Assembly (NCBI GenBank): GCA_031291995.1
Contig: JARLHZ010000010.1
Location: 37,155 to 101,154, forward strand
From: Candidatus Doudnabacteria bacterium
GTDB taxonomy: Bacteria; Patescibacteriota; Doudnabacteria; UBA920
DNA length: 64,000 nucleotides
Reading direction: 5' to 3'
The stretch's first letter is position 1. Each line of letters opens with the position of its first letter. This document shows, in pieces, positions 1 through 64,000 of the stretch. A model generated the notes under the pieces. The model was not told the DNA's origin. It made no database searches and saw only the letters and a program-made list of their open reading frames with translations. The position numbers and the translations under genes were made by a program.

Positions 1-873
1 TTAGGCTATCGCTTAGAGCGCTGGTGCGCGGCAACATTACAGCGTCCCGATCCGCAAATTATTTGGCAATGTTCCCTGCCCGTGGAAGAATGGAACAAAG
101 CTTGGGCGATTTTTGAATCGCCGAGCGGCAGTGAAAAGGGGCGATGGGAAATTAAACAGGCGCTACCGCATCCCTGGATAGTCAAATTTGGCGAGGTTCA
201 ATTTCAACTCAAACTCTCCCCGTTCAAACACACCGGCTTGTTTGCCGAACAGGCGGCAAACTGGGAATGGATGCTGGCAAAAATTTCAAATGGCAAATTT
301 CAAATTCCAAGCGACGGGTCTTCGGCATCAAATAGTTCCTCCGCAGATGGAAACAATAGAGTGCTAAAAATATTAAACTTATTCGCTTACACCGGCGGCA
401 CGACAATGGTCCTGGCCAAAGCCGGGTGCCAGGTTACCCACGTTGACGCTTCCAAGCCGGCGATTACCTGGGCAAACGAAAACCACAAGCTTAACAATTT
501 GCCAGCCGATTCGGTCCGCTGGATTTTGGATGATGCCGTTAAATTCGTTAAACGCGAATTAAAGCGAGGCGCCAAATACGACGGAATAATTATGGATCCG
601 CCGGCCTTTGGCCATTCGCCCACGGGCAAAACCTGGAAGTTTAACGACGACTTGCCGGGACTGCTCTCCGACTGCGTGGAATTATTGTCGGATGATGCAA
701 AATTTTTAGTTGTAAACGGCTACGCGACAAACTCTTCGGCTTTGGCATTAAATAACCTGCTGGAAGATTCTATATCATCCAAACACGGAAAAATTGAGTT
801 TGGCGAACTTTGTTTAAAACAAAAATCCGGCAGACTCCTGTCCACCGGAATATTCTCTCGTTGGTCAAAATAA
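1..873 (+). CDS. Class I SAM-dependent rRNA methyltransferase, RlmI/RlmK-like C-terminal catalytic part; 5' end truncated by the window edge (frame open back to position 1; the track ORF starts at GTG 82)
   Basis: Motifs LFAYTGG (SAM-binding motif I) and DPPAFG (motif IV DPPxF) typical of the RlmI/YccW m5C methyltransferases; no stop codon upstream in frame. Confidence 0.6.
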   Translation, partial: LGYRLERWCAATLQRPDPQIIWQCSLPVEEWNKAWAIFESPSGSEKGRWEIKQALPHPWIVKFGEVQFQLKLSPFKHTGLFAEQAANWEWMLAKISNGKFQIPSDGSSASNSSSADGNNRVLKILNLFAYTGGTTMVLAKAGCQVTHVDASKPAITWANENHKLNNLPADSVRWILDDAVKFVKRELKRGAKYDGIIMDPPAFGHSPTGKTWKFNDDLPGLLSDCVELLSDDAKFLVVNGYATNSSALALNNLLEDSISSKHGKIEFGELCLKQKSGRLLSTGIFSRWSK

Positions 874-996
874 CTTTTACCGGCAACTGTTTTTACTAAC
901 TACGAATCAGTACGAATATACTAATGAAAGTGCTCAAATCATAAGCATAAGATTAGTATATTAATAACCAATTAGTAGTTAGTAAAGGCAGTTTTT

Positions 997-1380
997 TTAT
1001 TTCTTCGGCTCCAGGTACTCCATAACCTTGCCATAAAGCTCATCCATGCTCATACTGCCTTTTATCCAGTATTCTTTGACGCCCTGATCCAAAAGCATCT
1101 GTTTTAATTCGGGCTTGTCCAAATTAGTCAGCGCGATAACCGGGACGTTCTCCAGGCGCGGGTCGCTTTTTATATAATCTAAAATACCGGAACTGCCGTC
1201 TTCCTTGGTTAACAGCAAATCGAGCAGAATAATATCCGGCGTCGCCGTTTGTAGAACCTGTTTGGCTTCTTCCGGCGTACCCACGGCGTAAACTTCGCTT
1301 TCCCAACTGTCAAAGCGCTGTTTTAACGTATTCAAAATAAGTTGGTCGTCATCGACGATTAAAATTGTGTGTTTACCCAT
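997..1380 (-). CDS. Stand-alone response regulator receiver domain (CheY-like)
   Basis: ILIVDDD ... D ... K pattern of the REC domain; 127 aa with no output domain. Confidence 0.75.
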   Translation of the reverse strand: MGKHTILIVDDDQLILNTLKQRFDSWESEVYAVGTPEEAKQVLQTATPDIILLDLLLTKEDGSSGILDYIKSDPRLENVPVIALTNLDKPELKQMLLDQGVKEYWIKGSMSMDELYGKVMEYLEPKK

Positions 1381-1417
1381 ATTTTTCCGGCGTCGCTCAT
1401 GGCAATCCTTTTAAAAA

Positions 1418-1972
1418 TTAAATTTCGTTGGGATCGGCGACAGCCCGTCCCAAAATAATTAAAAAAACCAATGGGGCGACCAGCCAAATAAAATCCGCCG
1501 GTCCGGAAAGGAAAATCAGGGTAATCAGGTCGGAAAAAGTTTTACCGCTGACCGCGAGGTAGCTTAAAATAGTGTTAATTAGCAGGCCGACCTGCAATAC
1601 GGCAAAAACGATGGCAAACGGAATGGCGGTAAAATGCCGGCCATCCGCCGAAGTCCGAAATGCGTACCGCGACAGCAGCACAAATAAAATTACAAAAATT
1701 ATCAGGAAACTGACCAATTGCTGGATGCTCGACAAAGTATTGGGCAGCGCCTGGCCGACGCTGTTACCCAGCCACGGCGCTTGTAGCACGAACAGTTTGG
1801 CAATATACAGACTCATGAGCAGGCTGATAATTCTGCCCCGTCCGGCCGAAAAAGCGTAAAAAATACTGGCCACCGCCCAAAACAGCAGAATAAACAAATC
1901 CCAGCTGGGCGTATGCCAGTTAAAGTTATGTATTATTTGATTGGCCCCGTCGACTGTTATTATGGCTAACAT
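1418..1972 (-). CDS. Integral membrane protein, possibly CvpA-like
   Basis: Four or more hydrophobic helices; weak resemblance to the colicin V production protein family. Confidence 0.3.
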   Translation of the reverse strand: MLAIITVDGANQIIHNFNWHTPSWDLFILLFWAVASIFYAFSAGRGRIISLLMSLYIAKLFVLQAPWLGNSVGQALPNTLSSIQQLVSFLIIFVILFVLLSRYAFRTSADGRHFTAIPFAIVFAVLQVGLLINTILSYLAVSGKTFSDLITLIFLSGPADFIWLVAPLVFLIILGRAVADPNEI

Positions 1973-2027
1973 TTTTATTTTAGCTTAAGCTCTACTATTA
2001 TAGCACATATCGATAATGAACCCTTAT

Positions 2028-2534
2028 TTAAGCTAAATTATCGTTATTGCCTCCATTTTTACCGTTTTCCGACTGCCAAATTTTATCCAGCTCGATTTTT
2101 AAACCGTTCATTTGCTGATGAATCGAACTTACCTGTTCCCGCACTCCGGCCATGCGATCATCTTCCGTCCTGACTTCTTTTTCCGTTTTTTCGGCGATTT
2201 TCTTTTCGCCTTTAAGGCCGGAAATTATTATTTCGTTTCCAATAAAGTTCGAGACAAACACTCCGGTCATCAGCAATAGTACACTGCCAATAATAAACGA
2301 CAGCGGACCGTCCCACCAGGCGCCCAGGTTTAAATCGACGCTGGACTGGGCCACAGTCGCTCCCGCGGTCAAAAACCCCATAATGTAATCCATGGTATGC
2401 CACACACCCCGCCAAAAAATTACCACCCCAATTCCGCCCGTAAAAGCATAAGCAATAGGGTAATGGCTCAAAAACCTGCGCACATGGTCTTCCAACCTAT
2501 CACCGGCATCATACAAAGTTTTATAAATTGACAT
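2028..2534 (-). CDS. Hypothetical membrane protein with a C-terminal coiled-coil or charged tail
   Basis: Two TM helices followed by a K/E-rich segment. Confidence 0.35.
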   Translation of the reverse strand: MSIYKTLYDAGDRLEDHVRRFLSHYPIAYAFTGGIGVVIFWRGVWHTMDYIMGFLTAGATVAQSSVDLNLGAWWDGPLSFIIGSVLLLMTGVFVSNFIGNEIIISGLKGEKKIAEKTEKEVRTEDDRMAGVREQVSSIHQQMNGLKIELDKIWQSENGKNGGNNDNLA

Positions 2535-2548
2535 AAATTATTTATTAA

Positions 2549-3301
2549 TTATTTTTCTGCGGGACAAAAGTCCCAAATTAATTTAAACCAGGTGCGATAA
2601 GTTTCAGCCAACTGCGGGTGCTTCATAACAAAAATTGTTACGTTTTCACCAACATTGCCAATATCCACGCTGGTAAAGGTGACAATATAGTCGCCGAACA
2701 TATCCGTCACTCCGGGCGTCGGATATTTTTTCGGCAAAAATTTATATTCGCCGCCAACATCTTTTATAGCCTGCGGGATTTTTTCTTTTACCCGATAATC
2801 GTAAAGGGTAAAATATTTTTTATTTTTCCGTTTCATGGCCGCCTGAAAATCTTGCAAATACTGCCTGTCGATGCTGGGTGTAAACCATAAAACCTTGGCT
2901 CCCAAAAAATAAGTATCTTCGGCCACCCGCGCCATATCGCGCATATAGTTTTTGTAGCCTTCCAAGCCTTTGTAAATATACGCGGCTTCTTGTAACGGTG
3001 TGCTTTGATAAAGTTTGTTCAATTCCGGTAAAATGTTCGTTAGTTTCCTTTCTTTTTCTTCCAAAACCTCGGCCAATTTATTTGGAGTTACCGCGCGAAA
3101 CTGATGTTCCCCTTTTTGAAAAATCCGAAAAACCAAACCTTTTTCCACCAACCGGTTTAGCGCGTCATAAACATTGCGGCGATGCACACTGGCCTTAAGC
3201 GAAATTTCCGCCACGCCAATCTCCCCGGCGCTCAACAGCGTCTCATAAATTTTAGCCTCATTTGGGCTAAGCCCAATTTCTTCAAAAACTTCGGAGTACA
3301 T
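2549..3301 (-). CDS. TrmB-family HTH transcriptional regulator; start reassigned to the internal Met (MYSEVFEEIGL)
   Basis: N-terminal winged HTH (GLSPNEAKIYETLL ... EISLKASVHRRNVYDALNRLVEKGLV) typical of the TrmB sugar-regulator family; the first 37 codons of the track ORF read through a palindromic non-coding element. Confidence 0.6.
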   Translation of the reverse strand: MYSEVFEEIGLSPNEAKIYETLLSAGEIGVAEISLKASVHRRNVYDALNRLVEKGLVFRIFQKGEHQFRAVTPNKLAEVLEEKERKLTNILPELNKLYQSTPLQEAAYIYKGLEGYKNYMRDMARVAEDTYFLGAKVLWFTPSIDRQYLQDFQAAMKRKNKKYFTLYDYRVKEKIPQAIKDVGGEYKFLPKKYPTPGVTDMFGDYIVTFTSVDIGNVGENVTIFVMKHPQLAETYRTWFKLIWDFCPAEK

Positions 3302-3306
3302 AATTT

Positions 3307-3417
3307 CTCCAGTTGTGTCATCCCGACCGAGGAGTGCATCCGACGAGTGGAGGGATCCCTTAAATCTAACTAAGGGATTCCTCGGCCAGAGGGCAAAGCC
3401 TCGGAATGACACAAGAA
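3307..3417. repeat. Nested inverted-repeat (palindromic) element: tgtcatcccgaccgagg ... gggatcccttaaatctaactaagggattcc ... cctcggaatgaca
   Basis: Read directly; shares the ggaatgaca / cccttaaa motifs with elements at 10380-10442 and 56742. Confidence 0.6.
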
Positions 3418-3540
3418 TAAAGGTTATTTATCTTATGGTGGCATTTACCACCCTATGGTGCTCTTGGCCACTCATTAAATATAGTTTATGCTATTTGGTC
3501 ACCATTGTCAACTTGATCATGGGACAAGAAGGGAGGAAAT

Positions 3541-4167
3541 ATGGAAGTAATAGTTGGGTTAAAGCTTTTGGCATTACAAGCGGTAATGGCGGGGTTTCAA
3601 AGGATGTACCACTACCACTCTCAGCCTCTTTGGGTTGAATCGGTAGAGGTGGTTTCGTCCGAAAAAATCGAAGGCAAAGATAATTGGAACGGGAAGAAAT
3701 ATGTCTTTGCTATTTCAGCTCTTTCCCGGAACAGAATCGACTCATGCCGGGCTGAAATTTCTGTGGTCAAAAAACCCGCTCCTCAGGACTTCACCGTGGG
3801 GTTGGCAGGATGGTGCCGTAGCCCTGTCGACGTATTATATGTCAATGGCTTTGCCGACAGCTGGCAAGAAATGAATATATCGGTGTTCAGCTCCGACAAC
3901 CCCAATAGCCTGGAAATCGATTCCGAACGTCGACTGCCGTTGACGATATATGAGTTTCCCGTCGCCGAATTGGAACAGCGCGTCAATCAAAGGGTGCAAG
4001 TAAGGCTAAAAGATTGGCACTATGTTGAAGGATCGCTTAACTACTACGGGCCCGGCGCGACCAGACAAGGGGACAACTTCGTCATCATCGACGGCGGCCA
4101 AAGCACTTCGGTTCACATATCAGAAATTGCTCAAGCCTGGGCAGTGGATCGCAGACGACAATTTTGA
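3541..4167 (+). CDS. Hypothetical protein within a GC-rich island
   Basis: Long ORF in a locally GC-rich stretch; no recognisable motif. Confidence 0.4.
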   Translation: MEVIVGLKLLALQAVMAGFQRMYHYHSQPLWVESVEVVSSEKIEGKDNWNGKKYVFAISALSRNRIDSCRAEISVVKKPAPQDFTVGLAGWCRSPVDVLYVNGFADSWQEMNISVFSSDNPNSLEIDSERRLPLTIYEFPVAELEQRVNQRVQVRLKDWHYVEGSLNYYGPGATRQGDNFVIIDGGQSTSVHISEIAQAWAVDRRRQF

Positions 4168-4210
4168 ACTTAAAAATCGCCTTTTGTGATGTGATTAGGA
4201 GAAATTACAA

Positions 4211-4792
4211 ATGAAAATGCGTTACGCATTGATCTACGTGGCGGTCGTAATCATCGGTTGGTTCGTGCCGATTGCGATTACCGGCCAATCAGCACTTAAC
4301 AGCACCGCCGTGACGGCGGTGACAATCACAGCGTTACTGGCTTCGCTCTTGGTAAAGTTCGCGGCATTCGACCGCGCGGAGCGCTGGAACCAATGGGTTG
4401 TGCTGTATGTGCCCATTATGCTCCTGGCTTTCCTGATGGGCGTAGCCATAAAAGACAAAGACACCCTGAGCTGCATCCAGCTTGGAATCGGCTCGCTCAT
4501 CCACGTGGCTTTCTGGCTGTCGTCCTGCGAGTCCGACAGCCTGCGCCTGAGCGAATTCCGGGCGAGCAACGGCGCCGGCATGCCGCACACCAACGATTTG
4601 CTGTTCTCGCTGTTCCTGAACGAACATCGCGGCGCGGCGTCAAACATCGTCAAAAGCCTCGGCAAAGGCTTTCCGGTGAAACTAAAGGAAATTGCGGCAT
4701 TGCTGCCAAATCTTTCCGAGGAGTTCATCGGGGAAGTCCGAAAGGAAATCGAAATCTACCAAAGGAGGAAGCACGGCAAAATATTGCAATAA
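4211..4792 (+). CDS. Hypothetical membrane-anchored protein (2-3 N-terminal TM helices plus a soluble C-terminal domain) within the GC-rich island
   Basis: Hydrophobic N-terminus; several overlapping long ORFs in other frames indicate high GC; RBS-like ggaga upstream. Confidence 0.45.
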   Translation: MKMRYALIYVAVVIIGWFVPIAITGQSALNSTAVTAVTITALLASLLVKFAAFDRAERWNQWVVLYVPIMLLAFLMGVAIKDKDTLSCIQLGIGSLIHVAFWLSSCESDSLRLSEFRASNGAGMPHTNDLLFSLFLNEHRGAASNIVKSLGKGFPVKLKEIAALLPNLSEEFIGEVRKEIEIYQRRKHGKILQ

Positions 4793-4802
4793 ACTATCAA
4801 AA

Positions 4803-4850
4803 AGGCGACGGATGGCTCATACCACCGTCGCCTTTGATTTTGTATAATTT
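4803..4850 (+). terminator. Rho-independent terminator (ggcgacgg ... ccgtcgcc followed by a T-run)
   Basis: Perfect 8-bp GC stem followed by tttgattttgtataatttt. Confidence 0.7.
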
Positions 4851-4897
4851 TATTTCGTTCAAGTAGCTCTTTACCGCCTTGGGCGTGAGCTCCGTTT

Positions 4898-5176
4898 TCA
4901 TTTGCGGACATGCTTACTTTTCTTGTATTTTTTTACCGATTCATGTAAAAAATCCACCATTTCTTTATGAGTATCAAACGGGCCATAAACTCTGCCGGCT
5001 CTAACATCTGCCAGACCCTCGGCAATTCCCTTGTCGACTAAATTTTTAGCCCTTAAAGTAATTTCACCTTTGTTGACGGTGGCTTCAAAAATATCGCCAA
5101 TGTTCACACCGGCTTTTTTTCTTAAAGCGACCGGCAGGGTGATTTGGTATTTTGTTTTAACTTTAACTAGTTCCAT
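4898..5176 (-). CDS. AbrB/MazE/SpoVT-family DNA-binding protein (antitoxin-like), likely starting at the internal Met MELVKVK
   Basis: ITLPVALRKKAGVNIGD swapped-hairpin motif. Confidence 0.55.
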   Translation of the reverse strand: MELVKVKTKYQITLPVALRKKAGVNIGDIFEATVNKGEITLRAKNLVDKGIAEGLADVRAGRVYGPFDTHKEMVDFLHESVKKYKKSKHVRK

Positions 5177-5242
5177 ATGATTACAAAATGTTAGAAAGTT
5201 AGACTTTCTTACATTATAAACCAAAATGACATTCTGTCAAAC

Positions 5243-5281
5243 TTCTAAATAAAAGCGGCGACGGCGCAAATCTGCCGTCGC
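5243..5281 (-). terminator. Rho-independent terminator downstream of hicAB (gcggcgacggcg ... ccgtcgc hairpin plus U-run on the minus strand)
   Basis: Hairpin followed on the minus strand by ttttatttag. Confidence 0.65.
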
Positions 5282-5307
5282 TTTCGATTGCCCAACCTAA
5301 TAAAATT

Positions 5308-5535
5308 TTATAAATTATTTAAAAAATCTTCCCGGTCAATTTCCGCTTCCCTTAAAATTGCTCTGAGCAATCCTCTGCCAATGTCTTCACCACGATGATC
5401 CGGTACGACTGTCGTACGACCATCGGGATGCGCAAAAAATCGATGAGAACCTGACTGGCGAATCTCGATGAACCCGAACATTTTTAAAGCGCGAATAACA
5501 TCGCGCGCTTTAAACATGGGCAAACGGGCAGACAT
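5308..5535 (-). CDS. hicA: HicA-family mRNA interferase toxin
   Basis: 75 aa; ...QSGSHRFFAHPDGRTTVVPDHRGEDIGRGLLRAILREAEI matches the YcfA/HicA fold; 4-nt gap to the upstream hicB. Confidence 0.75.
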   Translation of the reverse strand: MSARLPMFKARDVIRALKMFGFIEIRQSGSHRFFAHPDGRTTVVPDHRGEDIGRGLLRAILREAEIDREDFLNNL

Positions 5536-5538
5536 AAA

Positions 5539-5847
5539 TTACAAAGTTACCATTTCCATAGCTATAAAGCTGGGCTGATGGGACAAACCCAAAATTTTAT
5601 TCCTGTATGCAGAATTTTTTTTTGCAACCTCCAAACATAATTTTATGGCCTCTTTGATTCGCTTACGCAACTCGGTCAATGTTTTAGCCTGTGTATGACA
5701 ACCTGGCAATGTTGGTACCGAAGCTATAAAAAATCCATCCTCATCCTGTTCAATAATTACCGCGTAATTATTTTCCAAACGCGTTGAATAACCGACCATT
5801 TTTTCTCTAACCTTATTGGCGGGATAAATTTTAGATCTTTTCTTCAT
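5539..5847 (-). CDS. hicB: HicB-family antitoxin (may start at the internal Met at 5799)
   Basis: YAVIIEQDEDGFFIASVPTLPGCHTQAKTLTELRKRIKEAI is the HicB/UPF0150 RNase-H-like fold. Confidence 0.7.
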   Translation of the reverse strand: MKKRSKIYPANKVREKMVGYSTRLENNYAVIIEQDEDGFFIASVPTLPGCHTQAKTLTELRKRIKEAIKLCLEVAKKNSAYRNKILGLSHQPSFIAMEMVTL

Positions 5848-5895
5848 AAAAGACAGCTTAAATATCGGCTTGCATAAGTATTATATCATGAAAAT

Positions 5896-7071
5896 CTAAA
5901 AACTATCCTTAATGCTGTTCCAAAGACTTTCGTCTATATTTACCGTCTCTCCCCGTTCGTCGGCCAATTGTTTGAGCAGTTCTTTCTCCTTTTTGGAAAG
6001 TTTGGCCGGGGTGACGACGCGGACGGTAATTAACAGGTCGCCGCGGCGGTCGGGATTATCAATATTCGGGACGCCGTGGTTTTTAACTTTCAGCACCGTT
6101 CCGCTTTGTGTCCCGGCTGGAATTTTTAGTTCAATATCGCTGTCCAAAGTTTTAACAATCAATTTGGCGCCCAGCGCGGCCTGCGTAAAACCAACCGGCA
6201 ATTCCCTGAGCAGATTAATGCCGTCGCGGACAAAATCCTTGCCGGGTTTTACGCGAATGGACAAATACAAATCACCGGCTTCACTGCCGCGGTAACCGGC
6301 TTCGCCTTCGCCGCTTATGCGTACCCGCTGGCCGTTGTCTATACCGGCCGGAATTTTTACCATTATTGTTTTTTCCTGCCGCAAACTTCCAGACCCGCCG
6401 CAGGTTTTGCAGGGTTGTTCCGGAACCTTACCAGTGCCTTCACAGCGGTCGCAGGTTACACGGCTCTGGACCTGGCCAAAAATAGTGCTGCGGTTTGTGA
6501 CAATATTTCCCTGCCCGTGGCATTTGGGGCAGGTGTTAATTTTAGTGCCCGGCTGTCCGCCGCTGCCTCCACAGGTTTTACATTTGTCCTTTTTTTCCAG
6601 TGTAACGGTTTTCTCCGCGCCGAATACGGCTTCCTCAAAAGTTATTGTTAATCCCATTTCCAAATCAATTCCCCGCGTCCTGCGGCTCTGCCTCTGCTGC
6701 CCCCCGAACATCCCGCCAAAAATATCGCCCAAATCAAATTCTATACCGCCTTCGCCAAATCCGCCAAAACCTTCTCCAAATGGGGATCCTGCCGTTCGAT
6801 AACCGCCAAACGGACTTCCCTGGCCTTGATAGTTAAAGCCGCCGCCATTCCTGGCGGCCTGGTCAAAAGTCTGGCCATACTGATCGTATTGCTGCTTCTT
6901 TTCCGCGTTGCCCAAAACCTGGTAAGCCTCGTTGATTTCTTTGAATTTTTCCGCGTTGCCATTACCTTTGTCCGGATGGAACTCGTGGGCTTTTTTTCGG
7001 TAAGCGCGTTTGATTTCGTCCGCCGAAGAGCCTTTGGAAACGCCTAAAATGTCATAGTAATTTATTGCCAT
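5896..7071 (-). CDS. dnaJ: Chaperone DnaJ
   Basis: J-domain with HPD (YYDILGV ... HPDK), G/F-rich region and four CxxCxGxG zinc-finger repeats. Confidence 0.95.
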   Translation of the reverse strand: MAINYYDILGVSKGSSADEIKRAYRKKAHEFHPDKGNGNAEKFKEINEAYQVLGNAEKKQQYDQYGQTFDQAARNGGGFNYQGQGSPFGGYRTAGSPFGEGFGGFGEGGIEFDLGDIFGGMFGGQQRQSRRTRGIDLEMGLTITFEEAVFGAEKTVTLEKKDKCKTCGGSGGQPGTKINTCPKCHGQGNIVTNRSTIFGQVQSRVTCDRCEGTGKVPEQPCKTCGGSGSLRQEKTIMVKIPAGIDNGQRVRISGEGEAGYRGSEAGDLYLSIRVKPGKDFVRDGINLLRELPVGFTQAALGAKLIVKTLDSDIELKIPAGTQSGTVLKVKNHGVPNIDNPDRRGDLLITVRVVTPAKLSKKEKELLKQLADERGETVNIDESLWNSIKDSF

Positions 7072-7109
7072 AGCTAGATTGACATCATTTAAAAAATTTA
7101 AAAGACTGA

Positions 7110-7160
7110 CATGATTGGGTCGGCATTCTTGTCAATCTTGCTCAATCCTGTCAATTTTGT
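7110..7160. promoter_or_regulatory. Cluster of TTGACAA-like repeats (ttgtcaatcttgctcaatcctgtcaattttgtcaat) upstream of dnaJ
   Basis: Three or four tandem copies of attgacaa / attgagca on the coding strand of dnaJ; similar clusters at 37388-37450 and 56645-56815. Confidence 0.5.
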
Positions 7161-7168
7161 CAATTTCC

Positions 7169-7465
7169 TCATTCTGTTCTAAACCCAATCTTGTGCTCGG
7201 GTTGTTCGGACATTTTAATTTGGCCGAACTGCTTTTCGTAATTTTTCAAATTCTCTTCCATAGCCGCGACCACCCGCTTCATATGACCGGGCGACAAAAT
7301 AACGCGGGCGGAAATAATCCCGGAGGGCGGAAAAATATTCATAAAATCCAAAATAAATTCCTCGGGGCCGTGGCCAACCTGTACCATATTGGCATACACG
7401 CCCTTTAGCACCTCATCGGAAATTTTTACCTGGATTTGCTGTCCTTGGTCTTTTTGTTGATCCAT
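7169..7465 (-). CDS. DUF3467-family protein
   Basis: GVYANMVQVGHGPEEFILDF motif characteristic of DUF3467. Confidence 0.55.
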   Translation of the reverse strand: MDQQKDQGQQIQVKISDEVLKGVYANMVQVGHGPEEFILDFMNIFPPSGIISARVILSPGHMKRVVAAMEENLKNYEKQFGQIKMSEQPEHKIGFRTE

Positions 7466-7560
7466 AAAATTGAATTTCTACGAAGTACAAACAAATGTGA
7501 ACTCATGAACAAAGGAGTTTCTCTTCGTAAGTTCGTAAAATTTCGTACTTCGTAAACTGT

Positions 7561-8304
7561 TTAATATTGCGATTTTAGCTGCGAAATTTTAAGCTGTTCG
7601 GCGGGGCAAAAATCCTGTGATATGTATAAACCGAATGCCTCAAACGGCTGGCCATTTTGCCCGATCTGAGTATCCATAACACAGCTGTTATCTGTGGATT
7701 GGGTCTTTAACCCGATCTGGATGCCAAAATTCTGAAGCAGCGAAGATAAAATATAATTATTTAATTGCTGCGGCTCGGAGCGCAAAAAATCCATATAAGC
7801 AGATACGGAGATGGCCGTTCCCGACTCCAAGTATGTAGTCGACATTTCCTGGTCGGCCCTGGGGCTGTAATCCTGTAAAAAATAAACGTAAAATTTACTT
7901 CCCCCTCCCGGCACACGCGTGTCGGAACCGATTCTGGCCGCGTTAAGCGTCGTTAAAGGAACCGTACTGTCGCTCACCGAACCCCCGTCGACAACCTGGG
8001 CGGTCCGGCCGGTATATTTACTTACCAGCGACGCAAAGGCGTTCAGCGGGCTGACATCAACATCCAGCGTATCCGGCTTGAACCACACTATATAAATGGG
8101 GCCGGCTGCTTTAAAATATTCCGCCCTGGCATCTCCCGGTTTATGAAACCCAAATAGTGACCGCAATACCGGATATTGGCCTATGGTATACCTGGTCGAT
8201 TGGTTAAACTGGCTGTCCGGACTGCCCTTGGCCTGCAATTTGACGTAAAAGAACGCCCCTCCCGCCAAAAGCAGTATAATAAAGAAAAACGCTTTCCAGC
8301 TCAT
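7561..8304 (-). CDS. Hypothetical membrane-anchored or secreted protein
   Basis: N-terminal TM/signal anchor (FFFIILLLAGGAFFYV); no recognisable domain. Confidence 0.4.
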   Translation of the reverse strand: MSWKAFFFIILLLAGGAFFYVKLQAKGSPDSQFNQSTRYTIGQYPVLRSLFGFHKPGDARAEYFKAAGPIYIVWFKPDTLDVDVSPLNAFASLVSKYTGRTAQVVDGGSVSDSTVPLTTLNAARIGSDTRVPGGGSKFYVYFLQDYSPRADQEMSTTYLESGTAISVSAYMDFLRSEPQQLNNYILSSLLQNFGIQIGLKTQSTDNSCVMDTQIGQNGQPFEAFGLYISQDFCPAEQLKISQLKSQY

Positions 8305-8363
8305 AATTTTTATTTTACTTATAAGGTACCGGATATTATATACCCGGTACCTTATAGTTTATA

Positions 8364-10301
8364 CTATTTTGGGACTTCTTTATAATCCGCGTCAACAGTG
8401 CCGGAATTACCCCCGGAAGTTCCGCCCGAATTACCGCTTTCCGCCGACGGATTGGCGCCCGCCTGCCCGCCAGGTCCGGAACCCGCGGCAGGATTTGCCG
8501 GCCCGCCCGAGCCTTCGTACATAGCCGCGCCGACTTTTTGGACAGCCTCGCTCAGCGCGTCCATGGTTTTTTTAATCGCCTCAATGTCATCCTTGTCTTT
8601 TACTTCTTTCAGGGCTTTAATTTTTTCTTCCACAGACAATTTGTCTTCGGCTTTGAGCTTTGAGCCGGTCGCGGACCCCGAGCCTGTCGAGGCGGCATCC
8701 TTTAAAGTTTTTTCGGAAACGCTAATGAGCGTATCGGCCTGGTTCCGCATGTCCACGGTTTCTTTGCGCTTTCTGTCTTCGGCCGCGTGCGCTTCGGCTT
8801 CTTTTTTCATCCGTTCGACATCGTCTTTGGACAAATTGGAAGAACCCTGAATGGTAATTTTATTTTCCTTGCCCGTAGCCTTGTCTTTTCCTTTAACAGT
8901 CAAAATGCCGTTGGCATCAATATCAAACGTCACTTCAACCTGCGGTACGCCGCGGGGCGCCGGCGGAATGCCGTCCAAAATAAACTGGCCCAAAGATTTG
9001 TTATCCTTGGCAAATTCGCGTTCGCCCTGCAGAACGTGAACTTCCACCGAAGTTTGGTTATCGGCCGCGGTGGAAAATACTTGGGACTTGGAGGTCGGGA
9101 TGGTGGTATTTCGATCAATCAGCGCGGTACGAATTCCCCCCAAAGTTTCCAGACCCAGCGTCAAGGGAGTTACGTCCAGCAGCAAAATTTCCTTGCCCTG
9201 CACGTCCCCGCCCAAAATGCCGGCTTGAATAGCCGCGCCTTTGGCCACGGCTTCCATCGGGTCTATGCCGCCTTCCACCTGCTTGCCGACGTAAGTTTCC
9301 ACGAACTGTTTGACCGCGGGCATCCGGGTCGGGCCGCCGATTAAAATAATTTTGTCTATATTCTGCGGCGTCAGCTTGGCATCGTTTAATGCCTGCTCCA
9401 CGGGGTGGCGCATTTTTTCCACAATCGGCCGGATTAATTCTTCAAGTTTGGCCCGGGTAATCTTAATTTGCAAATGTTTCGGCCCGTTAGCATCCGCGGT
9501 TATAAAAGGAAGGTTAATATCCGTCTCCATGGTCGTCGACAATTCTATTTTGGCTTTTTCGGCCGCTTCCCTAACGCGGTTCATGGCCATCTTGTCATTG
9601 TTTAAATCCACGCCGCTGGAAGACTTAAAATCGTTTACAATGTAATCGATAAGCGCTTTGTCCATGTCCTTGCCGCCCAATTGCGTGTCCCCGGAGGTGG
9701 ATTTAACCTCAAAAGTAGCCTGATTATCTACCTCTGAAAAATCCATAATCGTTACGTCCAAAGTTCCGCCTCCCAGGTCGAACACGAGAATTTTTTGGTC
9801 TTTTGACGATGATTTATCCAAGCCATAAGCAAAAGCCGCGGCCGTGGGTTCGTTTATGACGCGAACCACTTCCAACCCCGCGATTTCCCCGGCGTTCTTG
9901 GTCGCTTGCCGCTGCGCGTCGTCAAAATAAGCCGGCACGGTAATTACGGCTTTAGCCACCGGTTCACCCAAAAAAGTTTCCGCGTCTTTCTTGATCTTCT
10001 GTAAAATAAACGCGCTGATTTGTTCCGGGGTGTATTCTTTGCCGTTAATCTGGTATTTAAAATTTGTACCCATCTTTCTTTTGGCTTCAAAGATGGTTCC
10101 CTCGGGGTTTGTGACCGCCTGGCGTCTGGCCGGCTCACCGACCAAAAGCTGGCCTTCTTTGGTAAAAGCCACATAAGATGGAAAAGCTTTCCCCGCGGCG
10201 GATGTGCCTTCCGCGGCCGGAATAATCACCGGCGTCCCGCCCTGCATAACACTGGCGGCGGAGTTGCTCGTCCCCAAATCTATCCCTATAATTTTTGGCA
10301 T
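8364..10301 (-). CDS. dnaK: Chaperone DnaK (Hsp70)
   Basis: [23 protein letters not shown], full Hsp70 signature; G/A/P-rich C-terminal tail. Confidence 0.97.
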
Positions 10302-10582
10302 AATGTGTTCTCCTTTTAAAATTTATTCATAATTCTTGTGATTCCCGCGGAGGCAGGAATCATAATTTTTTAGATGCCGGCTCGGGAGCCGGAATGACAC
10401 ATAAGTTAATCCCTTAAAGCCGATAAATCGGCACGCTACATACTTAGATTGCTTCGACATTGTTCACTAATAATTCGATGGCGACTCCTTGCCTGAATTC
10501 CGTCCGGTACGTGGCTCGCGATGACACGAAAGTTTAAATTCCGCGCCAGATCTGCGTCGCTATCCGCGTGCAGATCTGCGGT

Positions 10583-10915
10583 TTAGAGTTCCTCAATGTC
10601 CAAATTCTTAAACTGGTTCAGCGTCATTCCCACAACATTCTTGCTTGCTAATAATTTTTTGGAAGTCGGGAAATCTTTTATGTGGTCTTCTCTCAACTTT
10701 ACAAAGACGTTGCCTTCGCTGCCGTCGGATTCACGCTTAAAGTGAAGGATTATTTTTTTGTTATTTAACTGCTTGCCGGTAATTACGCAGTCATCGGCGG
10801 TCAAGGTTTTTATTTTCTTGTCCTTGTCTTCCCACTCCATTATTTCACCAACTTCAAATATGTCTTTTATGGTCATAGATTCTCCACAAATCACTAATTT
10901 CACAAATGAGGACAA
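10583..10915 (-). CDS. Hypothetical small protein (likely start at the internal Met near 10876)
   Basis: ORF only. Confidence 0.3.
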   Translation of the reverse strand: MSSFVKLVICGESMTIKDIFEVGEIMEWEDKDKKIKTLTADDCVITGKQLNNKKIILHFKRESDGSEGNVFVKLREDHIKDFPTSKKLLASKNVVGMTLNQFKNLDIEEL

Positions 10916-11048
10916 ATCTTACGGCAACTTATTTGCAGTATTTGTGAACATTTGTGATTAGTGGATAATTAATTTTTCTTCTTGCTTATTAAGATCCCTC
11001 GACTCGACCTTCGAGTAATATTCTATAAGGTCTCGCTCGGGATGGTTG

Positions 11049-11600
11049 CTATAATTTGCCACCTTCGGCGGCCTTCTTGCTGATAACCACTTGTGACGGA
11101 CGAATAACCTTACCGTTTAGCTCAAACCCGGACTGAAACTCATCTATAACAATTCCATCGTCTTTTTCCGATTCGACTTCCTTTATCGCCTCATGGAAAT
11201 TCGGGTCGAATTTTTTGCCAATGGCCTCAATTTTTTTGACACCTAAATCCGATAATACTTTATCTAACTGGATGACAATTCCGTTCACTCCCGTCTGCCA
11301 GTTTTGGTATTGTTTTTCAAAGTCCGTCTGCAGATTGCTGTCTGCTGATTGCTGATACTGCGGCAAATGCTTCAGCGCCTGCTCCAGCGTATCTATAGTG
11401 GGCAAAAGTTTTACCACCGTTACTTCTTTGGCAAATTCCAGCAGCTCCTTATTCTCGCGTTCCTTCTGTTTTTTAAAATTTTCGAAGTCCGCGGCCGTGC
11501 GCTTCCATCCGGCCATGGCACTTTCAAAATCGGCTTGGAGCTTTTCTAAAGAAACATCACTGGCTTGATTTTGGTCGTCTTGTTGTATATCGTCGCTCAT
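11049..11600 (-). CDS. grpE: Nucleotide exchange factor GrpE
   Basis: AADFENFKKQ ... FDPNFHEA ... GKVIRPSQVV GrpE motifs; lies between hrcA and dnaK. Confidence 0.9.
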   Translation of the reverse strand: MSDDIQQDDQNQASDVSLEKLQADFESAMAGWKRTAADFENFKKQKERENKELLEFAKEVTVVKLLPTIDTLEQALKHLPQYQQSADSNLQTDFEKQYQNWQTGVNGIVIQLDKVLSDLGVKKIEAIGKKFDPNFHEAIKEVESEKDDGIVIDEFQSGFELNGKVIRPSQVVISKKAAEGGKL

Positions 11601-11717
11601 ATGATTAATTCGGATTCATTGATTGAATGCGGATCTACTGATGCCTACCAACACACTTCGATCATCAGCATCCGTAGACATCAGTTGATCCGTGTACCAT
11701 CGGTAGATCCGTATTAA

Positions 11718-12473
11718 TTATTTAATCATGGTCAATAATATGACTGCCGCTCCCCCGCCCAACAGCTTGGCAATATACTCCATAAGGGACAAATTCTTTT
11801 CGTACTTCATGCTCTTGGGGCCGATTAAACCGATTACGCCTTTTTTGCCGCCGGGCAGGCTGAGGCCGCTGACTATCATAGAATAATCGGACTTTTTGCT
11901 GAGTTTTAACTCTTTTCCAATAAACGTTTCGGGTTTTTGCGAACCTGAATAATCCAGCATCATTTTTTCCGCGTACTGGTCGATGTTATCAAAAAACTGA
12001 GCAATCTCTTTGGCATCCTCCGCCGGCAGGGCCGGATTATCGAGAATATTGGACAGGCCCGTAGTGGAAGTTTCTTCGGGAAAAAGCGTGAAAGATGCCT
12101 GTTGGGAATGGTCGGACAGTAATTTCGCGATTTTCCTCCCCATTTCCGCGTGGATAATCTGCATCTTCATCAATTCGCGCCTGAGCAAATCCTGCTCCTT
12201 TAATGTCAGCTGTACGCGGTCCATAAGTTCGTTCACAAAAAACCGGAATCCTTTATCGGTTGGCACGCGACCCGCGGACGTATGAGGCTGGGTAATATAA
12301 CCGGTTTTCTCCAATACCTGCATCTCGTTTCGGATTGTAGCCGGGCTGACATCAAAAGTATATTTACCCGCCAAATCCTGACTGGCTACGGGTTGGCCGT
12401 TGTCGCAGTTCTCCTTAACTATGGCCGCAAGAATTTTGGCTTGCCTTTGAGTGATATCGGAATTTTTGTCCAT
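11718..12473 (-). CDS. hrcA: Heat-inducible transcription repressor HrcA
   Basis: N-terminal winged helix (RQAKILAAIVKENCDNGQPVASQDLAGKY) and HrcA C-terminal domain; CIRCE operator immediately upstream. Confidence 0.85.
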   Translation of the reverse strand: MDKNSDITQRQAKILAAIVKENCDNGQPVASQDLAGKYTFDVSPATIRNEMQVLEKTGYITQPHTSAGRVPTDKGFRFFVNELMDRVQLTLKEQDLLRRELMKMQIIHAEMGRKIAKLLSDHSQQASFTLFPEETSTTGLSNILDNPALPAEDAKEIAQFFDNIDQYAEKMMLDYSGSQKPETFIGKELKLSKKSDYSMIVSGLSLPGGKKGVIGLIGPKSMKYEKNLSLMEYIAKLLGGGAAVILLTMIK

Positions 12474-12499
12474 AATTTTTACCTTGATTAAACTGCTAC

Positions 12500-12535
12500 A
12501 ATGATAATATCATTAGCACTCTACCATGTCAAGTG
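12500..12535 (-). promoter_or_regulatory. Sigma70-type promoter of the hrcA operon (minus-strand TTGACA, 17 nt spacer, TATTAT) overlapping CIRCE
   Basis: Minus strand reads gcacTTGACAtggtagagtgctaatgaTATTATcatt. Confidence 0.75.
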
Positions 12536-12539
12536 CTAA
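12513..12539. promoter_or_regulatory. CIRCE operator (HrcA binding site) TTAGCACTC-N9-AAGTGCTAA
   Basis: ttagcactc taccatgtc aagtgctaa; one mismatch to the consensus TTAGCACTC-N9-GAGTGCTAA. Confidence 0.9.
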
Positions 12540-12608
12540 CTATCTCTGTAAAAATTTTCTTTTTTTGCTATAATTACGGAAAGATAAAATAATTAATAAT
12601 AGAGGTTT

Positions 12609-13883
12609 ATGAAACCCAAACACAAACAATCGACGGCAGGCCTGGCTATATTGGCTTTGTCGTTTTCTTTTTTTGCCGCGCCTCTCAGTAGTTCGGCGCA
12701 AGTGCCAAGCATGCCAATGTTCGCGATGCCGAGTCAACCGCAATTTAATAACTTTTGGAAACCCGACTTCCAAAAACCGTTCTTTCATGCCCGGGTTTGC
12801 GCCCAGGCATTAGCCGGTTTTGGCCTGGCGGGATGCGACGCCCATGTGATAACTGATGCGGGCGGCAAAGCAAAAACTTTTACCGCTCCTTCCGGTTACG
12901 GGCCGGCGCAATTCCAAGCCGCCTACGGCATAACCGCAGCATCCGGCCATCCAATAATCGCCATTGTTGACGCCTACAACGCGCCAAATATAACCTCCGA
13001 CTTAAATACCTACAACAAACAGTTTGGCCTGCCCTCCTTCCCGGCCTGCGCCAAAAATGTTTCCGGTTCCGCCGTGCCGTGCTTCCAAAAAGTCAACCAA
13101 AACGGCGGCTCGTTCCTGCCTCTGTCCAACTCCGGCTGGGCATTGGAAATTTCCCTGGATGTCGAAGTCGCCCACGGTGCCTGCCCACAATGCAGCATTC
13201 TGCTAGTGGAGACAAATTCCAGCAGCTACAACGACCTGCTCACGGGCATTGATCGAGCGGCCATAATGGGAGCCAAGGTTATTTCCGACTCCTGGGGCGG
13301 CGGGGAATTTTCCGGCGAAACTTCCTACGACAGCCATCTCAACAAACCCGGCGTAGCCATAACTTTTAGTTCCGGGGACAGCGGCTACGGGGTGGAGTAT
13401 CCGGCCAGTTCCCGTTATGTGACCGCGGTCGGCGGCACATCGCTTATGATGAACGGACTAGCGTACGCGGGTGAAACCGCCTGGAGCGGCGCCGGTAGCG
13501 GCTGTAGCCAATTTGAGAGCAAACCGGTTTGGCAAACAGATGCCGGATGCGTTAAGCGCACCATCGCCGATGTTTCGGCCGATGCAGACCCAAATACTGG
13601 CGCGGCTGTTTATGACAGCTACCACTTTAGCGGCAGAGCAGGTTGGTTCCAAGTCGGTGGCACTTCGCTGGCTTCGCCACTGGTTGCCGCGGCGTATGCA
13701 ACGGGAACGCCGATTCCTGCCGGCACTGCGCCAAACCAAATGCCCTATATTAACTCGTCGCTGCTGCATGATGTAACTGGCGGGGGCAACGGCACGTGCG
13801 GCGGAGAATATCTTTGCACCGCCATTTCCGGTTACGACGGCCCGACAGGCTTGGGCAGCCCCAATGGCGGCGGAGCGTTCTAA
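12609..13883 (+). CDS. Secreted sedolisin-like (S53 family) serine-carboxyl peptidase, paralog 1
   Basis: Signal peptide; ExxLD (WALEISLDVE), SGDSG and GGTSLASP motifs match the Glu/Asp/Ser triad layout of sedolisin/TPP1-type peptidases; multiple Cys. Confidence 0.65.
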   Translation: MKPKHKQSTAGLAILALSFSFFAAPLSSSAQVPSMPMFAMPSQPQFNNFWKPDFQKPFFHARVCAQALAGFGLAGCDAHVITDAGGKAKTFTAPSGYGPAQFQAAYGITAASGHPIIAIVDAYNAPNITSDLNTYNKQFGLPSFPACAKNVSGSAVPCFQKVNQNGGSFLPLSNSGWALEISLDVEVAHGACPQCSILLVETNSSSYNDLLTGIDRAAIMGAKVISDSWGGGEFSGETSYDSHLNKPGVAITFSSGDSGYGVEYPASSRYVTAVGGTSLMMNGLAYAGETAWSGAGSGCSQFESKPVWQTDAGCVKRTIADVSADADPNTGAAVYDSYHFSGRAGWFQVGGTSLASPLVAAAYATGTPIPAGTAPNQMPYINSSLLHDVTGGGNGTCGGEYLCTAISGYDGPTGLGSPNGGGAF

Positions 13884-13897
13884 GTCAATTAATAATT

Positions 13898-13931
13898 TCC
13901 GCCCTGATTCGGTTCGGGGCGGATTTTTTAT
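13898..13931 (+). terminator. Rho-independent terminator after peptidase paralog 1
   Basis: tccgccc ... ggggcgga hairpin followed by ttttttat. Confidence 0.7.
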
Positions 13932-14076
13932 GGTGGATAACTTTCCCAAAAACTCCTGATTTATTAAAAAATCAGGCTTTTGACATATGGTGAACGCTCG
14001 TTTACTATTTATTCAAGAGTTACCGGATAACCTTATATTGGGTTTCCGGTAATTTTTTATTATTAATCAAATTAAA

Positions 14077-15261
14077 ATGAAAACAATACTTTTTTTGCTG
14101 GCGCTAACAGCGCTTATTATCACACCCGATATTGTCCAAGCTGCCGCCATTCATAATGCCCGCGTTTGCAGTCTGGCTAAAAAACAAGGCCTGGCCAGCT
14201 GTAATGCCCGCGTAATCACCGATGCCAAGGGTAAAATGGTTGTAAATAATTCTCCAATCGGGTTTAGTCCGGCTGATTTGCGGCATGCCTACAATCTTTC
14301 GGGGAAGGCGGATAATCACCCGGTCGTCGCGATTGTGGATGCTTATGACGACCCGACAATCAAAAGCGATCTGGATGTGTACAGCAATCAGTTTGGTTTG
14401 GCGCACTTGCCGAACTGTAAAACCGATGCCGCCAAATCCTTAGTCCCATGTTTTCAAAAAATCAGCCAGCGCGGCACCGCCGCTTTGCCTTCAATAAATA
14501 AAGGCTGGTCAATGGAAATAGCGCTGGATGTGGAAGCGGTTCACGCTATGTGTGAAAACTGTTCAATTTTATTGGTGGAAGCGACTTCTCCCAATATGAC
14601 AAATTTAATGGCGGCCGTTGACGCCGCGGTTAAAGCCGGAGCAGTGGCGGTTTCCAACTCTTACGGCGGCCCGGAATTTGCGGAAGAAAAACAGTTTGAC
14701 AGCCATTTTAATCGTGCCGGAATCGCGTTTACCGTAAGCAGCGGCGACAGCGGCTACGGGGTACAGTACCCGGCCGCTTCTCCTTATGTCACGGCCGTGG
14801 GCGGGACTTCCTTATATTTAGGCTCGGGCGGCAAATATAAAAACGAGGACGCCTGGAGCGGGGCTGGCAGCGGATGCAGCCAATTTGAGGGCAAGCCGGC
14901 CTGGCAAACAGACAATAAATGCCAAAACCGAACCGTGGCGGATGTCTCGGCGGTTGCCGACCCGGACACCGGCTTTGCGGTGTATACCACGACGAGCGTC
15001 AAAGGCCAAAAGGGTTGGTTTACGGCCGGCGGGACATCCTTGTCTTCGCCGCTTATTGCCGCAGTTTATGCTTTGGCCAAAAATATTCCCAGTGGCCAAA
15101 AAGCCAACAGTCTTCCCTATAACCTGGGAACCAAATCCAACCTGCATGACGTGGTCGGCGGAAGCAATGGGGACTGCAACCCCGCCTATTTATGCGCCGG
15201 TAAAACCAAGTACGACGGCCCAACCGGTCTGGGAAGCCCCAACGGTATTGGCGCGTTCTAA
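14077..15261 (+). CDS. Secreted sedolisin-like (S53 family) peptidase, paralog 2
   Basis: Same motif set (SMEIALDVE, SSGDSGYG, GGTSLSSP); aligns along its length with the gene at 12609-13883. Confidence 0.65.
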   Translation: MKTILFLLALTALIITPDIVQAAAIHNARVCSLAKKQGLASCNARVITDAKGKMVVNNSPIGFSPADLRHAYNLSGKADNHPVVAIVDAYDDPTIKSDLDVYSNQFGLAHLPNCKTDAAKSLVPCFQKISQRGTAALPSINKGWSMEIALDVEAVHAMCENCSILLVEATSPNMTNLMAAVDAAVKAGAVAVSNSYGGPEFAEEKQFDSHFNRAGIAFTVSSGDSGYGVQYPAASPYVTAVGGTSLYLGSGGKYKNEDAWSGAGSGCSQFEGKPAWQTDNKCQNRTVADVSAVADPDTGFAVYTTTSVKGQKGWFTAGGTSLSSPLIAAVYALAKNIPSGQKANSLPYNLGTKSNLHDVVGGSNGDCNPAYLCAGKTKYDGPTGLGSPNGIGAF

Positions 15262-15338
15262 TGTAAAGTTAACTTGACATTAGTTTTTTGCCGGTTTAAA
15301 ATAAAAACAATAACTTAACACAAAAAGGAATCACCAAG

Positions 15339-17084
15339 ATGATCATACAAATACTTTTTGCCGTCCTGGCCGGCATATTAACCATTGCCGCCCCCTGCAT
15401 TTTACCCATGCTCCCGATTTTGCTCGGCGCTTCGGTCGGCCAGCAAAGCAAGCAACGGCCGCTGTTTATTGTGCTAGGATTTATTGTCAGTTTTTCTGCC
15501 GCGGCGCTGGTATTGTCCGCAATCATCAGCCACTTTGGTTTAAGCCCCAACCTGCTTCGCGATATTGCGGTAGTCTGCCTGGCTATTTTTGGACTGCTGA
15601 TGATTTGGCCAAAACCGTTTGAATTGCTGGCTATGAACATGTCCGGCACCATAAACTCCGCCAATAAATTGGGAGGCGGTTCCGGAAATACCGGCGGGCT
15701 GTTGCTCGGCCTGGTCTTGGGCATAGTCTGGACTCCCTGCGCGGGGCCAATTTTGGGATCAATCTTAACCCTGGTGGCAGTTTCCGGCAGTACCTCAAAA
15801 TCGGTGATACTGATGATTGCCTACGCGCTGGGAGCCGGCATCCCCATGCTCATAATCGCCTACGGCAGTCAGTGGATAACAACCAAGGTTAAATGGCTGG
15901 CGCAATATTCGGTGAGACTTCAGCAAATTTTTGGTATATTAATTTTACTATTGGCGGCTGCCATGTATTTCCAATACGACGTTGTAATTGAGGCGGCGCT
16001 GACCCAGGCTTTTCCACAATCCGGTCTGGAAACTCAGTTGGTCCAAAATGGCAACCCTATTTTAAACACCAACCATAATGCACCTATGGAATCTGCCGCC
16101 CTACCATCCCCGCCCGCGACCGGACAAAGCACCACAACGACATCGCAAAATTCCGTTAGACCGGCCACCCCTCTGGATGTTGTCCCTCTGCAAAATTTCG
16201 GCAAAGCCCCCGATTTTACCGGAATAGATCACTGGCTGGATCTTCCAAACAACGCGCAATCGCTGTCGCTGGCCGATTTAAAGGGCAAAGTTGTCCTGGT
16301 GGATTTTTGGACTTTGTCCTGCATAAATTGCATCCGCACCCTGCCATATGTCACAAAATGGTACGATACTTATAAAGGCCGGGGATTGGTTGTAGTCGGA
16401 ATTCACACGCCGGAATTTGATTTTGAAAAGGACACCGGGAACGTCCAAAACGCCATAGAACGTTTTAATATTCATTATCCTGTCGCGCAGGATAATGAAT
16501 ACACGACCTGGAACGCTTATAATAACGAGTATTGGCCGGCCGAATATCTTATTGACCAAAAAGGGAATATTGTCCACGAACATTTTGGCGAAGGTGAATA
16601 TGACGTTATGGAAAATGCCATCCGGGAATTGTTAAATGAAAATACGGCGGTCGGTCCTGAAAATGGCTCGAACTTACAGGGAGTCGGCTCCCCGGAAATG
16701 TATTTTGAAATCTCGCGGCTGAAAAATTTGACACCCGACCAGCAAGCATCGAGCCAGCCGCAAACTTATGCGCTTACTCAAAATTTGGCCCTGAATAATT
16801 TCGCCCTGGAAGGAACATGGCAATTTACCGGCGACCACGCGACTTTGGTAGGCGGACCCGGTAAAATCCGCCTGCATTATCATGCTTCCAATGTCTATAT
16901 GGTGGCCAGCAGCGATAAACCTGTAACCGTGACAGTCTTTGTGGATGGCAAACAGGCCAGCCAGGTGACAATTCAGTCCTCCCGGCTCTACCAGCTCGTT
17001 CAATCCGATTACGCGAACGATTACACCGTGGAAATTGACATCCCACAAGCCGGCCTTAACGCGTTCACGTTTACATTCGGATAA
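15339..17084 (+). CDS. CcdA/DsbD-like transmembrane thiol-disulfide transporter domain fused to a periplasmic thioredoxin-like (TlpA/ResA-type, CxxC) domain
   Basis: Paired Cys in TM helices (AAPCILPML, TPCAGP) typical of CcdA; C-terminal WTLSCINCIRTLP redoxin motif; promoter-like TTGACA-17-TAAAAT and RBS upstream. Confidence 0.7.
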   Translation: MIIQILFAVLAGILTIAAPCILPMLPILLGASVGQQSKQRPLFIVLGFIVSFSAAALVLSAIISHFGLSPNLLRDIAVVCLAIFGLLMIWPKPFELLAMNMSGTINSANKLGGGSGNTGGLLLGLVLGIVWTPCAGPILGSILTLVAVSGSTSKSVILMIAYALGAGIPMLIIAYGSQWITTKVKWLAQYSVRLQQIFGILILLLAAAMYFQYDVVIEAALTQAFPQSGLETQLVQNGNPILNTNHNAPMESAALPSPPATGQSTTTTSQNSVRPATPLDVVPLQNFGKAPDFTGIDHWLDLPNNAQSLSLADLKGKVVLVDFWTLSCINCIRTLPYVTKWYDTYKGRGLVVVGIHTPEFDFEKDTGNVQNAIERFNIHYPVAQDNEYTTWNAYNNEYWPAEYLIDQKGNIVHEHFGEGEYDVMENAIRELLNENTAVGPENGSNLQGVGSPEMYFEISRLKNLTPDQQASSQPQTYALTQNLALNNFALEGTWQFTGDHATLVGGPGKIRLHYHASNVYMVASSDKPVTVTVFVDGKQASQVTIQSSRLYQLVQSDYANDYTVEIDIPQAGLNAFTFTFG

Positions 17085-17093
17085 GCCGACACT

Positions 17094-17288
17094 ATGATTT
17101 TAAACTCTGTTAAACAATTTCGTGAGCGGCAAAACATCACCCAAGAACAGCTTGCGGCCGTAGTTGGCGTGTCCAGACAGACCATAATTGCCATCGAAAA
17201 AGGTAACTATGAACCTTCCCTGGGACTTGCCCTAAAATTGACAAAAATTTTTAAAATTAAGGTAGAAGATATTTTTGTGCTAAAATAA
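17094..17288 (+). CDS. XRE-family HTH transcriptional regulator (Cro/C1-type)
   Basis: QEQLAAVVGVSRQTIIAIEKGNYEPSLGLALKLTKIF canonical XRE HTH. Confidence 0.8.
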   Translation: MILNSVKQFRERQNITQEQLAAVVGVSRQTIIAIEKGNYEPSLGLALKLTKIFKIKVEDIFVLK

Positions 17289-17293
17289 ACTAT

Positions 17294-17656
17294 ATGAAAG
17301 TAATAATTTATTATCTACTATTATTGGTTTTTATAGCCTTAGTTGCCGGCTCACTTGTGCTGGGTAGGCCGCAAAGTATGGGTATGCAGCAAATGCTGGG
17401 CATTTCAGCGGCCTTAATTTTATATGTAATAGCCATGTCGTTCGTCGGGGAAGGCAAAAATCAGGACGAACGGCAAATTCTCCACAAAAACTTATCCAAC
17501 CGGGCGGGGCTCGTAGCCGGGTCTGTGATATTTTCCCTCGGGATTTTATATCAGCTATTTGTCTCCCACAACATAGACTATTGGCTTTGGGCCGGGCTTA
17601 TTGCTATAAATCTCACAAAAATTATCAGTTTAATTTTTCTGGAAAATAGAAATTAA
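17294..17656 (+). CDS. Small membrane protein co-transcribed with the XRE regulator
   Basis: Three or four TM helices; 5-nt gap from the XRE gene. Confidence 0.45.
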   Translation: MKVIIYYLLLLVFIALVAGSLVLGRPQSMGMQQMLGISAALILYVIAMSFVGEGKNQDERQILHKNLSNRAGLVAGSVIFSLGILYQLFVSHNIDYWLWAGLIAINLTKIISLIFLENRN

Positions 17657-17686
17657 AAAATACCCGCGCGAGCGGGTATTTTTAAC
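17655..17686. terminator. Bidirectional rho-independent terminator (tacccgcgcgagcgggta flanked by A- and T-runs)
   Basis: Read directly. Confidence 0.75.
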
Positions 17687-17692
17687 AATCTG

Positions 17693-17887
17693 TTATTTAG
17701 AACCGTTTTCCGTCACTGTCTTGTGGTGGGCTACCACAATCGGACCGGTATCATAGGTGCCGCTGTCGCTTAGCACTATATAACTCACCAACGAAATTCC
17801 TGTAACCACCAAAAAAACAATTGTCCAAATAAACCAACGGGAATCGTAATTTTTTACGGGCGGCTGGGTATTTCCAACATTAGCCAT
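17693..17887 (-). CDS. Hypothetical small membrane protein
   Basis: Single TM helix. Confidence 0.35.
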   Translation of the reverse strand: MANVGNTQPPVKNYDSRWFIWTIVFLVVTGISLVSYIVLSDSGTYDTGPIVVAHHKTVTENGSK

Positions 17888-17918
17888 ATTTTTATTTTAA
17901 TTATTTTATATATATTCT

Positions 17919-18236
17919 CTATAAATTACTGACTTGGTTTTTTGCAGTGCGCACGGCCAGGATGGCAAAAATCAGGCTGACTATCCACAGTGCCAAAATC
18001 GGCAAAAGCACGACCGCGCCGCGGGGATAAAAAAAGAAAAACGCGAAACTGACAATCCCCAATGAATATAATTCAATCAAAAATACCACCACGAGCGCCT
18101 TGATAAGTTTCCCCACGACCGACTCGGCAAACAGCTTATGGACTTTGTAACCTTCGACAATCAGATAAACACTGCCTAAAACCAGCAGGGCTAACGCAAA
18201 CCATAAATAAGCCCCTAATTGACTGCCGTCTTGCAT
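17919..18236 (-). CDS. Hypothetical membrane protein
   Basis: Three TM helices. Confidence 0.4.
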   Translation of the reverse strand: MQDGSQLGAYLWFALALLVLGSVYLIVEGYKVHKLFAESVVGKLIKALVVVFLIELYSLGIVSFAFFFFYPRGAVVLLPILALWIVSLIFAILAVRTAKNQVSNL

Positions 18237-18321
18237 ATACCAATAAATTTGATGTTTATATCCGGTCTTCCCTGTTTGCTATGATTATAGTTTACCATAT
18301 TTTTATGCGCCGGGCAAAAAT

Positions 18322-18762
18322 TTAAGTCTTCTGATGCTCGATATTGATATCCCATAAAAACAACAGGACGCTGATCAAGTCGGTGGTTAGACAATATTGG
18401 CAGATTTTTTTTAACACAAAAAACTGGATGCTTAAAAATGCCAATGAAGCCACGGCCCCAATACCCAGCAGCCAAGTCAGCAGCGTTTTCCAGGTGGCGT
18501 AATAATTGGCGAGTAAGGCGCACACCGCCACCGAAAAAAAATAGGCCACTCCCCATACCGATAGCGGCAAACCCAACAGCATGGAGTACTTGCTGTTTAA
18601 CACGGTCTCACAGCCGTGGGTCAAATCACACGGCACCGCAAAGCCCAAGTAGTGGGTAATGGCCAAATACAGGCTGACCCCTAAGCCAAAAATGGCTAAA
18701 ATTACAATGGCATCATGTTTATGTCTGTGCAGCATATAAAATATTTTAGCATAAATCCCCAA
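18322..18762 (-). CDS. Vitamin K epoxide reductase (VKOR) family membrane protein
   Basis: Loop cysteines (VPCDLTHGCETV) plus a CxxC (ICQYCL) at the start of the last TM helix, as in bacterial VKOR/DsbB-like oxidases. Confidence 0.6.
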   Translation of the reverse strand: MGIYAKIFYMLHRHKHDAIVILAIFGLGVSLYLAITHYLGFAVPCDLTHGCETVLNSKYSMLLGLPLSVWGVAYFFSVAVCALLANYYATWKTLLTWLLGIGAVASLAFLSIQFFVLKKICQYCLTTDLISVLLFLWDINIEHQKT

Positions 18763-18821
18763 AATAACAAAATCCCCTCTCCCGCCACTGGCAGGAGAGG
18801 GGATAAAATCAAAAGGTGATT

Positions 18822-19142
18822 TTAGTACTGGTCGCGCCGGCCGTAGCCGCCGCCGTTGCCGCCCTGGCCGCCAAAACTGCGGCGCGGTCGGTCTTCCAGC
18901 GGACGGGCTTCTTTGACAACCAAAGTTCTGCCGCCGTACTGGCTGTTGTTGAGCGCGTTAATCGCGGCTTCGGCTTCGGCGTCGTTTTCGAATTCGACGA
19001 ATCCAAAACCTCTGCTGCGGCCGGTCATCTTATCGGTGATGACGGTGGCAGTAGCCACAGTGCCGTGCGCGCTGAATAACTGCTTAAGGTCGTCGGATGT
19101 GGTTGCCCACGGAATGCCGCCGACAAAAAGTTTCTTAGCCAT
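18822..19142 (-). CDS. RRM-domain RNA-binding protein with a glycine-rich tail
   Basis: RNP-2 (LFVGGI) and RNP-1 (RGFGFVEF) motifs; C-terminal RGG/GGY repeats. Confidence 0.85.
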   Translation of the reverse strand: MAKKLFVGGIPWATTSDDLKQLFSAHGTVATATVITDKMTGRSRGFGFVEFENDAEAEAAINALNNSQYGGRTLVVKEARPLEDRPRRSFGGQGGNGGGYGRRDQY

Positions 19143-19302
19143 TTATGAATAGGCTTTCTTTTAAGAGCTCACCTTACACTCTTACTTATATATTAAGGCG
19201 ATTAATGCCGGACTAAACTCTTATAAAGATAAACTCTTAAAAGAAGCCTATTGCCCAAACGATCTTAATCGAAGATGATATTAGCATTATAGCCTATTCC
19301 GC

Positions 19303-19335
19303 CAAAAAAATCAACCCCGGTTCGTTGGGGTCGAT
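19303..19335 (-). terminator. Rho-independent terminator downstream of rplS
   Basis: accccaacgaaccggggt hairpin plus tgattttttt on the minus strand. Confidence 0.65.
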
Positions 19336-19355
19336 TTTAAAATTTATGTTTGAAT

Positions 19356-19715
19356 TTAAGCCGCTTTTTTCACGACCTTGGTCTTTCTGAATCTCGGCGC
19401 GCTATCCATGCGTTTACGGGTATAATAAAGCTTGGCTTTGCTTACCAGGGCGGGCTTGGTGACTTCCAACTTCACAATGTTCGGGGAATGGAGCGGAAAT
19501 ATTCTTTCCACGCCAACGCCGTAAGAAATTTTTCTGACCGTAAAAGTAGCGTTAACTCCGGTGCCGCCTTTAATGGCAATCACCAGTCCTTCAAACATCT
19601 GCACGCGTTCCTTGCTGCCTTCTTTAATCCTTTGGTGGACTTTAACGGTATAACCGGTCCTAAATTCCGGCAGCTGTTTGATTTGAGAATCGGTGATGTT
19701 TTTTACAATTGGCAT
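19356..19715 (-). CDS. rplS: 50S ribosomal protein L19
   Basis: Conserved L19 sequence ([10 protein letters not shown] ... [18 protein letters not shown]). Confidence 0.9.
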
Positions 19716-19811
19716 AAATGGATATTTATTGATATTAAAATATTGTGATATTAATTGTGTTTCGAAAATATCTATTAATATCTACTAATATCAACAAATA
19801 TCTACAACACA

Positions 19812-20819
19812 TTATACTTCTTTAACAGTTTTACTGTTTAAATCGACTAAAACTTTCCGCAGATCGTCAGCTAGTTCCGACTCGGCTTCTATCCAGGAAT
19901 TGTCCGGAAGGCGGACTTCAATTTTTTTTGCGTGAAGGAATTGTCTGTGTAGGCCTGGTAAAACAGTCCTTTTCCCGCCATAGAGCTCATCACCCATAAG
20001 CGGGTGTCCTGTGCTGGCAAGGTGGACCCGGATCTGATGTGTTCTGCCTGTATGCAATTTTACCAGAATTAGGGTGTATTTGTCAACCCCGGCCGCAGCT
20101 CTCCCCTCCTTTTCAAGGAGGGGTCCTCGCGAAGCGAGGGGGGTGGTTGGAGTTGGCAGATATTCCAAAACCTGATATTCGGTCACGGCTTCCTTGGCTA
20201 ACACCGGATCTTTGGCCGTTTGTTTCCGGAAATCAGTTTTGCTCTTACCAATGGGCGTTTCAATAAAACCATGCCGCTTTTCAATCTTGCCAAAAACCAG
20301 CGCGATATATTCTTTCTTGATTTTTCGTTCCGCAAACGCGTCTTTTAAAAACTCGTACATTTCCTGGGTTTTGGCCACTAAAATGACCCCGCTGGTATCC
20401 TTGTCCAGCCTATGCACAATCCCCGGCCGGTGATCTTCCCCCACAACCCTAATGTCCTTGAAATGATAGAGCAATGCCGAGGCCAATGTCTCCCCTTTAA
20501 ATCCCGCTCCCGGATGAACAGTCAGCCCTGCGGGTTTGTCTATAATGAGTAGTCCGTGATTATTATATAAAACTTTCAATGGCGTATTCGTCGCCTTCAA
20601 CTCTGTCTGCCGATTTGCGTCTGCTGATTGCTTATAGCTGACTTTATCGTTCAACCGCACCACAAACTTACTCTCCACAATAGGCTGCCCGTTAACCTCC
20701 GCCTGACCGCCCTCTATGTCGCGCTGAATCTGGCTGCGGCTTATCTGCGGCAGCTGCTTGGCCAGATATTTATCCAGCCGGGTTTTTAATTCTTCAACGA
20801 CAAAAGAATGTTCGGACAT
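19812..20819 (-). CDS. RluA-family pseudouridine synthase (RluD-like) with an in-frame hairpin-element insertion
   Basis: S4 domain N-terminus, HRLDKDTSGVILVAKT catalytic motif, TGRTHQIRVH; a 24-aa insert encoded by the palindromic element at 20088-20150. Confidence 0.85.
   Translation of the reverse strand: MSEHSFVVEELKTRLDKYLAKQLPQISRSQIQRDIEGGQAEVNGQPIVESKFVVRLNDKVSYKQSADANRQTELKATNTPLKVLYNNHGLLIIDKPAGLTVHPGAGFKGETLASALLYHFKDIRVVGEDHRPGIVHRLDKDTSGVILVAKTQEMYEFLKDAFAERKIKKEYIALVFGKIEKRHGFIETPIGKSKTDFRKQTAKDPVLAKEAVTEYQVLEYLPTPTTPLASRGPLLEKEGRAAAGVDKYTLILVKLHTGRTHQIRVHLASTGHPLMGDELYGGKRTVLPGLHRQFLHAKKIEVRLPDNSWIEAESELADDLRKVLVDLNSKTVKEV
20088..20150. repeat. GC-rich hairpin mini-element (ctcccctcc-ttttca-aggagggg; cctcgcgaagcgagg) inserted in-frame in the rluD-like gene
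   Basis: Read directly; same family at 52878-52920, 56944-57070 and 32245-32300. Confidence 0.7.
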
Positions 20820-20837
20820 AAATGCGATTCAATAATT

Positions 20838-21608
20838 TTATTGGTTGTTCAGCAAATCCGGACGGCGTTTTTTTGTGCGCTTCATTGCCTCATCCATTCT
20901 CCATTTTTCTATATTCGCATGGTGCCCGGATAATAAAACTTTCGGCACCTTCAAAATTTTTCTTCGCTTTGTAGGGACGGGTCTAGACCCGCCCCTACCC
21001 AGGGCAGGAATCATCAAAATTTCCGGTTTTGTATACTGCGGAAATTCCAGGCTATTTTCGGAAAAAGATTCTTTATCTGCGGATTCATCCTTGCCCAAAA
21101 TCCCTGACCTCAATCTCATTACCGCTTCGCTGATAACCAACGCGGGCAATTCTCCGCCCATTAAAACATAATCCCCGATGGAGATTTCTTCGTCTACAAA
21201 ACTTCTCACCCGCTCATCAAAGCCCTCGTATCTACCGCAGACAAAAATTAACTCATTAAATTTTGCCAATCGCTGGGCCATTTTTTGGTCAAACTTTTGG
21301 CCCTGGGGTGTTAACAAAATTATACGTGCCTGTGTAGGGGCGGATATTATCCGCCCCCTATGATCAGAGACCGACTTTATCGCTTTATATAAAATATCCG
21401 CGCGTAACACCATACCCACACCGCCGCCATATGGCCGGTCGTCAACAACCTGCCTCTCACCCAAACCAAACGAACGTAAGTTTATCGGCTGAATTTGTAA
21501 AAGCCCTAACTTAATAGCTCTTTTTACAATTCCAAAAGACTCCACAAAATTTTCTATAAATGAGGGAAATAACGTAATAATTTTAATCGATAACTTTTTA
21601 GACCTCAT
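20838..21608 (-). CDS. trmD: tRNA (guanine37-N1)-methyltransferase TrmD carrying two in-frame palindromic insertions
   Basis: TrmD motifs ([13 protein letters not shown]; [13 protein letters not shown]); extra segments [20 protein letters not shown] and IISAPTQAR coincide with the palindromes at 20971-20998 and 21333-21360. Confidence 0.85.
20971..20998. repeat. 28-bp palindrome gtagggacgggtctagacccgcccctac (in-frame in trmD)
   Basis: Near-identical perfect palindrome gtagggacaggtctagacctgtccctac at 54214-54242. Confidence 0.8.
21333..21360. repeat. Palindrome tgtaggggcggatattatccgcccccta (in-frame in trmD)
   Basis: Read directly. Confidence 0.7.
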
Positions 21609-21763
21609 GCAATTATTTTAGTAACTTTCGTGCTCTTTAATATTTGGTAGAGACGTCAATATTATAGCATTAAAATAACCCCGGAACGCCGGCAGCCGCC
21701 GGAAATTTCGGGGTTATTAAATTTATAGATTCCGCGTTAGATCCGCGTGCGGATCCGCGTATC

Positions 21764-22129
21764 TTAGAGTTTGAACTCGTCAATAGACTCTTCGGAACTC
21801 TGGCTCATACCCATCGGGCTGCCCATTTGGCTGCCCTGATGACCCATACCACCGCTCATTTCGCGGCGAGGACCACGGTGAGAACCTTCCGGTTCATAGA
21901 TTTTCAAGTTCACACGGGCTTTATGCTTGGCGCCAACTACGCGCAATAAAGTGCGGATGGCTTTGGCCGTCTGGCCCATGCGGCCAATTACCTGGCCCAT
22001 ATCTTCGGGGTTGAGATGCAGAGTAATTAATACTCCCATTTCATCCACGACGCGTTCGGTCTTTACGTCTTCCGGATGGTCGACAAGAGACTTTACAACG
22101 TATTCAACAAAAGCTTGGTCTTGCTCCAT
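21764..22129 (-). CDS. KH-domain RNA-binding protein (UPF0109/YlqC-like) in the rpsP-trmD cluster
   Basis: GxxG-containing KH motif (VIGRMGQTAKAIRTLL); conserved position between rpsP and trmD. Confidence 0.7.
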   Translation of the reverse strand: MEQDQAFVEYVVKSLVDHPEDVKTERVVDEMGVLITLHLNPEDMGQVIGRMGQTAKAIRTLLRVVGAKHKARVNLKIYEPEGSHRGPRREMSGGMGHQGSQMGSPMGMSQSSEESIDEFKL

Positions 22130-22285
22130 AATAGTGCAATTTCTGTGATAGCGTAATTCTGCTTCGACCTTTTCGTTAAATTAGCGCGAGCTATCTTGGG
22201 GATATTATAGGCGAAAGCGGGCTTAGCTGTCAATTATAAAATCCCCAGATGGGAATCTTCTGGGGATTTAGAATTGAATTCTGAA

Positions 22286-22681
22286 TTATTGGGCCGCGGC
22301 TTCCTCGGGCTTGGCTTGTTCGGCGGGGGCGGCGGGTGTTTCGGCGGAGGCTGGAGTCTCGGCGGAAACCGGCGCGGCTTCCGGTTTTGCGGCGGCTTCG
22401 GCCACTACCGGCTTTTTGGGAATGCTGAAAGCTTTGACTTTCGGACCCGAATGCAAGCCTTTAGTAACAAGCAGGTTGTTTAAAGTTTCGCTGAGGGCAA
22501 CGTGCTGGCCCAGCCAGTGCTTTAACCGGTCTTCTTTCACCTGAAAATATTTCTTGCGCGGATTATAGCTTCCCAAAACTTCCAAAAACTTTTTTTGCAC
22601 CGGCGCGGCTTTTTCCGTAAGCACGATTCTAAAATCGGCCTGGTTCTTTTTACCGGTACGCTGTAAACGAATAATGAGCAT
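22286..22681 (-). CDS. rpsP: 30S ribosomal protein S16 with an Ala/Pro/Glu-rich C-terminal extension
   Basis: MLIIRLQRTGKKNQADFRIVL ... S16 N-terminus; start reassigned to the internal Met (ATG at 22681). Confidence 0.85.
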   Translation of the reverse strand: MLIIRLQRTGKKNQADFRIVLTEKAAPVQKKFLEVLGSYNPRKKYFQVKEDRLKHWLGQHVALSETLNNLLVTKGLHSGPKVKAFSIPKKPVVAEAAAKPEAAPVSAETPASAETPAAPAEQAKPEEAAAQ

Positions 22682-22882
22682 AACTGATAATTTATAATTG
22701 ATAATAAATAACCGATATTGCCAGACATAAAAATCTATAAGCAGCAACTTTAGATTTGAATACCGGCGCTTGAGCGTGCTGATATCTTAACATTTAATGG
22801 AAGAAGCGTCAACCTCAGTATTTCGACATGTACTGATGACAAAACCAATTATCAGGAATAAACTTGGGTTAAGAAGGGCTTT

Positions 22883-23098
22883 ATGATTCACTGTGGCAAC
22901 AATCTCAAAGCCGTCAAAACGATCTACGAGAGGCGTAATGCCGACCAAGCCGGATACGTTAAACTTATTGCGCACGCCGCCACTTGCGCGAGTTGCGCAA
23001 GAAACCTGCAAACGCTAAAAGACGAGGAACTTCGTCAATGTTCAACACCCCAGCCTGTCAAACTCAGGTTTGATGGAAAGGAGAACCGCCGACGATGA
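22883..23098 (+). CDS. Hypothetical small Cys-containing protein (possible zinc ribbon)
   Basis: ORF with Cys4, CxxC (CASC) and Cys52; followed by the terminator at 23117-23160. Confidence 0.3.
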   Translation: MIHCGNNLKAVKTIYERRNADQAGYVKLIAHAATCASCARNLQTLKDEELRQCSTPQPVKLRFDGKENRRR

Positions 23099-23116
23099 TG
23101 TTGGCCACAACGCACG

Positions 23117-23160
23117 AAACCCGCACCAAGCCGAATGTTGTGCGGGTTTCTTATTCCTAA
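23117..23160 (+). terminator. Rho-independent terminator (aaacccgcac ... gtgcgggttt followed by a T-rich tract)
   Basis: Read directly. Confidence 0.6.
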
Positions 23161-23173
23161 TTCCTAATTCCTG

Positions 23174-25792
23174 CTATTTCGCGTACTGCTTAGCCTGATC
23201 CAATTTTACGGAAAGCAATTTACTTACGCCATCATCACCCATCGTAACACCATACAAAATGTTGGCCTGGGTCATGGTTTCGCGGTTGTGGGTAATGGTT
23301 AAAAATTGGGTCTGGTGAGCCAGGGTGCCTAAAATTTGGCCGAAGCGGATGGTGTTGGCGTCATCCAAAGCCGCGTCCACTTCGTCCAAAACCACGCAGG
23401 GGGACGGAAAGCAGGTTAGCAGGCTGCACAGCAGGGCAATGGAGGTCATAGCCCGTTCTCCGCCGGACAGCGCCTGAATGCTGGCCAGTTTCTTGCCCGG
23501 AGGCGTAGCCTTAATATCAATGCCGGAAATCGCGTTGCCGGTATGCTCGTATTTTTGCAAAACTTTTTCTTCAGGCCGCAAATCCTGCGGCTGGTTGTCG
23601 TCGGCTTCCGCTCCGGCTTCCACCGGCAATTCTTCGGGTGGCTCATTTTTTATAACGCTTAAATACCCGCGGCCACCGTTAAACAATACTCGGAAATAAA
23701 ATTCAAATTTTTCGCTAATCTTACGGAACGCCTCGTTAAAAGTATCCTTAATCCGCCCGTCCAAATCATCAATAACCTGGCGCAAATCCGTCATGCCTTT
23801 TTGCAAATCCGCCACCTGCGTGCTCAGATTCTGGTGCCGGGTTTCAGTTTCCTGATATTCTTTAAGTGTTAACTCATCCATTCCGCCGATGGTTTCCAGC
23901 TGATTTTTTAACCTGGCTATTTTGTTTTCCAAATCGTCAGTACTGGTTGCCACTTTGCTTTCCCCCAGCGTTTGCCACTCCGGCTGCCCCAAAGTTTTGA
24001 CTACCTCTTCAGCGAGAAGCTGCAGTTGAGTATCTATCTTGGCTTTTTCAATATTTATTATCGACTCTTTGTCTTTAATTTTGGACAGTTCATCCTGGGC
24101 AAGGCGGAACTGGCCTTCGGCGCCCCTCAAACCAGCCTGCCTTTTTTCCTGTTCGCTGTAATGCAGCTTTAGTTCAGTTTCAACTTTGGCCATTTCCTGG
24201 CCCAATTTGTCAACGTCAGCCTGGATTCTTTTTTCCTCCGACAGTAAATTCTGCCAAAATTCATCGGGAGAACTGCTCTGGACCTTTTTTAGTTCCAAAT
24301 CCAAATGCAACTTTTCCTGCTGCAGAGCGGCCAGTTCGCGCTGTAAAAAGTCGACGGCTATCTTGCCCTTGCTCATTTCCAACTGGGCATTATTGACTTC
24401 CTGGTTTAAAACTTCCTTTTGCTTAAGCAACTGATCCAATTCTTGTTTAACCGCTTCCAAACCCAGCCGCGGGTCAGCCACCGTCTGCTTGGCCGCCTTG
24501 CGGAATCTGGTAAAGCTTTCTTCCATGCTATTAGCCTGGTGTTTTATTTCCTCTAGGTTTACCGCCTGTACCAGCATCTGGCTAAATTTTTGCCAGGCTT
24601 CTTCCAGCACGCGCAATTCCAACTCCACAAGATTCCAGTCTATCTGGGCGGGATTACTCAGTTTTTTTGACAGTTCATCAAGTTTTTTATTGACCGTTTC
24701 CAGGCTTTTAAATTGATCGACAAATTTATTCTCCAGCTGCTTTTGCGTTTCCAGCGTATTTTGAATTTGGCCGGTAACTTCCTGAATTTTTCCATGTTTG
24801 TTGTGGACTTCCACCGTCAGGCTTTGGGCATCGCCGGCCACGGCTGTTTTTTGGCTTTGCATTTTCCCCCGTACCAGGCTCAAATCTTCAAGCAAGCGGT
24901 TTTTTTGCGCCTGGAGTTTGTGGAATTCTTCCTGAATTTTTGCAAACGTTCCGCCGCTTTGCTGCCCCGCCTGTTCCAATCCTTCGGCCTGCTGTCTTAA
25001 ATTTGCGGCCTTGGTTTCGCCCGCTTTTTTATGTTCTTCGATTTCCGACAGCTGTTGCAAAATTTTATCGGAAGTCTCTTTAAATTGCCAAAAACTGCGT
25101 CCGTAAAATTCCCGCCGGTAAATTTTTAATTCCTGTTCCAATTCGGCCCTGGCTTCCAACTTTTTCGCCTGGCGGCGCAAACTTTTTAATCTTGGTTCAA
25201 TTTCGGCGATTAAATCTTCCGCCCTCATTAAATTCTGGGCGGTCTGTTCCAAACGCCTTAAAGTTTTATCGCGCTTTATATAATAATTTTTAACCCCGCT
25301 TGCCTCGTCAACCAGATCTTTTACGCCCGGCGGCCCCTGCATAACCATTTGGTCTATAGTGCCCTGGCCGATTACCGTATAGCGGGATGTGCCGATGTTG
25401 CTTTTTAAAACCAAATCCACAATATCCAAAAGCCTGACTTTATTGCCGTTTATCAAATATTCGCTTTCTCCGCTTCGGTCGATTCGCCGCCCAATGCTGA
25501 CTTCCGAAGCATCCAGAGGTATCCGGTGATCGGAATTATCGAACGTGGCGACAACTTCGGCAAAACCCTGCCTCGTCTTTTTATCGCTGCCCGCAAAAAT
25601 CACGTCATCGCTTTTTTTGCCGCGGATAGCCTTGGCGCTCTGCTCGCCCAAAACCCAGCGCATAGCGTCGGCGACGTTGCTCTTGCCGCTGCCGTTGGGG
25701 CCGACAATCGCAATAATCCCCGCTGAAAATTCCAGCGCGGTTTTTTGGGCGAAACTTTTAAATCCGTGGATTTCGAGGCGTTTTAAATACAT
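23174..25792 (-). CDS. smc: Chromosome segregation protein SMC
   Basis: N-terminal Walker A (GPNGSGKSN), long coiled coils, hinge, C-terminal signature LSGGE and Walker B (VLDEVDAALD). Confidence 0.93.
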   Translation of the reverse strand: MYLKRLEIHGFKSFAQKTALEFSAGIIAIVGPNGSGKSNVADAMRWVLGEQSAKAIRGKKSDDVIFAGSDKKTRQGFAEVVATFDNSDHRIPLDASEVSIGRRIDRSGESEYLINGNKVRLLDIVDLVLKSNIGTSRYTVIGQGTIDQMVMQGPPGVKDLVDEASGVKNYYIKRDKTLRRLEQTAQNLMRAEDLIAEIEPRLKSLRRQAKKLEARAELEQELKIYRREFYGRSFWQFKETSDKILQQLSEIEEHKKAGETKAANLRQQAEGLEQAGQQSGGTFAKIQEEFHKLQAQKNRLLEDLSLVRGKMQSQKTAVAGDAQSLTVEVHNKHGKIQEVTGQIQNTLETQKQLENKFVDQFKSLETVNKKLDELSKKLSNPAQIDWNLVELELRVLEEAWQKFSQMLVQAVNLEEIKHQANSMEESFTRFRKAAKQTVADPRLGLEAVKQELDQLLKQKEVLNQEVNNAQLEMSKGKIAVDFLQRELAALQQEKLHLDLELKKVQSSSPDEFWQNLLSEEKRIQADVDKLGQEMAKVETELKLHYSEQEKRQAGLRGAEGQFRLAQDELSKIKDKESIINIEKAKIDTQLQLLAEEVVKTLGQPEWQTLGESKVATSTDDLENKIARLKNQLETIGGMDELTLKEYQETETRHQNLSTQVADLQKGMTDLRQVIDDLDGRIKDTFNEAFRKISEKFEFYFRVLFNGGRGYLSVIKNEPPEELPVEAGAEADDNQPQDLRPEEKVLQKYEHTGNAISGIDIKATPPGKKLASIQALSGGERAMTSIALLCSLLTCFPSPCVVLDEVDAALDDANTIRFGQILGTLAHQTQFLTITHNRETMTQANILYGVTMGDDGVSKLLSVKLDQAKQYAK

Positions 25793-25799
25793 AAATAAA

Positions 25800-25935
25800 A
25801 TGCCAAATAGCAAATACCAAATTACAAATCAATTCCAAATGTAAAATTTAAAATCAGTTTGCGATAAATGTTGGAAATTTGATATTTGGACATTTGGATT
25901 TTGTTTGATATTTGAAATTTGATACTTGAAATTTA
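25800..25935. repeat. AT-rich simple-repeat tract (atttgatatttgga / aatttgatacttgaaattt units)
   Basis: Same repeat family at 46720-46860 and, in shorter form, inside murF at 57505-57530. Confidence 0.6.
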
Positions 25936-26625
25936 ATACTGATTTTTCTTAAGCGCGTCTTCGGCCGCCGACAGTTCCGCTTCCTGTTTGCTCGGACCGG
26001 TTCCCCGCCCGACCTCTGTTTGCCCGACGTAAGCGGCCACCACAAAAACTTTGTTATGGTCCGGACCCGTTTCGCTGACCACGCCGTAAGTCGGCGTCAC
26101 GCCGTTTTTTTCCTGAATGATTTCCTGTAATTTACTCTTCGGATCAACATAACTGCCGCCGGCAATAATACTTGGCAGTTCGACCAAAACTTCGTTGATA
26201 ATAAATTGTTCGGCCGCTTTATAACCGGCATCCAGGTAGACCGCGCCAATGACCGCTTCAATGCAGTTGGCCAAAATTACCTGCCTGGCCCGGCCGGTAT
26301 CCTTGGCCTCGCCGCGGGACATTTGTAAAAAATTTTCAAAGCCCAATTTCTTGGAAATATCCGAGAGCATTTTATAATTCACCAGGGCGCTGCGAAAATT
26401 GGTCAACTCACCCTCGGGATGGGGATAATTTTTATAGAGATATTCGGTCGCCGCCAGCTCCAAAACGGCGTCGCCCAAAAACTCCAGACGCTCGTTATGG
26501 GGCAAACTAAATTTACGGTTCTCATTCAAATAGGACCGGTGGGTAAATGCCGAGACATAAAGGTCAAGATTGTTGACTTTTACTCCCAAAATTTTTTCTA
26601 GCTCCTGTTTATCAAGTGACGACAT
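25933..26625 (-). CDS. rnc: Ribonuclease III
   Basis: RNase III signature ERLEFLGDAVLELAATEYLY plus a C-terminal dsRBD. Confidence 0.93.
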   Translation of the reverse strand: MSSLDKQELEKILGVKVNNLDLYVSAFTHRSYLNENRKFSLPHNERLEFLGDAVLELAATEYLYKNYPHPEGELTNFRSALVNYKMLSDISKKLGFENFLQMSRGEAKDTGRARQVILANCIEAVIGAVYLDAGYKAAEQFIINEVLVELPSIIAGGSYVDPKSKLQEIIQEKNGVTPTYGVVSETGPDHNKVFVVAAYVGQTEVGRGTGPSKQEAELSAAEDALKKNQY

Positions 26626-26725
26626 CGCGATAATGGCGCAAGAATCACGAATCAGGAATTAAGAATGCTTAATTCGTGGTTCTTGGTTCTTGGGAATTAA
26701 ATTATAATACTTTAAAAAAGTCTCT

Positions 26726-26859
26726 GTGCCCCTCGACTACACCACGCTGCGCGTGATTGCGCTCGGGACACTCGACTCGCTCTGCACTTCTTCGTTGGTT
26801 GAGGCCTCCCAAAGGCCGAAACCACGAGCGAGCTTCGGCGTTAGCCGAAGCGAGTCGAG
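26726..26859. repeat. Structured repeat element V, immediately 3' of tRNA-Val (second copy 59769-59888, 3' of tRNA-Ala)
   Basis: About 130 bp alignable with 59769-59888; two internal hairpins differ by compensatory substitutions (cttcggcg-ttag-ccgaag vs ctttgacg-aaag-tcaaag; ggcctcccaaaggcc vs gccctttagggc). Confidence 0.7.
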
Positions 26860-26934
26860 TGGTGGGCGGCGAAGGAATCGGACCTTCGACCCTTTCTACG
26901 TCAAAGAAATGCTCTACCACTGAGCTAGCCGCCC
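26860..26934 (-). tRNA. tRNA-Val (anticodon GAC)
   Basis: Manual cloverleaf: acceptor gggcggc/gccgccc, D-arm gctc-agtggtag-gagc, anticodon loop ttGACgt, encoded CCA. Confidence 0.8.
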
Positions 26935-26945
26935 AAAAACGATAT

Positions 26946-27713
26946 TTAAATTTTATTGCCCGCCGGGGATACTATAAGCGCCGGCAATTCCTGCCTGACG
27001 GTTTCCGGATCTTTTTTTCTATTTATGGTATCTAAAAATAACAATACCACAAAACAATTCAAAATCGCCGAAAGATAAGCAATTAACACTACCACAGCTG
27101 CCAACAATAACCATATTGTAGCAGAATGTCCCGAAACTGAAAACTCCCTGATTAAATAAAGGTCTCCCAATACCCTGTGGACCAAAGCGTAAGATATGCC
27201 GTGCGCTACAATTAAGATGGCGGCCGCGGCTCCCGCAAACGATATTCTTTTATTCCAGGTGTCCATGGCCAGAGACAGGGCCGACGACAAATTTTGATCG
27301 CACAATGCAATATATAACAATGAAAGGCCTGCGGTGGAAGCCGTCACGGCAAAAACCAGCGTATGCAGCGGCCAAAAAGGGAAAATCCAGCGGGCTAAAA
27401 GCACTACAAAGACAGTCATTAAAATCAGGCCTATACCGGAAACGCTTTGGCTTTTAAAATTGTGCCGCGGCTTATCGGGATTGTTAATAAACTTATATGC
27501 CTCTATATCCTGCCACAACCGAATGGTTAATGGAGGCAGTACTGCCATAACCAGAACCAGCCACATTGCAGAAATATGGTTTAACGATTGCGGTCTGACC
27601 AGCTGGCCAACGGCGGAAAAAGCCCCTGCCTGTAAAATCGCCAAAATCCACCAGCGCGGAAACCGGCTGGTGGATAAAATAGACTCGAGTAAAATAGGTT
27701 TCAATTTCGGCAT
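26946..27713 (-). CDS. Hypothetical polytopic membrane protein
   Basis: Six or more TM helices; no motif recognised. Confidence 0.4.
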   Translation of the reverse strand: MPKLKPILLESILSTSRFPRWWILAILQAGAFSAVGQLVRPQSLNHISAMWLVLVMAVLPPLTIRLWQDIEAYKFINNPDKPRHNFKSQSVSGIGLILMTVFVVLLARWIFPFWPLHTLVFAVTASTAGLSLLYIALCDQNLSSALSLAMDTWNKRISFAGAAAAILIVAHGISYALVHRVLGDLYLIREFSVSGHSATIWLLLAAVVVLIAYLSAILNCFVVLLFLDTINRKKDPETVRQELPALIVSPAGNKI

Positions 27714-27733
27714 ATCCGGATTTTAAACAGCCA

Positions 27734-29623
27734 CTAAACCGCGGCAACCGCGGGCGTTTCCACAATCGGCGGGAACTCCGGAGCCCGCTGTTTTTCCGCG
27801 GGAATAATATCTTTTACAATCGCGAAAAAATCTTCCTGTTCCAAAGTTTCGTCTTTTATCAGCCTCTGGGCAATAGTTTCAAGATAATTTCTGTGTTTAG
27901 TCAGAACCTCAATCGCCCGTTCCAGGCCTTGCTTCATGATTTTGGAGACTTCCTCATCTATGGTCTTGGCCACCGCTTCGCTGTAATTTCTTTGTTCCGA
28001 AATTTCCCGTCCCAAAAATACCATTTCATGCTGGTCACCCAAAACAATCGGCCCGATTTCTTCACTCATGCCATAATTCATTACCAACTTTCTCGCCACT
28101 CCGGTCGCCACTTTCAGGTCGTTGGATGCTCCGGTCGTCAGCTCTTTAAATACAAGCTTTTCGGCCGCGTAACCGCCCAACAAAGCGGCAATTTCGTCCA
28201 AGAAACTCTGCTTGGTGTGCAAATGTTTATCTTCAAAAGGAAGTTTCATGGTATAACCCGCCGCGCGGCCGCGGGAAATTATGGAAACTTTGTGCACCGG
28301 ATCCGAATACACCAGAACACTGCCGATTAACGCATGGCCGCCCTCGTGATAAGCCGTAATTTCCTTTTCTTTGGTCGATAAAATATGGCTCTTTCTTTCC
28401 GGACCGAGCATAACTTTTTCTATCGATTCCTTTAGCTCGTCATTGCCGATTTCCCGCTTATTGAGACGCGCGGTAAGGATGGCCGATTCATTGATTAAAT
28501 TAGCCAAGTCCGCGCCGGAAAAACCGGGAGTGCGTTCGGCAATTTTCCGCAAGTCCACGCCTTTGGCCATGGGCTTGTTTTTGGAATGAACCTTTAAAAT
28601 AGCTTCGCGGTCGTTAATATCGGGCAAATCCAAAATTACCTGGCGGTCAAATCGTCCGGGACGGAGCAGTGCGGGATCTAAAACGTCGGGCCGGTTAGTG
28701 GCGGCCATGACAATCACGTTGGTGTCGGTTTCAAAGCCATCCATTTCCACCAAAATTTGGTTTAAAGTTTGTTCCCGTTCGTCATGCCCGCCTCCCAGGC
28801 CGGCGCCGCGCTGGCGTCCGACGGCGTCTATTTCATCAATAAAAATAATGCACGGGGCATTTTTTTTGGCTTTTTTAAATAAATCGCGTACGCGCGCCGC
28901 GCCAACACCCACGAACATTTCCACGAATTCCGAACCGGAAATATGGAAAAAGGGTACGTTAGCTTCGCCGGCCACAGCTCTGGCCAGCAGGGTTTTGCCG
29001 ACACCCGGGCTGCCGAGCAACAAGACGCCCTTGGGAATTTTCGCCCCCAGGGACAAAAACTTTTGGGGGAACCGCAAAAATTCGACAATCTCCTTTAGCT
29101 CTTCCTTGGCCTCTTTGGCGCCGGCGACATCGGCAAACTTTACGCGATTCTTTCGTTCGTCGTTCAGCTTTACCGAACTCTGGCCAAAACTTAAAGCGCG
29201 ATTATTGCTGCCCTGCACCTGTCGCATAAGGAAATAAACGAACAAACTGACTAAAGCCAGCGGCAATAAAATGGAAAGTATCGGGCTGGCCAGGTTGGAC
29301 CAGATACTGCCGGTATCGTATTCGATTCTTACTTTATCCGGGGTCAGCTTGGACGGATCAACGCCGGTATTTTTAAAAAATGCCACCACGTCCGTACCTG
29401 AAACAATTTTGGCCTGCTCTTGGGTTTCGCTATCTTTAACTTTGACCGTCACCAAACTGTCGGAAATCGTCATGGTGTCAACTTTCCCCTGGTTAAGCAG
29501 GGTGCTGACCTCCGACATGGATACCGAATTGACTTTTGGATTTTGGTTAAATGCCGAAAAAATCGCGGTAATAAACAAAAACCCGACTAATATTAATATG
29601 ATATTCTTAATAATTTTTCCCAT
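27734..29623 (-). CDS. ftsH: ATP-dependent zinc metalloprotease FtsH
   Basis: N-terminal TM helices, AAA Walker A ([17 protein letters not shown]), SRH, HEGGHAL zinc site. Confidence 0.96.
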
Positions 29624-29968
29624 ACTAGCTCCTGTTTAAAAGAATTAAGGTTATTAGATTATACAAATTATTTCGAATTTAATCAATGGCTTAATGGATG
29701 CCCCGCTTTGCTTCCATAAACCGCGCGGCCGATTAAATATCGAGCGTGGAATATTCGCGTTTGCGTTGCGGAGAATGTAAACATAATAGAACTTTCGGGC
29801 ATAAAATTAACTATACCCTAATTGAGCTCTTATTTTTAATTTTGAAAATTAAATTTTGCCCTGTACCAACTCGCTACGACCTAAAAGTCGGCTCGGGTGC
29901 AGGGAATGTACCAGTCGGCTAACTGGGTTCATGGCTGCGCCATGTACCGGAGCAAAGCGACTGGTACA

Positions 29969-30055
29969 TGGTGGGGACGGTGGGAGTTGAACCCACAAGC
30001 CCTTGCGGGCACAAGGTCCTAAGCCTTGCGCGTATGCCAATTCCGCCACGTCCCC
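29969..30055 (-). tRNA. tRNA-Leu (anticodon TAG), type II with a long variable arm
   Basis: Manual fold: acceptor ggggacg/cgtcccc, anticodon stem caagg/ccttg with loop ctTAGga, variable-arm hairpin gccc-gcaa-gggc, T-arm gtggg-ttcaact-cccac, CCA encoded. Confidence 0.8.
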
Positions 30056-30164
30056 AATGAACGATAATAACTCATTAAATCGCTTTAATTGGCAAATCTA
30101 TTTTAGCAGTTTAAGGCTTATGTTGGCAAAACAAAATGCCTCCACCCTAATTGGACAACGGCAA

Positions 30165-30365
30165 AATAAAGGTTCCCCGCCGCAAGCAGCGGGGTATTAC
30201 TGCAAGGAACAGCTGCATCTTCGCGGCAAGCCGCGAGGTATTGAACCTTTCTTTCCGCCAAAGGCGGATCCGCCTCCGGCGGAAGCTCCCTGCCTGGCGG
30301 CAGGCAGGCCTCGGCTCGCTTGTCCTTTGAAAGACAAAGGACAGACTCGCCTACGTCGCGAATAA
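30165..30365. repeat. Structured repeat element L between the pilin-like array and tRNA-Leu (second copy 59608-59760)
   Basis: Shared blocks aataaaggttccccgccgcaagc..ggggtattactgcaa and cctcggctcgct ... ctacgtcgc(g/t)aataaaa; internal hairpins differ (gtcctttgaaagacaaaggac vs cggccataaatggccg); minus-strand end forms a terminator-like GC hairpin plus U-run; carries an extra 28-bp GGATCC palindrome absent from the other copy. Confidence 0.65.
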
Positions 30366-30374
30366 AAACTACAA

Positions 30375-31268
30375 TTATTGCCCTTTGGTAATAACGCTGC
30401 TGATTACGGTAATTATAGCGTACGATAATAGCACGACAATGACGCCGATAATGGAATTAACAATGGCTTTTTTGCCTTTTTCCGACTGCTCCTCGTTGCC
30501 CGCGGAAGTAATATACCAAAAGCCGCCGACAATAAGCATTAGCACGGCAATAACTCCGGCCAGCGCCAACAGCAAAGTAATTATCTTAGTCAATAAATCT
30601 GTCAGGCTATTGCTGGCGCAAATTCCCCCGTTGCAAGCCGAACTGTTCGGCGGCAGGCATAAACCGTTAACCGAAACTAAACCAGCCGCGCAGTTACCTT
30701 GTGTCTGGCCAGTTCCGTTAGTACTTGCGCCGGTAAGCGAGATGCCCATTGCCGTTGCCGTATCAGAGCCGACGATTCCGTCATTGGTCAGGTTGTGTGA
30801 TTGCTGCCAAAGCTGAATTCCCTTGATTGTTTCTGAGTCGCAAGTTCCGCTGTAAGTGACATTGCTGTCAACACCCTGCACGATTCCCTGAATTTGCTTA
30901 ATAATATTTGGGTCGGTAGTGCCGCAAGACCCGCCGCCCTTCGGCGACCCAATAGCGTATTGAGAAGAATTGTTGTTAGCCGGCAATCCACATTTACCGC
31001 TGTTACATACCAGTCCGCTTTTGGAAGTACCGCAATCCGCGCTGGTGGAACAAGGCGTAGTATTCGTTACCGTCTCACAGGTGTTGCCGTTTGTTTTATC
31101 ACAAAATAAGCCGGTAGCGCAATCGGTATTAAAAGTGCATCCGTCCCCCAGCTGCGCGTCGGCAAAAACAAAAAAAGGGTAAGCTAAAAATACGCCAACA
31201 ATTAAGACGACTAATGCCGAAATATTTAAATACCTCAATGAAAACCCTTTTGCATGCGTCCCGTTCAT
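30375..31268 (-). CDS. T4SS-pilin-like (TrbC/VirB2-like) secreted protein with a Cys-rich N-terminal domain, member 1 of a five-gene array
   Basis: Signal peptide; C-terminal conserved block IVGGFWYITSAGNEEQSEKGKKAIVNSIIGVIVVLLSYAIITVI (two TM helices flanking an SAGNEE..EKGK loop) shared by all five paralogs; 12 Cys in the N-terminal domain. Confidence 0.6.
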   Translation of the reverse strand: MNGTHAKGFSLRYLNISALVVLIVGVFLAYPFFVFADAQLGDGCTFNTDCATGLFCDKTNGNTCETVTNTTPCSTSADCGTSKSGLVCNSGKCGLPANNNSSQYAIGSPKGGGSCGTTDPNIIKQIQGIVQGVDSNVTYSGTCDSETIKGIQLWQQSHNLTNDGIVGSDTATAMGISLTGASTNGTGQTQGNCAAGLVSVNGLCLPPNSSACNGGICASNSLTDLLTKIITLLLALAGVIAVLMLIVGGFWYITSAGNEEQSEKGKKAIVNSIIGVIVVLLSYAIITVISSVITKGQ

Positions 31269-31311
31269 TTTGTGTCTATTTTAATTTTCCGGATTCGAAC
31301 AGAAGGAAAAA

Positions 31312-31731
31312 TTAATAACCCGAAGCCACGTAATTGGAAATTACGTTGATAATTACGAATGATAAAACAATTATGACTATGCCAATAATGGCGTTAACCA
31401 CGTTTTGTTTGCCCTTTTCCGCGGCTTCTTCGTTGCCGGCGGAAGTAATATATTGGTAACCGCCGACAATGACAAACACAATGGCGATAGCCCCGGCAAT
31501 ATACAGCAGCATGGTTATTACCAAATAAATTAAACCGTTCTGGCCGGTCAGATGCGTCGCGCCGCCAATACCCATACCTCCCGTGCCAGGAAATAAACCA
31601 CCAACGCCGTTCAGGCCGCTTCCAAACGCGTCACCGCCCGTGCTTTGGGCCGATACTAATCGCGGCATCGCCAAAATGCTTCCAAAAACAACCGCCGCCT
31701 GCCAATATTTGAGTTGTAAATATTTTTTCAT
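31312..31731 (-). CDS. T4SS-pilin-like small secreted protein, member 2
   Basis: Signal peptide plus C-terminal IVGGYQYITSAGNEEAAEKGKQNVVNAIIGIVIIVLSFVIINV block. Confidence 0.6.
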   Translation of the reverse strand: MKKYLQLKYWQAAVVFGSILAMPRLVSAQSTGGDAFGSGLNGVGGLFPGTGGMGIGGATHLTGQNGLIYLVITMLLYIAGAIAIVFVIVGGYQYITSAGNEEAAEKGKQNVVNAIIGIVIIVLSFVIINVISNYVASGY

Positions 31732-31822
31732 TGTATTTTAAATTTTTTATCAAATCCGAAAACAAAAACAATTTGTTCTCGGATTTGATCCCAAACAATA
31801 CGCTTGGGACCAAAATTTCAAA

Positions 31823-32230
31823 TTACGGCGCGCTAGTCGAATTCGGACTGGCCACCAGGCTGGAAATAACGTTTATAATCACGTAGGACAAGATTATAAT
31901 CACGATACCGATAATTGCGTTAATGGCCGTACCTTTGCCTTTTTCCGCGGTTTCTTCGTTACCGGCTGAGGTAATGTACCAGAAGCCGCCAATAATCAGG
32001 AACAACACGGCAATACCGAAGGCAATGCCCAAGAGCCAGTCAATTACCGTGCGAATAAAACCGTTAATGCTGGTAGATTGACAGTTTAAACCCGTTGACG
32101 GGTCGCACTGAAAATTGGCATTTAACTGAGCGCTTGCCAACACCGGAGCGGAAATTAACATAACGGACAACATAACTTCCGCAATTTTAATCAGTTTTTC
32201 TTTTTTTATTATTTGTTTCAAGCTGTTCAC
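31823..32230 (-). CDS. T4SS-pilin-like small secreted protein, member 3
   Basis: C-terminal IIGGFWYITSAGNEETAEKGKGTAINAIIGIVIIILSYVIINV block. Confidence 0.6.
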   Translation of the reverse strand: MNSLKQIIKKEKLIKIAEVMLSVMLISAPVLASAQLNANFQCDPSTGLNCQSTSINGFIRTVIDWLLGIAFGIAVLFLIIGGFWYITSAGNEETAEKGKGTAINAIIGIVIIILSYVIINVISSLVASPNSTSAP

Positions 32231-32244
32231 CCCCTCTCTGTACC

Positions 32245-32300
32245 TTTCCCTCTCCCTCCTTGCCCGCCGAAGCCTTTTGGCAAAGGCGGGTGGGAGAGGA
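32245..32300. repeat. GC-rich nested-hairpin element (cctctccctcc ... gcccgccgaagccttttggcaaaggcgggtgggagagg) between pilin-like genes 3 and 4
   Basis: Read directly; an extended -10 (tgGTATAAT) lies just upstream on the minus strand at about 32330-32345. Confidence 0.55.
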
Positions 32301-32370
32301 CAAAGGTGAGGGATTAGGATTAATTTTTAATTTGACTTTATTATACCACAATAGTTACCTTGTTTCCATG

Positions 32371-32814
32371 CTAACTCCCATGCAACAGTAAATTTGAAAT
32401 AATTCTGACGATAACGGTGGCTAAAATTACCACCACCAAACCGATAACTGAGTTAATGATTATTTTTTTACCTTTTTCCGACTGCTCCTCGTTGCCGGCC
32501 GAAGTCACATAAAAGAATCCGCCAATTATTAAAAAGACCGCCGTGACCACGCCAACCAGGCCCATTGCCCAATAAAATACCGCCAAAACCAGGCCGCTAG
32601 CCGAGCAAAAATAAGGCAGGCTGCTGCTGGCTACCACATTGGCGCCGGAACTCAATCCGAATTGGCTCATAAAATTGGCACATCGCTGGTCAGAAGAAAT
32701 TACCGGCGCCTGATTTTGCGCCCCGGCCACAGCCGGCACCAACGCCAAAAATGACAAGTTGAATAGAACCAGCAGTGAGGCGATTTTCGCGAACTTGATA
32801 AATTTAATTCCCAT
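32371..32814 (-). CDS. T4SS-pilin-like small secreted protein, member 4
   Basis: C-terminal IIGGFFYVTSAGNEEQSEKGKKIIINSVIGLVVVILATVIVRI block. Confidence 0.6.
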   Translation of the reverse strand: MGIKFIKFAKIASLLVLFNLSFLALVPAVAGAQNQAPVISSDQRCANFMSQFGLSSGANVVASSSLPYFCSASGLVLAVFYWAMGLVGVVTAVFLIIGGFFYVTSAGNEEQSEKGKKIIINSVIGLVVVILATVIVRIISNLLLHGS

Positions 32815-32831
32815 ATTTTTGTTGTTAGATT

Positions 32832-33326
32832 TTATTGATGCAGTAACTGCTCGGGCAAATTGCTACAGGGATTTTGGTCAATGATCAGGTAATTCATGGG
32901 GTTAGTGAGATCAAGCCTGCAATTGGCGTTGTTCTTTAATGAAATATCGCGGGTCAGCAGGACATTAACCACCGTATTAATAAGCATAAAGGCGATTAGC
33001 ACCAAAATAAACCCGACGACCGCTTCCGAGATTCCGCTTTTATGTTTGGTAATCGCTTCTTCATTACCCATGGAAATGACCAGCCAAAATCCGTGGTCAA
33101 CAATTTTGTATGCCGCGTAAACTCCGGCCATGGCAATCAACCAGTTGGTGACCTTGGCAATGAGAGTAAATATATCTATAACCGTACACGGTTTTTCGGC
33201 CGCGCCACCGCACGGTACCAGCCCGGCCGCGTGCGTAACGTGCGGCATACTGACGGCAAATAAACTAACAGCCGATAAAGCCAGGATTCCAAGGAAAATT
33301 TTTTGTTTCTGTGCGGACATTTTCAA
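32832..33326 (-). CDS. T4SS-pilin-like small secreted protein, member 5 (most divergent)
   Basis: C-terminal FWLVISMGNEEAITKHKSGISEAVVGFILVLIAFMLINTVVNV block. Confidence 0.5.
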   Translation of the reverse strand: MKMSAQKQKIFLGILALSAVSLFAVSMPHVTHAAGLVPCGGAAEKPCTVIDIFTLIAKVTNWLIAMAGVYAAYKIVDHGFWLVISMGNEEAITKHKSGISEAVVGFILVLIAFMLINTVVNVLLTRDISLKNNANCRLDLTNPMNYLIIDQNPCSNLPEQLLHQ

Positions 33327-33641
33327 TACTAATCAATTACCCCGCAGCAGAGCTGCGAGGTATGAACTGCAGGTTGCAAAGGAGTTGCTATAACCCCGGA
33401 GCAGAGCTCCGAGGAAATCTTATTCATTATACCATAAGCTGACCGGAACCGCCAAACCATTACTGGTAACAGCTCTCAATCTTGAGTAGGACAAACCCGG
33501 AGGCCGGAAATACTGGCGATTTTATGCAGCGAGAATTGGGATGCGTTGTGATATCAGGCGCAGACTGATGAACGAGAAGCCCCCCAGGCCGCGGAAAATC
33601 GGAAGGATTTTCGGCCTCACTCAGGCTTGTGAATTTTGATC
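33327..33641 (-). promoter_or_regulatory. 315-bp ORF-free leader upstream of the pilin-like array with two tandem covarying hairpins
   Basis: ccccgcagcagagctgcgagg and ccccggagcagagctccgagg have an identical architecture with compensatory stem changes. Confidence 0.45.
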
Positions 33642-34937
33642 TTATTGATTTACCAGAGTAGCGGCCTGCTGTTGGCCCTGTTGCAGCGCTTGCTGGGCGG
33701 CCATGCCGTTCAAAATCACATTATCTATCATTTGCCCGAAAATTCCGTCCATCTTAACCTGGTCGGGCTTGTAAAAAGACTTCGCGGTCAAGTCGGAATT
33801 GGCGAACACGCCAATGTCCGGGTCCTGGACCTGCAGGCTGATTAAATCAAGACGGGAAGACGGCACCTTATTTTTCGCGTAATACTGGTCAAGGGAACTT
33901 TTGCTGGTTATAAAATTTATAAAATTCCAGGCCGTGTTCGGGGATTTGCTCTGTTTGCTGACCACTTCGCCCCAGTAATTGGCAAAGTTGACGGCCGGCT
34001 GGGTGAGGTTCGGCTGGGGCATGGGAGCCACGTCAAAATTTAAATTCGGATTTTTCTGCCTCAGACTGGCCAAAGTAAAAGAATAACTGATTAAAAACGC
34101 GGCGCGGCCGTTGGCAAAGGCGTCTATGGAATAATCGCTCCGCGCGTTCCAGTTATAATTTGGCGAAGCGGGATTGGCAAAAGAAGTGTAATAGTTCAGT
34201 CCGTCCAAACCCGGATTATCGCTTTGGCCGTTTTGGGTAACGGCATTAGCGAATACCGGCCTGGTCCCGTCCGTAGAAAACGGAGCGGCCCCTTTTTGAA
34301 GCATAAATAAATACAAAATATCCACAGCGCGATTGACGTTGGCGTTAGTGCCGGCGGCCAGGCCGCTCAGGGTAAAATAACCGGTCTGGTCGGCGCGTTT
34401 GATTTTTTGCACGTCCTGAGAAAGTTCGTCCCAGGTTTTCGGCGGGGTGGCTATGCCGGCGGATCCTAAAATATCCTTATTATAGTAAAGCCCCAGGCTA
34501 TCGACGCTTAAAGGTACGCCGTAAACTTTTTGGTTGAGCGTAAAATCCTTAACCGCCACATCCACGAAAGTATTTTTATAGTTGGTGTACGATAAGATTG
34601 TACTGGTCGCCGGACTGATTTTGTTTATATACTGGGGCAGCCAGGAATTATTGATGGCGAAAATATCGGGGCCGGACCCCGAAGCCAAGGCGTTGATTAA
34701 ATCCTGCGGATAAGTATTAATGTCTTTTTGCGTAAATACCACCTGGACATTGGGATATTTTTGCTGATACGCACTAATCAGCGGCTGAATTTGCGCGGTG
34801 GTAATAAACGGATCCCAAAAATTCAGCACAATCCGCTGCGATGCTGTCCCGCCGCCGCCGCATCCGGCGGAAACGAACACTATTCCCAAAATGGCCAATA
34901 ATATTTTTGATTTGAAAATTTGCGTTTTTTGTTTCAT
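33642..34937 (-). CDS. ABC transporter substrate-binding lipoprotein (sugar-type, solute-binding family 1)
   Basis: Lipobox (VFVSAGCGGG), size and sequence character of MalE-like SBPs. Confidence 0.65.
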   Translation of the reverse strand: MKQKTQIFKSKILLAILGIVFVSAGCGGGGTASQRIVLNFWDPFITTAQIQPLISAYQQKYPNVQVVFTQKDINTYPQDLINALASGSGPDIFAINNSWLPQYINKISPATSTILSYTNYKNTFVDVAVKDFTLNQKVYGVPLSVDSLGLYYNKDILGSAGIATPPKTWDELSQDVQKIKRADQTGYFTLSGLAAGTNANVNRAVDILYLFMLQKGAAPFSTDGTRPVFANAVTQNGQSDNPGLDGLNYYTSFANPASPNYNWNARSDYSIDAFANGRAAFLISYSFTLASLRQKNPNLNFDVAPMPQPNLTQPAVNFANYWGEVVSKQSKSPNTAWNFINFITSKSSLDQYYAKNKVPSSRLDLISLQVQDPDIGVFANSDLTAKSFYKPDQVKMDGIFGQMIDNVILNGMAAQQALQQGQQQAATLVNQ

Positions 34938-34953
34938 TGTTTAAAATATTAAA

Positions 34954-35826
34954 TTATTCTTTCAAATTTTTAAGATACGCGGCGAATTCATGTTTTAACT
35001 CATCGTGTTTTAGCCCAAATTCCACCACCGCTTTTAAATATTCCAGCTTATTGCCGGTGTCATAATATTTGCCGTTTTGGATTTCCACGGCATAAACATC
35101 CCGCTGTTTGGCCAATTGATTAATCGCGTCAACCAGCCACAACTCCCCGTCTTTGCCGGTTTTGGTTTTAGATAATATATCAAACAGTTCCGGCGGCATT
35201 ATATAGGCCCCGTGGGTCGCCAGATTGGAAGGCGCTTTGCCGACGGCCGGTTTTTCCGTAATTTGATTAATCTTAAATACTCCGGGCGCGACATCCGATA
35301 CCGCCGCAATTCCGTATTTATTTACCGCTTCGTCCGGCACTCTGACCGCGGAAATATTGGCCGCGCCGTATTTATCCCAAACATCCATCATTTGCTTCAG
35401 CCTCGGCGGAGTGGAATAAATAAATTCGTCTCCCCATAAAATCGCGAACGGCTCATTGCCAATGACGCGGCGGGCGTTTAAAATCGGGGTACCGTTGCCA
35501 TAAGGCCCTTTTTGCCGCACGTAAATAAAATTGGCCATCTCCGCGATTTTGCGGACTTGGTCGGCCTGCTGCTGTTTGCCGGCTTCCAGCAGGCGTTTTT
35601 CCAGCTCGAACGGATAATCAAAATGGTCCTCTATGCTGCGTTTATGCCAGCCCGTGACAATGACAATGTCTTCTATTCCCGAAGCGACCGCCTCTTCAAC
35701 GACGTACTGGATAATCGGTTTATCTACAATCGGCAGCATCTCCTTGGGCATAGCTTTGGTCGCCGGTAAAAAACGTGTCCCAAACCCCGCCGCCGGAATA
35801 ATCGCTTTTCTGATTTTTAGTTGCAT
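34954..35826 (-). CDS. galU: UTP--glucose-1-phosphate uridylyltransferase
   Basis: KAIIPAAGFGTRFLPATKAMPKEMLPIVDKP N-terminal signature of GalU. Confidence 0.9.
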   Translation of the reverse strand: MQLKIRKAIIPAAGFGTRFLPATKAMPKEMLPIVDKPIIQYVVEEAVASGIEDIVIVTGWHKRSIEDHFDYPFELEKRLLEAGKQQQADQVRKIAEMANFIYVRQKGPYGNGTPILNARRVIGNEPFAILWGDEFIYSTPPRLKQMMDVWDKYGAANISAVRVPDEAVNKYGIAAVSDVAPGVFKINQITEKPAVGKAPSNLATHGAYIMPPELFDILSKTKTGKDGELWLVDAINQLAKQRDVYAVEIQNGKYYDTGNKLEYLKAVVEFGLKHDELKHEFAAYLKNLKE

Positions 35827-35872
35827 GCCTATATTATAAGATAGTAATCGCGAATATACAAATTCGCGGTTA

Positions 35873-37378
35873 CTATTCTGTTTTTGGCCGGTAAATTAGG
35901 GCTTCACCGAGATGCCGGGCTGAAATTTCTTTCGCGCCGGCCAAGTCGGCAATGGTGCGGGAAACTTTTAATATTCGGTGGAGCGAGCGCCCGGAAAAAT
36001 TATATTTTTTCATGGCCGATTTCAGCACATCCTGCTCGGTTTTGGCCAGCCGGCAGTATTGCTTTAATTCCGGCAAATTCATCTCGCTGTTTGTCTTGCT
36101 GGAATTGTACCGCTTTTGCTGGACGGCGCGGGCGGCCGAAACCCGTTTTTTAATTGCCTCCGAACTTTCCGAGCGCTGCTGGTCTGTCATTTTTTCGTAA
36201 GGCAGCCGCGGTACTTCCACGTGCAGGTCAATGCGGTCTAGCAGCGGACCCGAAACTTTTTTTTGATATTTAAAAATTTGTCCGGGACTGCAAACGCAGG
36301 GTTTTTGCCGGTCTCCGGCATAACCGCAGGGACACGGGTTTTGAGCGGCGACCAAAGTAAATTTTGCCGGAAAAGTAAAACTGCCCGACGCGCGCGCGAC
36401 CGTCACCACGCCGTCTTCCAACGGCTGGCGTAGCGCCTCTAAGACATTGCGGGGAAATTCCGGAAACTCATCCAAAAACAAAATTCCCCTGTGCGACAGG
36501 GTAATTTCACCCGGGCGCGGATTTGCCCCGCCGCCGACCAAAGCGACATTGGACGTGGTGTGGTGCGGACTGCGCACCGGACGGCTGGACACCAAACTTC
36601 CGGAAAGTTTGCCGGCAATACTGTAAATTTTAGTCAGCTCCAGGGCTTCGCTTAGGGATAAATCCGGTAATATGCCGGCCATTGCCCGGGCCAAAAGCGT
36701 TTTGCCGCTGCCGGGCGGGCCGGACAACAGGAGATTATGCGAGCCCGCAGCGGCAATTTCCAAAGCGCGTTTGGCCAGTTCCTGCCCGGCGATATCAGCC
36801 ATATCCAGCGCCGCGCTCAAATTTTTTAAAATGTTTTCCGGTTTTTGGCGGGGCTCGGGCCGTAGGACGACAAGCCCCGACAAATGCCCGAATAATTTCC
36901 TTAAGCTGTCCACCGCGTAAACTTTAATGCCCTCGACCAAAGCCGCTTCTTTGGCGTTTTGTTTGGGCACGAATAATTCCTTAAAGCCCGCCTCCGCCGC
37001 TTTTATAGCGGCGGCCAGAACGCCGGGAACCGGACGCAGTTGCCCGTCCAAAGACAGTTCTCCCAAAAACATTTTTCCTCTACCGTCAAACACCAGCTGG
37101 TCTGAGGCCGCAAGCACTCCAAGCGCTATTGGCAAATCAAAATGCGTCCCCAGTTTGGGCACGTCGGCCGGAGCTAAATTTATCGAAACGCGGGTGGGCG
37201 GATAATTACACTCGGAATTCTTAATGGCCGCCTTGACGCGTTCGCGGCTTTCCTGGACCGCGGTATCCGGCAGTCCGACAACAATAGTCGCGGGCAACCC
37301 GTTGGTCACGTCGACTTCAACCTCAATCAGTTCCGCGTTTAACCCGATAACCGCGGCGGAAAAAACTTTGGCAATCAT
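35873..37378 (-). CDS. YifB/ComM-family Mg-chelatase-like AAA+ ATPase
   Basis: N-terminal Lon-like domain (AELIEVEVDVTNGLP), Walker A GPPGSGKT, C-terminal ChlI-like domain; start at the internal Met MIAKVFSA. Confidence 0.85.
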   Translation of the reverse strand: MIAKVFSAAVIGLNAELIEVEVDVTNGLPATIVVGLPDTAVQESRERVKAAIKNSECNYPPTRVSINLAPADVPKLGTHFDLPIALGVLAASDQLVFDGRGKMFLGELSLDGQLRPVPGVLAAAIKAAEAGFKELFVPKQNAKEAALVEGIKVYAVDSLRKLFGHLSGLVVLRPEPRQKPENILKNLSAALDMADIAGQELAKRALEIAAAGSHNLLLSGPPGSGKTLLARAMAGILPDLSLSEALELTKIYSIAGKLSGSLVSSRPVRSPHHTTSNVALVGGGANPRPGEITLSHRGILFLDEFPEFPRNVLEALRQPLEDGVVTVARASGSFTFPAKFTLVAAQNPCPCGYAGDRQKPCVCSPGQIFKYQKKVSGPLLDRIDLHVEVPRLPYEKMTDQQRSESSEAIKKRVSAARAVQQKRYNSSKTNSEMNLPELKQYCRLAKTEQDVLKSAMKKYNFSGRSLHRILKVSRTIADLAGAKEISARHLGEALIYRPKTE

Positions 37379-37387
37379 AGAATGAGC

Positions 37388-37450
37388 ATTTAAAAAATTG
37401 ACAAAATTGAGCAAAATTGAGCAAAATTCTTTAATACCATTTTTGACAAT
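37388..37450. promoter_or_regulatory. Cluster of TTGACAA / TTGAGCAA repeats upstream of the yifB-like gene
   Basis: attgacaaaattgagcaaaattgagcaaaatt ... tttgacaatttttt ... ttgtcatttttgtcaat. Confidence 0.5.
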
Positions 37451-37453
37451 TTT

Positions 37454-37933
37454 TTAAATTTTGTCATTTTTGTCAATAACTTTGGCGGGCTTGAGCGCTA
37501 ATAAGATAATTCCTAAAATAATATACCCATCGGCCAGATTATATATTCCCACCCAATGATAAAAAGCAATGTAAATAAAATCGCGCACGTAGCCAAGCGC
37601 GATTCTTTCCGCGATGTTACAAAATGCGCCGGCAAAAATAAGGACGAATGCCAGCCGCATTATGCCGGTAAACTCGCGGTGATGTTTAGCGGCGTAATAT
37701 ATCAAACCGGCCATAACGCCAAAATATATCAAATACATTAAAAAAACCGGCACCGGCAGGCTAAACGCGAATTGCCGATTTTGAAAAATATTTTGGGCGG
37801 CAGACTTACTGAACTGGTCAGCCGCCACCAAAAAAATAAATAAAAAAGCGATAAGCCAATTTTTTTTGCTTTCGCTTTTTTTGAAATCGGTAAAATTTTC
37901 CATAAAAAACAGTATTTGGCGCATCCGGTGCAT
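37454..37933 (-). CDS. lspA: Lipoprotein signal peptidase II
   Basis: LspA conserved motifs (DQFSK; GAFCNIAERIALGYVRDFIYIAF; IYNLADGYI). Confidence 0.8.
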   Translation of the reverse strand: MHRMRQILFFMENFTDFKKSESKKNWLIAFLFIFLVAADQFSKSAAQNIFQNRQFAFSLPVPVFLMYLIYFGVMAGLIYYAAKHHREFTGIMRLAFVLIFAGAFCNIAERIALGYVRDFIYIAFYHWVGIYNLADGYIILGIILLALKPAKVIDKNDKI

Positions 37934-37953
37934 CGGTAACTAATCGGCTAAAA

Positions 37954-38259
37954 CTAAATTGCCTTATCCGCCCATGGTATAGCTCTGAGCCGATCTTCGG
38001 AAATTTCCTTCCCATCGACTCCAATGCCATACGTCCCGTTTTCAATTTTCTCCAGCGCTTTATCAATTTTTTCCAAATCAAGTGTCACTCGGGCAATCAT
38101 ATCCTGACTGACTTCATCGTCTTCGACTTCCTGAGCGTTGGAATCTATGTCGGCTCCCAATTCTTCATGAGGGTTTAGCCCCGCCAAATCATTTTGCAAC
38201 TTTTGTTTCGCGGCCAGCAATTGCTGCTTCATTTCTTCAATAAATTCTTTGTTTAGCAT
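37954..38259 (-). CDS. DksA/TraR-like protein lacking the C4 zinc finger
   Basis: Coiled-coil N-terminus and a C-terminal ENGTYGIGVDGKEISEDRLRAIPWA resembling the DksA C-terminus without cysteines. Confidence 0.45.
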   Translation of the reverse strand: MLNKEFIEEMKQQLLAAKQKLQNDLAGLNPHEELGADIDSNAQEVEDDEVSQDMIARVTLDLEKIDKALEKIENGTYGIGVDGKEISEDRLRAIPWADKAI

Positions 38260-38284
38260 AAAAGTTTAATTAAATTAATTCTCA

Positions 38285-38410
38285 TATCCGCGGGCTCGGA
38301 CCGCCGTAAAATTTTTTTGCCCCGCGCCTTGCCCGCCCAAGCTTTACTACTACCAACACCGTTCGTTGGCAAGGCGTAGAGGCAAAACAAATTTTTCGGC
38401 GGCCCGAGCC
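38285..38410. repeat. About 125-bp GC-rich nested hairpin (gggctcggaccgccg ... cggcggcccgagcc enclosing cgccttgcc ... ggcaaggcg) in the leader of the dksA-like gene
   Basis: Read directly. Confidence 0.55.
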
Positions 38411-38958
38411 TTACCCGAAAGGCATATATTTTGCCTGTAATTCTTTCTTGCATTATATCCGATAACATTCGGTCTGGCAATTTTTTTGCCCTTAAGTAAG
38501 TTGTTAAGCCATAGAAAAAGGCCCTTTCGGGCCTAGCAAATTGAAAGCAAAATGTCTAGCGAAAAGGGCCTTGTAACCGGGTTTCGATCGGTCACGCGCC
38601 GCTTAAGCTCCAAGGCCAAAACTTTTTGGTCCTAAACCTTAAGCAGCGGGCAACACTCTGTCGAATTCCGGCCTTCCCGGCATAACAGCCAGGAGAGCGT
38701 CTGAATTCCAACCTAATGTCAAACTACACTCTAAACTTCTCTTGTGGTGAATTAACACCTTAACAATTTGATTAACCTAATTTTGGGCTAATCCTTCATT
38801 TTTATTTTTGTTTTACAAACAGCCTGGATTGGACAGGCTATGACGAGAAGTTTAAAGGAAAACTGATTTTAAAAACGATTAAAAGCAGGTTTCCTTCAGT
38901 GAGTTTGAACCGCCTTTGGGGCGGAGTTTTTAAAGAGCTACAATCTTTGTTTCAATAT

Positions 38959-39123
38959 TTATCCACAAAACTTATATATTTAGGATAACATCCATACTGG
39001 CTTTTGTCAATAAACACGAGTTTTTTTATACTGTTTCCTTTTAAATAAAAGGGGTTTTAAGTTCAAATCGACTAAAAAGAGATAAAAACCGTACTTTTCC
39101 ACAATTGTATAATTTGTGGATAA
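38959..39123. promoter_or_regulatory. Cluster of DnaA-box-like 9-mers (TTATCCACA at 38959; TTTTCCACA at 39095; TGTGGATAA at 39115) in a large ORF-free region
   Basis: Two perfect and one near-perfect consensus DnaA boxes within 165 bp; AT-rich tracts nearby. Confidence 0.4.
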
Positions 39124-39149
39124 GTTGTGAAATTCTCCATCAGCTAGAA

Positions 39150-41546
39150 CTATTCTGCCAATTTAGCCCCGGGCAGGGTTTTATAATAGTCCTTAAACAC
39201 TAAAGCGTAAGGTTTATCCAGTTTTTGATCAATAACATAGATGTCTTCCAGCTCGTCAGTATAAAAAAACTTTAATACTTCATGAAAATTCAATAAAGCC
39301 TTAGGCAGGGCATAATCGTTAAAAGCGTTATTTAAGGTTTTCCCCAGCGCTTCCTGGTACGGATGGGTAAACTGGTCAAAAGGCAGGCGGCATACTATCA
39401 ACCTTTTTACCGCCAGTTTGCCGACCGGCTCCACCGGGTTTTGCGCGGCCAAATGTTTAAGGATAAATTTATCGGTACATAGCAGGAGGCTGTTTTTATG
39501 AATAGAGAAGTTCCGAAAGATTTTATTGCTGCCGCCGGAATTATTTTGAACAAGCAGGGAAGCAAAGCTTTTTAACTCTTGATATGTCTGGTCATAAAAT
39601 TCCCGGACTTGAACTTGGCCGGCAAATAAAATCGCGGCCGGCAGAACATCGGCATCGGAGATCAATTCCCGAAGTTTATCCTGCGTTGCGCCCGCGGCCA
39701 GGCAATGGAAAGTAATACCCGCCTGTTTTTTTGCCAGACTCTTTTTCTCCCCGGAAAATAAGTCCCCTTGTTTTGCCGGCAAGGCTTTGCGCTTGGAACC
39801 GATAAACTCCACCGTGCCGCGATCAAAATCCTCCAAACCCAAACGAGCAATAAAAAAATCGGTAACGACCGCGTTATCCAGCGAATCGGCAAAACTAATG
39901 GAGACAAAAGGCCGGAGCGTTTTGCCCACCAGATCTTTAATATCCAGCGGCATGCTCAAAAACGCGCAGCGATTTTCCGCCAGTTCAATCCATTTAACAC
40001 GGTTTTCCTGCTGAGTAAAAAAATCCTCCAGGTTTAAAATAAATTTTTCGATTATCGCGGATTTAAAAACTTTATTGTGTTTGGCCAGCTTGACCGTATA
40101 ATTTTCCGCGGAATTTTTAATCTTCTGGTATTTTTCGTCATATTCGCTCTGTTCCGAAATTTTATAATACTGGAAGGTCGGGGGGTTGGTCTGGAGCAGG
40201 GCGCTTGCCAGCCCAAAAAATAAATCGCCGTCGGCCAAGGCCTGACTGACAGTCACCGCGTACTTTTCCAGGCCAAAGCCGCCTTCGGGGTCAAAATATG
40301 ATTTTAGTAAATAATTAATATAACCCCAGCTGACCTTGCTCCCCATATCGGCCGTGATTATTCTTTCAAATTCATTTAAGCCGCAAATAACCGTCTTGCG
40401 CTTTGTGTAATAGCCAAGGCTTGAAAGCTGCAGGAAAACTTCCTGGTCGCAGGCGATAAGCCCTTCGGCCTCCTGTCCGTTAAGTTCTCCTCCGCTGATA
40501 AGTTCCTTAAACTGGCCGCCAAAAAAAGACAAATTCAAATCCATAAATGTTTCGGTTTGCCAGTTCGTCTGGCGCCAGACCAAAACTTTCAGAATAAATT
40601 TAATTTGTTCAACCGATAAATTTTTTTGTTTTATCAGGGATTCAAACTTATTTTCGTTAAATGTCTGCTCCGGCAGAAAAATTGGTTTGGCCACTAATTT
40701 TTGGCGGTATAATTCCAAAACCTGCCTGGATTTTGGGATAACCAGGAGAGACTTGGCCTGTTGATTCGCCAGCGACAAGGCTAACCATGGAACGTAATCC
40801 GCGGCTAAAGAAAAATTATAAACCCGTTTTCCTTCGAGTTTAAAAACCCCGGATTTTGGCGCGATTTCCCGCGACCGGTCAGAAATTATTGGAAAACTCC
40901 AGGCGGGAAGATTAATATCCAGCAAGGGACTCCAGGTAAAATTGTACGGCTCAATAAATGACGCGATTTGCTTTTTTAGTTTATCCGGCAGACCCCGATA
41001 CAGCTGTAAAAGTTTCTCCAATAATTTTAGAGTCGCTTTGCTGTCGGCAAGGGCGCGATGGGCGTCTTTATGTTCAATGCCAAAAGTATGCATCAAGTTT
41101 TCCAAATTATAGCTGTGATGTGTCGGCAGCAGCCATTGCACCAAGTCCAATGTATCGATTGATTCTCCGGAAAACTTTATGCCAAAACCCTGTAAAAATT
41201 TTATATCAAAAGCAATATTGTGCCCGACAATTACGGCATCCTTAAGAAGTTCCTGCAGTTCATCGCGATGCTCCGAAAATGGTTCCGCGTTATCCAACTC
41301 CGCCTGTCTTATTCCGGTCAACCCCAAAATATTTGCCGGCACTTCGCCATGGGGTTTAAATACCCTGCTATACTCTTTGGCAATCTTAATTCGCGCCGGC
41401 TTCGCACCGGTCCCGTTTTTCGTGTCCGGCTTCGTGTCAAATTCAAAAAACACGAAGCCTATTTCCAAAACCTCATTCTTCAACGGATCAAACCCGCTGG
41501 TTTCAATATCCAAACTGCAATAAATTTTATCCTTTTTTAATGTCAT
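39150..41546 (-). CDS. DnaQ-like DEDDh 3'-5' exonuclease domain fused to a large (about 600 aa) uncharacterised C-terminal region, possibly a degenerate DinG-like helicase
   Basis: Exo I LDIETSGFD, Exo II VIVGHNIAFDIKFL, Exo III HRALADSKAT; no intact Walker A/B in the remainder. Confidence 0.6.
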   Translation of the reverse strand: MTLKKDKIYCSLDIETSGFDPLKNEVLEIGFVFFEFDTKPDTKNGTGAKPARIKIAKEYSRVFKPHGEVPANILGLTGIRQAELDNAEPFSEHRDELQELLKDAVIVGHNIAFDIKFLQGFGIKFSGESIDTLDLVQWLLPTHHSYNLENLMHTFGIEHKDAHRALADSKATLKLLEKLLQLYRGLPDKLKKQIASFIEPYNFTWSPLLDINLPAWSFPIISDRSREIAPKSGVFKLEGKRVYNFSLAADYVPWLALSLANQQAKSLLVIPKSRQVLELYRQKLVAKPIFLPEQTFNENKFESLIKQKNLSVEQIKFILKVLVWRQTNWQTETFMDLNLSFFGGQFKELISGGELNGQEAEGLIACDQEVFLQLSSLGYYTKRKTVICGLNEFERIITADMGSKVSWGYINYLLKSYFDPEGGFGLEKYAVTVSQALADGDLFFGLASALLQTNPPTFQYYKISEQSEYDEKYQKIKNSAENYTVKLAKHNKVFKSAIIEKFILNLEDFFTQQENRVKWIELAENRCAFLSMPLDIKDLVGKTLRPFVSISFADSLDNAVVTDFFIARLGLEDFDRGTVEFIGSKRKALPAKQGDLFSGEKKSLAKKQAGITFHCLAAGATQDKLRELISDADVLPAAILFAGQVQVREFYDQTYQELKSFASLLVQNNSGGSNKIFRNFSIHKNSLLLCTDKFILKHLAAQNPVEPVGKLAVKRLIVCRLPFDQFTHPYQEALGKTLNNAFNDYALPKALLNFHEVLKFFYTDELEDIYVIDQKLDKPYALVFKDYYKTLPGAKLAE

Positions 41547-41732
41547 AACTGCCTAATTTTACCACACCCCCGCCAATAAAAAAACCCACCCAAACTTAGG
41601 TAGCAGGTCCAATTGCTAGACCATCTCGGAACAGGTGGAAAACCTTTTTGGGCTTTGGCAAGAGATATTTATTTTACGATGATTAAAAATTCTGAAATCA
41701 AATTTGCTATAGCCGCCAAGTTAAAAAGATAT

Positions 41733-43584
41733 TTAAAGATAGCCATTCCTGCTTTTCTCTTCCAAGGCATTTGCTAAAGGAGAATCTAGATTAAGAACCA
41801 CCCATCTTTTTTGTCCACCATGATACAATGTGTTCCATTTCATTGCCATAGGAATTCTTTTAGCGGCTATTGCTTCCTCAGGAGTTTGCCAGTGAGCGTC
41901 GTTTGTTTGAATGGCTTGCTCTAAAATTTGGTCTTCTGCTCGATTTAATCTTTCAACTTGCACCGAATACAATTCTCTGTTTGGACCTTTGGGATTTATT
42001 CGTTGGTCAGATATTCTTAGAACCTCCATTGCAAAATGTATGTCAGCCAAGTCTAAACTGCTTGCATCTGACTTTTTTATCATCTGGACAATCCGCATGG
42101 CATCTTGTTCGGTTGGCTCTTTAAAATCATCAACGAAATGCCCCTTAGAGTCACGCCCTAAAAGAGTCCCGTTATATTCATCTTCAAGTGCTTTTATAGT
42201 AACAGCATTGTCTTTGGGTTCAGCCATTTCTGTTTTGGCGGCAGAAAGCTTCCCTGTTAAGAAGGCATTGTAATCTGATTCTATCTGTTTAACTGTCCCT
42301 CGAGCTTTTTCCGCCAACTCATAAAATTTAGCCTTCAGGTTAATTTCATCGCCAGATTCTGAAAGCTGTTTTATTTCTTGCACGGCCTGAGCCATATCTG
42401 GCCCAGTTTCAGGTAGTCCAATCCTACAAACCTCACTGCTAATAAATTTAAGCTCGTCTGGGATAGTTGAAACTCTTTTAGGCATGGACATGCTCCTTGG
42501 CGGCGGTTTCATTGGGTCAAATGACCCTTCCGGCATTGGAGGACAATCTTGCAATTCCACTTTGTCAGGATATAATTTAATCAACGTTTTAAAAAGTTCT
42601 GCGTAATTTGGACTGTAAACTTCGCTAATCATCAATTCTAGTTTTTCGTCCCTGTTCTGTCTATACCAATCCAGAAATGATGCCATTAGGTGGTATTTTG
42701 TAATCGTCGAGGCATATGGATCGGTACTGCCCGCTTCCATAGTTTGAGCATCAGCCGTAAACAGTTGTTCGAATTTCACCTGGAAAATTTTACCGTCATG
42801 GGAAACCGCATTAGCCAAGGGATGGTCTGAGTGTTCGCCTTTGAGCCAATACTTAAAAGATTCTATAAACCTATCACTTGGATCAACCCCGGCAACCCTT
42901 CTTTCTACCATAGTTGTTAAACCCTCATTATAAAGAATACTGTAAAAATAACTCTCTGGCTCTAGCGTATGGGTGTACTCGTGGACAAATGTATCTTCTG
43001 GAGCTGCGTTGGCACCAGAAATAATATTTATGTTTTTTTTTGACTGCTTTTTTGTCAGTAAAGCCGGCCGTGGTCTCCGTGGCAATATCTTTAGAGGTAG
43101 TTGCTCCGTGAATCAGTATCGGCGGGACTTCCGCCTGGGTTGCTCTTTTATATTTATCTGGCAAAAATTTATCCGCCAGTTCAAAATCTTTTTTATATTC
43201 GCCCTTTTTTAAATAATTCAAAAACCTATCTACGAGTTGTTGGTCGCTTGGCGCAATATCGGGGTCAACATAAACTGTTAAGCCAGTCTCTAATACTTCT
43301 TTTCTGAATTTCCTTTTTATAACCTCGGCGACTTCGGGCTGGGTGCTAAATACTTCGCTTATAACGTTACTACGTTCTAAAATAGAAAGTTCCGCTAATT
43401 CACTTTTTGTTTTTTCGTCATTTTCTAGTAACTCTTTTCTTTTATCCACCTCGTCATTGATAGTAAGGGCTTCTTCATGGTATTCATCCATCTTCGCCCG
43501 TTTTTCAGCATCAGAAAATTGACCAAATTTTTCTTGGTCAACAATTTTGCTAAAGTCGAATTGTTCGTTAGATCCTCTCGGCAT
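41733..43584 (-). pseudogene. HExxH-motif protein gene split by a frameshift at a T9-10 homopolymer (track ORFs 41733-43085 and 42928-43584)
   Basis: Two overlapping same-strand ORFs; homopolymer tttttttttt at about 43033-43044; VHEYTH motif in the downstream part; AT-rich region. Confidence 0.45.
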
Positions 43585-44004
43585 ATAACCTTATTTGCTA
43601 TATTATATACCTTTTTGGTCGTATACAAAACCAAAAAGTTTTCCAATTCCCAGTGGATTAGCAAATGGATTTTGAAAAAATTAAAATTTCAATTACTATT
43701 TGTACGCAGTCTAAATATTCATTTGATCTATTCCCAGTGGCGCTTGCATTTGGTAAACTTTAAAGCCCCACATTAGCCGGGGTTTAAAGTGGCTTAATTT
43801 TAGGTCAAAATCAGATTTTAATCTTTTTCTATCAGTCCATGTTTTTGCAAAAATTGGACTATCGGCTTGGCGCATTTTAGACAAATAGAATAATGGGGAA
43901 CCGGACTTAAATAACCAATGCTTATTTCATTATCGTATTCAACTTCTTTGAAACAAATATCGCATTTTGTGATATACATAAATTTTTGGTTGTTTTTTTA
44001 TAAT

Positions 44005-44119
44005 TGACAAAAAAAATTGAACTGCTATAATTTAATTACTTTTGGGATATACCCACCGATCCGGAGTTTAGGCTCCGGTGATTATTTGGAAACTCGAGCA
44101 ATGTCTCGAGTTTTTGTTT
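44005..44119 (+). ncRNA. Candidate small RNA: consensus sigma70 promoter (TTGACA-16-TATAAT) followed by two hairpins and a terminator, antisense to the 3' end of the mazF-like gene
   Basis: ttgaca 44005-44010, tataat 44027-44032; hairpins ccggagtttaggctccgg and ctcgagcaatgtctcgag followed by tttttgttt. Confidence 0.45.
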
Positions 44120-44476
44120 AATTTCAATAAGATCCTTATTTTCCAACGTCGCAAGCCTCCTCTGAAACCTGTTTACATGAAACATTCTAATCTGATACAA
44201 AAGCACAAATTGAGTAACGCCATTAACAAGAACACTTGAAAACCAAGAACCGATTTTTGGTTGAGTAGATAGCGGTATGCCAATAAAACTGACTGACGAC
44301 AACTTCCTAACAACCAAGACAGGCCTTCTAAAAGTAACCCCTTTACCACATGATTCACTGCCGATATTTATTCCAACGGAACACCACCAAATATCCCCAG
44401 ATTTGAAAAGAAATTTTTCAGACCTCCTTTCTAAAGCTTTTTTCTTTTCATTCCAATTATCAAAATCCTTTTGCAT
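44036..44476 (-). CDS. PemK/MazF-like endoribonuclease-fold protein (orphan; no adjacent antitoxin ORF)
   Basis: SGDIWWCSVGINIGSESCGKGVTFRRPVLVVRK ... FIGIPLSTQPK resembles the MazF/PemK core. Confidence 0.5.
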   Translation of the reverse strand: MQKDFDNWNEKKKALERRSEKFLFKSGDIWWCSVGINIGSESCGKGVTFRRPVLVVRKLSSVSFIGIPLSTQPKIGSWFSSVLVNGVTQFVLLYQIRMFHVNRFQRRLATLENKDLIEIKQKLETLLEFPNNHRSLNSGSVGISQK

Positions 44477-44560
44477 TTAGGCCTCCAAACTGTCTATTAA
44501 CAAGCCAGAGGCCACATATTGTGGCCTCTGGGGTCTATAGATTTAAATTTATAAGCCGAC

Positions 44561-45634
44561 TTATTTTACTTCCACTTCATCGGCTACTTCTTCCGTCTGC
44601 TTGACCGGAATTGCGTCGCCCGCTTTAACTTTGTCGCGGACGGCTTTGTCCACGTCTTTAAAGACTTTGGGATTGTCGCGCAAAAATTGTTTGGCTGTTT
44701 CTTTGCCCACGCCAAGTTTCACTTCTCCAAAACTGTGAGTATTGCCGCTTTTTTCTATGACGCCGATGAGTACGCCCGTATCCAATAAATCCCCGGCCGC
44801 GCTAATGCCTTCGTTATACATAATATCGAACTCGGCAATTTTAAACGGCGCGGCAACTTTATTTTTAACTATTTTCGCTTTTACGCGGTTACCGATAATT
44901 TTATCGCCGTTTTTTATTTGCGCGTTGCGGCGCACCTCAATGCGGACGGATGCGTAAAATTTTAACGCGTTGCCGCCGGTCGTTGTTTCCGGATTGCCGA
45001 ACATAACGCCGATTTTCATACGGATCTGGTTGATAAAAATAACTGTTGTGCTGGTTTTGGAAATAATCGCGGTTAATTTGCGCAGCGCCTGGGACATTAG
45101 CCTGGCCTGCAGGCCCATGTGACTGTCGCCCATTTCACCTTCAATTTCGTTGCGAGGAGTCAGCGCGGCGACAGAGTCTATAACAATTAAATCCAGCCCG
45201 TTGGACCGAACCAAAGTTTCGCAAATATCCAAAGCCTGCTCGCCGTTATCAGGCTGTGAAATTAGCAGGTCTTCCAATTTAACGCCGATGCGTTTGGCAT
45301 ATTCGGGATCCAGCGCGTGCTCGGCGTCTATAAAAGCCGCGAGTCCCCCCCGTTTTTGTACTTCGGCTATCATATGCAAAGTTAATGTGGTTTTTCCGGA
45401 TGACTCCGGACCGTATATTTCAATAACCCGCCCCTTGGGAATGCCGCCAACTCCCAGGGCTAAATCCAAACTAATACTGCCCGTGGGAATGGATTCCACG
45501 TCCATGGTTTTGGAATCGGACAGCTTCATAATGCTTCCGGCACCGAACTTTTCCTGGATCTGGTCCATGGCGCTGGTTACGGCTTTCCACTTCCCGGCAT
45601 CAGCCGCCGGCGTTTTTGTTGTTTGTTTCGTCAT
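44561..45634 (-). CDS. recA: Recombinase RecA
   Basis: Walker [11 protein letters not shown]; conserved RecA blocks throughout. Confidence 0.97.
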
Positions 45635-45761
45635 AAATTTAGCTTAGCTTATAACAATTGGTTAATAACCGGTAACTGTTATAAGTTATTTATTATAAAT
45701 TACCGATCATAATTATTTTATACGAACGTTCACCTATTGTCAAACAATGCTTGTGGATAAC

Positions 45762-46718
45762 CTACTTTGGAGCGGGAATAGATGTCGGCAAAGCAGGCGC
45801 GAAAAATGACACATTATTAAGAGGCTCTTTGCTCTTACCCATTGGCCCCAAATTTTGGCCATCCAGCCAAACTACCGTGGCGCCGGCATTGGACGTGGAA
45901 ATAACTATTTTTTGAGCCGCGGTAAAAACTTTACTGTCGCCTGAATTAAAACTGAACGTTTGGGAAGATTGATCGTCGATTGCGGCGTTTAGGGTTACAG
46001 CCGCGCTAAGATCAATTTTTAATGACAGCGGGGTACTGCTGGCTACCGCGGAGCTCGTTATATTTATACTTTGGCTGGCCGTTTTCCCAAATCGGTTGCT
46101 GGCGGTAACCACTATGGTTTTTGGTCCCGGAGTCAGACCGATTTGCGTTTCAAATTTTCCTTTTGCGTCCACAAAAACATTTTCCTTGTTTACCGTAACC
46201 TGGGCAGACGGGTCGGTTTGCCCGGCAACGTCGGTGGAAGATCCGGAAATGACCGAGTTGTTTTGCGGTGAAAAAACCGTCAGGCCCGGCGTTTTATTTA
46301 TCGATAAAACCTGCCAAACTATGTAGGCCACGGTAAGAGCGACAAATAGCATACTGCCGACTAAACTAATAATCTTCGGAGTCACCACCATCTTCCCCAA
46401 AAACCGCCGCTGCCAGGCCGCGGTGGCCTGTCCGGCCGAACGCGCAATCTGCTGGCTTATGCCTTTTTCCTTTTTAAATTGAGCGACCAATTCGTCAGGG
46501 TCGGCCGAGTATAAAACGGCAAGCTGCCGCAAAAAACCAAAAACATAAACATCGGCCGGCAGGCTTTTAAATTCCCCCAGCTCCAGGGCTTCCAAAAATT
46601 TAAGCTTGATGCCTGTTTTTTTTGAAACTTCTTCCAGCGTTAATTCCAAACTGACGCGAGCGGACTTTAAAAATTCGCTTAAAATTTCCGTCTGAATTTT
46701 TTTTCGTTCAAATAACAT
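45762..46718 (-). CDS. RodZ-like cytoskeleton protein (XRE HTH, TM helix, extracellular domain)
   Basis: N-terminal HTH (LTLEEVSKKTGIKLKFLEALE), single TM helix, S/T-rich C-terminal domain. Confidence 0.6.
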   Translation of the reverse strand: MLFERKKIQTEILSEFLKSARVSLELTLEEVSKKTGIKLKFLEALELGEFKSLPADVYVFGFLRQLAVLYSADPDELVAQFKKEKGISQQIARSAGQATAAWQRRFLGKMVVTPKIISLVGSMLFVALTVAYIVWQVLSINKTPGLTVFSPQNNSVISGSSTDVAGQTDPSAQVTVNKENVFVDAKGKFETQIGLTPGPKTIVVTASNRFGKTASQSINITSSAVASSTPLSLKIDLSAAVTLNAAIDDQSSQTFSFNSGDSKVFTAAQKIVISTSNAGATVVWLDGQNLGPMGKSKEPLNNVSFFAPALPTSIPAPK

Positions 46719-46719
46719 G

Positions 46720-46860
46720 CGGGCAATATCAAATTACAAATGTTAAATTACAAACAAAATCCAAATGTCAAAAATCAAATTACTCCGGCATTATAATAAA
46801 TTTGATTTTGATATTTGGATTTTGGTCTTGATTTGAAATTTTAAATTTGTAATTTTTAAT
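46720..46860. repeat. AT-rich simple-repeat tract (caaattacaaatg / atttgattttgatatttggattttg units), same family as 25800-25935
   Basis: Read directly. Confidence 0.6.
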
Positions 46861-46862
46861 TA

Positions 46863-49139
46863 TTATTGTTGTTCCTCTTCAATTCCATACTCCGCTTTTT
46901 CATCGGGCGGAATTACACCATAAACTTCGCGCGGTTTGGCGCCCTCGCCGGGGCCGATAATCCCCTGCCCTTCCAAAATATCCAGCAATCTGGCGGCCCG
47001 CGCGTAACCGACCCGCAAGCGGCGCTGGAGTAATGAAGCCGACGCCTTTCCCGCTCGCTTAACTTCTTCTATTGCTTCGGACAATAACGGATCGTCATCG
47101 TCTCCCCCGCCCTCGCCTTCTCCACCCCCAATACCCAATGCCCGTTTGGGTTTTTCCACCACATCGTCGTTATAAATAACCGCGCCAACCTGCGCTTTAA
47201 AGAAGTCCACGACTTGTTTAACTTCCTTTTCGCCAATATAAGCTCCCTGGATGCGTTTGGGTTTGTTGTATTCGGCGGATGTGTAAAGCATATCGCCGTT
47301 GCCCAAAAGTTTTTCCGCCCCCGAACTGTCTAATATCGTCCGGCTATCGATTTGTGAAGCGACCGCAAAAGCAATGCGGCTGGTAATGTTGGCTTTTATC
47401 AGGCCCGTAATAATATCCACGCTGGGGCGCTGGGTGGCCAGAACCAAATGGATGCCGACGGCGCGCGCCATTTGCGCCAATCTGACAATGGCCGATTCCA
47501 CGTCGGCCTGGGCTACAGCCATCAGATCAGCCAATTCGTCCACCAAAATCACTATATAAGGCAAAGCCAGACCTGCGGCTTCGTTGTATTCCAAAATATT
47601 CCGCTTGCCGGCTTCGGACAAAAGTTTGTAACGGCGATCCATTTCCGCCACCGCCCACTTTAAGGCGTTAACGGCTTTTTCGTTTTCGGTAATTACCGGC
47701 GTCAGCAAATGAGGGATGCCGTTATACAAATTCAGTTCCACCCTTTTCGGGTCCACAACAATAAATTTTACGTCCTGCGGCGTATTGCGGTAAAGCAAAC
47801 CAATAAACAAACTGTTAATGGCCACGCTCTTGCCCGTACCCGTGGCGCCGGCTATCAGCAAGTGCGGCATTTTGGCCAAATCCACCACCATGGGATGGCC
47901 GGCCACGTCGCGGCCCAAAGCCAGGCCGAGTTTGCTCTTGTGGTTTACAAAGTCTGTGGTCTGCATAACTTCGCGCAGGCGCACAATTGCCGTGGATTTG
48001 TTTGGGACTTCAATGCCGACCAAGGCCTTGCCCGGAATGGGTAATTCCATGCGGATGGAATGGGCGGCCAAAGACAGCGCCAAATCGTTCTGCAGCGCGG
48101 CGATTTGCGAAAGTTTTACTCCCACCGCCGGCCTTAAAGTATATTGCGTAACCGTCGGCCCCACGTTGACCTCGCCCATTTCCACGTCTATGCCAAAATC
48201 CGCCAACGTCTTTTTTATGATGGCCACGTTTACTTCGATGTTGCCGCTGTCCACTTCCGCGTGATTGTCGTCAAGTAAATCAAAACCCGGCAGTTTCCAA
48301 TCCTTGCGGTCTTCCAGGGTGATGGCTTCTATTTTTAACCCGTCAACCTTGCCCGCGTTAATTACCTTGGTAATCGGGGTAATGGGCGATTTGGTTTTAA
48401 TATTGGTGTTATTGTTATCGTGATCGTTATCATTTATCCTAGGATTTTTATCCAAAACCCTTTCTTCCACAAATCCTTCTTTGCCCATGGCGTTGATTTT
48501 CAAGACGGCGGGAGCTGCCTTGTCCGCCGCAGCCTTGGCGGCGGCGGATATTTCTTCCTTAGCGTTATCTTCCGACTCGGGTTTTTTGGCAAAAAATTGG
48601 CGCAGGGAAAAATCAAATATTATTAACAGCGAAATAATCGCCAAGGCCGTAAGAATCAAACTCCCCGCCCAAAAACCCAAAAAATTAAACAGGGGCTGGG
48701 AAAAAATCGCGCCCAAATACCCGCCGCCGCGGCCTTCCATGGCCAAATCAAAAGCGCTTAAATCGCTGCTCAAATAAAAAATGTGAACTAATCCGGCAAT
48801 GCTGCCCGCCAGGAGGACGGCGCCAAAATAGACCCGCCAGTAAAATCCGCCGCCGCGGCCGTCTTTTTCCAAATCTTCTTTATAGAGGGAAATGGCAACA
48901 CTTAATAAAATCAGCGGCACGGCATATGCCATTAAGCCGAAGCCCAGCGACAGGGAGCGGAACAAATTGACGCCCAGACTTCCTGCCACGCCGGCAATGC
49001 TTAAGACCACTATTAAAGCCAAAACTATAAAGATTACCACCGCTATCCCGCGCTTGGTTTCACCTGAAAGATTTAACGATGGAGTCGGTATTTTTCTGTC
49101 TTCTTTATCTCTGTCTTTGCCTTTTTTTCTTTTAGCCAT
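46863..49139 (-). CDS. ftsK: DNA translocase FtsK/SpoIIIE
   Basis: N-terminal TM domain, low-complexity linker, motor domain with Walker A GATGTGKS, C-terminal winged-helix gamma domain. Confidence 0.95.
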   Translation of the reverse strand: MAKRKKGKDRDKEDRKIPTPSLNLSGETKRGIAVVIFIVLALIVVLSIAGVAGSLGVNLFRSLSLGFGLMAYAVPLILLSVAISLYKEDLEKDGRGGGFYWRVYFGAVLLAGSIAGLVHIFYLSSDLSAFDLAMEGRGGGYLGAIFSQPLFNFLGFWAGSLILTALAIISLLIIFDFSLRQFFAKKPESEDNAKEEISAAAKAAADKAAPAVLKINAMGKEGFVEERVLDKNPRINDNDHDNNNTNIKTKSPITPITKVINAGKVDGLKIEAITLEDRKDWKLPGFDLLDDNHAEVDSGNIEVNVAIIKKTLADFGIDVEMGEVNVGPTVTQYTLRPAVGVKLSQIAALQNDLALSLAAHSIRMELPIPGKALVGIEVPNKSTAIVRLREVMQTTDFVNHKSKLGLALGRDVAGHPMVVDLAKMPHLLIAGATGTGKSVAINSLFIGLLYRNTPQDVKFIVVDPKRVELNLYNGIPHLLTPVITENEKAVNALKWAVAEMDRRYKLLSEAGKRNILEYNEAAGLALPYIVILVDELADLMAVAQADVESAIVRLAQMARAVGIHLVLATQRPSVDIITGLIKANITSRIAFAVASQIDSRTILDSSGAEKLLGNGDMLYTSAEYNKPKRIQGAYIGEKEVKQVVDFFKAQVGAVIYNDDVVEKPKRALGIGGGEGEGGGDDDDPLLSEAIEEVKRAGKASASLLQRRLRVGYARAARLLDILEGQGIIGPGEGAKPREVYGVIPPDEKAEYGIEEEQQ

Positions 49140-49284
49140 ATAAATTTGATGTTTGTTCCCTATTTTCCGTAGTATTCCGTAATCTTTTAATTCTTATTCC
49201 GTAGTTTATTTTAGCACTTTTTTGCCTAACTTAAAACCCCGCCAAAATTTTCACCCCGGATAGTTATAAGATTGCCTAAATAAA

Positions 49285-49500
49285 TTATTTTTCAAAATCC
49301 TCGGCTTTTAAATCTGCCTGCCTTAAAATGGAACTAAAAGTCCCTTTTGGTATTTGTTTCCTGCCGGCCGGGACAATCACGGTTAATATCCGGTTGCCAG
49401 TCTTACGATACTTAATATGACTGCCCTTCTGCGAGGCAAACAAAAAGCCCTGGTTTTCCAGGACTTTTAAAATCTCTTTTGATGAATATAATTTAGGCAT
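49285..49500 (-). CDS. hicA: HicA-family toxin (second copy)
   Basis: SSKEILKVLENQGFLFASQKGSHIKYRK ... VPAGRKQIPKGTFSSILRQADL. Confidence 0.75.
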   Translation of the reverse strand: MPKLYSSKEILKVLENQGFLFASQKGSHIKYRKTGNRILTVIVPAGRKQIPKGTFSSILRQADLKAEDFEK

Positions 49501-49711
49501 ATGCTACGGACATTTTGGTGAGTTCTGCCTTTTGGATTTTGCTTATTTTTGGCGTTTTTGCGTCTTCAAAATATAGTTCCAAAGCTTCCTGTAAATTTTT
49601 TATAGCTTCCCTTTTAGTCTTGCCAAAGCTGGAAACATCCACGTTCAAACACTGGGCAACATAAAATTTGTCTTCTTTCCAAACTGCCGATTGTAAATTA
49701 ATTTTAGCCAT
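49493..49711 (-). CDS. hicB: HicB-family antitoxin (short form, second copy)
   Basis: YVAQCLNVDVSSFGKTKREAIKNLQEALELYFED; 8-nt overlap with hicA. Confidence 0.7.
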   Translation of the reverse strand: MAKINLQSAVWKEDKFYVAQCLNVDVSSFGKTKREAIKNLQEALELYFEDAKTPKISKIQKAELTKMSVAYA

Positions 49712-49933
49712 AAAATAATAATTATTTTACCATTTCTTCCAATTCGCTTAAATCGACTGCCAGTTTAGATTTTTGCACAATCAACTTTAGATGTTTATAA
49801 AAACTTTGACTCACTTTTTTTAATTCAAAATATCTCTCTTCCGAGATACTGTCTAATGACGTCTTTTTTATCTGCATAAAATTTCCTTAATCACCATATA
49901 AGTATAAAACCGCATTAATAGGAAGTCAACATC

Positions 49934-49985
49934 AATTTAAAATCCCGCCCCTTTTCAGAGGCGGGATTGGTTTGTTGTTTTATCC
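49934..49985. terminator. Bidirectional rho-independent terminator (atcccgcc ... ggcgggat)
   Basis: Read directly. Confidence 0.65.
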
Positions 49986-50014
49986 TATTCTCTATTCGCT
50001 AAGCCCTATTCACT

Positions 50015-50605
50015 CTACAGACCCTTAACTTTGACCTTCTTCGTCTTCGCCTTTGCGGCTTTCGGGATAATTATAGTCAGAATCCCGTCTTTTAGGTCGG
50101 CCTCGATGCTTTCGCTTTCAATGTCCACGGGGATGATGACCGAGCGGGAAAAATTACCCCAGTAGCATTCCTGGTAAAAATAATCGTCCTGGGGAATCAT
50201 TTCGTCTTTGCGGCGGCTGCCTTTGACCGTAAGCATGTCGTTGGCCACGGTAATGTCTATGTCGTCAGGCCGGACTCCGGCAATGGTGGACTTGATAATC
50301 ACATTATCCTTGGTCTGGTACATGTCTATATTTAACTGGCCTTCAAAATCGCTGAGCCATTCTTCGTTGCCATTGCCGTTGGGCTGGGCTGATTCTTTGG
50401 TTTGTGTTGTTTGTGTTTGCTGCCTGGGCATAATCACTTCTTCTTCAACTTCCAGTTCGCGTTCTTCCACCGCGTCATCCGGAGACAGTTCTTCGGCTTC
50501 CACAACCTCTTCCTGGTATTGTGAAACAGGCTGGATCATTGGCTCTTCCGTCACGCTACCCCCCATTATCTTTCCAAAAAACGAAGTTTTTTCTTTCTTA
50601 GGCAT
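50015..50605 (-). CDS. Hsp20/alpha-crystallin family small heat-shock protein with an N-terminal acidic extension
   Basis: ACD block (FEGQLNIDMYQTKDNVIIKSTIAGV ... GILTIIIPK). Confidence 0.8.
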   Translation of the reverse strand: MPKKEKTSFFGKIMGGSVTEEPMIQPVSQYQEEVVEAEELSPDDAVEERELEVEEEVIMPRQQTQTTQTKESAQPNGNGNEEWLSDFEGQLNIDMYQTKDNVIIKSTIAGVRPDDIDITVANDMLTVKGSRRKDEMIPQDDYFYQECYWGNFSRSVIIPVDIESESIEADLKDGILTIIIPKAAKAKTKKVKVKGL

Positions 50606-50728
50606 AAATTTTTACCTGTTCCCCCGTCAAACTTCCCGGGGTAAATTAATCTTATGCTGTTATCTTAGAACAATAAATATATTGCGTCAAATGGATTTTT
50701 TGAGGTTTTTTCCGCCCCGTGCAACCTG

Positions 50729-51808
50729 TTAAACCAACCGCCCCACAGCCAGGGCGGCGGCGTCTTTAGGAAATAATACGTCAAGTTTCGGGTTCGATTT
50801 TAGGGCGGCCCTAAAACTTCCCGAGCGTACTTCGTCTATAGCCTGTTCGGCTATCTTGCCGTATTTGGGCATGACCAAATGGTTGTGCAAAAGATAATCA
50901 AAATTATATTGCTCCTGCCCGGGCAAGAGATGCGAAATTATCATCGGCAAATTCCAGCGCAGCGCTTCACTGACAGACAGCCCGCCGGGCTTGGTAATGA
51001 ACACGTCGGCTATGGCATACAACTCGTCCATTGCGGGATAAAATCCCAGCACAGTAACGTTGCCGGCAGAGGCCAGCTTGCTTTTTAGTTGCCTGTATAT
51101 AATTTCATTTTTCCCGCAAACGGCAAAAACTTTTATGTTCGGTTGATTGGCAAACTGGGCGACCAGATTCTCGTCCACCCCTGTTCCCAATGAACCGCTG
51201 CCGATTAATATAACTTTATCCCGCGGGCCGACGCTCAACTTATTTTTTATTGAGCTGATGTCTATTTCAACTTCCGGCTTTAGCGTCATTCCGCAGACAA
51301 AAATTTTATTCTCCGGCACGCCGAGCTTAACCATTTGTACTTTTTGCTCGGCAATGTTCGCCAAATAAAAATCTGCCTGCGGGTAAAGCCAGTAGCGATG
51401 CAGATGGAAATCGGAAAAGGCGATACCGAACAATCCTTTGTACAAATTTCGTTTTTTAAGATACGCAATGACCGCCGAAGCCGTGGTTTGAGTGGTTATA
51501 ATTATGTCCGGCTTAAACTCTTCCACGTAACTTTGCGTGAGCTTGTGATTAAAACCCGCTATAAAAACCCGAAAGGGCAAAATAAGAAAGTGACCATAAT
51601 CGTAAAGCCATCCCCAAACAAAAGGCAGACGGTTGTTTATAAAACTATGGATGGTCGTGACGGACTTTTCGAACATCCCCTTCTGGACAGATCCGATATC
51701 GTCCGACTTAACCGTAAATCCGTTAGCTTCCAGTTGCGTGCCAATATTCTCCGCAATGCTTTTGTGCCCAAGACCCACCGAAGTATATAAAATGAGAACT
51801 TTTTTCAT
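50729..51808 (-). CDS. GT28-family glycosyltransferase, MGDG-synthase/UgtP(YpfP)-like
   Basis: N-terminal KKVLILYTSVGLGHKSIAENI resembles the UgtP start (ILTASYGNGH); about 360 aa two-domain GT-B size. Confidence 0.6.
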   Translation of the reverse strand: MKKVLILYTSVGLGHKSIAENIGTQLEANGFTVKSDDIGSVQKGMFEKSVTTIHSFINNRLPFVWGWLYDYGHFLILPFRVFIAGFNHKLTQSYVEEFKPDIIITTQTTASAVIAYLKKRNLYKGLFGIAFSDFHLHRYWLYPQADFYLANIAEQKVQMVKLGVPENKIFVCGMTLKPEVEIDISSIKNKLSVGPRDKVILIGSGSLGTGVDENLVAQFANQPNIKVFAVCGKNEIIYRQLKSKLASAGNVTVLGFYPAMDELYAIADVFITKPGGLSVSEALRWNLPMIISHLLPGQEQYNFDYLLHNHLVMPKYGKIAEQAIDEVRSGSFRAALKSNPKLDVLFPKDAAALAVGRLV

Positions 51809-51875
51809 GGGACAATATCTACTGATTTTTTCCGGCTTTCGATGTACATCAGCGCAAAGAATTCCGGGATTACCC

Positions 51876-53234
51876 CTATGGGTGGAATAATTTAATTATT
51901 GCGTCAAATTCTTTGTTATTCAATAATTTCTTTTCCAATACCAATTCACGGATGGTTTTGTTGCTATTGACGGCTTCCTTTACTAATTCACTGGCTTGGT
52001 CATAGCCGAGTTTTGGACTGAGCAGGGTGGCGTAGGCTGTGGATTTTTCCAGGAGTTCTTTACAACGCGCGCGGTCGGCTTTTATGCCGTCCACGCATTT
52101 TTTGGCAAATTGCAAAATTAATTCATCCATCAATTTTAAACTTTCAATTAACCGGTCGGTCATTATTGGCAGCATTACTCCCAGTTCCAGCTGAGCCCCT
52201 TCGGCTCCGTGCTCAATGGTCAAATTATTGCCCGAGACCAAAAAGTACAGCTGGCTAACGGCTTCAAGTAAAACAGGATTCACTTTGCCCGGCATAATCG
52301 ACGAGCCGGCCTGCAGCTCCGGAATCATGATTTCTCCCAATCCCCCTTTGGGCCCGGCCGAGAGCCAGCGCAGGTCGTTGGAAATTTTGGACAGGTCGAC
52401 GCAAAACGCGACCAACGCCTGTGACATCCAGACAAAGTCGCTGTCACTACTGGTTTGAGGCATAAAGTTAGCCGCGGGCTTTAGCGGCAGTTTGGTAATT
52501 TTATCGAGTTCAATGTATAACTGCTTAATGTATTTTGGAGAGGCGTTTATGGAATTACCGACCGCCGTGCCGCCTAAATTCAGCTCCAACAGATTCTCCA
52601 TAGCTTTGCGGATTCGCTGCTGGCCGCGCCTGACGTATGCTTCGTACGAGGCAAATTCGCTTCCCAAGGTAATAGGTACCGCGTCCTGCAGATGCGTGCG
52701 ACCAAGTTTTACTATTGATGAAAAATCGCGGGATTTTTTTTGCAGGCTTAGCGCCAGTACATCCGTTGTCGCGAGCAATTTTTGCGCCAAACGGTAAGCG
52801 GCAATCTTAAATGCCGACGGCATAACATCATTTGTCGAATGCGACATGTTAACATGGTCGTTGGGATGCACCAGCGGAAGCTCTCCCCTTTTGAGGGGAG
52901 ATGCCCGAAGGGCAGAGAGGTTGCCTTGCAAAATCTCAGTAGCCCGGGCGGCAATTACCTCGTTGGCATTCATGTGGTTTGAAGTCCCGGCGCCGCCCTG
53001 AAATGCCGGCAGGACAAATTGCTCCCAGTGTTTGCCTTCCAGTATCTCATCGCAGGCCTTCACAATCGCGGTTTTCCTGGCATTATCCAATTCTCCCACT
53101 TTATTATGGGCAATGGCCGCGGCTTTTTTAATTTCCACTAATGCCAGCAAAAACTCTCTGGGAGCTTTACGGAAACTGAACGGAAAATTCTTAATCGCCT
53201 TTTCCGTTTGCGCACCGTAATATTTTTTATTCAT
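51876..53234 (-). CDS. Class II fumarase/aspartase family lyase (FumC/AspA) with an in-frame hairpin-element insertion
   Basis: Signature GSSIMPGKVNP; HPNDHVNMSHSTND block; extra LSALRASPLKRGELPL encoded by the element at 52878-52920. Confidence 0.85.
   Translation of the reverse strand: MNKKYYGAQTEKAIKNFPFSFRKAPREFLLALVEIKKAAAIAHNKVGELDNARKTAIVKACDEILEGKHWEQFVLPAFQGGAGTSNHMNANEVIAARATEILQGNLSALRASPLKRGELPLVHPNDHVNMSHSTNDVMPSAFKIAAYRLAQKLLATTDVLALSLQKKSRDFSSIVKLGRTHLQDAVPITLGSEFASYEAYVRRGQQRIRKAMENLLELNLGGTAVGNSINASPKYIKQLYIELDKITKLPLKPAANFMPQTSSDSDFVWMSQALVAFCVDLSKISNDLRWLSAGPKGGLGEIMIPELQAGSSIMPGKVNPVLLEAVSQLYFLVSGNNLTIEHGAEGAQLELGVMLPIMTDRLIESLKLMDELILQFAKKCVDGIKADRARCKELLEKSTAYATLLSPKLGYDQASELVKEAVNSNKTIRELVLEKKLLNNKEFDAIIKLFHP
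52878..52920. repeat. Hairpin mini-element (ctcccc-tttt-gagggga; cccgaagggc) in-frame in the fumC/aspA-like gene
   Basis: Same family as 20088-20150 and 56944-57070. Confidence 0.65.
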
Positions 53235-53260
53235 CGGATTATTTTAATGGATTTAAACAG

Positions 53261-53290
53261 TTGTATTATAGACCATTTTTCAGGTATAAT
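53261..53290 (+). promoter_or_regulatory. Promoter of tRNA-Ser (TTGTAT-18-TATAAT)
   Basis: Read directly; the tRNA 5' end lies 14 nt downstream. Confidence 0.55.
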
Positions 53291-53303
53291 AAACACCAGC
53301 CGC

Positions 53304-53393
53304 GGAGAGGTCGCATAGTGGTCTAGTGCGCTGGTTTCGAAAACCAGTAGGGGCGCAAGCCTCTCGAGGGTTCGACTCCCTCCCTCTCCGCCA
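53304..53393 (+). tRNA. tRNA-Ser (anticodon CGA), type II
   Basis: Acceptor ggagagg/cctctcc, anticodon stem ctggt/accag with loop ttCGAaa, long variable arm, T-arm gaggg-ttcgact-ccctc, CCA encoded. Confidence 0.8.
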
Positions 53394-53428
53394 CAGTCGC
53401 TCGCAGCGGCGTGGCTCCGCCAGAAAGT

Positions 53429-53456
53429 TAAACCCCCGAATTCGGGGGTTTTAGAT
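53429..53456. terminator. Terminator hairpin (aacccccgaattcgggggtt plus T-run) shared by tRNA-Ser (+) and rnhB (-)
   Basis: Read directly. Confidence 0.75.
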
Positions 53457-54212
53457 TGACCGCAAATTTTTGCAAAAACTTTTACGATGAACCGACGACA
53501 AGCCGTTTTGGAGAATCATTGTTCGATGAAACAAAGTACCGTAACCTTTGTGCTGGGCAAAGTTGTAGATTGGGTAGTCCTGATGAATTTTGGTCATAAG
53601 CCGATCGCGATAAACTTTCGCGATTATAGAGGCGGCGGCAATCGAAAGAATTTTATTGTCACCGTCTACTACGGCTTCCTGGTCAATATCAAAATTGGGG
53701 ATAGTAAATTTGCCATCGATAACCAAAAATGGTCTTTTCGTGCCTTTGTAGTGCAGGCCCTCGGCCTGCTTTTTCTTTTGGGGCAGGCCATGGGCCTGCA
53801 CTACATGAGAAAATAATAACCCTTCAACTGCCTTGCGCATTGCCAGCAATGTCGCGTTGTGAATATTTATTTCGTCAACTATTTCCTGCGAAACTTGCCC
53901 GATGCTCCAAGCGAGCGCCTGCTCTTTAATAATAGAGGATAATTCTTCGCGCTTTTTAACGGAAAGTAATTTGCTATCGCGCACACCCTGCTTCATGTCC
54001 CATGTTTCAAGATTCATGATTACCGCCCCGGCCACCACCGGTCCGGCCAGACACCCGCGTCCGACTTCGTCGCAGCCGATAACCATGTGATAACCATCGG
54101 ATATTTTTTTCTGTTCGTAGCGAAAATTCATAGGTTTAATGTCAAACAAGATTTCTTGCAAATCCGTTTCACCCTTTTCTGGCTTAACACCATCAAAGCG
54201 AAGATGAAACAC
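53451..54212 (-). CDS. rnhB: Ribonuclease HII with an in-frame palindromic insertion (N-terminal extent uncertain)
   Basis: VIGCDEVGRGCLAGPVVAGAV catalytic N-terminus, DSK ... motif; 21-aa insert VVQAHGLPQKKKQAEGLHYKG encoded by the nested palindrome at 53748-53810. Confidence 0.85.
   Translation of the reverse strand: MFHLRFDGVKPEKGETDLQEILFDIKPMNFRYEQKKISDGYHMVIGCDEVGRGCLAGPVVAGAVIMNLETWDMKQGVRDSKLLSVKKREELSSIIKEQALAWSIGQVSQEIVDEINIHNATLLAMRKAVEGLLFSHVVQAHGLPQKKKQAEGLHYKGTKRPFLVIDGKFTIPNFDIDQEAVVDGDNKILSIAAASIIAKVYRDRLMTKIHQDYPIYNFAQHKGYGTLFHRTMILQNGLSSVHRKSFCKNLRSI
53748..53810. repeat. Nested palindrome gtagtgcaggccc-tcggcctgc ... ggcaggcca-tgggcctgcactac, in-frame in rnhB
   Basis: Related copy gtagtgcgggccacgggcctgcactac at 58418-58445 (intergenic). 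Confidence 0.7.
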
Positions 54213-54213
54213 A

Positions 54214-54242
54214 GTAGGGACAGGTCTAGACCTGTCCCTACG
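54214..54242. repeat. Perfect 28-bp palindrome gtagggacaggtctagacctgtccctac (intergenic, rnhB-ddl)
   Basis: Same family as the trmD in-frame copy at 20971-20998. Confidence 0.8.
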
Positions 54243-54248
54243 AAAAAA

Positions 54249-55433
54249 TTATTGTCGAATTTTTTTGCCGCCTAACTTCGCTCCGTTCAATTGCTTTAGC
54301 ACGCTGCTTTCAAATGTAAAAGTTATTTCCCGCTTCTCTTTGAATTTTTCTTCCGCGAATTTTATCAGCTCTTTCAGTAATTCATCCAGCTCCAATCCAC
54401 TTGCCTTCCACAAGTGGTGGTACAATGTTCCCGGCATCGGATTAACCTCGTTGGCAAAAAATTGTTTGCTCTGTTTGTCAAACAAAAAATCCACGCGAGC
54501 AATTCCGCTGCACCCTAAAGCTTTATAAACTTTTAGCGCGGCATTTTGTAAGGCGGATGTGGTCGCCTCATCGAGTCTGGCGGGGATAATCAGGTTGTTA
54601 ACTGCTTTACCGGTCTGGGCTCCGCCGTCGCTGATATATTTGTCTTCAAAATTAAACAAGTCATTATTAAAAACCGATTCCTGCAATAAAGAGGCGCGCG
54701 GCTTTTTATTTCCAGTAATACAGCAAGTGACGTCCATTAAATTTTCCACAGCCTGTTCCACCAAGACCTTCTCGTCATAATGCAAAGCAACTTCAATCTT
54801 TTGTTCCAGGTCTTTGTCGTCTTTGGCTTTTCCAATGCCAATGGAAGAACCCAAATGAACCGGCTTGACAAACAATGGATACTTTCCTAATTCTCTAATT
54901 TTCTCTTTTACTAATTCTCTGTTTTCTTCCCAGTCTTGCTTATAAAAATAAACAAACTTCGTCGTCGGAATGCCCGCGTCCTTCATGACGATTTTGGTCA
55001 ATGCCTTGTCCATAGCCACGACCGAGGCTGGCACACCACAACCGACATAAGGAATACCGAGCATCTCAAACATGCCCTGAATGGTTCCGTCTTCCCCGTA
55101 AGTTCCATGAAACGCGGGAAAGGCCATATCAATTGTAATTGATTTTCCGGCAAACCCCTTGCGCTTAAACACCATCTTCCCCACCGACTCCTGCATGTCC
55201 AAATAGTATTCAAAATATTTTTTGTTGTCTTCCGGTTTATGGTTAGGGTCGGTAAACAATTTTAAGTTTCCCAAATCCTCGTCCAGCATCCACTTGCCGG
55301 TCTTGGTTATGTAAACCGGTGTTACCGGATAGCCCAAACCTTTCAGACCCGCGATGATGAGTTGGGCGGTAATAATAGATATATCATGCTCCGTACTGCC
55401 GGAGCCAAAAAATACGCCAATGTTTTTTGTCAT
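54249..55433 (-). CDS. ddl: D-alanine--D-alanine ligase
   Basis: IGVFFGSGSTEHDISIITAQ N-terminal domain, ATP-grasp motifs; start at MTKNIG. Confidence 0.9.
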   Translation of the reverse strand: MTKNIGVFFGSGSTEHDISIITAQLIIAGLKGLGYPVTPVYITKTGKWMLDEDLGNLKLFTDPNHKPEDNKKYFEYYLDMQESVGKMVFKRKGFAGKSITIDMAFPAFHGTYGEDGTIQGMFEMLGIPYVGCGVPASVVAMDKALTKIVMKDAGIPTTKFVYFYKQDWEENRELVKEKIRELGKYPLFVKPVHLGSSIGIGKAKDDKDLEQKIEVALHYDEKVLVEQAVENLMDVTCCITGNKKPRASLLQESVFNNDLFNFEDKYISDGGAQTGKAVNNLIIPARLDEATTSALQNAALKVYKALGCSGIARVDFLFDKQSKQFFANEVNPMPGTLYHHLWKASGLELDELLKELIKFAEEKFKEKREITFTFESSVLKQLNGAKLGGKKIRQ

Positions 55434-55448
55434 AATTTTTTTCTGTCG

Positions 55449-55491
55449 GTAGCGTGCCCATTTATGGGCGTTCCCGGATCGCCGATAAATC
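55449..55491. repeat. Hairpin gtagcgtgcc ... ggcacgctac enclosing gccgataaatcggc; a 22-mer is shared with 10420-10441 upstream of dnaK
   Basis: Exact 22-mer gccgataaatcggcacgctaca occurs at both sites. Confidence 0.65.
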
Positions 55492-55503
55492 GGCACGCTA
55501 CAG

Positions 55504-56658
55504 TTACATAATTGTTCTTCTCAAATGCTGCGGGATGTGCACCAAAATTTCGTACGGAATACATTCGCAAAGTTTGGCCAAATTCTCTATAGAGTTTTTA
55601 TCATTTTTGTTGGCGCTAATTACAAACACTTCATCTTCCAGCTTTACATCGGGAACTTCGGTTATATCTATGCTGCTCATGTTCATACTCACGCGCCCAA
55701 CAATCGGACAATAAATCCCACAAACCTGATAAGACCCTTTATTGGACAGCCGGCGATCCACTCCTTCAGTATACCCCACCGGCACGGTGGCAACAATCAT
55801 GGGTTTTGTCGCTTCAAACGTAACCCCATAGCCGACTTTTTCCCCGGCTCCGATTTTTTTTATTGAACTGAGTACGGACACGAGCTCCATTACGGGTTTT
55901 AATTCCAGTTTTACTTCACGTGAAGGGTTAATCCCATAAAGTCCAATCCCCAACCGGCTGACGTTGGCCTCGATTTTATCCGCGTAGGCCGCACCGGCGG
56001 TATTAGAAGCGTGAAAATATCGAATATATGAAAACTCTTTTTTAAATTGGACGGCCGTGGAATTCCACTTTGCAATCTGGCCTAAAGTAAACCGGTTATC
56101 CGCGCCGTCGGCATCGGCAAAGTGGGTGCAGAGGCCTTCCAAATTAATATTCCGATTGGATTTAATGGCCTTTATTGCTTCGGCAATTTCCGATTCCATA
56201 ATCCCCTGCCGGTTCATCCCGGTATTTATTTTCAAATGGATGTTCAGCGGCCGAGTTAATTTGGCGGATAAATTTTTTAAAATTCCCAAATCAATAATTC
56301 CAAAGCTGACCTCATTTAGCTTGGCGGATAATAATTCATTTTCCCGGCAATATCCCAAAACCAAAATTTTGGTTTTAATGCCGTGCTGGCGCAAAGTCAG
56401 GGCTTCGTAAAATGAATCAACCATAAAAAACGCCACATCTTGATTATCGAGGACCTCCGCGACCTGGACCATGCCGTGACCATAAGCGTTACTCTTTAAT
56501 ACCGGCGCGAAAATTAAATTTGGATATTTGCCCTGGAAGCCGTGCAAATTAAATAATAGAGCGTCTTTAAAAATCCGCACTTCAATTAACGGTTGGTAAT
56601 TTATTTTTGGTGACAATATTTTATTTAAAATTTTTCTAATGTTGCTCAATTTTGTCAA
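55504..56658 (-). CDS. alr: Alanine racemase
   Basis: PLP-site motif APVLKSNAYGHG; TIM-barrel plus C-terminal beta domain size. Confidence 0.88.
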   Translation of the reverse strand: MTKLSNIRKILNKILSPKINYQPLIEVRIFKDALLFNLHGFQGKYPNLIFAPVLKSNAYGHGMVQVAEVLDNQDVAFFMVDSFYEALTLRQHGIKTKILVLGYCRENELLSAKLNEVSFGIIDLGILKNLSAKLTRPLNIHLKINTGMNRQGIMESEIAEAIKAIKSNRNINLEGLCTHFADADGADNRFTLGQIAKWNSTAVQFKKEFSYIRYFHASNTAGAAYADKIEANVSRLGIGLYGINPSREVKLELKPVMELVSVLSSIKKIGAGEKVGYGVTFEATKPMIVATVPVGYTEGVDRRLSNKGSYQVCGIYCPIVGRVSMNMSSIDITEVPDVKLEDEVFVISANKNDKNSIENLAKLCECIPYEILVHIPQHLRRTIM

Positions 56659-56815
56659 TCTTATTTAATCTTGGTCAATTATTTATACAGGATTTCAGAT
56701 ATTTTTGACTGCCGATGAAATGCTAACTACAGTCAAAAATTCTGGAATGACAGAATTTCCTGTCCCCTCAATTTTGTCAATTTTATTTAATCTTGGTCAA
56801 TTTTGGTCAATTCTA
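56645..56815. promoter_or_regulatory. Two direct copies (56647-56680, 56770-56805) of caattttgtcaat(c/t)ttatttaatcttggtcaatt between murF and alr
   Basis: TTGTCAAT / TTGGTCAAT units, same family as 7110-7160 and 37388-37450. Confidence 0.5.
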
Positions 56816-58396
56816 AATGTACTGGTCTCCCCAGTCGTTCTGAAACATTACCACGTCGCCGGGTTTTAAAATATTTTTCAAGCCCGCGTGGGCTTCTAGT
56901 GCGCTGTCAAACCAAATAATTTGCGGTTTTTTGACTCCAACCACCTCCCCCGCTGACGCGGGTACTCCTCCTTGAAAAGGAGGAGAGCTCGACGTTTTTT
57001 CGGACAACCGCGGAGCCTCCCCTCCTGGCAAGGAGGGGTGTCCCGCAAAGCGGGACGGGGAGGTCTGAATTCCTTCTTCAACAAACCCCGTCACGCTATT
57101 TCTTATAAAAATTGCAACGTCCGCCACGCCGGCAAGCTCCCGGCCAATTTGCCGATGAACTTCGGCGGAAGAGTTCCCCATTTCCACCAAACCGGGCGTA
57201 ATATATATTTTCCGCCGGTTTGTGAATCGCGACAAAACCTTTATTGCCTCCCCCACCCCGTCCGGATTGCCGTTGTACGCGTCATCTATAACTAATACCT
57301 CGCCCGCCGATTTAATCGGCTGCAGCCGGTGCTCCACGGGCTTTATATTTGTAATACCCCGTTTCAGCTCATCATCCGACATCCCCAAATTTTTGCCGAT
57401 CTTGACCGCCGCGTCCACATCACCCAGCGCGTACTCTCCCAATAAGTTTACTTCAATTTTACCAAACGATTCCAATTCCGCTTCCCAGCAAAGTTTTTCG
57501 GTATTAAATTTTTGATATTTGATATTTGATATTTGTCCGCCAAAGGCGGATCCGCCTTTGGCGGAATATTTTTCCACCTTGTGGTCCGGCCAAATAAATT
57601 TTTTATAATTATCCATTACTCTTTTATCATCGGCGTTTAACAGCACCACAGCTCCGGGCTCGGAGCCGCTGACAATTTCAAAAATCGTGGACGCCACCGT
57701 TTCCATATTTTTCATTCGTTCCAAATGCGATTCGTTTATGCCGGTTACCACGGCAATATTAGGCTTTGCTATATCGCAGATCTCCCCAATGTCCCCGGCG
57801 TAATGTTCCCCCATTTCTACTATTAATACCTGAGTTTCATCAGTCACCTTATTTAAAATCCACCGCGCGATTCCCACCGGCGTATTTACACTGTCCGGAG
57901 TGGCTAATACCTTAAACCTAATACCTAATACCTTCCCCAGTACTTCCTTCATCGTAGTCTTGCCGTAACTGCCCGCTACCCCGATTATTTTTAAATCAGG
58001 CGGCATATTACCGATTTTAGATTTGGCGCGGATCGCCAATCTTTTTTTTGCCAAACTATCAAACGGTTTAAGCAGCAATAATACAACGCTAAATAACAAA
58101 AAATAAAAAGGCGACAAAATTATCGCCGCGATAACCGCGGCAACAAAAAAATTGCCGATTGAACCGGTTAAAATTACAGTTATTAAGCCGCTAAAAATTA
58201 TGACAAAACCGTGCAAAGCCACCGCCATAAGCATCATTGCCTTGGCTTTTACGCTCCACACCAATTCCTTCCGCTGTTCCCCTCTCGGCCATGGCCCCTT
58301 TTTAAATAACAACTTCCAATACCTGCCCAGCTCATAGTTTTCCAGCTGGAGCAGGTACAATTGATACCTTATAAATTTCGGAACAATAAAATCCAT
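56813..58396 (-). CDS. murF: Mur ligase family UDP-MurNAc-pentapeptide synthetase (MurF-like) with an N-terminal membrane extension and two in-frame repeat-element insertions
   Basis: Mur ligase P-loop GSYGKTT and middle/C-terminal domains; upstream of alr-ddl; about 100-aa N-terminal segment with 2-3 TM helices; inserts at 56944-57070 and 57505-57564. Confidence 0.75.
   Translation of the reverse strand: MDFIVPKFIRYQLYLLQLENYELGRYWKLLFKKGPWPRGEQRKELVWSVKAKAMMLMAVALHGFVIIFSGLITVILTGSIGNFFVAAVIAAIILSPFYFLLFSVVLLLLKPFDSLAKKRLAIRAKSKIGNMPPDLKIIGVAGSYGKTTMKEVLGKVLGIRFKVLATPDSVNTPVGIARWILNKVTDETQVLIVEMGEHYAGDIGEICDIAKPNIAVVTGINESHLERMKNMETVASTIFEIVSGSEPGAVVLLNADDKRVMDNYKKFIWPDHKVEKYSAKGGSAFGGQISNIKYQKFNTEKLCWEAELESFGKIEVNLLGEYALGDVDAAVKIGKNLGMSDDELKRGITNIKPVEHRLQPIKSAGEVLVIDDAYNGNPDGVGEAIKVLSRFTNRRKIYITPGLVEMGNSSAEVHRQIGRELAGVADVAIFIRNSVTGFVEEGIQTSPSRFAGHPSLPGGEAPRLSEKTSSSPPFQGGVPASAGEVVGVKKPQIIWFDSALEAHAGLKNILKPGDVVMFQNDWGDQYI
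56944..57070. repeat. Composite hairpin element (ctcctccttgaaaaggaggag; cctcccctcctggcaaggaggggtg; gtcccgcaaagcgggac) in-frame in murF
   Basis: Encodes about 39 extra aa (SPSRFAGHPSLPGGEAPRLSEKTSSSPPFQGGVPASAGE). Confidence 0.7.
57505..57564. repeat. (tgatatt)x3-4 microsatellite plus the 28-bp palindrome ccgccaaaggcggatccgcctttggcgg, in-frame in murF
   Basis: The same palindrome (one variant) sits inside repeat L at 30255-30282. Confidence 0.7.
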
Positions 58397-58453
58397 ATAT
58401 TATTTTTTATCCCGAATGTAGTGCGGGCCACGGGCCTGCACTACACGTCGCAA

Positions 58454-59209
58454 TTAGGTTATAAATTCTCCCACCGCTTTTGCGAATTCTTCCGGCTCAT
58501 CCGAAAAGCTGAAATGGCCGGCATGTTTGAGAATTAGGAATTTGGAGTTTGGAATTAGGAATTTCATAAGTTCCCCGAATTTTGGAGGCGTGTCTTTGTC
58601 ATTTTTCCCGTTTATAATTAGCGTCGGCACGGTAATTTTTTTCATGTCTTCCGATAAATCTTCGCTTGTAATATTGACAAAAGTTTTTTGCAGTTCCGGC
58701 GTAGCTAGGTAGTCTTCCGCCCCGATTGATTTATAAATTTTTTTTCGCAATCCGTGCATAAACTCCGGCTTAAAAAAAGGCTTTACAATTTTTGCGCCAA
58801 TCTTCATCATATTCTTTTTATCCGATGGCATGGCAAACCCGGCGCTGTCCGCTAAAATTAGCTTGCTGATTAATTCCGGATGTCCAGCCGCCAGTTTAAT
58901 TCCAATGCGGCCGCCGAACGAATGGCCGATGATTATTACATTAGTAAGTTCCAATTTTTTAATGAACCCCGCCACAACTTCGGCATAACCCCCTACTGTC
59001 ATCGCATGCATTGGGATTTGCGACCCACCAAACCCGGGCAAATCCAGGGCAAACAAATGACAATTGACAATTGACAATTTACTTAGCACATTTTGCCAAA
59101 TTTCTTTATTGGAACGCCAACCATGCAAAAAAAGCAAGGTTTTGCCGGCATCCCCCGATGTTTCCTGGTAACTAATTAAATAATTATTTACGATAACCTG
59201 CTTAGTCAT
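58454..59209 (-). CDS. Alpha/beta-fold hydrolase
   Basis: HGW ... nucleophile elbow GHSFGG. Confidence 0.75.
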   Translation of the reverse strand: MTKQVIVNNYLISYQETSGDAGKTLLFLHGWRSNKEIWQNVLSKLSIVNCHLFALDLPGFGGSQIPMHAMTVGGYAEVVAGFIKKLELTNVIIIGHSFGGRIGIKLAAGHPELISKLILADSAGFAMPSDKKNMMKIGAKIVKPFFKPEFMHGLRKKIYKSIGAEDYLATPELQKTFVNITSEDLSEDMKKITVPTLIINGKNDKDTPPKFGELMKFLIPNSKFLILKHAGHFSFSDEPEEFAKAVGEFIT

Positions 59210-59270
59210 GTTTAAATAATAGCATTACCTAGCACAAGATAAAACCCCAGCATTATGCTGGGGTTTTATC

Positions 59271-59344
59271 TGGTCGGGCTGCTGGGAATTGAACCCAGTC
59301 TACACGCACCCGAAGCGTGCGTACGACCGGCATACTCCAGCCCG
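59271..59344 (-). tRNA. tRNA-Pro (anticodon CGG)
   Basis: Acceptor cgggctg/cagcccg, anticodon stem cacgc/gcgtg with loop ttCGGgt, T-arm ctggg-ttcaatt-cccag, CCA encoded. Confidence 0.7.
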
Positions 59345-59607
59345 ATTGTTATTGTGGAAGGATAAAAATAACCCTGATTAGGGCTTTAATCCTTGATTAG
59401 ATTTTCTTTTTTGATTCTTGACCATTTTTTGACTTGGATTTCTCTTTGCCTTGCTTGTATTAAACTAAGGAAAGTTTCTGCGTAGACAATTTCCCCGCCA
59501 CCGTGTTGTTTTGTCCATTGAGCGCCTTTGCCTGAGTTATGCCGAAATTCTCATTGAGGCGGAAAATTTGTGCATCCAGTGTACTAAGTTCCGTCGTTAC
59601 AACTAAA

Positions 59608-59760
59608 AAAATAAAGGTTCCCCGCCGCAAGCAATGGGGTATTACTGCAAAGACATCGCTACAATTGCGCGGCGAGCCGCGCGGTATTGAACCTGTATTA
59701 GCTCCTCGGCTCGCTCGGCCATAAATGGCCGGACTCGCTCTACGTCGCTAATAAAACACA
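59608..59760. repeat. Structured repeat element P (copy of L at 30165-30365, lacking the GGATCC palindrome insert)
   Basis: See L; contiguous with element A. Confidence 0.65.
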
Positions 59761-59768
59761 CAGTTGTT

Positions 59769-59888
59769 TGCCCCTCGACTCGGTTGCGCTCGCTCGGGAC
59801 ACTCGATTCGCTACAAAGCTGGTGGTCGGTCGAAGCCCTTTAGGGCGTAGACCACGAGCGAGCTTTGACGAAAGTCAAAGCGAGTCGA
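59769..59888. repeat. Structured repeat element A (copy of V), immediately 3' of tRNA-Ala(GGC)
   Basis: See V. Confidence 0.7.
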
Positions 59889-59962
59889 GTGGTGGACCTG
59901 GAGGGAATCGAACCCTCGACTAATCCATGCCATGGATCCGTATTACCATTATACTACAGGCC
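59889..59962 (-). tRNA. tRNA-Ala (anticodon GGC)
   Basis: Acceptor gggcctg with G3:U70, D-arm gtat-aatggta-atac, anticodon loop atGGCat, CCA encoded. Confidence 0.8.
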
Positions 59963-60053
59963 CCTGCTCCGCCAAGGCTTCGCAGGGCAAGCCCCGCGTA
60001 ACCTCGACATTTGGTTTGACACTAAGATATATTACTCGATTTCTCTAAAATTA

Positions 60054-60425
60054 TCAATAGCCCTTTGGCAGATTTACCTGGATTTGCTGGCCGTTGGGCA
60101 AAGTGACAATTGTCGGCGTGCCGCTCCCCTGCTGGGCATTCTGATTATCGGATGGTGTTTGGCCTGTGGGAATTAATTTTTTCGCAGAGTTTACTAAATC
60201 TGTAAAATTTCCGACTTGATCCTCAAAAGGTTTTAACAAACCGGTTTTCTGTAATATCCAACCAAGAATAACAACAATTATTGCCAACCCGGCCACATAC
60301 CCCAAAGCGCTAAACATGCCGTTAAAAAAAGATCTCCAAATCCCGGCACTGCCGGTTTTCTTTTTAATTTCCGCTAAATTTTCATTCAGCTTCTCCAGCT
60401 CTGTTTTCAAATCCGGGTCAATCAT
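60054..60425 (-). CDS. Hypothetical membrane-anchored protein
   Basis: Single TM helix; C-terminal Q/G/T-rich region; start at the internal Met. Confidence 0.35.
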   Translation of the reverse strand: MIDPDLKTELEKLNENLAEIKKKTGSAGIWRSFFNGMFSALGYVAGLAIIVVILGWILQKTGLLKPFEDQVGNFTDLVNSAKKLIPTGQTPSDNQNAQQGSGTPTIVTLPNGQQIQVNLPKGY

Positions 60426-60491
60426 GACTTTATTATAGCAAATGCTTTTCTTTGGACACAGTGCTTGCACTGCGCAGCTTTAGCGAAGCAG

Positions 60492-60566
60492 TGGTGCCCT
60501 CGGCAGGAATCGAACCTACATCTCATCCTTAGGACGGATTTGCTCTATCCATTGAGCTACGAAGGC
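60492..60566 (-). tRNA. tRNA-Arg (anticodon CCT)
   Basis: Acceptor gccttcg/cgagggc, D-arm gctc-aatggata-gagc, anticodon loop gtCCTaa, T-arm gtagg-ttcgatt-cctgc, CCA encoded. Confidence 0.7.
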
Positions 60567-60676
60567 AAAATTGTACGTTTGCCTCAACGATTATAACACA
60601 AAAGTCGCGCTTGTGTTAGAATCATAAGTATGGTAACATAGCAAATTTTTGATAATTAAATAATATTTCTATAATT

Positions 60677-62026
60677 TTGTCAAATAGTACACAAAAAAAG
60701 TTCAATAAGATAAATATTGCACAGGCATTCTTTGTTTTATTCATTTTTAGCCTATTTTTTCCGATTAGATACGTTATTCCAACAAAAAGCGCCTATTTAA
60801 TAGGGGTCTATTCAGATTTTACATCAATATCCCTATATTTAAGCGATATTTTTTTAATTATCACGTGGTTTTTTTGCTTTCTACCACGTGATATAGGTTA
60901 TTTCTGGCTAAGGATAAAGGATAAAAGTTTAATAATATTCATAATATGGCTTATTTTAGGCCTTTTATGGCATCTGCGTGACAAAACTAGCCTAAACCTA
61001 TGGTATTCGCTTAAATATGCGGAATTAATTGTTGCATATGGAACATTTAGCCATTTATTCAGCAAAACATCAATAAAATCGAGTTTTTTGAAGCTATTTG
61101 CGTTTTTTTCCAGTTTTGAAGCCTTTTTGGCCATTTGGCAGTTTAAAACTCAAAAATCTCTAGGTTTTTACAAACTTGGCGAACAACACTTATCAAGGGC
61201 CATAACCGGCGTGGCAAAAATTGTTTCAGGTGGAACAACATATATTAGGGGATATGGGACGTTTCCGCATCCAAATATCCTATCTGCCTTTTTAACAATC
61301 GGACTGATGGTTTGCCTATATTTATTGTTAAATTCAAAAACCCTGACCTCAAAAATCGCTTTTAGCCTGGCTATTGCCATAAACACCTTAGGCTTGGCGG
61401 TAAGTTTTTCCCGAGCCGGCTATTTGGCATATGGAGCCGGTCTAATTGTATTTTTCGGTTATTTGTTCTACATGGAACGGATAAAAATGCCGTCTCTCAT
61501 AGCAAAACGAGTATGGATAGCAGCCGGGGTATGTCTTGTTTCTATATTGGCATCCTTAATTATGTTTCGGCCATTTTTACTGACCCGAGCGAATGTGACA
61601 GATGATTCCTCCCTGCAAAGAATTTTTTACGCGAAAATCAGTTTAAATATGATGGCTCAGCATTCAATATTTGGGCTTGGAGCAGGGGAGAGCCTGCTCC
61701 ACATGCAACAATATTCGCCAATTAAGCTTTGGACATACCAAATTCAGCCCGTTCATAATTATTTTTTGCTGTCCGGAGCGGAACTGGGAATTCCGGGAAT
61801 GTTAATTTTGATTTGGGTATTTCTTTCTCACCTGTCGGGACTACTAAAAAATAACCATACAACTTACAACATACTACTTACAACAATCCTTGTCGCGATA
61901 TTAGTCCTAATGCAGTTTGATCACTATTTCTACACCCTCCAGCAAACTCAGCTCTTACTCTGGACTGTCTTAGCACTCATCGCGGCGGAAATTAAAAACC
62001 CACTCATTTCAGAAGGGGTGAACTAA
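60677..62026 (+). CDS. O-antigen ligase/polymerase family (Wzy_C-like) polytopic membrane protein
   Basis: About 12 TM helices with a periplasmic loop (YGTFPHPNILSAFL ... H) typical of the WaaL/O-antigen ligase domain. Confidence 0.55.
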   Translation: MSNSTQKKFNKINIAQAFFVLFIFSLFFPIRYVIPTKSAYLIGVYSDFTSISLYLSDIFLIITWFFCFLPRDIGYFWLRIKDKSLIIFIIWLILGLLWHLRDKTSLNLWYSLKYAELIVAYGTFSHLFSKTSIKSSFLKLFAFFSSFEAFLAIWQFKTQKSLGFYKLGEQHLSRAITGVAKIVSGGTTYIRGYGTFPHPNILSAFLTIGLMVCLYLLLNSKTLTSKIAFSLAIAINTLGLAVSFSRAGYLAYGAGLIVFFGYLFYMERIKMPSLIAKRVWIAAGVCLVSILASLIMFRPFLLTRANVTDDSSLQRIFYAKISLNMMAQHSIFGLGAGESLLHMQQYSPIKLWTYQIQPVHNYFLLSGAELGIPGMLILIWVFLSHLSGLLKNNHTTYNILLTTILVAILVLMQFDHYFYTLQQTQLLLWTVLALIAAEIKNPLISEGVN

Positions 62027-62076
62027 AAATCCGTAGACATCAGTAGATCCGCAGACAATCAGTAGATCCGTGTTAA

Positions 62077-62547
62077 CTACTTATGGTATTCTTTGCCGGC
62101 CAATATTGTACACGCCCGATAAATTTGTTCTTCCAAAACTACCCGGGCCATGTTATGCGGGAAGGTAAGAGGGGACAGGGACAATGAATAATTGCTGTAT
62201 TGGCGCAAAGATTCGTGCAGGCCAATGCCGCTGCCTATTACAAAGACCAACTCCTTGCCCAGGCCGCCAATGCGCTCCAAAAAGACAGAAAAATCTTTGG
62301 AATTCCTTAAACTGCCTTTTTCTTCAAGTAAAATCACTACCGCGTCTTCCGGCAACTGTTTTACAATTTTTTCCGCTTCCTGCTCCTTTATTTTATCCAA
62401 ATCCTGATTTTTCCCGTACCCGATTTCCGGCAACTCAATCACCTTAACTTTAGCAAAAGGGGACAGGCGCTTTAAAAACTCAGCCTCCAAATCCTTGTAA
62501 GCCTTTTCCTTAAATTTTCCGAGTGCAATTATTTTTATCTTAAACAT
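62077..62547 (-). CDS. rlmH: 23S rRNA (pseudouridine1915-N3)-methyltransferase RlmH (SPOUT)
   Basis: MFKIKIIALGK ... VFVIGSGIGL ... SLSPLTFPHNMARVVLEEQIYRA; start at the internal Met. Confidence 0.8.
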   Translation of the reverse strand: MFKIKIIALGKFKEKAYKDLEAEFLKRLSPFAKVKVIELPEIGYGKNQDLDKIKEQEAEKIVKQLPEDAVVILLEEKGSLRNSKDFSVFLERIGGLGKELVFVIGSGIGLHESLRQYSNYSLSLSPLTFPHNMARVVLEEQIYRACTILAGKEYHK

Positions 62548-62607
62548 ATTACCATTGTAACAAATAATCGGGTACAATAACACCAAAGACCTATCAAAAA
62601 GTCAGCC

Positions 62608-63258
62608 GTGAAAAAACAAAATAAATATTCAAAAGCTTTAACACAAAATTCCGGGTTCACGTTAATTGAACTCCTGGTTGTTATTTCCATTATTGGTTTA
62701 TTGGCATCTGTTGTTTTGGTTACGGTGTCCAACGCCAGGGAGAGCGCCAAAAGAGCAACCGCGGTTGAAAACATAAAGCAACTACAGATTGCTCTGGAAA
62801 TTTATGCCACGGACATGGGATTTTATCCGCCTGATGTCAGCCGGGGATGGGATCCCGGCATTGCCCAAGCCCTGCCGTATGACACCACAGGCAGCGGTAA
62901 TGATTGCGCGACCAATTTGGCCAGCTGTATTTGCAACAATTACTTAACCTGTACCGGCAGTTCGCCCGATAATATCCCGGCGAACTGGATAAATATTGTT
63001 CAAACCAACTGGTGCGGTCCGTATACTATAAAATGGCCAATTTTCACGCCATGGGGAGGGGTTTACGATTATAATTACTGGCCCGTCACGACTGACCGCA
63101 ACGGCTGCATGGTTCCGCCCGGAATTTATTTGGGCATAGAATCCGGCAGCGGCTTTACTTTGGACCCGGGCACCGAACAAACTCTCTACAACGAAGGTCT
63201 GGACAACGACGGCTGCCCCAATAACGGTGAAGTCCAGATGTTACTTGTTAAGCTATAA
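62608..63258 (+). CDS. Type IV pilin / pseudopilin with a class III signal peptide
   Basis: Prepilin cleavage/methylation motif GFTLIELLVVISIIGLLA; Cys pairs in the C-terminal domain. Confidence 0.8.
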   Translation: MKKQNKYSKALTQNSGFTLIELLVVISIIGLLASVVLVTVSNARESAKRATAVENIKQLQIALEIYATDMGFYPPDVSRGWDPGIAQALPYDTTGSGNDCATNLASCICNNYLTCTGSSPDNIPANWINIVQTNWCGPYTIKWPIFTPWGGVYDYNYWPVTTDRNGCMVPPGIYLGIESGSGFTLDPGTEQTLYNEGLDNDGCPNNGEVQMLLVKL

Positions 63259-63281
63259 ATAAAAACCCCGATTAAGGGGTT
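63253..63281 (-). terminator. Terminator hairpin (aaccccgattaaggggtt) after tRNA-Ala(CGC)
   Basis: U-run on the minus strand (ttttatttatag). Confidence 0.6.
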
Positions 63282-63304
63282 ATCAAACGCTGTACAATAC
63301 CGAG

Positions 63305-63378
63305 TGGTGGACCTGGGGGGAATCGAACCCCCGCCTCGGCAATGCGAATGCCGCGTAATACCACTTTACTACAGGCCC
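63305..63378 (-). tRNA. tRNA-Ala (anticodon CGC)
   Basis: Acceptor gggcctg with G3:U70, D-arm gtaa-agtggtat-tac, anticodon stem cggca/tgccg with loop ttCGCat, CCA encoded. Confidence 0.8.
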
Positions 63379-63424
63379 GTAAAATCCCTATAATTTTAAC
63401 TATAATTACAACTTAAGTAAAGGC

Positions 63425-63664
63425 ATGTTTTATTTCTACATTTTAAAATGCAAAGACGGCACACTGTACTCGGGCAGCACGAATGATCTTAAAAAACGCG
63501 AGGCGGTGCACAACTCCGGCAAAGGGTCTAAATATGTTATTGCCCATGGCGGCGGAAAAATTGTTTATCATGAAAAATTCAGAAAGTGGGGGAAGGCGCT
63601 AAGTCGGGAGGCTCAAGTAAAAAAATTATCTCGCAGAAAAAAGCTGGAGCTCATTAAAAAATGA
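63425..63664 (+). CDS. GIY-YIG nuclease-superfamily small protein (UPF0213-like)
   Basis: FYFYILKCKDGTLYSGSTNDLKKREAVHNSGKGSKY ... matches the GIY-YIG core. Confidence 0.75.
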   Translation: MFYFYILKCKDGTLYSGSTNDLKKREAVHNSGKGSKYVIAHGGGKIVYHEKFRKWGKALSREAQVKKLSRRKKLELIKK

Positions 63665-63726
63665 ATGTGGATAAATGGTTTGACGTATGGTAAACGATTG
63701 TATACCATTAAACTATTACTAATTAA

Positions 63727-63897
63727 TATAGGACTTACGCGCTTGGCCGAATACGAGGCATTTTCCGCGGATTTTGCGAGGCGTAGTTCACCTACGGCGA
63801 GCAAAACCGCAAGGAAAATAACGAAGTAGTCGGACAAGCCCCTTGCGGGTTTCGTCTATTGTCTAAATATTTGTAGACGAAACGCGTAAGTCCTATA
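63727..63897. repeat. About 170-bp element bounded by 15-bp perfect terminal inverted repeats (tataggacttacgcg / cgcgtaagtcctata) with an internal 10-bp-stem hairpin
   Basis: Read directly; no ORF. Confidence 0.5.
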
Positions 63898-64000
63898 ATA
63901 GTTTAAATATGGAAATTTATACGGATCTACAAGTCGAAAAATTTACCCGATCTTTGCAAAGGCAGGCGGGCACCAAAATAGTAAGGACAATTGAACTTTT

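Follow-up and report, generated by a model that had tools for sequence, protein, structure and literature searches.

A small GC-rich two-hairpin repeat lies in-frame within essential genes of a Candidatus Doudnabacteria genome and its relatives

The window analysed here, a stretch of 64,000 nucleotides from a genome of Candidatus Doudnabacteria (CPR), contains three units of one repeat family at two places: a single unit in the gene of an RluD-like pseudouridine synthase and an inverted doublet in murF (Table 1). We built an HMM of the family from related genomes and ran it on the window with nhmmer; in a covariance model the same three units score 60-70 bits (E ~1e-14 to 1e-16). The initial annotation had claimed four copies of one module, and at all four places the sequences were found as it gave them. 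Its copies at 20088-20150 (RluD-like gene) and 56944-57070 (murF) are confirmed by blastn, shuffle counts, HMM and covariance-model scores, and are refined to the boundaries in Table 1. The copy in the aspartase/fumarase-family gene (aspA), given as 52878-52920, turned out to be marginal and the intergenic one does not belong to the family, so that the observation as a whole is partly confirmed.

Table 1. Host genes, repeat units and related hairpin features in the window
Feature	Position	Strand	Details
RluD/RluA-family pseudouridine synthase gene, 335 aa	19812-20819	-	Pfam PF00849 and PF01479
Single unit, type A, in-frame in RluD-like gene	20091-20152	+	covariance model 63.7 bits, E 6e-15; nhmmer match 20097-20152, E 1e-12
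Hairpin 1 of RluD unit	20103-20123		CCCCTCCTT/AAGGAGGGG
Hairpin 2 of RluD unit	20125-20139		CCTCGC-GAA-GCGAGG
Terminal motif of RluD unit	20140-20152		GGGGTGGTTGGAG
Intergenic composite of other hairpin modules	32245-32300		CCCTCTCCC...GGGAGAGG hairpin, GGAGAGG-type
Aspartate ammonia-lyase/class II fumarase family gene, 452 aa	51876-53234	-	Pfam PF00206 and PF10415
Marginal, decayed unit in aspartase/fumarase-family gene	52872-52923	+	covariance model 17.5 bits, E ~0.013, full model length; nhmmer E 0.29
murF (UDP-MurNAc-pentapeptide synthetase) gene, 527 aa	56813-58396	-	Pfam PF08245 and PF02875
Complete inverted doublet, in-frame in murF	56935-57069	-	135 nt = 45 codons
Type B unit, outer half of murF doublet	56935-56995	-	covariance model 69.5 bits, E 2e-16; nhmmer match 56935-56990, E 3e-14; blastn 86% over 50 nt to RluD unit
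Type A unit, other half of murF doublet	57008-57069	+	covariance model 59.6 bits, E 8e-14; nhmmer match 57009-57064, E 6e-10
Second, unrelated in-frame palindrome family in murF	57536-57565	-	inverted-repeat pair, hairpin scan

Read on the minus strand, the unit in the RluD-like gene gives the peptide PTTPLASRGPLLEKEGRAA, which forms residues about 222-247 of the protein, a loop between two beta-strands. The PDB alignment places residues 223-247 of this insert between residues 218 and 220 of E. coli RluD, where the polypeptide makes a turn. AlphaFold assigns it a pLDDT of 47-68, with strands 213-221 and 248-255 on either side; thus in the RluD-like protein, the one host to which this test was applied, the insert is modelled as a low-confidence loop at a position compatible with the fold. 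Of 120 orthologs, many lack an insert at this position.

The doublet in murF lies near the C-terminus (residues about 443-488), and the PDB alignments stop short of it. Its type B unit has a CTCCTCC/GGAGGAG hairpin 1, a GTACC foot and a GGAGGTGGTTGGAG end and codes for SSSPPFQGGVPASAGEVVGV, while the type A unit ends in a degraded terminal repeat, GGGGAGGTCTGAA, and reads as TSPSRFAGHPSLPGGEAPR on the minus strand. A 12-nt spacer separates the two units, which point away from it; their outer ends pair as terminal inverted repeats, and the whole doublet folds as single-stranded DNA with -39.6 kcal/mol (z -5.4). Among orthologs of murF, some share this doublet and its position and others have an empty site. 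The same gene also harbors a palindrome of a second family, TCCGCCAAAGGCGGATCCGCCTTTGGCGGA, which codes for SAKGGSAFGG and is present or absent depending on the ortholog; this is the same phenomenon as the doublet. An intergenic relative of this palindrome is found at 30253-30283.

In the aspartase the alignment to PDB structures reveals about 9-10 extra residues at positions 106-116. The DNA behind them has two short hairpins, TCTCCCCT/AGGGGAGA and GCCC-GAA-GGGC, and codes for NLSALRASPLKRGELP; its fold is no better than that of shuffled sequences (z -1.9). At this site an ortholog of 81% identity carries another hairpin, and no hairpin is found in orthologs of 66% identity or in the PDB homologs. 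We regard the aspA copy as a decayed family member at best. The intergenic sequence at 32245-32300 was rejected as a member, as it is detected neither by the HMM nor by the covariance model at E values up to 10-100. Inside its hairpin it carries a nested CTTGCCCGCC / CTTGCCCGCCGAAGC...GGCGGG module, and this GGCGGG module recurs within family units at related loci.

The reading frame had been described as preserved in every host, and it is indeed intact in all three genes, with homologs aligning on either side of each insert. The extra segments are absent from the solved homologs and from many close orthologs. Alignment of orthologs shows the inserts to be lineage-specific rather than conserved in unrelated lineages: close orthologs lack them or have other repeat types at the same loops, and many orthologs of 50-78% identity have no insert at the RluD and murF sites. 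The DNA of one filled and one empty site was also compared directly. In line with vertical inheritance, different genomes have the same insert at the same site.

One could argue that such hairpins arise by chance from the composition of GC-rich loops, or that they are artefacts of assembly, and the aspA copy taken alone is not significant. However, the hairpin-1 pattern occurs 4 times in the window against 0.22 expected from shuffles, the resemblance of the RluD unit to the first copy in murF, with a blastn E of 5e-5 inside the window, is far above chance, as it also is in the HMM and the covariance model, and the three units are matched at E 1e-12 to 1e-16. Moreover, independent assemblies from JGI, ENA and NCBI contain the same element at the same sites. 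We reject this explanation for the RluD and murF copies and find it hardly credible in general.

The module had been proposed to consist of hairpin 1 and a second hairpin. Both hairpins are seen, and the basic unit is corrected to a module of about 62 nt that stands alone or in an inverted doublet. It begins with GCGGAGC, continues with hairpin 1 and a hairpin 2 of variable sequence, and closes with GGGGTGGTTGGAG, also written as GG(G/A)GGTGGTTGGAG; conserved unpaired flanks accompany the two separate hairpins. Hairpin 1 is conserved, CCCCTCC or CTCCTCC being paired with GGAGGGG or GGAGGAG. At the foot of the stem, 51 of the 63 type A units have GACG, which is CGTC in reverse complement, and 41 of the 42 type B units have GTACC. 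Two inverted units make a doublet of roughly 135-147 nt (full range 128-171 nt), the outer ends of which, CTCCAACCACC(C/T)CC ... GG(G/A)GGTGGTTGGAG, are terminal inverted repeats of 13-16 nt; single units are without inverted ends.

These terminal repeats, together with tens of copies per genome, could point to a classical MITE, derived from an insertion sequence by deletion and mobilised by a DDE transposase with the repeats as its recognition sites. However, none of the 16 doublets whose two ends are intact is flanked by direct repeats, so the target-site duplications that the initial annotation had suggested looking for are absent from this set. Single units lacking one repeat end outnumber doublets at the CPR loci (53 versus 33), and in Tannerellaceae the units stand in the opposite orientation, which brings the so-called terminal repeats to the centre. 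Additionally, a search of the sampled loci for a larger element with these same ends gave none, and phage, plasmid and viral collections, IMG/VR among them, yielded no copy of the repeat. It is thus improbable that the family is a MITE in the classical sense. The ends CTCCAAC...GTTGGAG also resemble the RYYYAAC/GTTRRRY cores of integron attC sites: 6 of the 7 positions of each core fit, and the element, an imperfect palindrome that folds as single-stranded DNA, is similar to attC in length. However, the copies are single and scattered in housekeeping genes, not placed at cassette boundaries in arrays, single units are without one of the cores, and the window has no integrase, which makes attC-like sites a very unlikely reading.

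The coding copies keep to a particular frame. Those in open reading frames read CCA ACC (PTT) in 30 of 35 cases and G GTG GTT GGA (VVG) in 19 of 24, and the peptide of this preferred frame in CPR genes is PTTPS...GEVVG; the alternative frames are stop-free in 58-79% of units. The length is a multiple of three in 12 of the 16 doublets with intact ends, and three of the four exceptions are clearly intergenic. Strong hairpin structure within coding sequence might also suggest that the segments are cut out of the transcript or passed over by the ribosome, as in an intron or a translational bypass, and are missing from the proteins. However, removal would not need preservation of the frame, yet the coding copies are multiples of three, stop-free and in one preferred frame, and the clearly intergenic doublets have lengths that are not divisible by three. 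Besides, no Rfam intron or ribozyme family is matched (in seven element-rich loci no Rfam match reaches the gathering score, and the sub-threshold matches, E 0.02 or more, are to long hairpins only). We consider it most improbable that the inserts are spliced out or bypassed.

The sampled DNA of related CPR contains 126 units in 56 sources, 65 of them in one MAG, and the genes that host them there include IleRS-like, AlaRS, ArgRS, GatB, PurH, Dus, KsgA, TatD and ABC transporter genes. Of 86 CPR elements, 48 (~56%) lie in long open frames, compared with 54% of random positions; therefore genes are not measurably avoided, an unusual trait among REP-like repeats. The interpretation as self-complementary GC-rich mini-elements that tolerate in-frame insertion, similar to Rickettsia palindromic elements (RPEs), is supported for the RluD-like gene and murF, where in-frame palindromic repeats in unrelated housekeeping genes are borne out, and it extends, again with support, to many further housekeeping genes in related CPR genomes. 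Outside the CPR we count 78 units in 42 loci, in Proteobacteria, Acidobacteriota, Bacteroidota and others; there the repeat is mostly located between genes, with 19 of the 20 copies of a Tannerellaceae MAG outside long frames. At least six phyla share the same sequence motifs.

The hairpins of the repeat covary. Compensatory changes are seen at 13 of the 15 pairs within them, pairing holds in 92.5% of cells compared with 78% after shuffling and 56-69% with the partner slid, and doublets fold with z from -5.4 to -7.8. At all eight pairs of orthologous sites the element is 78-94% identical, compared with 62-78% for 240-nt coding flanks. Such conservation above the flanking coding DNA is not predicted by plain neutral decay and could result from selection on the nucleic acid or from gene conversion between copies. 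One could then argue that the repeat is not selfish DNA and is a functional nucleic-acid signal under selection, with the coding copies tolerated: it might be bound by a protein, serve recombination or DNA uptake, or form an mRNA hairpin that acts on stability or ribosome pausing. Covarying stems, identity above the flanks and motifs common to these phyla would all fit, as would hairpin 1, in which AAGGAGG, a perfect Shine-Dalgarno-like sequence, is base-paired with CCTCCTT. However, the occurrence among species is patchy (the exact 26-position pattern gives 95 stretches in ~25 MAGs among species-representative genomes of 185,579 species), copy number and position vary between close relatives with sites often empty, copies decay (aspA, the murF end), and the position relative to genes is inconsistent. 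A functional signal, in any of these forms, is unlikely, though less so than the other alternatives considered above.

The best explanation is probably that these small non-coding repeats with their hairpins form a multi-copy family of the REP/REPIN or RPE kind. The distribution of copies fits the mobile mini-element proposed at the outset; from this distribution we infer mobility itself, with movement of a REP/REPIN- or RPE-like type. Units would spread without target-site duplication, the likely agent being a trans-acting enzyme with specificity for hairpins in single-stranded DNA. Many copies would land in genes because intergenic space is scarce in CPR. Survival within a gene would need a length in multiples of three bases, a surface loop and the one frame that gives a flexible peptide rich in Pro, Thr, Ser and Gly (PTTPS..GGHPSL..GGEAPRLS..SSPPFQGGVP..GEVVG). 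Surviving copies may then be inherited vertically and decay slowly, as the single RluD unit, the degraded end in murF and the nearly unrecognisable aspA copy would illustrate. No transposase, RAYT or integrase gene is present in the window, and tblastn with an IS200 TnpA sequence found no IS200-like gene in ~0.9 Mb of sampled related DNA, which is a weak test. Signs of recent movement were likewise not seen: there are no near-identical copies, and the best within-genome matches (median ~83-89% identity) are no better than those between genomes.

Taken jointly, these observations allow a wider reading, which we offer as tentative and rather doubtful: one two-hairpin family in CPR and at least six other soil and freshwater phyla is conserved above the level of the essential host genes, and in CPR genomes it colonises, time and again, the same surface loops of essential enzymes (for example at the RluD, murF, trmD, aspA, alr and rnhB sites) together with at least four unrelated hairpin-repeat families. 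If true, it would imply a still-active hairpin-recognising mobilisation or recombination system that crosses phyla, possibly between CPR episymbionts and their hosts, and the insertion of repeats would be a general source of the unusual insertions in CPR proteins.

Several known systems resemble the family. MITEs with in-frame intragenic copies are known, namely ERIC/RU elements, Coxiella QMITE1 and Anabaena MITEs (PMC10969869, PMC5896051), and they share with it the small non-autonomous form, terminal inverted repeats and sometimes in-frame fusions; in contrast to them, our family has no target-site duplication, no parent insertion sequence was found for it, and it includes single units without inverted ends. 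RPEs are described as short palindromic repeats of ~100-150 bp, in-frame in many unrelated housekeeping genes, with no known transposase (Ogata et al., 2000, summarised in PMC10969869). Like our family, they are read in one consistent frame that gives a conserved peptide and insert where the fold tolerates it, and both have hosts with small genomes that depend on a host. However, RPEs belong to Rickettsiales, whereas here we have a CPR host, a 62-nt two-hairpin unit that is single or in an inverted doublet, and occurrence in several other phyla. Because its host is Candidatus Doudnabacteria, the family is not filed as RPE, and the likeness is drawn by description.

GTAG- and CGTC-tagged REPs have a short tag at the foot of the stem, and in-frame intragenic copies of them are occasionally known, among others in genes of pseudouridine synthases and tRNA synthetases (Di Nocera et al., 2013; PMC3733652). 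GC-rich hairpins, the occurrence as singlets, inverted dimers and clusters, and the lack of target-site duplication are all shared with REPs and REPINs, and GACG and GTACC at the foot may correspond to the tag. However, a REP is one hairpin of 20-40 nt, is mostly found outside genes and is specific to its species, whereas our unit of ~62 nt has two hairpins and conserved flanks, and about half of its CPR copies are intragenic. REPIN doublets are moved by RAYT transposases, and no RAYT gene was found in the window; the A-T pairs at the first stem positions and the CCA tail of CGTC REPs (PMC3733652) are not seen here either. Our data suggest that the family falls within the known REP/REPIN- or RPE-like kind and yet, unlike typical REPs, is shared across phyla.

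The data support the reading of the initial annotation, that a family of mobile or structure-forming mini-elements is inserted in-frame in genes of this genome, and they correct the list of its members. The hairpin sequences that it described are present at their positions, but of the three copies that it placed inside genes those in the RluD-like gene and in murF are real and the one in the aspartase/fumarase-family gene (aspA) is only marginal. Four tests (pattern, blastn, HMM and covariance model) agree that the likeness of the RluD and murF copies is above chance, which was considered as a rival explanation. The pattern of the first hairpin occurs four times in the window against 0.22 expected, and the RluD copy is 86% identical to one murF copy across 50 nt (E 5e-5 within the window). 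An HMM made from the copies of other genomes matches three window units with E 3e-14, 1e-12 and 6e-10, and the covariance model scores them at 69.5, 63.7 and 59.6 bits. The aspA copy is the next-best window match and spans the full model length, although weakly (nhmmer E 0.29; 17.5 bits with the covariance model, rough E 0.013), and it folds no better than shuffled sequence. A further copy had been placed between genes; this assignment was wrong, as that sequence is detected by neither model and is a combination of two other hairpin modules.

Main-family copies, their host genes and other repeats in the window
Feature	Position	Size	Remark
RluD-like host gene	19812-20819	335 aa	reading frame intact
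RluD copy	20091-20152		single type A unit
aspA host gene	51876-53234	452 aa	reading frame intact
aspA copy	52872-52923		marginal
murF host gene	56813-58396	527 aa	reading frame intact
murF copy	56935-57069	135 nt	doublet, 45 codons, one end degraded
Rejected intergenic sequence	32245-32300		two other hairpin modules
Palindrome in murF	57536-57565	30 nt	perfect, in-frame, TCCGCCAAAGGCGGATCCGCCTTTGGCGGA
Near copy of murF palindrome	30253-30283		between tRNA-Leu and pilin gene
trmD	20838-21608		
First trmD hairpin	20968-20998		GC-rich, GTAGGGACGGGTCTAGACCCGCCCCTAC
Second trmD hairpin	21329-21360		GC-rich, GGGGCGGATATTATCCGCCCC
Close copy of first trmD hairpin	54214-54244		between rnhB and ddl
rnhB	53451-54212		
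rnhB hairpins	53753-53799		two adjoining, GCAGGCC...GGCCTGC
tRNA-Val	26860-26934		minus strand
Hairpin after tRNA-Val	26814-26859	~46 nt	conserved
tRNA-Ala	59890-59963		minus strand
Hairpin after tRNA-Ala	59844-59889	~46 nt	conserved
GATCCGTAGACATCAGTAGATCCG-type repeats	11605-11724, 62029-62083		intergenic
TTGATATTTGAAATTTGATA-type repeats	25785-25934, 46725-46857		intergenic, AT-rich
TTGTCAAT and TTGCTCAAT motifs	7078-7173, 37373-37477, 56615-56812		intergenic direct repeats
Four-member pilin paralogue array and two adjacent subtilase paralogues	30375-32814 and 12609-15261		

The anatomy of the unit was drawn from an alignment of 79 copies. The unit is about 62 nt long and has four parts, which are, in order, (C)CGCGGAGC, hairpin 1 with a stem of 9 bp, hairpin 2 of about 6-7 bp and variable sequence, and a terminal motif. 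There are two linked subtypes: type A reads CCCCTCC...GGAGGGGTG, hairpin 2 and then GACGGGGTGGTTGGAG, and type B reads CTCCTCC...GGAGGAGTA, CCCCGCGAAGCGGGG and then GGAGGTGGTTGGAG. The full element, or doublet, joins a B unit to an inverted A unit through a spacer of 10-25 nt, and its ends CTCCAACCACC(C/T)CC and GG(G/A)GGTGGTTGGAG form terminal inverted repeats. Folded as single-stranded DNA, a doublet has a terminal stem with four or five side hairpins (z -5.4 to -7.8); attC-like sites were considered as another identity for such an element. The structure of the unit is maintained: in 126 units from the Candidate Phyla Radiation (CPR) 92.5% of the hairpin cells are paired, against 78% in shuffled units and 56-69% with slid partners, and 13 of the 15 pairs show changes on both sides. 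These figures lean towards structure, because the alignment was fitted to the covariance model; hairpin 2 still shows CG, GC, UA and AU at the same positions.

The window has a G+C content of 38-52%, and its genes lie on the minus strand nearly throughout. Its RluD-like and MurF proteins match those of a Candidatus Doudnabacteria MAG at 100% identity. It encodes the housekeeping genes dnaK-dnaJ-grpE-hrcA, ftsH, recA, ftsK, smc, trmD, ddl, alr and murF, as well as type IV secretion-like pilin paralogues, which are typical of CPR bacteria; the four pilin paralogues have a 113-nt repeat in common (67-72% identity). Alignment to solved structures places the extra residues 223-247 of the RluD-like protein between residues 218 and 220 of E. 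coli RluD, and in the AlphaFold model this insert sits between strands 213-221 and 248-255 with a pLDDT of 47-68 (model mean 85). The aspartase has about 9-10 additional residues at 106-116, and the solved-structure alignments of MurF end upstream of its C-terminal insert. DnaK was rejected as a further host, as it aligns normally to solved DnaK structures despite a split Pfam match.

As the initial annotation proposed, the inserts are lineage-specific, and the insertion sites are moreover hot spots. The RluD site, LEYL^xGVDxYTL, is empty in many of 120 orthologs (66-78% identity), carries the same element in seven others (P0002, P0009, P0010, P0017, P0020, P0022 and P0057) and in still others holds unlike repeat peptides (PSPLTPxPKGEG, SDKSENRKIGKSD, HPAFGHLLPQGEK, GEKGLKGE and SANQLISESANQ). 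The murF site behaves in the same way, being likewise empty in some orthologs. One metagenome has both a filled RluD site and an empty one (TTA AGC AGT GGC GTT GAC), and the filled site has an open frame again once exactly CTCCAACC...GGTTGGAG (147 nt) is taken out. At the aspA site an ortholog with 81% identity has a different hairpin (TLTPNPSPKGRGE), and orthologs at 66% identity have none.

In related genomes the element is also hosted by genes for an IleRS-like class I synthetase, AlaRS, ArgRS, GatB, PurH, KsgA, TatD, an ABC transporter and Dus, with two copies in one gene. Of 86 CPR elements, 48 lie in frames that stay open for at least 40 codons to either side, a share that agrees with the 54% of random positions; in the Tannerellaceae MAG 19 of 20 elements lie outside such long frames. 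The doublet length is divisible by three in 12 of the 16 doublets with both ends intact. Of the exceptions, those of 146, 137 and 136 nt lie clearly between genes; the remaining one, of 128 nt, falls within a long open frame and its ends are uncertain. Inside ORFs one frame is preferred: the left end is read as CCA ACC (Pro-Thr) in 30 of 35 cases and the right end as G GTG GTT GGA (Val-Val-Gly) in 19 of 24. Stop codons do not account for this preference by themselves, as the other frames are free of stops in 58-79% of units. In the preferred frame the element encodes PTTPS..GGHPSL..GGEAPRLS..SSPPFQGGVP..GEVVG, a sequence with much Pro, Thr, Ser and Gly, and a filter acting on this peptide would be the likeliest cause. 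Removal of the insert at the RNA or translation level was considered as an alternative to its survival in the protein.

Several insertion sites are common to different genomes, which marks those insertions as old and inherited. Comparison of eight such sites between genomes gave 78-94% identity for the element and 62-78% for the 240-nt coding flanks, the element being the more conserved part in all eight pairs tested (from L029/L093, L009/L071, L040/L072, L008/L038, L088/L081 and murF of the window, L002 and L023, the L numbers being sampled loci of other genomes). Such excess conservation is not expected of a neutral loop. It suggests that the nucleic acid is under constraint, that gene conversion acts among the copies or that near-consensus copies have inserted repeatedly; a functional signal was also among the rival explanations considered.

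The unit thus recurs as a structured repeat, single or in inverted doublets, which is present or absent at orthologous sites and survives in-frame in loops. The target-site duplications that the initial annotation suggested looking for are absent from all 16 doublets with both ends intact; a DDE-type MITE was considered as a rival here. Most likely the family is a non-autonomous repeat of the REP/REPIN or Rickettsia palindromic element (RPE) kind. The conserved feet of hairpin 2, GACG and GTACC, are reminiscent of the REP tags CGTC and GTAG (PMC3733652). A trans-acting enzyme that recognizes hairpins in single-stranded DNA may move the units, and purifying selection would then clear all insertions except the frame-preserving ones in loops. 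No candidate for such an enzyme was found among the window genes or in the sampled related loci: the 64-kb window encodes neither a transposase nor an integrase or HUH protein, the sampled loci contain no long autonomous element with the same ends, and an IS200 TnpA query gave no tblastn match in ~0.9 Mb, a weak result given the small amount of DNA covered and the distance of RAYTs from IS200 TnpA. Signs of a recent burst were not seen, near-identical copies being rare and the best within-genome matches (median 83-89%) not exceeding the similarity between genomes.

When one genome of each species was scanned for the exact 26-position pattern, 95 stretches matched. In CPR these come from at least six Doudnabacteria-type MAGs and one Saccharibacteria MAG. 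The other sources are MAGs named as Contendobacter, other Gammaproteobacteria, Burkholderiales, Acidobacteriota/Terriglobia/Pyrinomonadaceae, Planctomycetota, Coraliomargarita and Tannerellaceae. With a G+C content of 47-67%, the non-CPR loci are not misplaced CPR contigs. The covariance model finds 126 units in CPR loci and 78, often clustered, in non-CPR loci, and one MAG has a subtype of its own, GAGGGGGTTGGAG, in at least eight copies. Dense clusters are frequent in the non-CPR MAGs L014, L016, L059 and L037 (seven units in ~900 nt of L014), whereas the CPR copies are scattered as singles or doublets. In a Contendobacter and a Tannerellaceae MAG units lie directly upstream of the RNase P RNA gene (L004 ~180-370; L045 ~40-110), and in Contendobacter the end motif belongs to a 64-nt tandem repeat. 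The element was not found in phages, plasmids or IMG/VR.

Besides the main family, this genome and its relatives carry other hairpin repeats that are likewise inserted in-frame. The palindrome in murF, which encodes SAKGGSAFGG, represents a second such family, unrelated to the first; only some of the murF orthologs have it, and its peptide type also occurs in trmD of a relative (L001). Both trmD hairpins sit in segments missing from trmD of locus L003. A LTPNPSPRGRGE type is found in alr, aspA and RluD of relatives, and a SEAEESQ...QDDA type in their murF and rnhB; the window's rnhB hairpins occupy a variable segment of RNase HII, where the ortholog in L002 has a different and longer insert of the SEAEESQ...QDDA type. 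In the rejected intergenic sequence another hairpin encloses the module CTTGCCCGCCGAAGC...GGCGGG; in relatives (L046, L073, L081, L009, L019) this module is nested at GCGG^AGC inside main-family units, thus hairpin modules appear to insert into one another. The same hairpin follows tRNA-Val and tRNA-Ala (79% identity over 77 nt including the tRNA 3' end). The GATCCGTAGACATCAGTAGATCCG-type repeats include direct and inverted copies (82-84% identity), the TTGATATTTGAAATTTGATA type makes up long, imperfect palindromes located upstream of two genes, smc and one with an HTH domain, and one TTGTCAAT/TTGCTCAAT region lies directly downstream of murF.

The kind of element is already known from RPEs and intragenic REPs; the family and its occurrence in CPR bacteria are new as far as the searchable literature shows. 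Neither the motif nor such elements in CPR bacteria are described in the open-access literature and bioRxiv, where the motif strings retrieve only unrelated eukaryotic primer and aptamer sequences. No Rfam family reached the gathering score, the only matches being sub-threshold ones to generic long hairpins, and a profile of the encoded peptide, a short and low-complexity query, gave only four weak matches in a collection of 5.8 billion proteins. These findings identify one concrete origin of the lineage-specific insertions that CPR proteins carry, and they provide a caution for the annotation and structure prediction of such proteins and a natural experiment on the peptide frames and loop positions that proteins tolerate. 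Further interest comes from the spread over several phyla, from the use of hot-spot loops and from the excess conservation; a 62-nt structured unit conserved across phyla, with no mobilising enzyme known, can be tested with closed genomes and population metagenomes.

In-frame palindromic repeats in essential genes are usually regarded as peculiar to Rickettsia. In a 2024 review of prokaryotic MITEs, in-frame insertion is described as unusually frequent in that genus (PMC10969869). The CPR case involves several repeat families, many core enzymes and recurrent hot-spot loops, and CPR bacteria, like Rickettsia, combine tiny genomes and a dependent lifestyle with in-frame repeats in essential genes.

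Follow-up and report, generated by a model that had tools for sequence, protein, structure and literature searches.

Double-foot repetitive extragenic palindromes (REPs), which have a 5' GT[AG]G foot, a 3' C[TC]AC foot and a long G+C-rich stem, are assigned to subclass 2.4 of TnpA_REP (RayT), equivalent to Bertels group 4 (Quentin et al. 2018, BMC Genomics 19:475, PMC6006769). In this subclass the REPs also lie in-frame in the RayT gene itself, between the HuH and Tyr motifs, the RayT proteins carry the motifs NH[IFV]H, WQ and YIxNNP, and the taxonomic distribution is scattered over many phyla (PMC6006769); the elements described below resemble subclass 2.4 in each of these respects. The 2018 survey names Cyanobacteria, Bacteroidetes and 'various phyla' and leaves Patescibacteria unmentioned. 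TnpA_REP/RayT proteins belong to the HuH/Y1 nucleases, act on single-stranded DNA and are relatives of the IS200 transposase. The E. coli REP/TnpA_REP system is the only one with biochemical evidence for cleavage, and no mechanism of REP transposition has been demonstrated for any RayT (PMC6006769). That E. coli system (REP/BIME with TnpA_REP, RayT or YafM; subclass 2.2) shares with our elements a GTAG foot, a hairpin and a foot-recognising HuH/Y1 enzyme, but its RayT belongs to another subclass (motifs DHLH, WE and YIHYNP), and its REPs have bulged, imperfect stems with a single foot and are essentially extragenic, in BIME clusters.

In-frame intragenic GTAG REPs have also been documented (Di Nocera, De Gregorio and Rocco 2013, BMC Genomics 14:522, PMC3733652). 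The GTAG superfamily described there comprises short GTAG-tagged palindromes, like ours; they lie chiefly downstream of genes between co-directional ORFs, and some are wholly within ORFs, where they lengthen known proteins by about 10-30 aa. UvrD-type helicases, tRNA synthetases and pseudouridine synthases are hosts both there and here. In that paper GTAG is an unpaired tag at one end, whereas in our elements it is paired with CTAC, and trmD is absent from the hosts quoted in the sections considered here. The string GTAGGG is absent from the main text of the paper, which has 24 families.

The window, by which we mean the whole 64-kb stretch of DNA analysed, contains three related palindromes, two of them in trmD (sites A and B) and one between ddl and rnhB (Table 1). 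By their sequence, they belong to the known and widespread class of GTAG...CTAC double-foot REPs cognate to subclass 2.4 TnpA_REP/RayT. The phenomenon has been described before; what is new is the host lineage (CPR/Doudnabacteria) and the host gene (trmD). Unlike the systems of the 2018 survey, these elements are found in a Doudnabacteria (CPR) MAG, many of the associated RayT homologues are from Patescibacteria, the window itself lacks a visible RayT, and a large share of the copies on low-GC metagenome contigs is intragenic.

Table 1. Palindromes of the window and the genes that carry or adjoin them.
Feature	Coordinates	Strand	Sequence	Remarks
trmD, tRNA (m1G37) methyltransferase	20838-21608	-		host of two in-frame REP copies
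REP copy at TrmD site B	20971-20998		28 bp, GTAGGGACGGGTCTAGACCCGCCCCTAC; sense (-) strand, GTAGGGGCGGGTCTAGACCCGTCCCTAC	double-foot palindrome
REP copy at TrmD site A	21334-21360		GTAGGGGCGGATATTATCCGCCCCCTA; sense strand, ATAGGGGGCGGATAATATCCGCCCCTAC	degenerate double-foot palindrome
rnhB (RNase HII)	53451-54131	-		PF01351, E = 1.9e-33; downstream of intergenic REP
Intergenic REP copy	54214-54241		GTAGGGACAGGTCTAGACCTGTCCCTAC	perfect 28-bp palindrome
ddl (D-Ala-D-Ala ligase)	54249-55433	-		PF07478, PF01820; start MTKNIGVFFG at 55433
53-nt GTAG...CTAC palindrome	55449-55501		GTAGCGTGCC...GGCACGCTAC	different sequence; fills alr-ddl spacer
27-nt GTAG...CTAC palindrome	58418-58444		GTAGTGCGGGCCACGGGCCTGCACTAC	REP-like architecture, different sequence

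The original prediction had described a near-perfect 28-bp palindrome in trmD, a perfect one between rnhB and ddl and a related one elsewhere in trmD. All three are present, the first exactly where it had been placed and the other two each one base shorter, since the intergenic copy ends at 54241 (not 54242) and the site A copy starts at 21334 (not 21333). The site B copy pairs at 13/14 positions, and its single mismatch is, on the sense strand of trmD, a G.T wobble. The site A copy, a member of a GGCGGATAxTATCCGCC subfamily, has a perfect 10-bp core with 1 bulged base, and its foot is GTAG on the + strand and a mutated ATAG on the sense strand; the site B and intergenic copies have the GTAG foot on both strands. 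With 27-28 bp and 10-14 paired positions, the three elements have the short stem-loop form (about 20-40 bp) of GTAG-tagged REPs, and the double-foot arrangement is found in all copies in the window and in 197 non-redundant related copies.

Three related palindromes occur here where chance predicts none. A search with the consensus, allowing ≤3 mismatches, found 2 matches in the window compared to 0 in 100 shuffles, and as single strands all three palindromes fold better than 200/200 shuffles (z = -3.7 to -6.5). Their DNA hairpins have energies of -11.3 to -12.8 kcal/mol, with -12.1 kcal/mol (z = -3.7) for the site B copy and -12.8 kcal/mol (z = -6.5) for the intergenic copy. At the gathering score, no Rfam 15 RNA family overlaps the palindromes, and six tRNAs are the sole matches in the window. 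GTAG-tagged REPs are typically dispersed in many copies over a genome, most of them extragenic; the 64 kb hold, together with the three copies of the sequence family, two other GTAG..CTAC palindromes, and 2/5 of this set are intragenic. The 53-nt palindrome begins 2 nt past the alr stop codon and ends 15 nt before the ddl ATG, pairs at 23/26 positions and folds at -20.9 kcal/mol (z = -6.4), so that ddl is flanked on each side by a double-foot palindrome; it resembles the REP family in its double-foot architecture. The 27-nt palindrome (-12 kcal/mol, z = -3.9) lies in the spacer between an alpha/beta-hydrolase gene (58454-59209) and a Mur-ligase gene (56813-58396).

Intrinsic terminators close a transcription unit with a G+C-rich hairpin and, 3' of it, a U tract. 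The intergenic copy follows the ddl stop codon (54249-54251) at a distance of 7 nt and precedes the rnhB start by 82 nt, and it alone of the three copies matches a terminator pattern, laxly, on the - strand with the tail TGTGTTTCAT; the two trmD copies are inside the gene. Such a position could be expected if the palindromes were functional hairpins (terminators, mRNA stabilisers or translational pause sites) that evolved locally and were selected in place rather than inserted, and the mismatch at site B, a G.U wobble on the mRNA strand, fits this idea as well. A terminator scan of the window, however, found 3 sites compared to a mean of 2.0 in shuffles, which is not significant.

The host gene of the two intragenic copies is identified both by the match of its product to TrmD chains in the PDB (E = 1.6e-57; PF01746) and by a protein of 100% identity that is named TrmD in a Candidatus Doudnabacteria MAG. 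Frame +2 of the site B copy is the one translated, giving (G)RGGSRPVPT at about residues 203-212. This copy had been predicted to add about 20 aa, and the gap relative to the S. aureus and H. influenzae TrmD proteins is indeed 18 aa, but the palindrome's own share is 9-10 aa: relative to 119 close orthologues the only extra residues are 203-211 (LGRGGSRPV, 9 aa, the palindrome itself), and the remainder of the gap is a loop extension common to about 100/120 orthologues. The columns of the palindrome are occupied in only 8/120. At site A, for which about 9 aa had been predicted, the palindrome encodes 10 aa (residues 83-92), the gap is 6-8 aa relative to the PDB references, and the length of the loop varies across the clade. 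Both copies are predicted to sit in surface loops, at low model confidence; in the AlphaFold2 model site B falls between strands 197-201 and 216-220 (pLDDT about 60) and site A between helix 70-80 and strand 94-105 (pLDDT about 56).

Across the orthologues, the content of these two loops varies: different REP subfamilies, decayed copies and members of other repeat families are all found, and some loops are empty. The extra segments are missing from the reference proteins, as had been anticipated, and the majority of close TrmD orthologues are without them too. Site A carries a GGATAxTATCC element in 5 genomes, and the identical 1-nt bulge and codon position are found in L124, L199, L200 and L121; in L199 a G:C pair has undergone a compensatory change to A:T, and in L121 the element is decayed. 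The bulge shared by five orthologues fits old vertical inheritance and repeated insertion equally. A perfect 27-nt form of this element, GTAGGGGCGGATATTATCCGCCCCTAC, is present in L117, with close forms in L010 and L075. L123 has a TCTAGA-subfamily copy at site A instead, and L122 has a REP doublet there. Site B of the window is occupied by a TCTAGA-subfamily copy and that of L122 by a decayed GGTCGCGACC copy; the site is empty in L123, L124, L197, L198, L199 and L200. The TCTAGA subfamily is at site B in the window but at site A in L123; copies occupy different sites in different genomes, which had been named as a sign of mobility. REP carriers are scattered among the orthologues in a neighbour-joining tree that is poorly resolved. 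The compensatory change in L199 preserves the stem, as selection for a local hairpin would, whereas the lack of the elements in most TrmD orthologues speaks against hairpins selected in place.

The family extends far beyond the window. The exact intergenic 28-mer is unchanged in at least 47 metagenome contigs, and the wider pattern GTAGGGRCRG-N-CYGYCCCTAC has at least 120 genome loci in many phyla; thus the palindromes are not unique to this stretch, and the dispersed family, both in-frame and intergenic, that had been proposed is supported. The spacers of the GTAGGG..CCCTAC loci are nearly all 7-10 nt, although 4-12 were allowed, and their interiors are palindromic too. The TCTAGA subfamily has 69 metagenome loci, with perfect arm complementarity in 68/69 copies and 6/7 distinct variants, as judged at the three positions left free by the search pattern, for which chance predicts 1/16 per variant. 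The identical 28-mer lies in-frame in PurL, UvrD-type helicase, PNPase, ProRS, PurA, ComEC and class II aaRS, as well as in Der, DprA, Map, GyrA, Dus, ThiG and glycosyltransferases, and at least 20 different housekeeping genes identified by Pfam carry a copy. The reading frames of the in-gene 28-mers are 0 and +2 only, and the TAG frame is never used. In other genomes 46% of copies are in long ORFs compared to 91% of random positions, a depletion. Since independent evolution cannot yield identical 28-mers in at least 47 unrelated contexts and at least 20 proteins, the idea of hairpins that arose in place is largely refuted by the distribution of copies, and we regard it as highly improbable.

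By far the best explanation, in our judgement, is that the three palindromes are copies of a GTAG-tagged double-foot REP family that is the partner of subclass 2.4 RayT. A RayT (Y1 protein) is encoded at 16/69 metagenome loci (tblastn E = 1e-7 to 1e-29). At 10/16 of these the gene itself contains the palindrome in-frame, directly after the PNH[FLVI]HGI (HuH) motif, and at the other 6 the palindrome is 5' of the gene or nearby; two loci from the genome scan, L041 and L106, likewise have it in-frame in RayT. The proteins match PF01797 (the family matched by L106) and NF047646, 'REP-associated tyrosine transposase', the latter with a score of 59 bits, below the 80-bit cut-off, so that the subclass assignment rests on the motifs and on the REP-in-gene arrangement. 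The subclass 2.4 motifs NHxH, WQ and YIxNNP are present, for example as PNHLHGII...WQRNYWEH...YIINNP in L041 and PNHFHGIL...WQRSFYDH...YIRDNP in L131. The homologues retrieved with one of these proteins as query bear the name RayT or REP-associated tyrosine transposase; among their sources, many are Patescibacteria, Parcubacteria, Microgenomates and Roizmanbacteria. A REP-derived peptide follows the HuH motif in at least 67/115 of them by a strict motif; the peptides after PNHxH are of the VGTG[LR]DLSL or RDRSRPVPT type. The association of a REP family with a RayT gene, termed a REPtron, thus holds at the level of the family, although no RayT gene is found in the 64-kb window or in four 5-20 kb syntenic loci of relatives (L121-L124). 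The analysis shows the identity of the family, its statistical linkage to RayT, the many independent in-frame host genes, the location in loops and the differing occupancy of the same loops in orthologues. Association and precedent together suggest that RayT would have a causal role.

We weighed a second possibility, that these are REP-like palindromes spread or renewed by host processes, such as the making and perfecting of inverted repeats by hairpin-templated repair or template switching, gene conversion among the copies or phage-borne horizontal transfer, with RayT genes merely good landing sites. The near-perfect symmetry of nearly all variants is the product expected of self-templated correction, at least 120 IMG/VR viral contigs carry the same families, the window lacks RayT, no target-site duplication and no strong target motif was found around the copies, and the mechanism of REP dissemination is still unknown in the literature (PMC6006769). 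Template switching fails, however, to explain why one 28-nt GTAG-footed sequence recurs in unrelated genes and phyla, or why 16/69 copies lie within or next to genes of a single small family whose proteins are known to bind GTAG hairpins and to cut them (PMC6006769). We consider this possibility unlikely.

In MITEs, terminal inverted repeats enclose an internal segment (70-300 bp), and the element is accompanied by target-site duplications. A miniature element moved by a DDE transposase, either a MITE or a relative of the Rickettsia palindromic elements (RPEs), might account for our copies, as RPEs are likewise selfish palindromic DNA in-frame in housekeeping proteins of a small genome, and short palindromes in-frame in the housekeeping genes of a reduced genome are described in PMC3733652. 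But the elements of the window are 27-28 bp without an internal non-repeat segment, and flanking direct repeats around 196 copies are at the control level (for example, 3-mers 4 compared to 3.7), which speaks against a MITE. The comparison with RPEs relies on descriptions of tag and length: RPE-1 comprises longer palindromic insertions, and RPE-4 and RPE-6 are, as classed in the same paper, CGTC-tagged REPs without a dedicated transposase, whereas our elements are GTAG-tagged and lack CGTC, so that they do not fit the description of RPEs and share with them the in-frame behaviour alone. Moreover, the neighbours are Y1 genes, not DDE transposases. Movement by a DDE transposase is thus hardly credible.

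Returning to the double-foot REP family and RayT, we propose the following course of events. The stems of the window elements are 12-14 bp and G+C-rich, and because GTAG at the 5' foot is complementary to CTAC at the 3' foot, both DNA strands form the same hairpin. RayT would bind this hairpin where DNA is single-stranded, as it is on the lagging-strand template, read the GTAG foot, and cut and rejoin there, which could seed new copies or exchange copies at existing feet. Most copies would land or survive between genes, like the one after ddl, which could serve as a 3' stem-loop on the transcript. In-gene copies would survive only where harmless, that is, in a frame free of the two TAG triplets of the element (as two of the three frames are), with a frame-keeping length and in a tolerant surface loop. 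Both TrmD copies have all of these properties, and on this proposal they persist as 9-10 extra residues. We infer that RayT is the mover of these elements; the insertions in TrmD are probably neutral, and the REP-RayT system may be, or may have been, active in this genome.

A broader proposal is possible, although doubtful: in CPR/Patescibacteria, RayT-REP may, along with at least two further families of short repeats, be a main origin of the lineage-specific insertions into loops of essential proteins, with the two TrmD loops colonised repeatedly, resident double-foot REPs swapped cassette-like at the GTAG/CTAC feet, and the hairpin kept by compensatory change even in coding sequence. If true, the upkeep of a hairpin inside coding sequence would imply a role at the level of DNA or RNA, or else a mechanism that corrects itself.

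These results extend the known range of RayT-associated double-foot REPs to bacteria of the Candidate Phyla Radiation and enlarge the set of hosts that tolerate REPs by an essential tRNA methyltransferase. They also provide a rule for annotation, since VGTGLDLSLQ, RDRSRPVPT and xRGG...APT peptides in metagenome proteins reflect REP DNA, not protein function. Finally, the TrmD orthologues are a compact natural experiment in REP gain, decay and replacement at fixed sites, and with empty, filled, decayed and replaced versions of two loops, this set could help to address how REPs spread.

All three palindromes of the original prediction are present in the window, and the third was correctly placed between rnhB and ddl, except that it ends at 54241, one base short of the 54242 first assigned to it. 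The protein encoded by trmD, the gene that carries the other two, is 100% identical to a database protein named TrmD of a Candidatus Doudnabacteria MAG. The consensus, allowing ≤3 mismatches, matches the window 2 times but is found 0 times in 100 shuffles, and each of the three palindromes folds as a single strand better than each of 200 shuffles. An Rfam scan of the window found no family at any of the palindromes, and a terminator scan returned only a lax terminator-like match for the ddl-proximal copy. Half-site matches at 16099, 58991 and 53347 proved to be unrelated to the family (53347 falls within a tRNA). Two AT-rich, long imperfect inverted repeats in intergenic sequence (26639-26692 and 17637-17702, e.g. 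CAAGAATCACGAATCAGGAATTAAG / CTTAATTCGTGGTTCTTGGTTCTTG) probably represent a further type of repeat with terminator-like hairpins.

Palindromes in the window and the trmD gene
Feature	Position	Location	Remarks
Site B palindrome	20971-20998	in trmD	13/14 positions paired
Site A palindrome	21334-21360	in trmD	perfect 10-bp core and one bulge
trmD (TrmD)	20838-21608	-	ORF matched to PDB TrmD chains
Intergenic palindrome	54214-54241	7 nt past ddl stop codon, upstream of rnhB	perfect 28-mer
Further GTAG...CTAC palindrome	55449-55501	alr-ddl spacer, cell-wall gene cluster	53 nt, double-foot, other stem sequence
Further GTAG...CTAC palindrome	58418-58444	spacer, same alr-ddl / Mur-ligase cluster	27 nt, double-foot, other stem sequence
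First-family palindrome	30253-30284	window	
First-family palindrome	48523-48548	within ftsK (46863-49139)	
First-family palindrome	57536-57565	within Mur-ligase ORF 56813-58396	

The window elements belong to a described class, the double-foot GTAG REPs (single strand with its GTAG foot, GTAGGGACAGGTCTAGACCTGTCCCTAC) of subclass 2.4 RayT. The first palindrome family listed in the table (TCCGCCAAAGGCGGA / TCCGCCTTTGGCGGA and relatives) is a separate set that has no GTAG tag.

A metagenome scan with a pattern for the window's own TCTAGA subfamily, GTAGGGRNRGGTCTAGACCYNYCCCTAC, yielded 69 loci, mostly of low G+C content (median 41%), at least 47 of which are identical to the intergenic copy in the window. 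The six other variants are changed at stem positions (arm pairs ACAGG/CCTGT, AAGGG/CCCTT, GCGGG/CCCGC, GTGGG/CCCAC, GAGGG/CCCTC and ACGGG/CCCGT), and complementarity is perfect in all but one, where the pattern permits 16 combinations at the varied positions and complementary ones make up 1/16. At three metagenome loci (L127 ∼7992-8039, L139 ∼92-139 and L168 ∼3185-3232) the 28-mer is nested within added copies of its own feet, in the layout cggtagggac-GTAGGGAC...GTCCCTAC-tggtccctac. Tandem half-repeats are likewise seen in several RayT proteins, e.g. VGTGRDAASVGTGRDAASVGTGRDLSL in the homologue P0225; such duplication of feet or half-sites may be the trace of a cut-and-rejoin or slippage process.

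The same palindromes are found within genes for RayT, as described for subclass 2.4. The initial queries, approximate sequences of E. coli RayT and IS608 TnpA, gave two weak tblastn matches, which led to true RayT genes at two loci, L041 and L106, and these were then used as queries. At both loci, the palindrome lies in-frame within a small ORF, right after a PNH[LV]HGI motif; the ORFs match PF01797 (Y1_Tnp), and their top NCBIfam match, NF047646 (‘REP-associated tyrosine transposase’), scores under its cut-off. With the L041 and L106 queries, we find a RayT homologue encoded at 16 of the 69 metagenome loci. The 28-mer lies within the gene at 10 of these 16, where it is read as VGTGLDLSLQ or RDRSRPVPT just past the HuH motif, and 5′ of the gene or nearby at the other 6. 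A database search with one metagenome RayT protein returned 1,473 relatives; RayT and REP-associated tyrosine transposase are frequent names among them, and Patescibacteria, Parcubacteria, Microgenomates and Roizmanbacteria are frequent sources; a REP-derived peptide follows HuH in at least 67 of 115 RayT homologues. This arrangement exactly matches subclass 2.4 of Quentin et al. 2018 (PMC6006769), in which the REPs are ‘double foot’ (5′ GT[AG]G and 3′ C[TC]AC) and lie in-frame in tnpA_REP between HuH and Y, and for which the motifs are NH[IFV]H, WQ and YIxNNP. No RayT was found in the 64-kb window, either with tblastn or with a HuH/WQ/Y motif scan, or at the loci syntenic with it in four relatives (L121-L124). 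From the association of the REPs with RayT genes elsewhere and from precedent, we infer that RayT would move the REPs, although a REP transposition pathway has not been demonstrated for any RayT (PMC6006769).

By the original prediction, copies at different sites would indicate mobility. The same 28-mer is in-frame in 20 Pfam-identified host proteins on different contigs, including PurL, a UvrD/PD-(D/E)XK helicase-nuclease, PNPase, ProRS, an ELP3-like radical SAM protein, PurA (twice), ComEC, a class II aaRS, Der, DprA, Map, GyrA, Dus, ThiG and glycosyltransferases. Intragenic copies are read in two frames only; the third frame has both TAG triplets. GTAG REPs inside ORFs are already reported by Di Nocera et al. 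2013 (PMC3733652), with UvrD helicases, tRNA synthetases and pseudouridine synthases among the hosts. No target-site duplication was found in the flanks of the copies, and no target motif apart from a mild bias towards T at −1 and A at +1, a base pair that lengthens the palindrome. In four contig pairs (L132 and L185 in PurA, L136 and L149, L143 and L182 in ThiG, L160 and L189) the 28-mer occupies the same gene position and the flanks are related, not identical; thus, insertions are inherited within lineages once they have arisen.

To cover the wider family, one genome per species (596 Gb) was scanned with the pattern GTAGGGRCRG-N(4-12)-CYGYCCCTAC, which matches at least 120 genome loci where, by our arithmetic, tens of matches to so short a pattern are expected by chance. 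The spacer is 7-10 nt in 125 of the 127 matches listed, although 4-12 nt was permitted, and the interiors between the matched arms are also palindromic (e.g. GTAGGGGCGGGTTTGAAACCCGCCCCTAC, GTAGGGACAGGTCGCGACCTGTCCCTAC); on these two grounds the matches are not due to chance. The host groups among the matches listed include Chloroflexota, Patescibacteria, Desulfobacterota, Clostridia, Bacteroidota, Cyanobacteria, Acidobacteriota, Planctomycetota and Omnitrophota. Among the listed genome matches, 46% of copies lie under an ORF of ≥450 nt, compared to 91% of random positions, and such avoidance of long ORFs is typical REP behaviour. Palindromes of these families (GGGTTTTAAACCC, GGTCGCGACC and GGTTCGCGAACC cores) are present on at least 120 IMG/VR viral or proviral contigs (L201-L320), and viral contigs are a possible route for REP families between phyla. 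In a 32-nt variant on viral contigs, GTAGGGGCGGTGCTGCCCTGTGCCGCCCCTAC, which occurs 27 times and in both orientations, the 12-nt loop is non-palindromic. The palindromes are thus not unique to the window, and the genome and metagenome copies, together with those in the window, support their interpretation as dispersed elements that lie both in-frame in genes and between them.

In TrmD, the segments are indeed absent from reference proteins: alignment with PDB TrmD chains leaves gaps of 18 aa at site B and 6-8 aa at site A. The ∼20 aa initially attributed to the site B palindrome overstate what the palindrome itself adds. Against 119 close orthologues, an alignment more precise for insert size, the extra residues are only 203-211 (LGRGGSRPV), whose columns are occupied in just 8 of 120 sequences, while the remainder of the loop is an extension found clade-wide. 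The site A palindrome encodes 10 residues in a loop of variable length within the clade. Both sites fall in loops of an AlphaFold2 model: site A connects helix 70-80 to strand 94-105 (pLDDT ∼56), and site B sits at a hairpin tip between strands 197-201 and 216-220 (pLDDT ∼60).

Occupancy of the same two loops varies among the trmD orthologues (L121-L124, L197-L200). At site A, the window, L124, L199 (with a compensatory G:C to A:T change), L200 and L121 (with a decayed left arm) share a GGCGGATAxTATCCGCC element, down to its 1-nt bulge and codon position. L123 has a perfect GTAGGGGAGGGTCTAGACCCTCCCCTAC there, of the TCTAGA subfamily that occupies site B in the window, and L122 has an inverted REP doublet. 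Site B is occupied in the window; L122 has a decayed GGTCGCGACC copy there and L121 a ∼105-nt insert bounded by GTAGG...CCCTAC, and the site is empty in L123, L124, L197, L198, L199 and L200. Element carriers are scattered in an NJ tree of TrmD; since this tree is star-like and poorly resolved, it fits a single old insertion with losses and replacements as well as repeated insertion at site A. The first palindrome family is also seen at both loops in orthologues, in peptides such as GGSASGG, AFAKAS and PASPAGG and, as DNA, at site A of L197. In the P0002-P0120 protein alignment, different orthologues show the same non-palindromic peptide motifs (e.g. KVESGKLKVK/KVKSGKLKVR, KGLRAKS and FQISNSKYQIKSK/QNPKQILNPK) at one loop and the other, which suggests that further short DNA repeat families colonise these loops. 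Lengths of syntenic orthologues differ widely between L121-L124 and the window (19812-20819 and neighbours), at 335, 336, 358 and 439 aa for the RluD-like protein, 264 versus 336 aa for YmdB and 384 versus 418 aa for NusA; therefore, other housekeeping genes of the clade probably carry variable insertions.

Literature searches for REP or RAYT with Patescibacteria or CPR returned nothing relevant, and in full texts the string GTAGGGGCGG turned up only in unrelated eukaryotic promoter papers. In-frame intragenic REPs are already described; new here are CPR as host lineage, trmD as host gene and two TrmD loops whose recurrent occupancy is documented.

Follow-up and report, generated by a model that had tools for sequence, protein, structure and literature searches.

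What is the structured sequence that follows two tRNA genes of different identity in the window, the whole 64-kb stretch (64,000 nucleotides) of Candidatus Doudnabacteria DNA analyzed here? A sequence-only reading of this DNA had marked two related intervals beside tRNA-Val-GAC and tRNA-Ala-GGC. Both genes lie on the minus strand, so the two intervals are their 3' trailers. Are such trailers a lasting part of these tRNA genes, a regulatory switch, or something that has come to reside there? The tRNA genes concerned, all recognized by ARAGORN and all with an encoded CCA, and the two trailers, assigned to family 1 (F1), are as follows.

26860-26934, minus strand: tRNA-Val-GAC
59890-59963, minus strand: tRNA-Ala-GGC, host gene of the second F1 copy
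29969-30055, minus strand: tRNA-Leu-TAG
60492-60566, minus strand: tRNA-Arg-CCT
63305-63378, minus strand: tRNA-Ala-CGC
59271-59344, minus strand: tRNA-Pro-CGG
26727..26859, minus strand: F1 element, subfamily a, directly 3' of tRNA-Val-GAC; in RNA order X 26848-26859, HP1 26832-26851, Y 26825-26831, HP2 26796-26824, X' 26769-26782 (UG at its end) and hairpin M 26727-26769 (GUCCC...GGGGCA, with an inner hairpin CACGC/GCGUG)
59769..59889, minus strand: F1 element, subfamily b, directly 3' of tRNA-Ala-GGC; in RNA order X 59878-59889, HP1 59862-59881, Y 59855-59861, HP2 59823-59854, X' 59800-59812 and M 59769-59800

Two folded trailers that begin at the CCA end

The two trailers align block for block, as the sequence-only reading had it, and the alignment starts exactly at base +1 after CCA and runs to ...GTCGAGGGGCA (...GUCGAGGGGCA on the RNA strand) with a mean column identity of 81%. 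The blocks are X = CTCGACTCGCT, Y = AGCTCGCTCGTGG, X' = AGCGA(G/A)TCGAGTG followed by TCCCGAGCG, and X'' = GAGTCGAGGGGCA. Read as RNA, their order is X (CUCGACUCGCU), HP1, Y (AGCUCGCUCGUGG), HP2, a variable linker, X' (AGCGAGUCGAGUG) and M, a hairpin of the form GUCCC-GAGCG...GUCGA-GGGGC that is followed by A. The string AGCGAGTCGAGTG occurs 5 times in the window when up to 2 mismatches are allowed, against 0.41 expected, and none of 100 shuffles reaches 5. That the hairpins keep their pairing through double substitutions also holds true: HP1 shows two double changes between the Val and Ala copies (GCTTCGGC/GCCGAAGC versus GCTTTGAC/GTCAAAGC), and HP2 shows GGCC/GGCC versus GCCC/GGGC and TGGTT/AACCA versus TGGTC/GACC. 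Judging from this alignment, the Val and Ala-GGC trailers are paralogous. The trailer of tRNA-Ala-CGC shares only the proximal part, in agreement with the first reading, and has just 4 nt (CTCG) of X.

On folding, the Val and Ala-GGC trailers are more stable than shuffled sequences (z = -3.1 and -3.5). The fold of the whole pre-tRNA (z = -4.0 against shuffled controls) consists of the cloverleaf, two free bases, a helix P1 and M; for tRNA-Val, C75-A76 provide the first pairs of P1, and their partner is the UG that terminates X' of the Val element. The independent assembly L112 matches the window without a difference (100% identity) over 9.3 kb, the Val element included, and this element is therefore not an assembly artifact. 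The two trailers are thus a real, folded and repeated element.

Could the element be an RNA or a gene that is already known? At gathering thresholds Rfam 15 matched only tRNAs in the window, and a permissive cmscan (E <= 10 over 26650-26950, E <= 5 over 59340-59900) returned chance-level scores of 12 to 20 bits against cutoffs of 37 to 66. A search of Rfam had been suggested as a check of the first reading; no family in it matches the trailers, which excludes the known RNA families, including rtT, hatchet, HDV-like, twister, hammerhead, T-box and tRNA-like RNAs. A tRNA-like or degenerate tRNA sequence is likewise excluded, as ARAGORN calls neither a tRNA nor a tmRNA over the elements and RF00005 gives no signal there. 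Scans of 26550-27050 and of the Ala element found no intrinsic terminator; M is followed by CA and A-rich sequence with no U tract, and separate canonical terminators come after the element in L056, L015, L079 and L111. Protein coding was rejected as well, since the overlapping open reading frames of 65 to 72 aa run through the tRNA and are not credible, the indels between copies are not multiples of three, and the substitutions compensate within base pairs.

X, Y, X' and Y' can be drawn as a nested pseudoknot, hence an HDV-like ribozyme, of the class that cleaves at its own 5' end, was considered. It was excluded by inspection, the +1 base being C and not part of a G-U wobble, with no P4 between X' and Y' and no Rfam match. 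The reading as an integrase att site or a duplicated tRNA 3' end was rejected because the repeated part is the trailer and not the tRNA. True nested or duplicated tRNA pieces were seen in L056 and L079 only. An origin from phages or plasmids was discarded after blastn gave no match in 50,697 phage or 72,556 plasmid records, and the X...Y pattern had no match in viral contigs. Searches of the accessible literature by sequence strings and by topic yielded no published description of the trailers or of such elements, and a 2026 paper on tRNA introns of Patescibacteria does not mention trailers (PMC13011429).

Further copies, further families and a common architecture

GTDB genomes, one per species, were scanned for F1 with the pattern X-N(8-30)-Y, which does not contain CCA, and about 60 chance matches in high-GC genomes were removed. 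Fourteen of the 15 true copies begin immediately 3' of the CCA of a recognized tRNA; the 15th (L084) adjoins ...UUUCCA (...TTTCCA in the DNA), where no tRNA is detectable. The host tRNAs are Ile-GAT, Ser-TGA (three times), Met, Val-CAC (twice), Tyr, Cys, Arg-GCG, Glu and Ala-GGC. F1 follows at least 12 other tRNA species, always abutting CCA, in genomes whose record titles carry the labels Saccharibacteria, Komeilibacteria, Doudnabacteria or Patescibacteria. A covariance model built from 13 copies recovers the F1 set together with the more divergent copies L056-outer, L017 and L108, and in the window it finds the two known copies only. The prospect, raised with the first reading, that no further copies with covariation would turn up was not borne out, as many exist.

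Among 17 F1 copies, 95.7% of the cells pair and 19 of the 31 pairs show double changes, a level reached by none of 500 shuffles and compared with 24 to 44% pairing in slid controls, but the alignment was fitted to the model and the copies were gathered with a pattern that fixes X and Y, so these counts overstate conservation. Support for the helices that is independent of this pattern comes from the X/X' changes between families described below. G-U pairs of F1 occur on the sense strand only. The covariation in the 17 copies supports the earlier proposal of selection on RNA structure, and does so for the tRNA-sense strand. At several loci the F1 element is located between the tRNA and its terminator, indicating that it is transcribed with the tRNA. 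F1 is structured RNA or DNA on which selection is strand-specific.

F1 is not the only family in the window, which contains two full F1 elements, one F2 element, one F3 fragment and one solitary M, the full elements being found after tRNAs only. The additional features are as follows.

29857..29968, minus strand: F2 element directly 3' of tRNA-Leu-TAG, with the F1 architecture and a different sequence; X UGUACCAGUCG 29958-29968, X' CGACUGGUACAU 29906-29917, M 29857-29905 (CCCUG...CAGGGCA)
29940-29948, minus strand: proximal complement GGUACAUGG of F2, able to pair with the whole CCA
60461..60491, minus strand: F3 fragment, 5' part only (CUGCUUCGCUAAAGCUGCGCAGUGCAAGCAC), directly 3' of tRNA-Arg-CCT
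10995..11042, minus strand: solitary M-type hairpin, UCCC-GAGCGAG...GAGUCGA-GGGA, 6 nt after the grpE stop codon

Homologs of F2 occur after tRNA-Val in L095 and after tRNA-Ala-GGC in L111. The F3 fragment corresponds to the first 31 nt of the family, as judged against full F3 elements in L096, L097 and L095; these have X = CUGCUUCGCC, X' = GCGAAGCAGUG and M = CCCUAC-GAAGC...GCGAAG-UAGGGC, and in the closest relatives of the window they follow tRNA-Val and tRNA-Leu. Further families were found after tRNA-Ser-GCT (L079), tRNA-Pro (L100, L111) and tRNA-Ala-CGC (L105).

What do these families have in common? We compared 22 instances from at least 5 sequence families by seeking a helix between CCA plus the next 12 nt and the downstream region. 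The best such helix, P1, in which C75-A76 and the first 9 to 13 trailer bases (X) pair with X', has 9 to 15 bp, versus about 7 to 8 bp in shuffled sequences. Its first pair involves C75 or A76 in 21 of the 22 instances, and it reaches C74 or beyond in L085, L017 and the tRNA-Ser-GCT copy of L079. X' ends in UG in 21 of 22 (in L044 the UG lies one base past the best helix), and in the 22 instances the C-rich strand of M comes 0 to 2 nt later, M being a G/C-closed hairpin with a purine-rich internal loop directly after the 3' partner strand of P1. The G of the UG has two possible partners, C75 or the C after the G-run of M (present in 19 of 22), and the closing G-C pair of M uses a G that is also able to pair with C75. 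Joint changes of X and X' are seen in L108 (UUCGGCUUC/GAAGCCGAA), L056-outer and comparisons between families. There is covariation in the closing stem of M (UCCC/GGGG, CCUU/AAGG, UCCU/AGGA, CCCU/AGGG, UUUC/GAAA), and the hairpins between X and X' are variable and covarying.

The shared arrangement of C75, UG and M implies that P1 and M can stack into one helix. We infer a quasi-continuous helix of about 20 to 22 bp, in which the 3' end of the element, A76 and the 5' end of the element would follow each other on one strand, and the opposite strand would be a continuous guide, X'-UG-(U)CCC.

The first reading had also suggested a switch-like trailer. Alternative pairings do exist in both window copies: in the minimum-free-energy fold of the Val trailer X pairs with X', and in that of the Ala trailer X pairs with X'' and Y with Y'. 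In a conformational RNA switch, M would be closed while X pairs with X' and open while X pairs with X'' and Y with Y', and the fold adopted would control a downstream gene, tRNA release or read-through. For the window copies the two folds both lie near the optimum, and one compensatory change, seen by inspection, supports Y:Y' in L056-outer. In F2, F3 and part of F1, the X'' segment within the 3' strand of M complements C74-C75-(A76)-X, the A76-G position always being mismatched; X:X'' is kept, for example, in the window Val copy and L049 as well as in F2 and F3. However, this pairing is only partly conserved. Its complementarity is no better than in shuffles in L005, L006, L015, L048 and the Val copy of L095, and in L108, where X and X' changed together, X'' stayed as it was. 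The conformation with P1 and M is universal, and that with X:X'' and Y:Y' is found in a subset only. Neither state forms a terminator, and there is no conserved unpaired core resembling a ligand pocket and no consistent downstream gene. We therefore consider a switch very unlikely; X:X'' appears facultative at best, and a subterminal inverted repeat belonging to a DNA element would account for it equally well.

The inverted repeat, of interest because classical MITEs carry one at their extreme ends, is 7 nt long here (CTCGACT in X, AGTCGAG in X''); its right copy is in a subterminal position, 4 to 5 nt inside ...GGGGC, and it is degraded or absent in L005, L006, L015, L048 and L108. As to a flanking target duplication, CA precedes X, from the CCA, and the dinucleotide after the G-run is inconsistent (CA in 12 of 22, CT in 7, other in 3).

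The M module also occurs away from tRNAs. The hairpin linked to grpE is on the transcribed strand, and copies of a related unit, GUCAUyyC-GAGCGAGC...GCGAGUCGAG-rrAUC, are scattered among Bacteroidales, Pirellulales and Parcubacteria, in one Bacteroidales genome several times within a tilS-like reading frame. No Rfam family matches the M-type repeat. The solitary M after grpE and the related interspersed unit indicate that M-type hairpins behave as interspersed repeats themselves.

Turnover at orthologous tRNA genes

These tRNA genes do not carry the trailer as a conserved feature. Syntenic loci were located through RNase III homologs in the order ftsH, a 255-aa gene, tRNA-Val-GAC, rnc and smc, and the trailers of tRNA-Val-GAC and tRNA-Leu-TAG compare as follows (percentages are RNase III identities to the window).

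Window (100%): tRNA-Val-GAC with F1, tRNA-Leu-TAG with F2
L096 and L097 (94%): tRNA-Val-GAC with F3, tRNA-Leu-TAG with F3
L091 and L092 (88%): tRNA-Val-GAC with none, tRNA-Leu-TAG not seen
L098 and L099 (85%): tRNA-Val-GAC with none, tRNA-Leu-TAG not seen
L093 and L094 (83%): tRNA-Val-GAC with none, tRNA-Leu-TAG with another element, a 190-nt unit in tandem duplicate, ...CCA before each copy
L095 (82%): tRNA-Val-GAC with F2, tRNA-Leu-TAG with F3

The element is thus absent from three of the six distinct tRNA-Val-GAC orthologs. Between the window, with F1, and L096, with F3, the flank past M is alignable (..CCAAGA(A/G)CCAAGAA..GAAUUAAG..CUUAAUUCCUGAUUC..), indicating that the replaced segment extends from CCA to the end of M. 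For tRNA-Ala-GGC, metagenome contigs were scanned for the anticodon arm, a sample unbiased with respect to the trailer. The scan gave 12 orthologs. In eight of them an intrinsic terminator adjoins CCA directly; of the remainder, two show other sequence, L108 (with the new X/X') bears an F1-like element and L111 bears F2. Counting the window and L056, 4 of 14 sites are filled (three with F1 or F1-like elements, one with F2) and 10 are empty; the filled site of L056 reads CCA, element, AAAG-terminator, and the empty site of L107 reads CCA, AAAA-terminator. Across the loci sampled without bias, about one-third of tRNAs carry an element. Orthologous sites of Val, Leu and Ala-GGC are therefore filled, empty or occupied by another family, with precise boundaries, as expected of a mobile element and not of a trailer conserved with its tRNA. 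No insertion polymorphism was seen within a species, the one same-species contig being identical.

Sequence identities between lineages point the same way. With the columns that the search pattern fixes left aside, the identity of the window Val copy is 84% to Saccharibacteria copy L005 and 63% to the window Ala copy; for the Ala copy the values are 80% to L006 and 75% to its own ortholog in L056. Each window copy is nearer to Saccharibacteria copies than to the other, which defines two subfamilies, near-identical across phylum-level lineages and common to them. The earlier argument against simple duplication is thus only half correct; the two trailers are spread copies of a repeat family and not a locally coevolving pair. 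Cross-lineage likeness and turnover fit the spread of an element better than vertical descent. Strong functional constraint, and not transfer, could nevertheless explain part of the sequence conservation between phyla.

Might the element instead serve its host? In that case it would be a cis-acting pre-tRNA module beneficial to the host and exchanged among tRNA genes by recombination: a processing signal, an element for protection or stability of the 3' end, or a substitute for a terminator, with P1-M as the substrate of a host nuclease (e.g., RNase III) kept by selection, and better tRNA maturation or the shielding of downstream transcripts as the benefit. Its structure is conserved on the sense strand, it lies within the transcription unit upstream of terminators, its junction is always in a helix, and P1 plus M amount to about two helical turns; the solitary M right after grpE resembles a 3'-UTR stabilizer, and the Val copy is just upstream of rnc with no terminator between. 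Yet the same tRNA works without an element in relatives (10 of 14 for Ala-GGC, 3 of 6 distinct orthologs for Val-GAC), unrelated sequence families occupy one site, and in the loci sampled without bias most tRNAs do without one. The linkage to rnc is a synteny of the tRNA and not of the element, since tRNA-Val is upstream of rnc in element-free relatives too, and for this reason autoregulation of RNase III was also rejected. We regard a host-beneficial module as unlikely on balance.

Even less probable is an independent small-RNA gene whose product acts in trans and for which the upstream tRNA is merely a 5'-end processing signal, after the model of tRNA-linked snoRNAs and viral tRNA-miRNA units. 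Exact abutment to CCA would define the 5' end of such an RNA, and the body is compact, stably folded and present in multiple copies per genome. But the families share only their architecture, leaving no common trans-acting sequence evident, the elements are sporadic among close relatives, and their first bases are buried in P1; we give this explanation hardly any weight.

Does the window encode an enzyme that could move the elements? All 44 open reading frames examined are housekeeping genes or of unknown function (dnaK/dnaJ/grpE, ftsH, smc, recA, ftsK, mur genes); no transposase, integrase, reverse transcriptase or HUH protein was found in the 64-kb window, and no autonomous version of the element was found.

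A probable mobile-like element and its likeness to known systems

Taken together, the trailers probably belong to a superfamily of small, nonautonomous, mobile-like structured elements specific to tRNA 3' ends and cotranscribed with the tRNA; their mobility is read from their distribution only. Each is about 95 to 140 nt long, noncoding, and found only directly behind an encoded CCA, in tRNA orientation, in these Patescibacteria/CPR genomes. On the left the element is bounded by the phosphodiester after A76, and on the right by the last base of M (...GGGGC, most often with A as the next base). The stack of P1 and M would clamp the junction of tRNA and element and place ...GGGGC beside A76 and the 5' end of the element, which suggests two roles, about equally plausible and compatible with each other. 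The fold may let a structure-specific endonuclease, with RNase III, RNase P and RNase Z as candidates, cut exactly after A76, which would make the insertion harmless to tRNA maturation. Alternatively or in addition, the internal guide may recognize the 3' CA of the tRNA and align the ends of the element for excision and insertion. The moving enzyme would be encoded elsewhere. A guide of 2 to 3 nt (UG or UGG) alone cannot explain the exclusive targeting of tRNA ends.

A bolder version, which we hold to be a long shot, is an RNA-guided mobile RNA aimed at the free CCA-3'OH of tRNAs, retroelement- or viroid-like and specific to tRNA ends. The 5'-CUCGAC... and ...GGGGC(A)-3' ends of a released element would lie side by side on X'-UG-UCCC, which would favor circularization or strand transfer; the UG(G) guide would capture the CA end of any tRNA, a mimic of the ...CA of the element itself, and join it to the element, and a reverse transcriptase or recombination would then fix the fusion in the tRNA gene. 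This would explain why elements start at the base after A76 whatever the identity of the tRNA.

Returning to the nonautonomous mobile-like element, this is apparently an undescribed set of elements that come, go and swap between close relatives, unlike a fixed regulatory switch. If so, CPR tRNA genes host tiny structured elements inserted with single-nucleotide precision at CCA, a choice of target for which we found no description among bacterial miniature repeats in the searchable literature. The elements would then be a marker of horizontal exchange between CPR phyla, and a guide that pairs both with the tRNA end and with the ends of the element suggests a joining mechanism directed by base pairing. 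They also offer a natural test case for the maturation of CCA-encoding pre-tRNAs with a helix-locked 3' junction in reduced genomes, and they cause false gene calls, such as a 72-aa "gene" over tRNA and element in L112.

Among known systems, E. coli tyrT rtT (RF00391) and the 3'ETS-leuZ sponge are likewise structured or functional RNAs from the 3' external spacer of tRNAs and are released by tRNA processing. They differ in being single-locus and lineage-specific rather than multifamily, with neither a start at the base after CCA nor a helix that clamps the junction. Group I introns (P1/P10) and group II introns (EBS-IBS) resemble the elements in that an internal segment pairs contiguously across a junction, here with the CA of the tRNA plus the first bases of the element; however, the element is too small for a catalytic core, matches no intron in Rfam, and nothing is spliced out at the junction inferred from the DNA.

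Structured bacterial MITEs, namely, Correia/NEMIS of Neisseria, RPE of Rickettsia, ERIC, BOX and RUP, are also 100 to 150 nt long, fold as RNA, are cotranscribed with their neighbors and occupy some orthologous sites but not others. The hairpins of Correia serve as substrates of RNase III, and the in-frame insertion of the related M-type repeat in the Bacteroidales tilS-like gene recalls RPE. These MITEs carry genuine terminal inverted repeats and duplicate their target (TA in the case of Correia), and they insert at many genic and intergenic sites, in contrast to the single defined position in tRNA genes that the tRNA-end elements use. REP/BIME sequences and REPINs are similarly short, noncoding and multicopy, built of imperfect palindromic hairpin units; F1 has two M-related units in inverted orientation, as in a REPIN, and both kinds are transcribed in the 3' regions of genes and occur as solitary units (M after grpE). 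No defined nucleotide of a host gene fixes the position of REPs, whereas the present elements abut A76 of the tRNA; no REP-like GTAG-type 5' tetranucleotide was identified in them, and P1 has no counterpart in REPs. REPs and REPINs are mobilized by RAYTs, IS200/IS605-like Y1 transposases, and no RAYT gene was seen in the window.

The IS200/IS605 (single-strand "peel-and-paste") elements themselves, with their miniature derivatives, differ in that no TnpA is encoded in the window, the guide here is of the Watson-Crick type and extends 9 to 13 bp into the element, and a CA or CCA target alone would not confine insertion to tRNA ends. Like them, the tRNA-end elements appear to lack classical terminal inverted repeats and a consistent target duplication, lie in a single orientation immediately 3' of a short and specific sequence (CCA), and carry subterminal hairpins, HP1 toward the left end and M at the right. 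Bases adjacent to hairpins pair with the cleavage sites in IS200/IS605, and in the same manner the UG 5' of M could take as its partner the flanking CA of the tRNA or the terminal CA of the element itself.

Possible gene replacement and a trailer duplication at tRNA-Leu-TAG

The tRNA-Leu-TAG gene of the window was compared with its counterparts in L096, L093, and L095, which, like all L-numbers, are comparison loci from other genomes or contigs.

Window 29969-30055: tRNA-Leu-TAG
L093:2039-2424: tandem-duplicated tRNA-Leu-TAG trailer unit
L096:4117-4755 and L097:3052-3690: 212-amino-acid ORF

Two very different alleles occur among these four sequences, one with the acceptor stem GGGGACG (window and L095) and the other with GGGCGAG (L096 and L093). 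This distribution does not track relatedness as measured by RNase III identity, suggesting that entire tRNA genes are replaced at this locus. In L093, the trailer unit of ~190 nucleotides (CGGGUCAACCG...GGGAACCA) is present as two copies in tandem, the first ending in ACCA and the second beginning immediately behind, the arrangement expected if a further insertion had targeted the CCA-like end of the unit itself. The 212-amino-acid ORF found in the closest relatives, L096 and L097, has a faint match to LAGLIDADG_3 and lies directly upstream of tRNA-Leu-TAG, slightly overlapping the tRNA gene; the window has a noncoding repeat, Q, at this position instead.

Nested tRNA genes and a family 1 copy without a recognized tRNA

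L056:1300-1610, minus strand: nested tRNA genes
L079:4810-5000, minus strand: nested tRNA genes
L084:2331-2445: 5' half (X-HP1-Y) of a family 1 element

The anticodon loop of an outer tRNA-Ala-like gene in L056 is split by ~130 nucleotides, which comprise a complete tRNA-Ala-CGC between the inverted repeat arms UCACCCCGUCACUAAA and UUUAGUGACGGGG. In L079 it is the D-loop of the outer tRNA that is interrupted, with a complete tRNA-Arg-CCG inside, flanked by CCCCGUUAACU and AGUUAACGGGG. The nesting is due to insertions that carry a tRNA or else to an arrangement resembling introns or split tRNAs. In the window, the Ala-CGC orthologue is intact.

The L084 copy is the only one of family 1, one of several families of structured elements directly 3' of tRNA CCA ends, that does not stand behind a recognized tRNA; it is preceded by ...UUUCCA, and no tRNA is detectable ahead of it. 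An M-like hairpin, UCCU-GAGCUUGUCGA-AGGA, occupies the HP2 position, X' (the pairing partner of X) is absent, and the 3' end is an intrinsic terminator.

Repeat Q, other short repeats, and two tRNA loci of the window

59608-59754 and 30163-30365, minus strand: repeat Q, two copies
11670-11724 and 62029-62083: intergenic repeat AUCCGUAGACAUCAGU(U/A)GAUCCG...
30254-30284 and 57536-57566: palindromic intergenic repeat UCCGCCAAAGGCGGAUCCGCC..GGCGGAA, also found in L044 and L079
10410-10440 and 55472-55502: intergenic repeat GCCGAUAAAUCGGCACGCUACA
59271-59344, minus strand: tRNA-Pro-CGG (ARAGORN)
53394-53425, plus strand: tRNA-Ser-CGA trailer, starting CAGUCGCUCGCAGCGG

The genome is host to several short-repeat families. 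Q, a name coined here, is ~150 to 200 nucleotides long and reads UUAUU(A/C)GCGACGUAG(A)GCGAGUC-hairpin-AGCGAGCCGAGG ... AGGUUCAAUACC-CGCGGCU(C/U)GCCGCG ... UUGCAGUAAUACCCC..GCGGCGGGGAACCUUUAUUUU, with a terminator-like hairpin at its 3' end. Its two copies in the window, one downstream of the family 1 element of tRNA-Ala-GGC and the other upstream of tRNA-Leu, are ~85% identical in their core; Q has no match in Rfam and may be an sRNA gene or a further repeat family.

The tRNA-Pro-CGG, whose L056 orthologue is very similar, is absent from the Rfam tRNA matches at the gathering score, which may reflect an atypical D-arm or loss to a filter. The tRNA-Ser-CGA trailer may be a decayed element remnant; CAGUCGCU occurs both in this trailer and in the family 2 X region (CCAGUCGCUUUGCUCC), family 2 being the element behind tRNA-Leu-TAG.

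M-type hairpins and a related repeat apart from tRNAs

Window 10995-11042, minus strand: solitary M-type hairpin (UCCC-GAGCGAG...GAGUCGA-GGGA)
L046:1-1300, minus strand: M-related repeat GUCAUUUCGAGCGAGCGAAGCGAGUCGAGAAAUC, also in L007, L025, L076, L040, L061, L074, L068, and L019

The GUCAUUUCGAGCGAGCGAAGCGAGUCGAGAAAUC repeat, which often has partial tandem units ahead of it, occurs as an interspersed repeat in Bacteroidales, Pirellulales, and Parcubacteria and has no match in Rfam; the L019 copy lies antisense, just upstream of 16S rRNA. The solitary M-type hairpin of the window is on the transcribed strand, 6 nucleotides past the stop codon of grpE, a placement similar to that of a REP element in a 3' untranslated region. 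Several copies of the GUCAUUUCGAGCGAGCGAAGCGAGUCGAGAAAUC repeat in L046 lie within a tilS-like reading frame, as Rickettsia palindromic elements likewise lie within reading frames.
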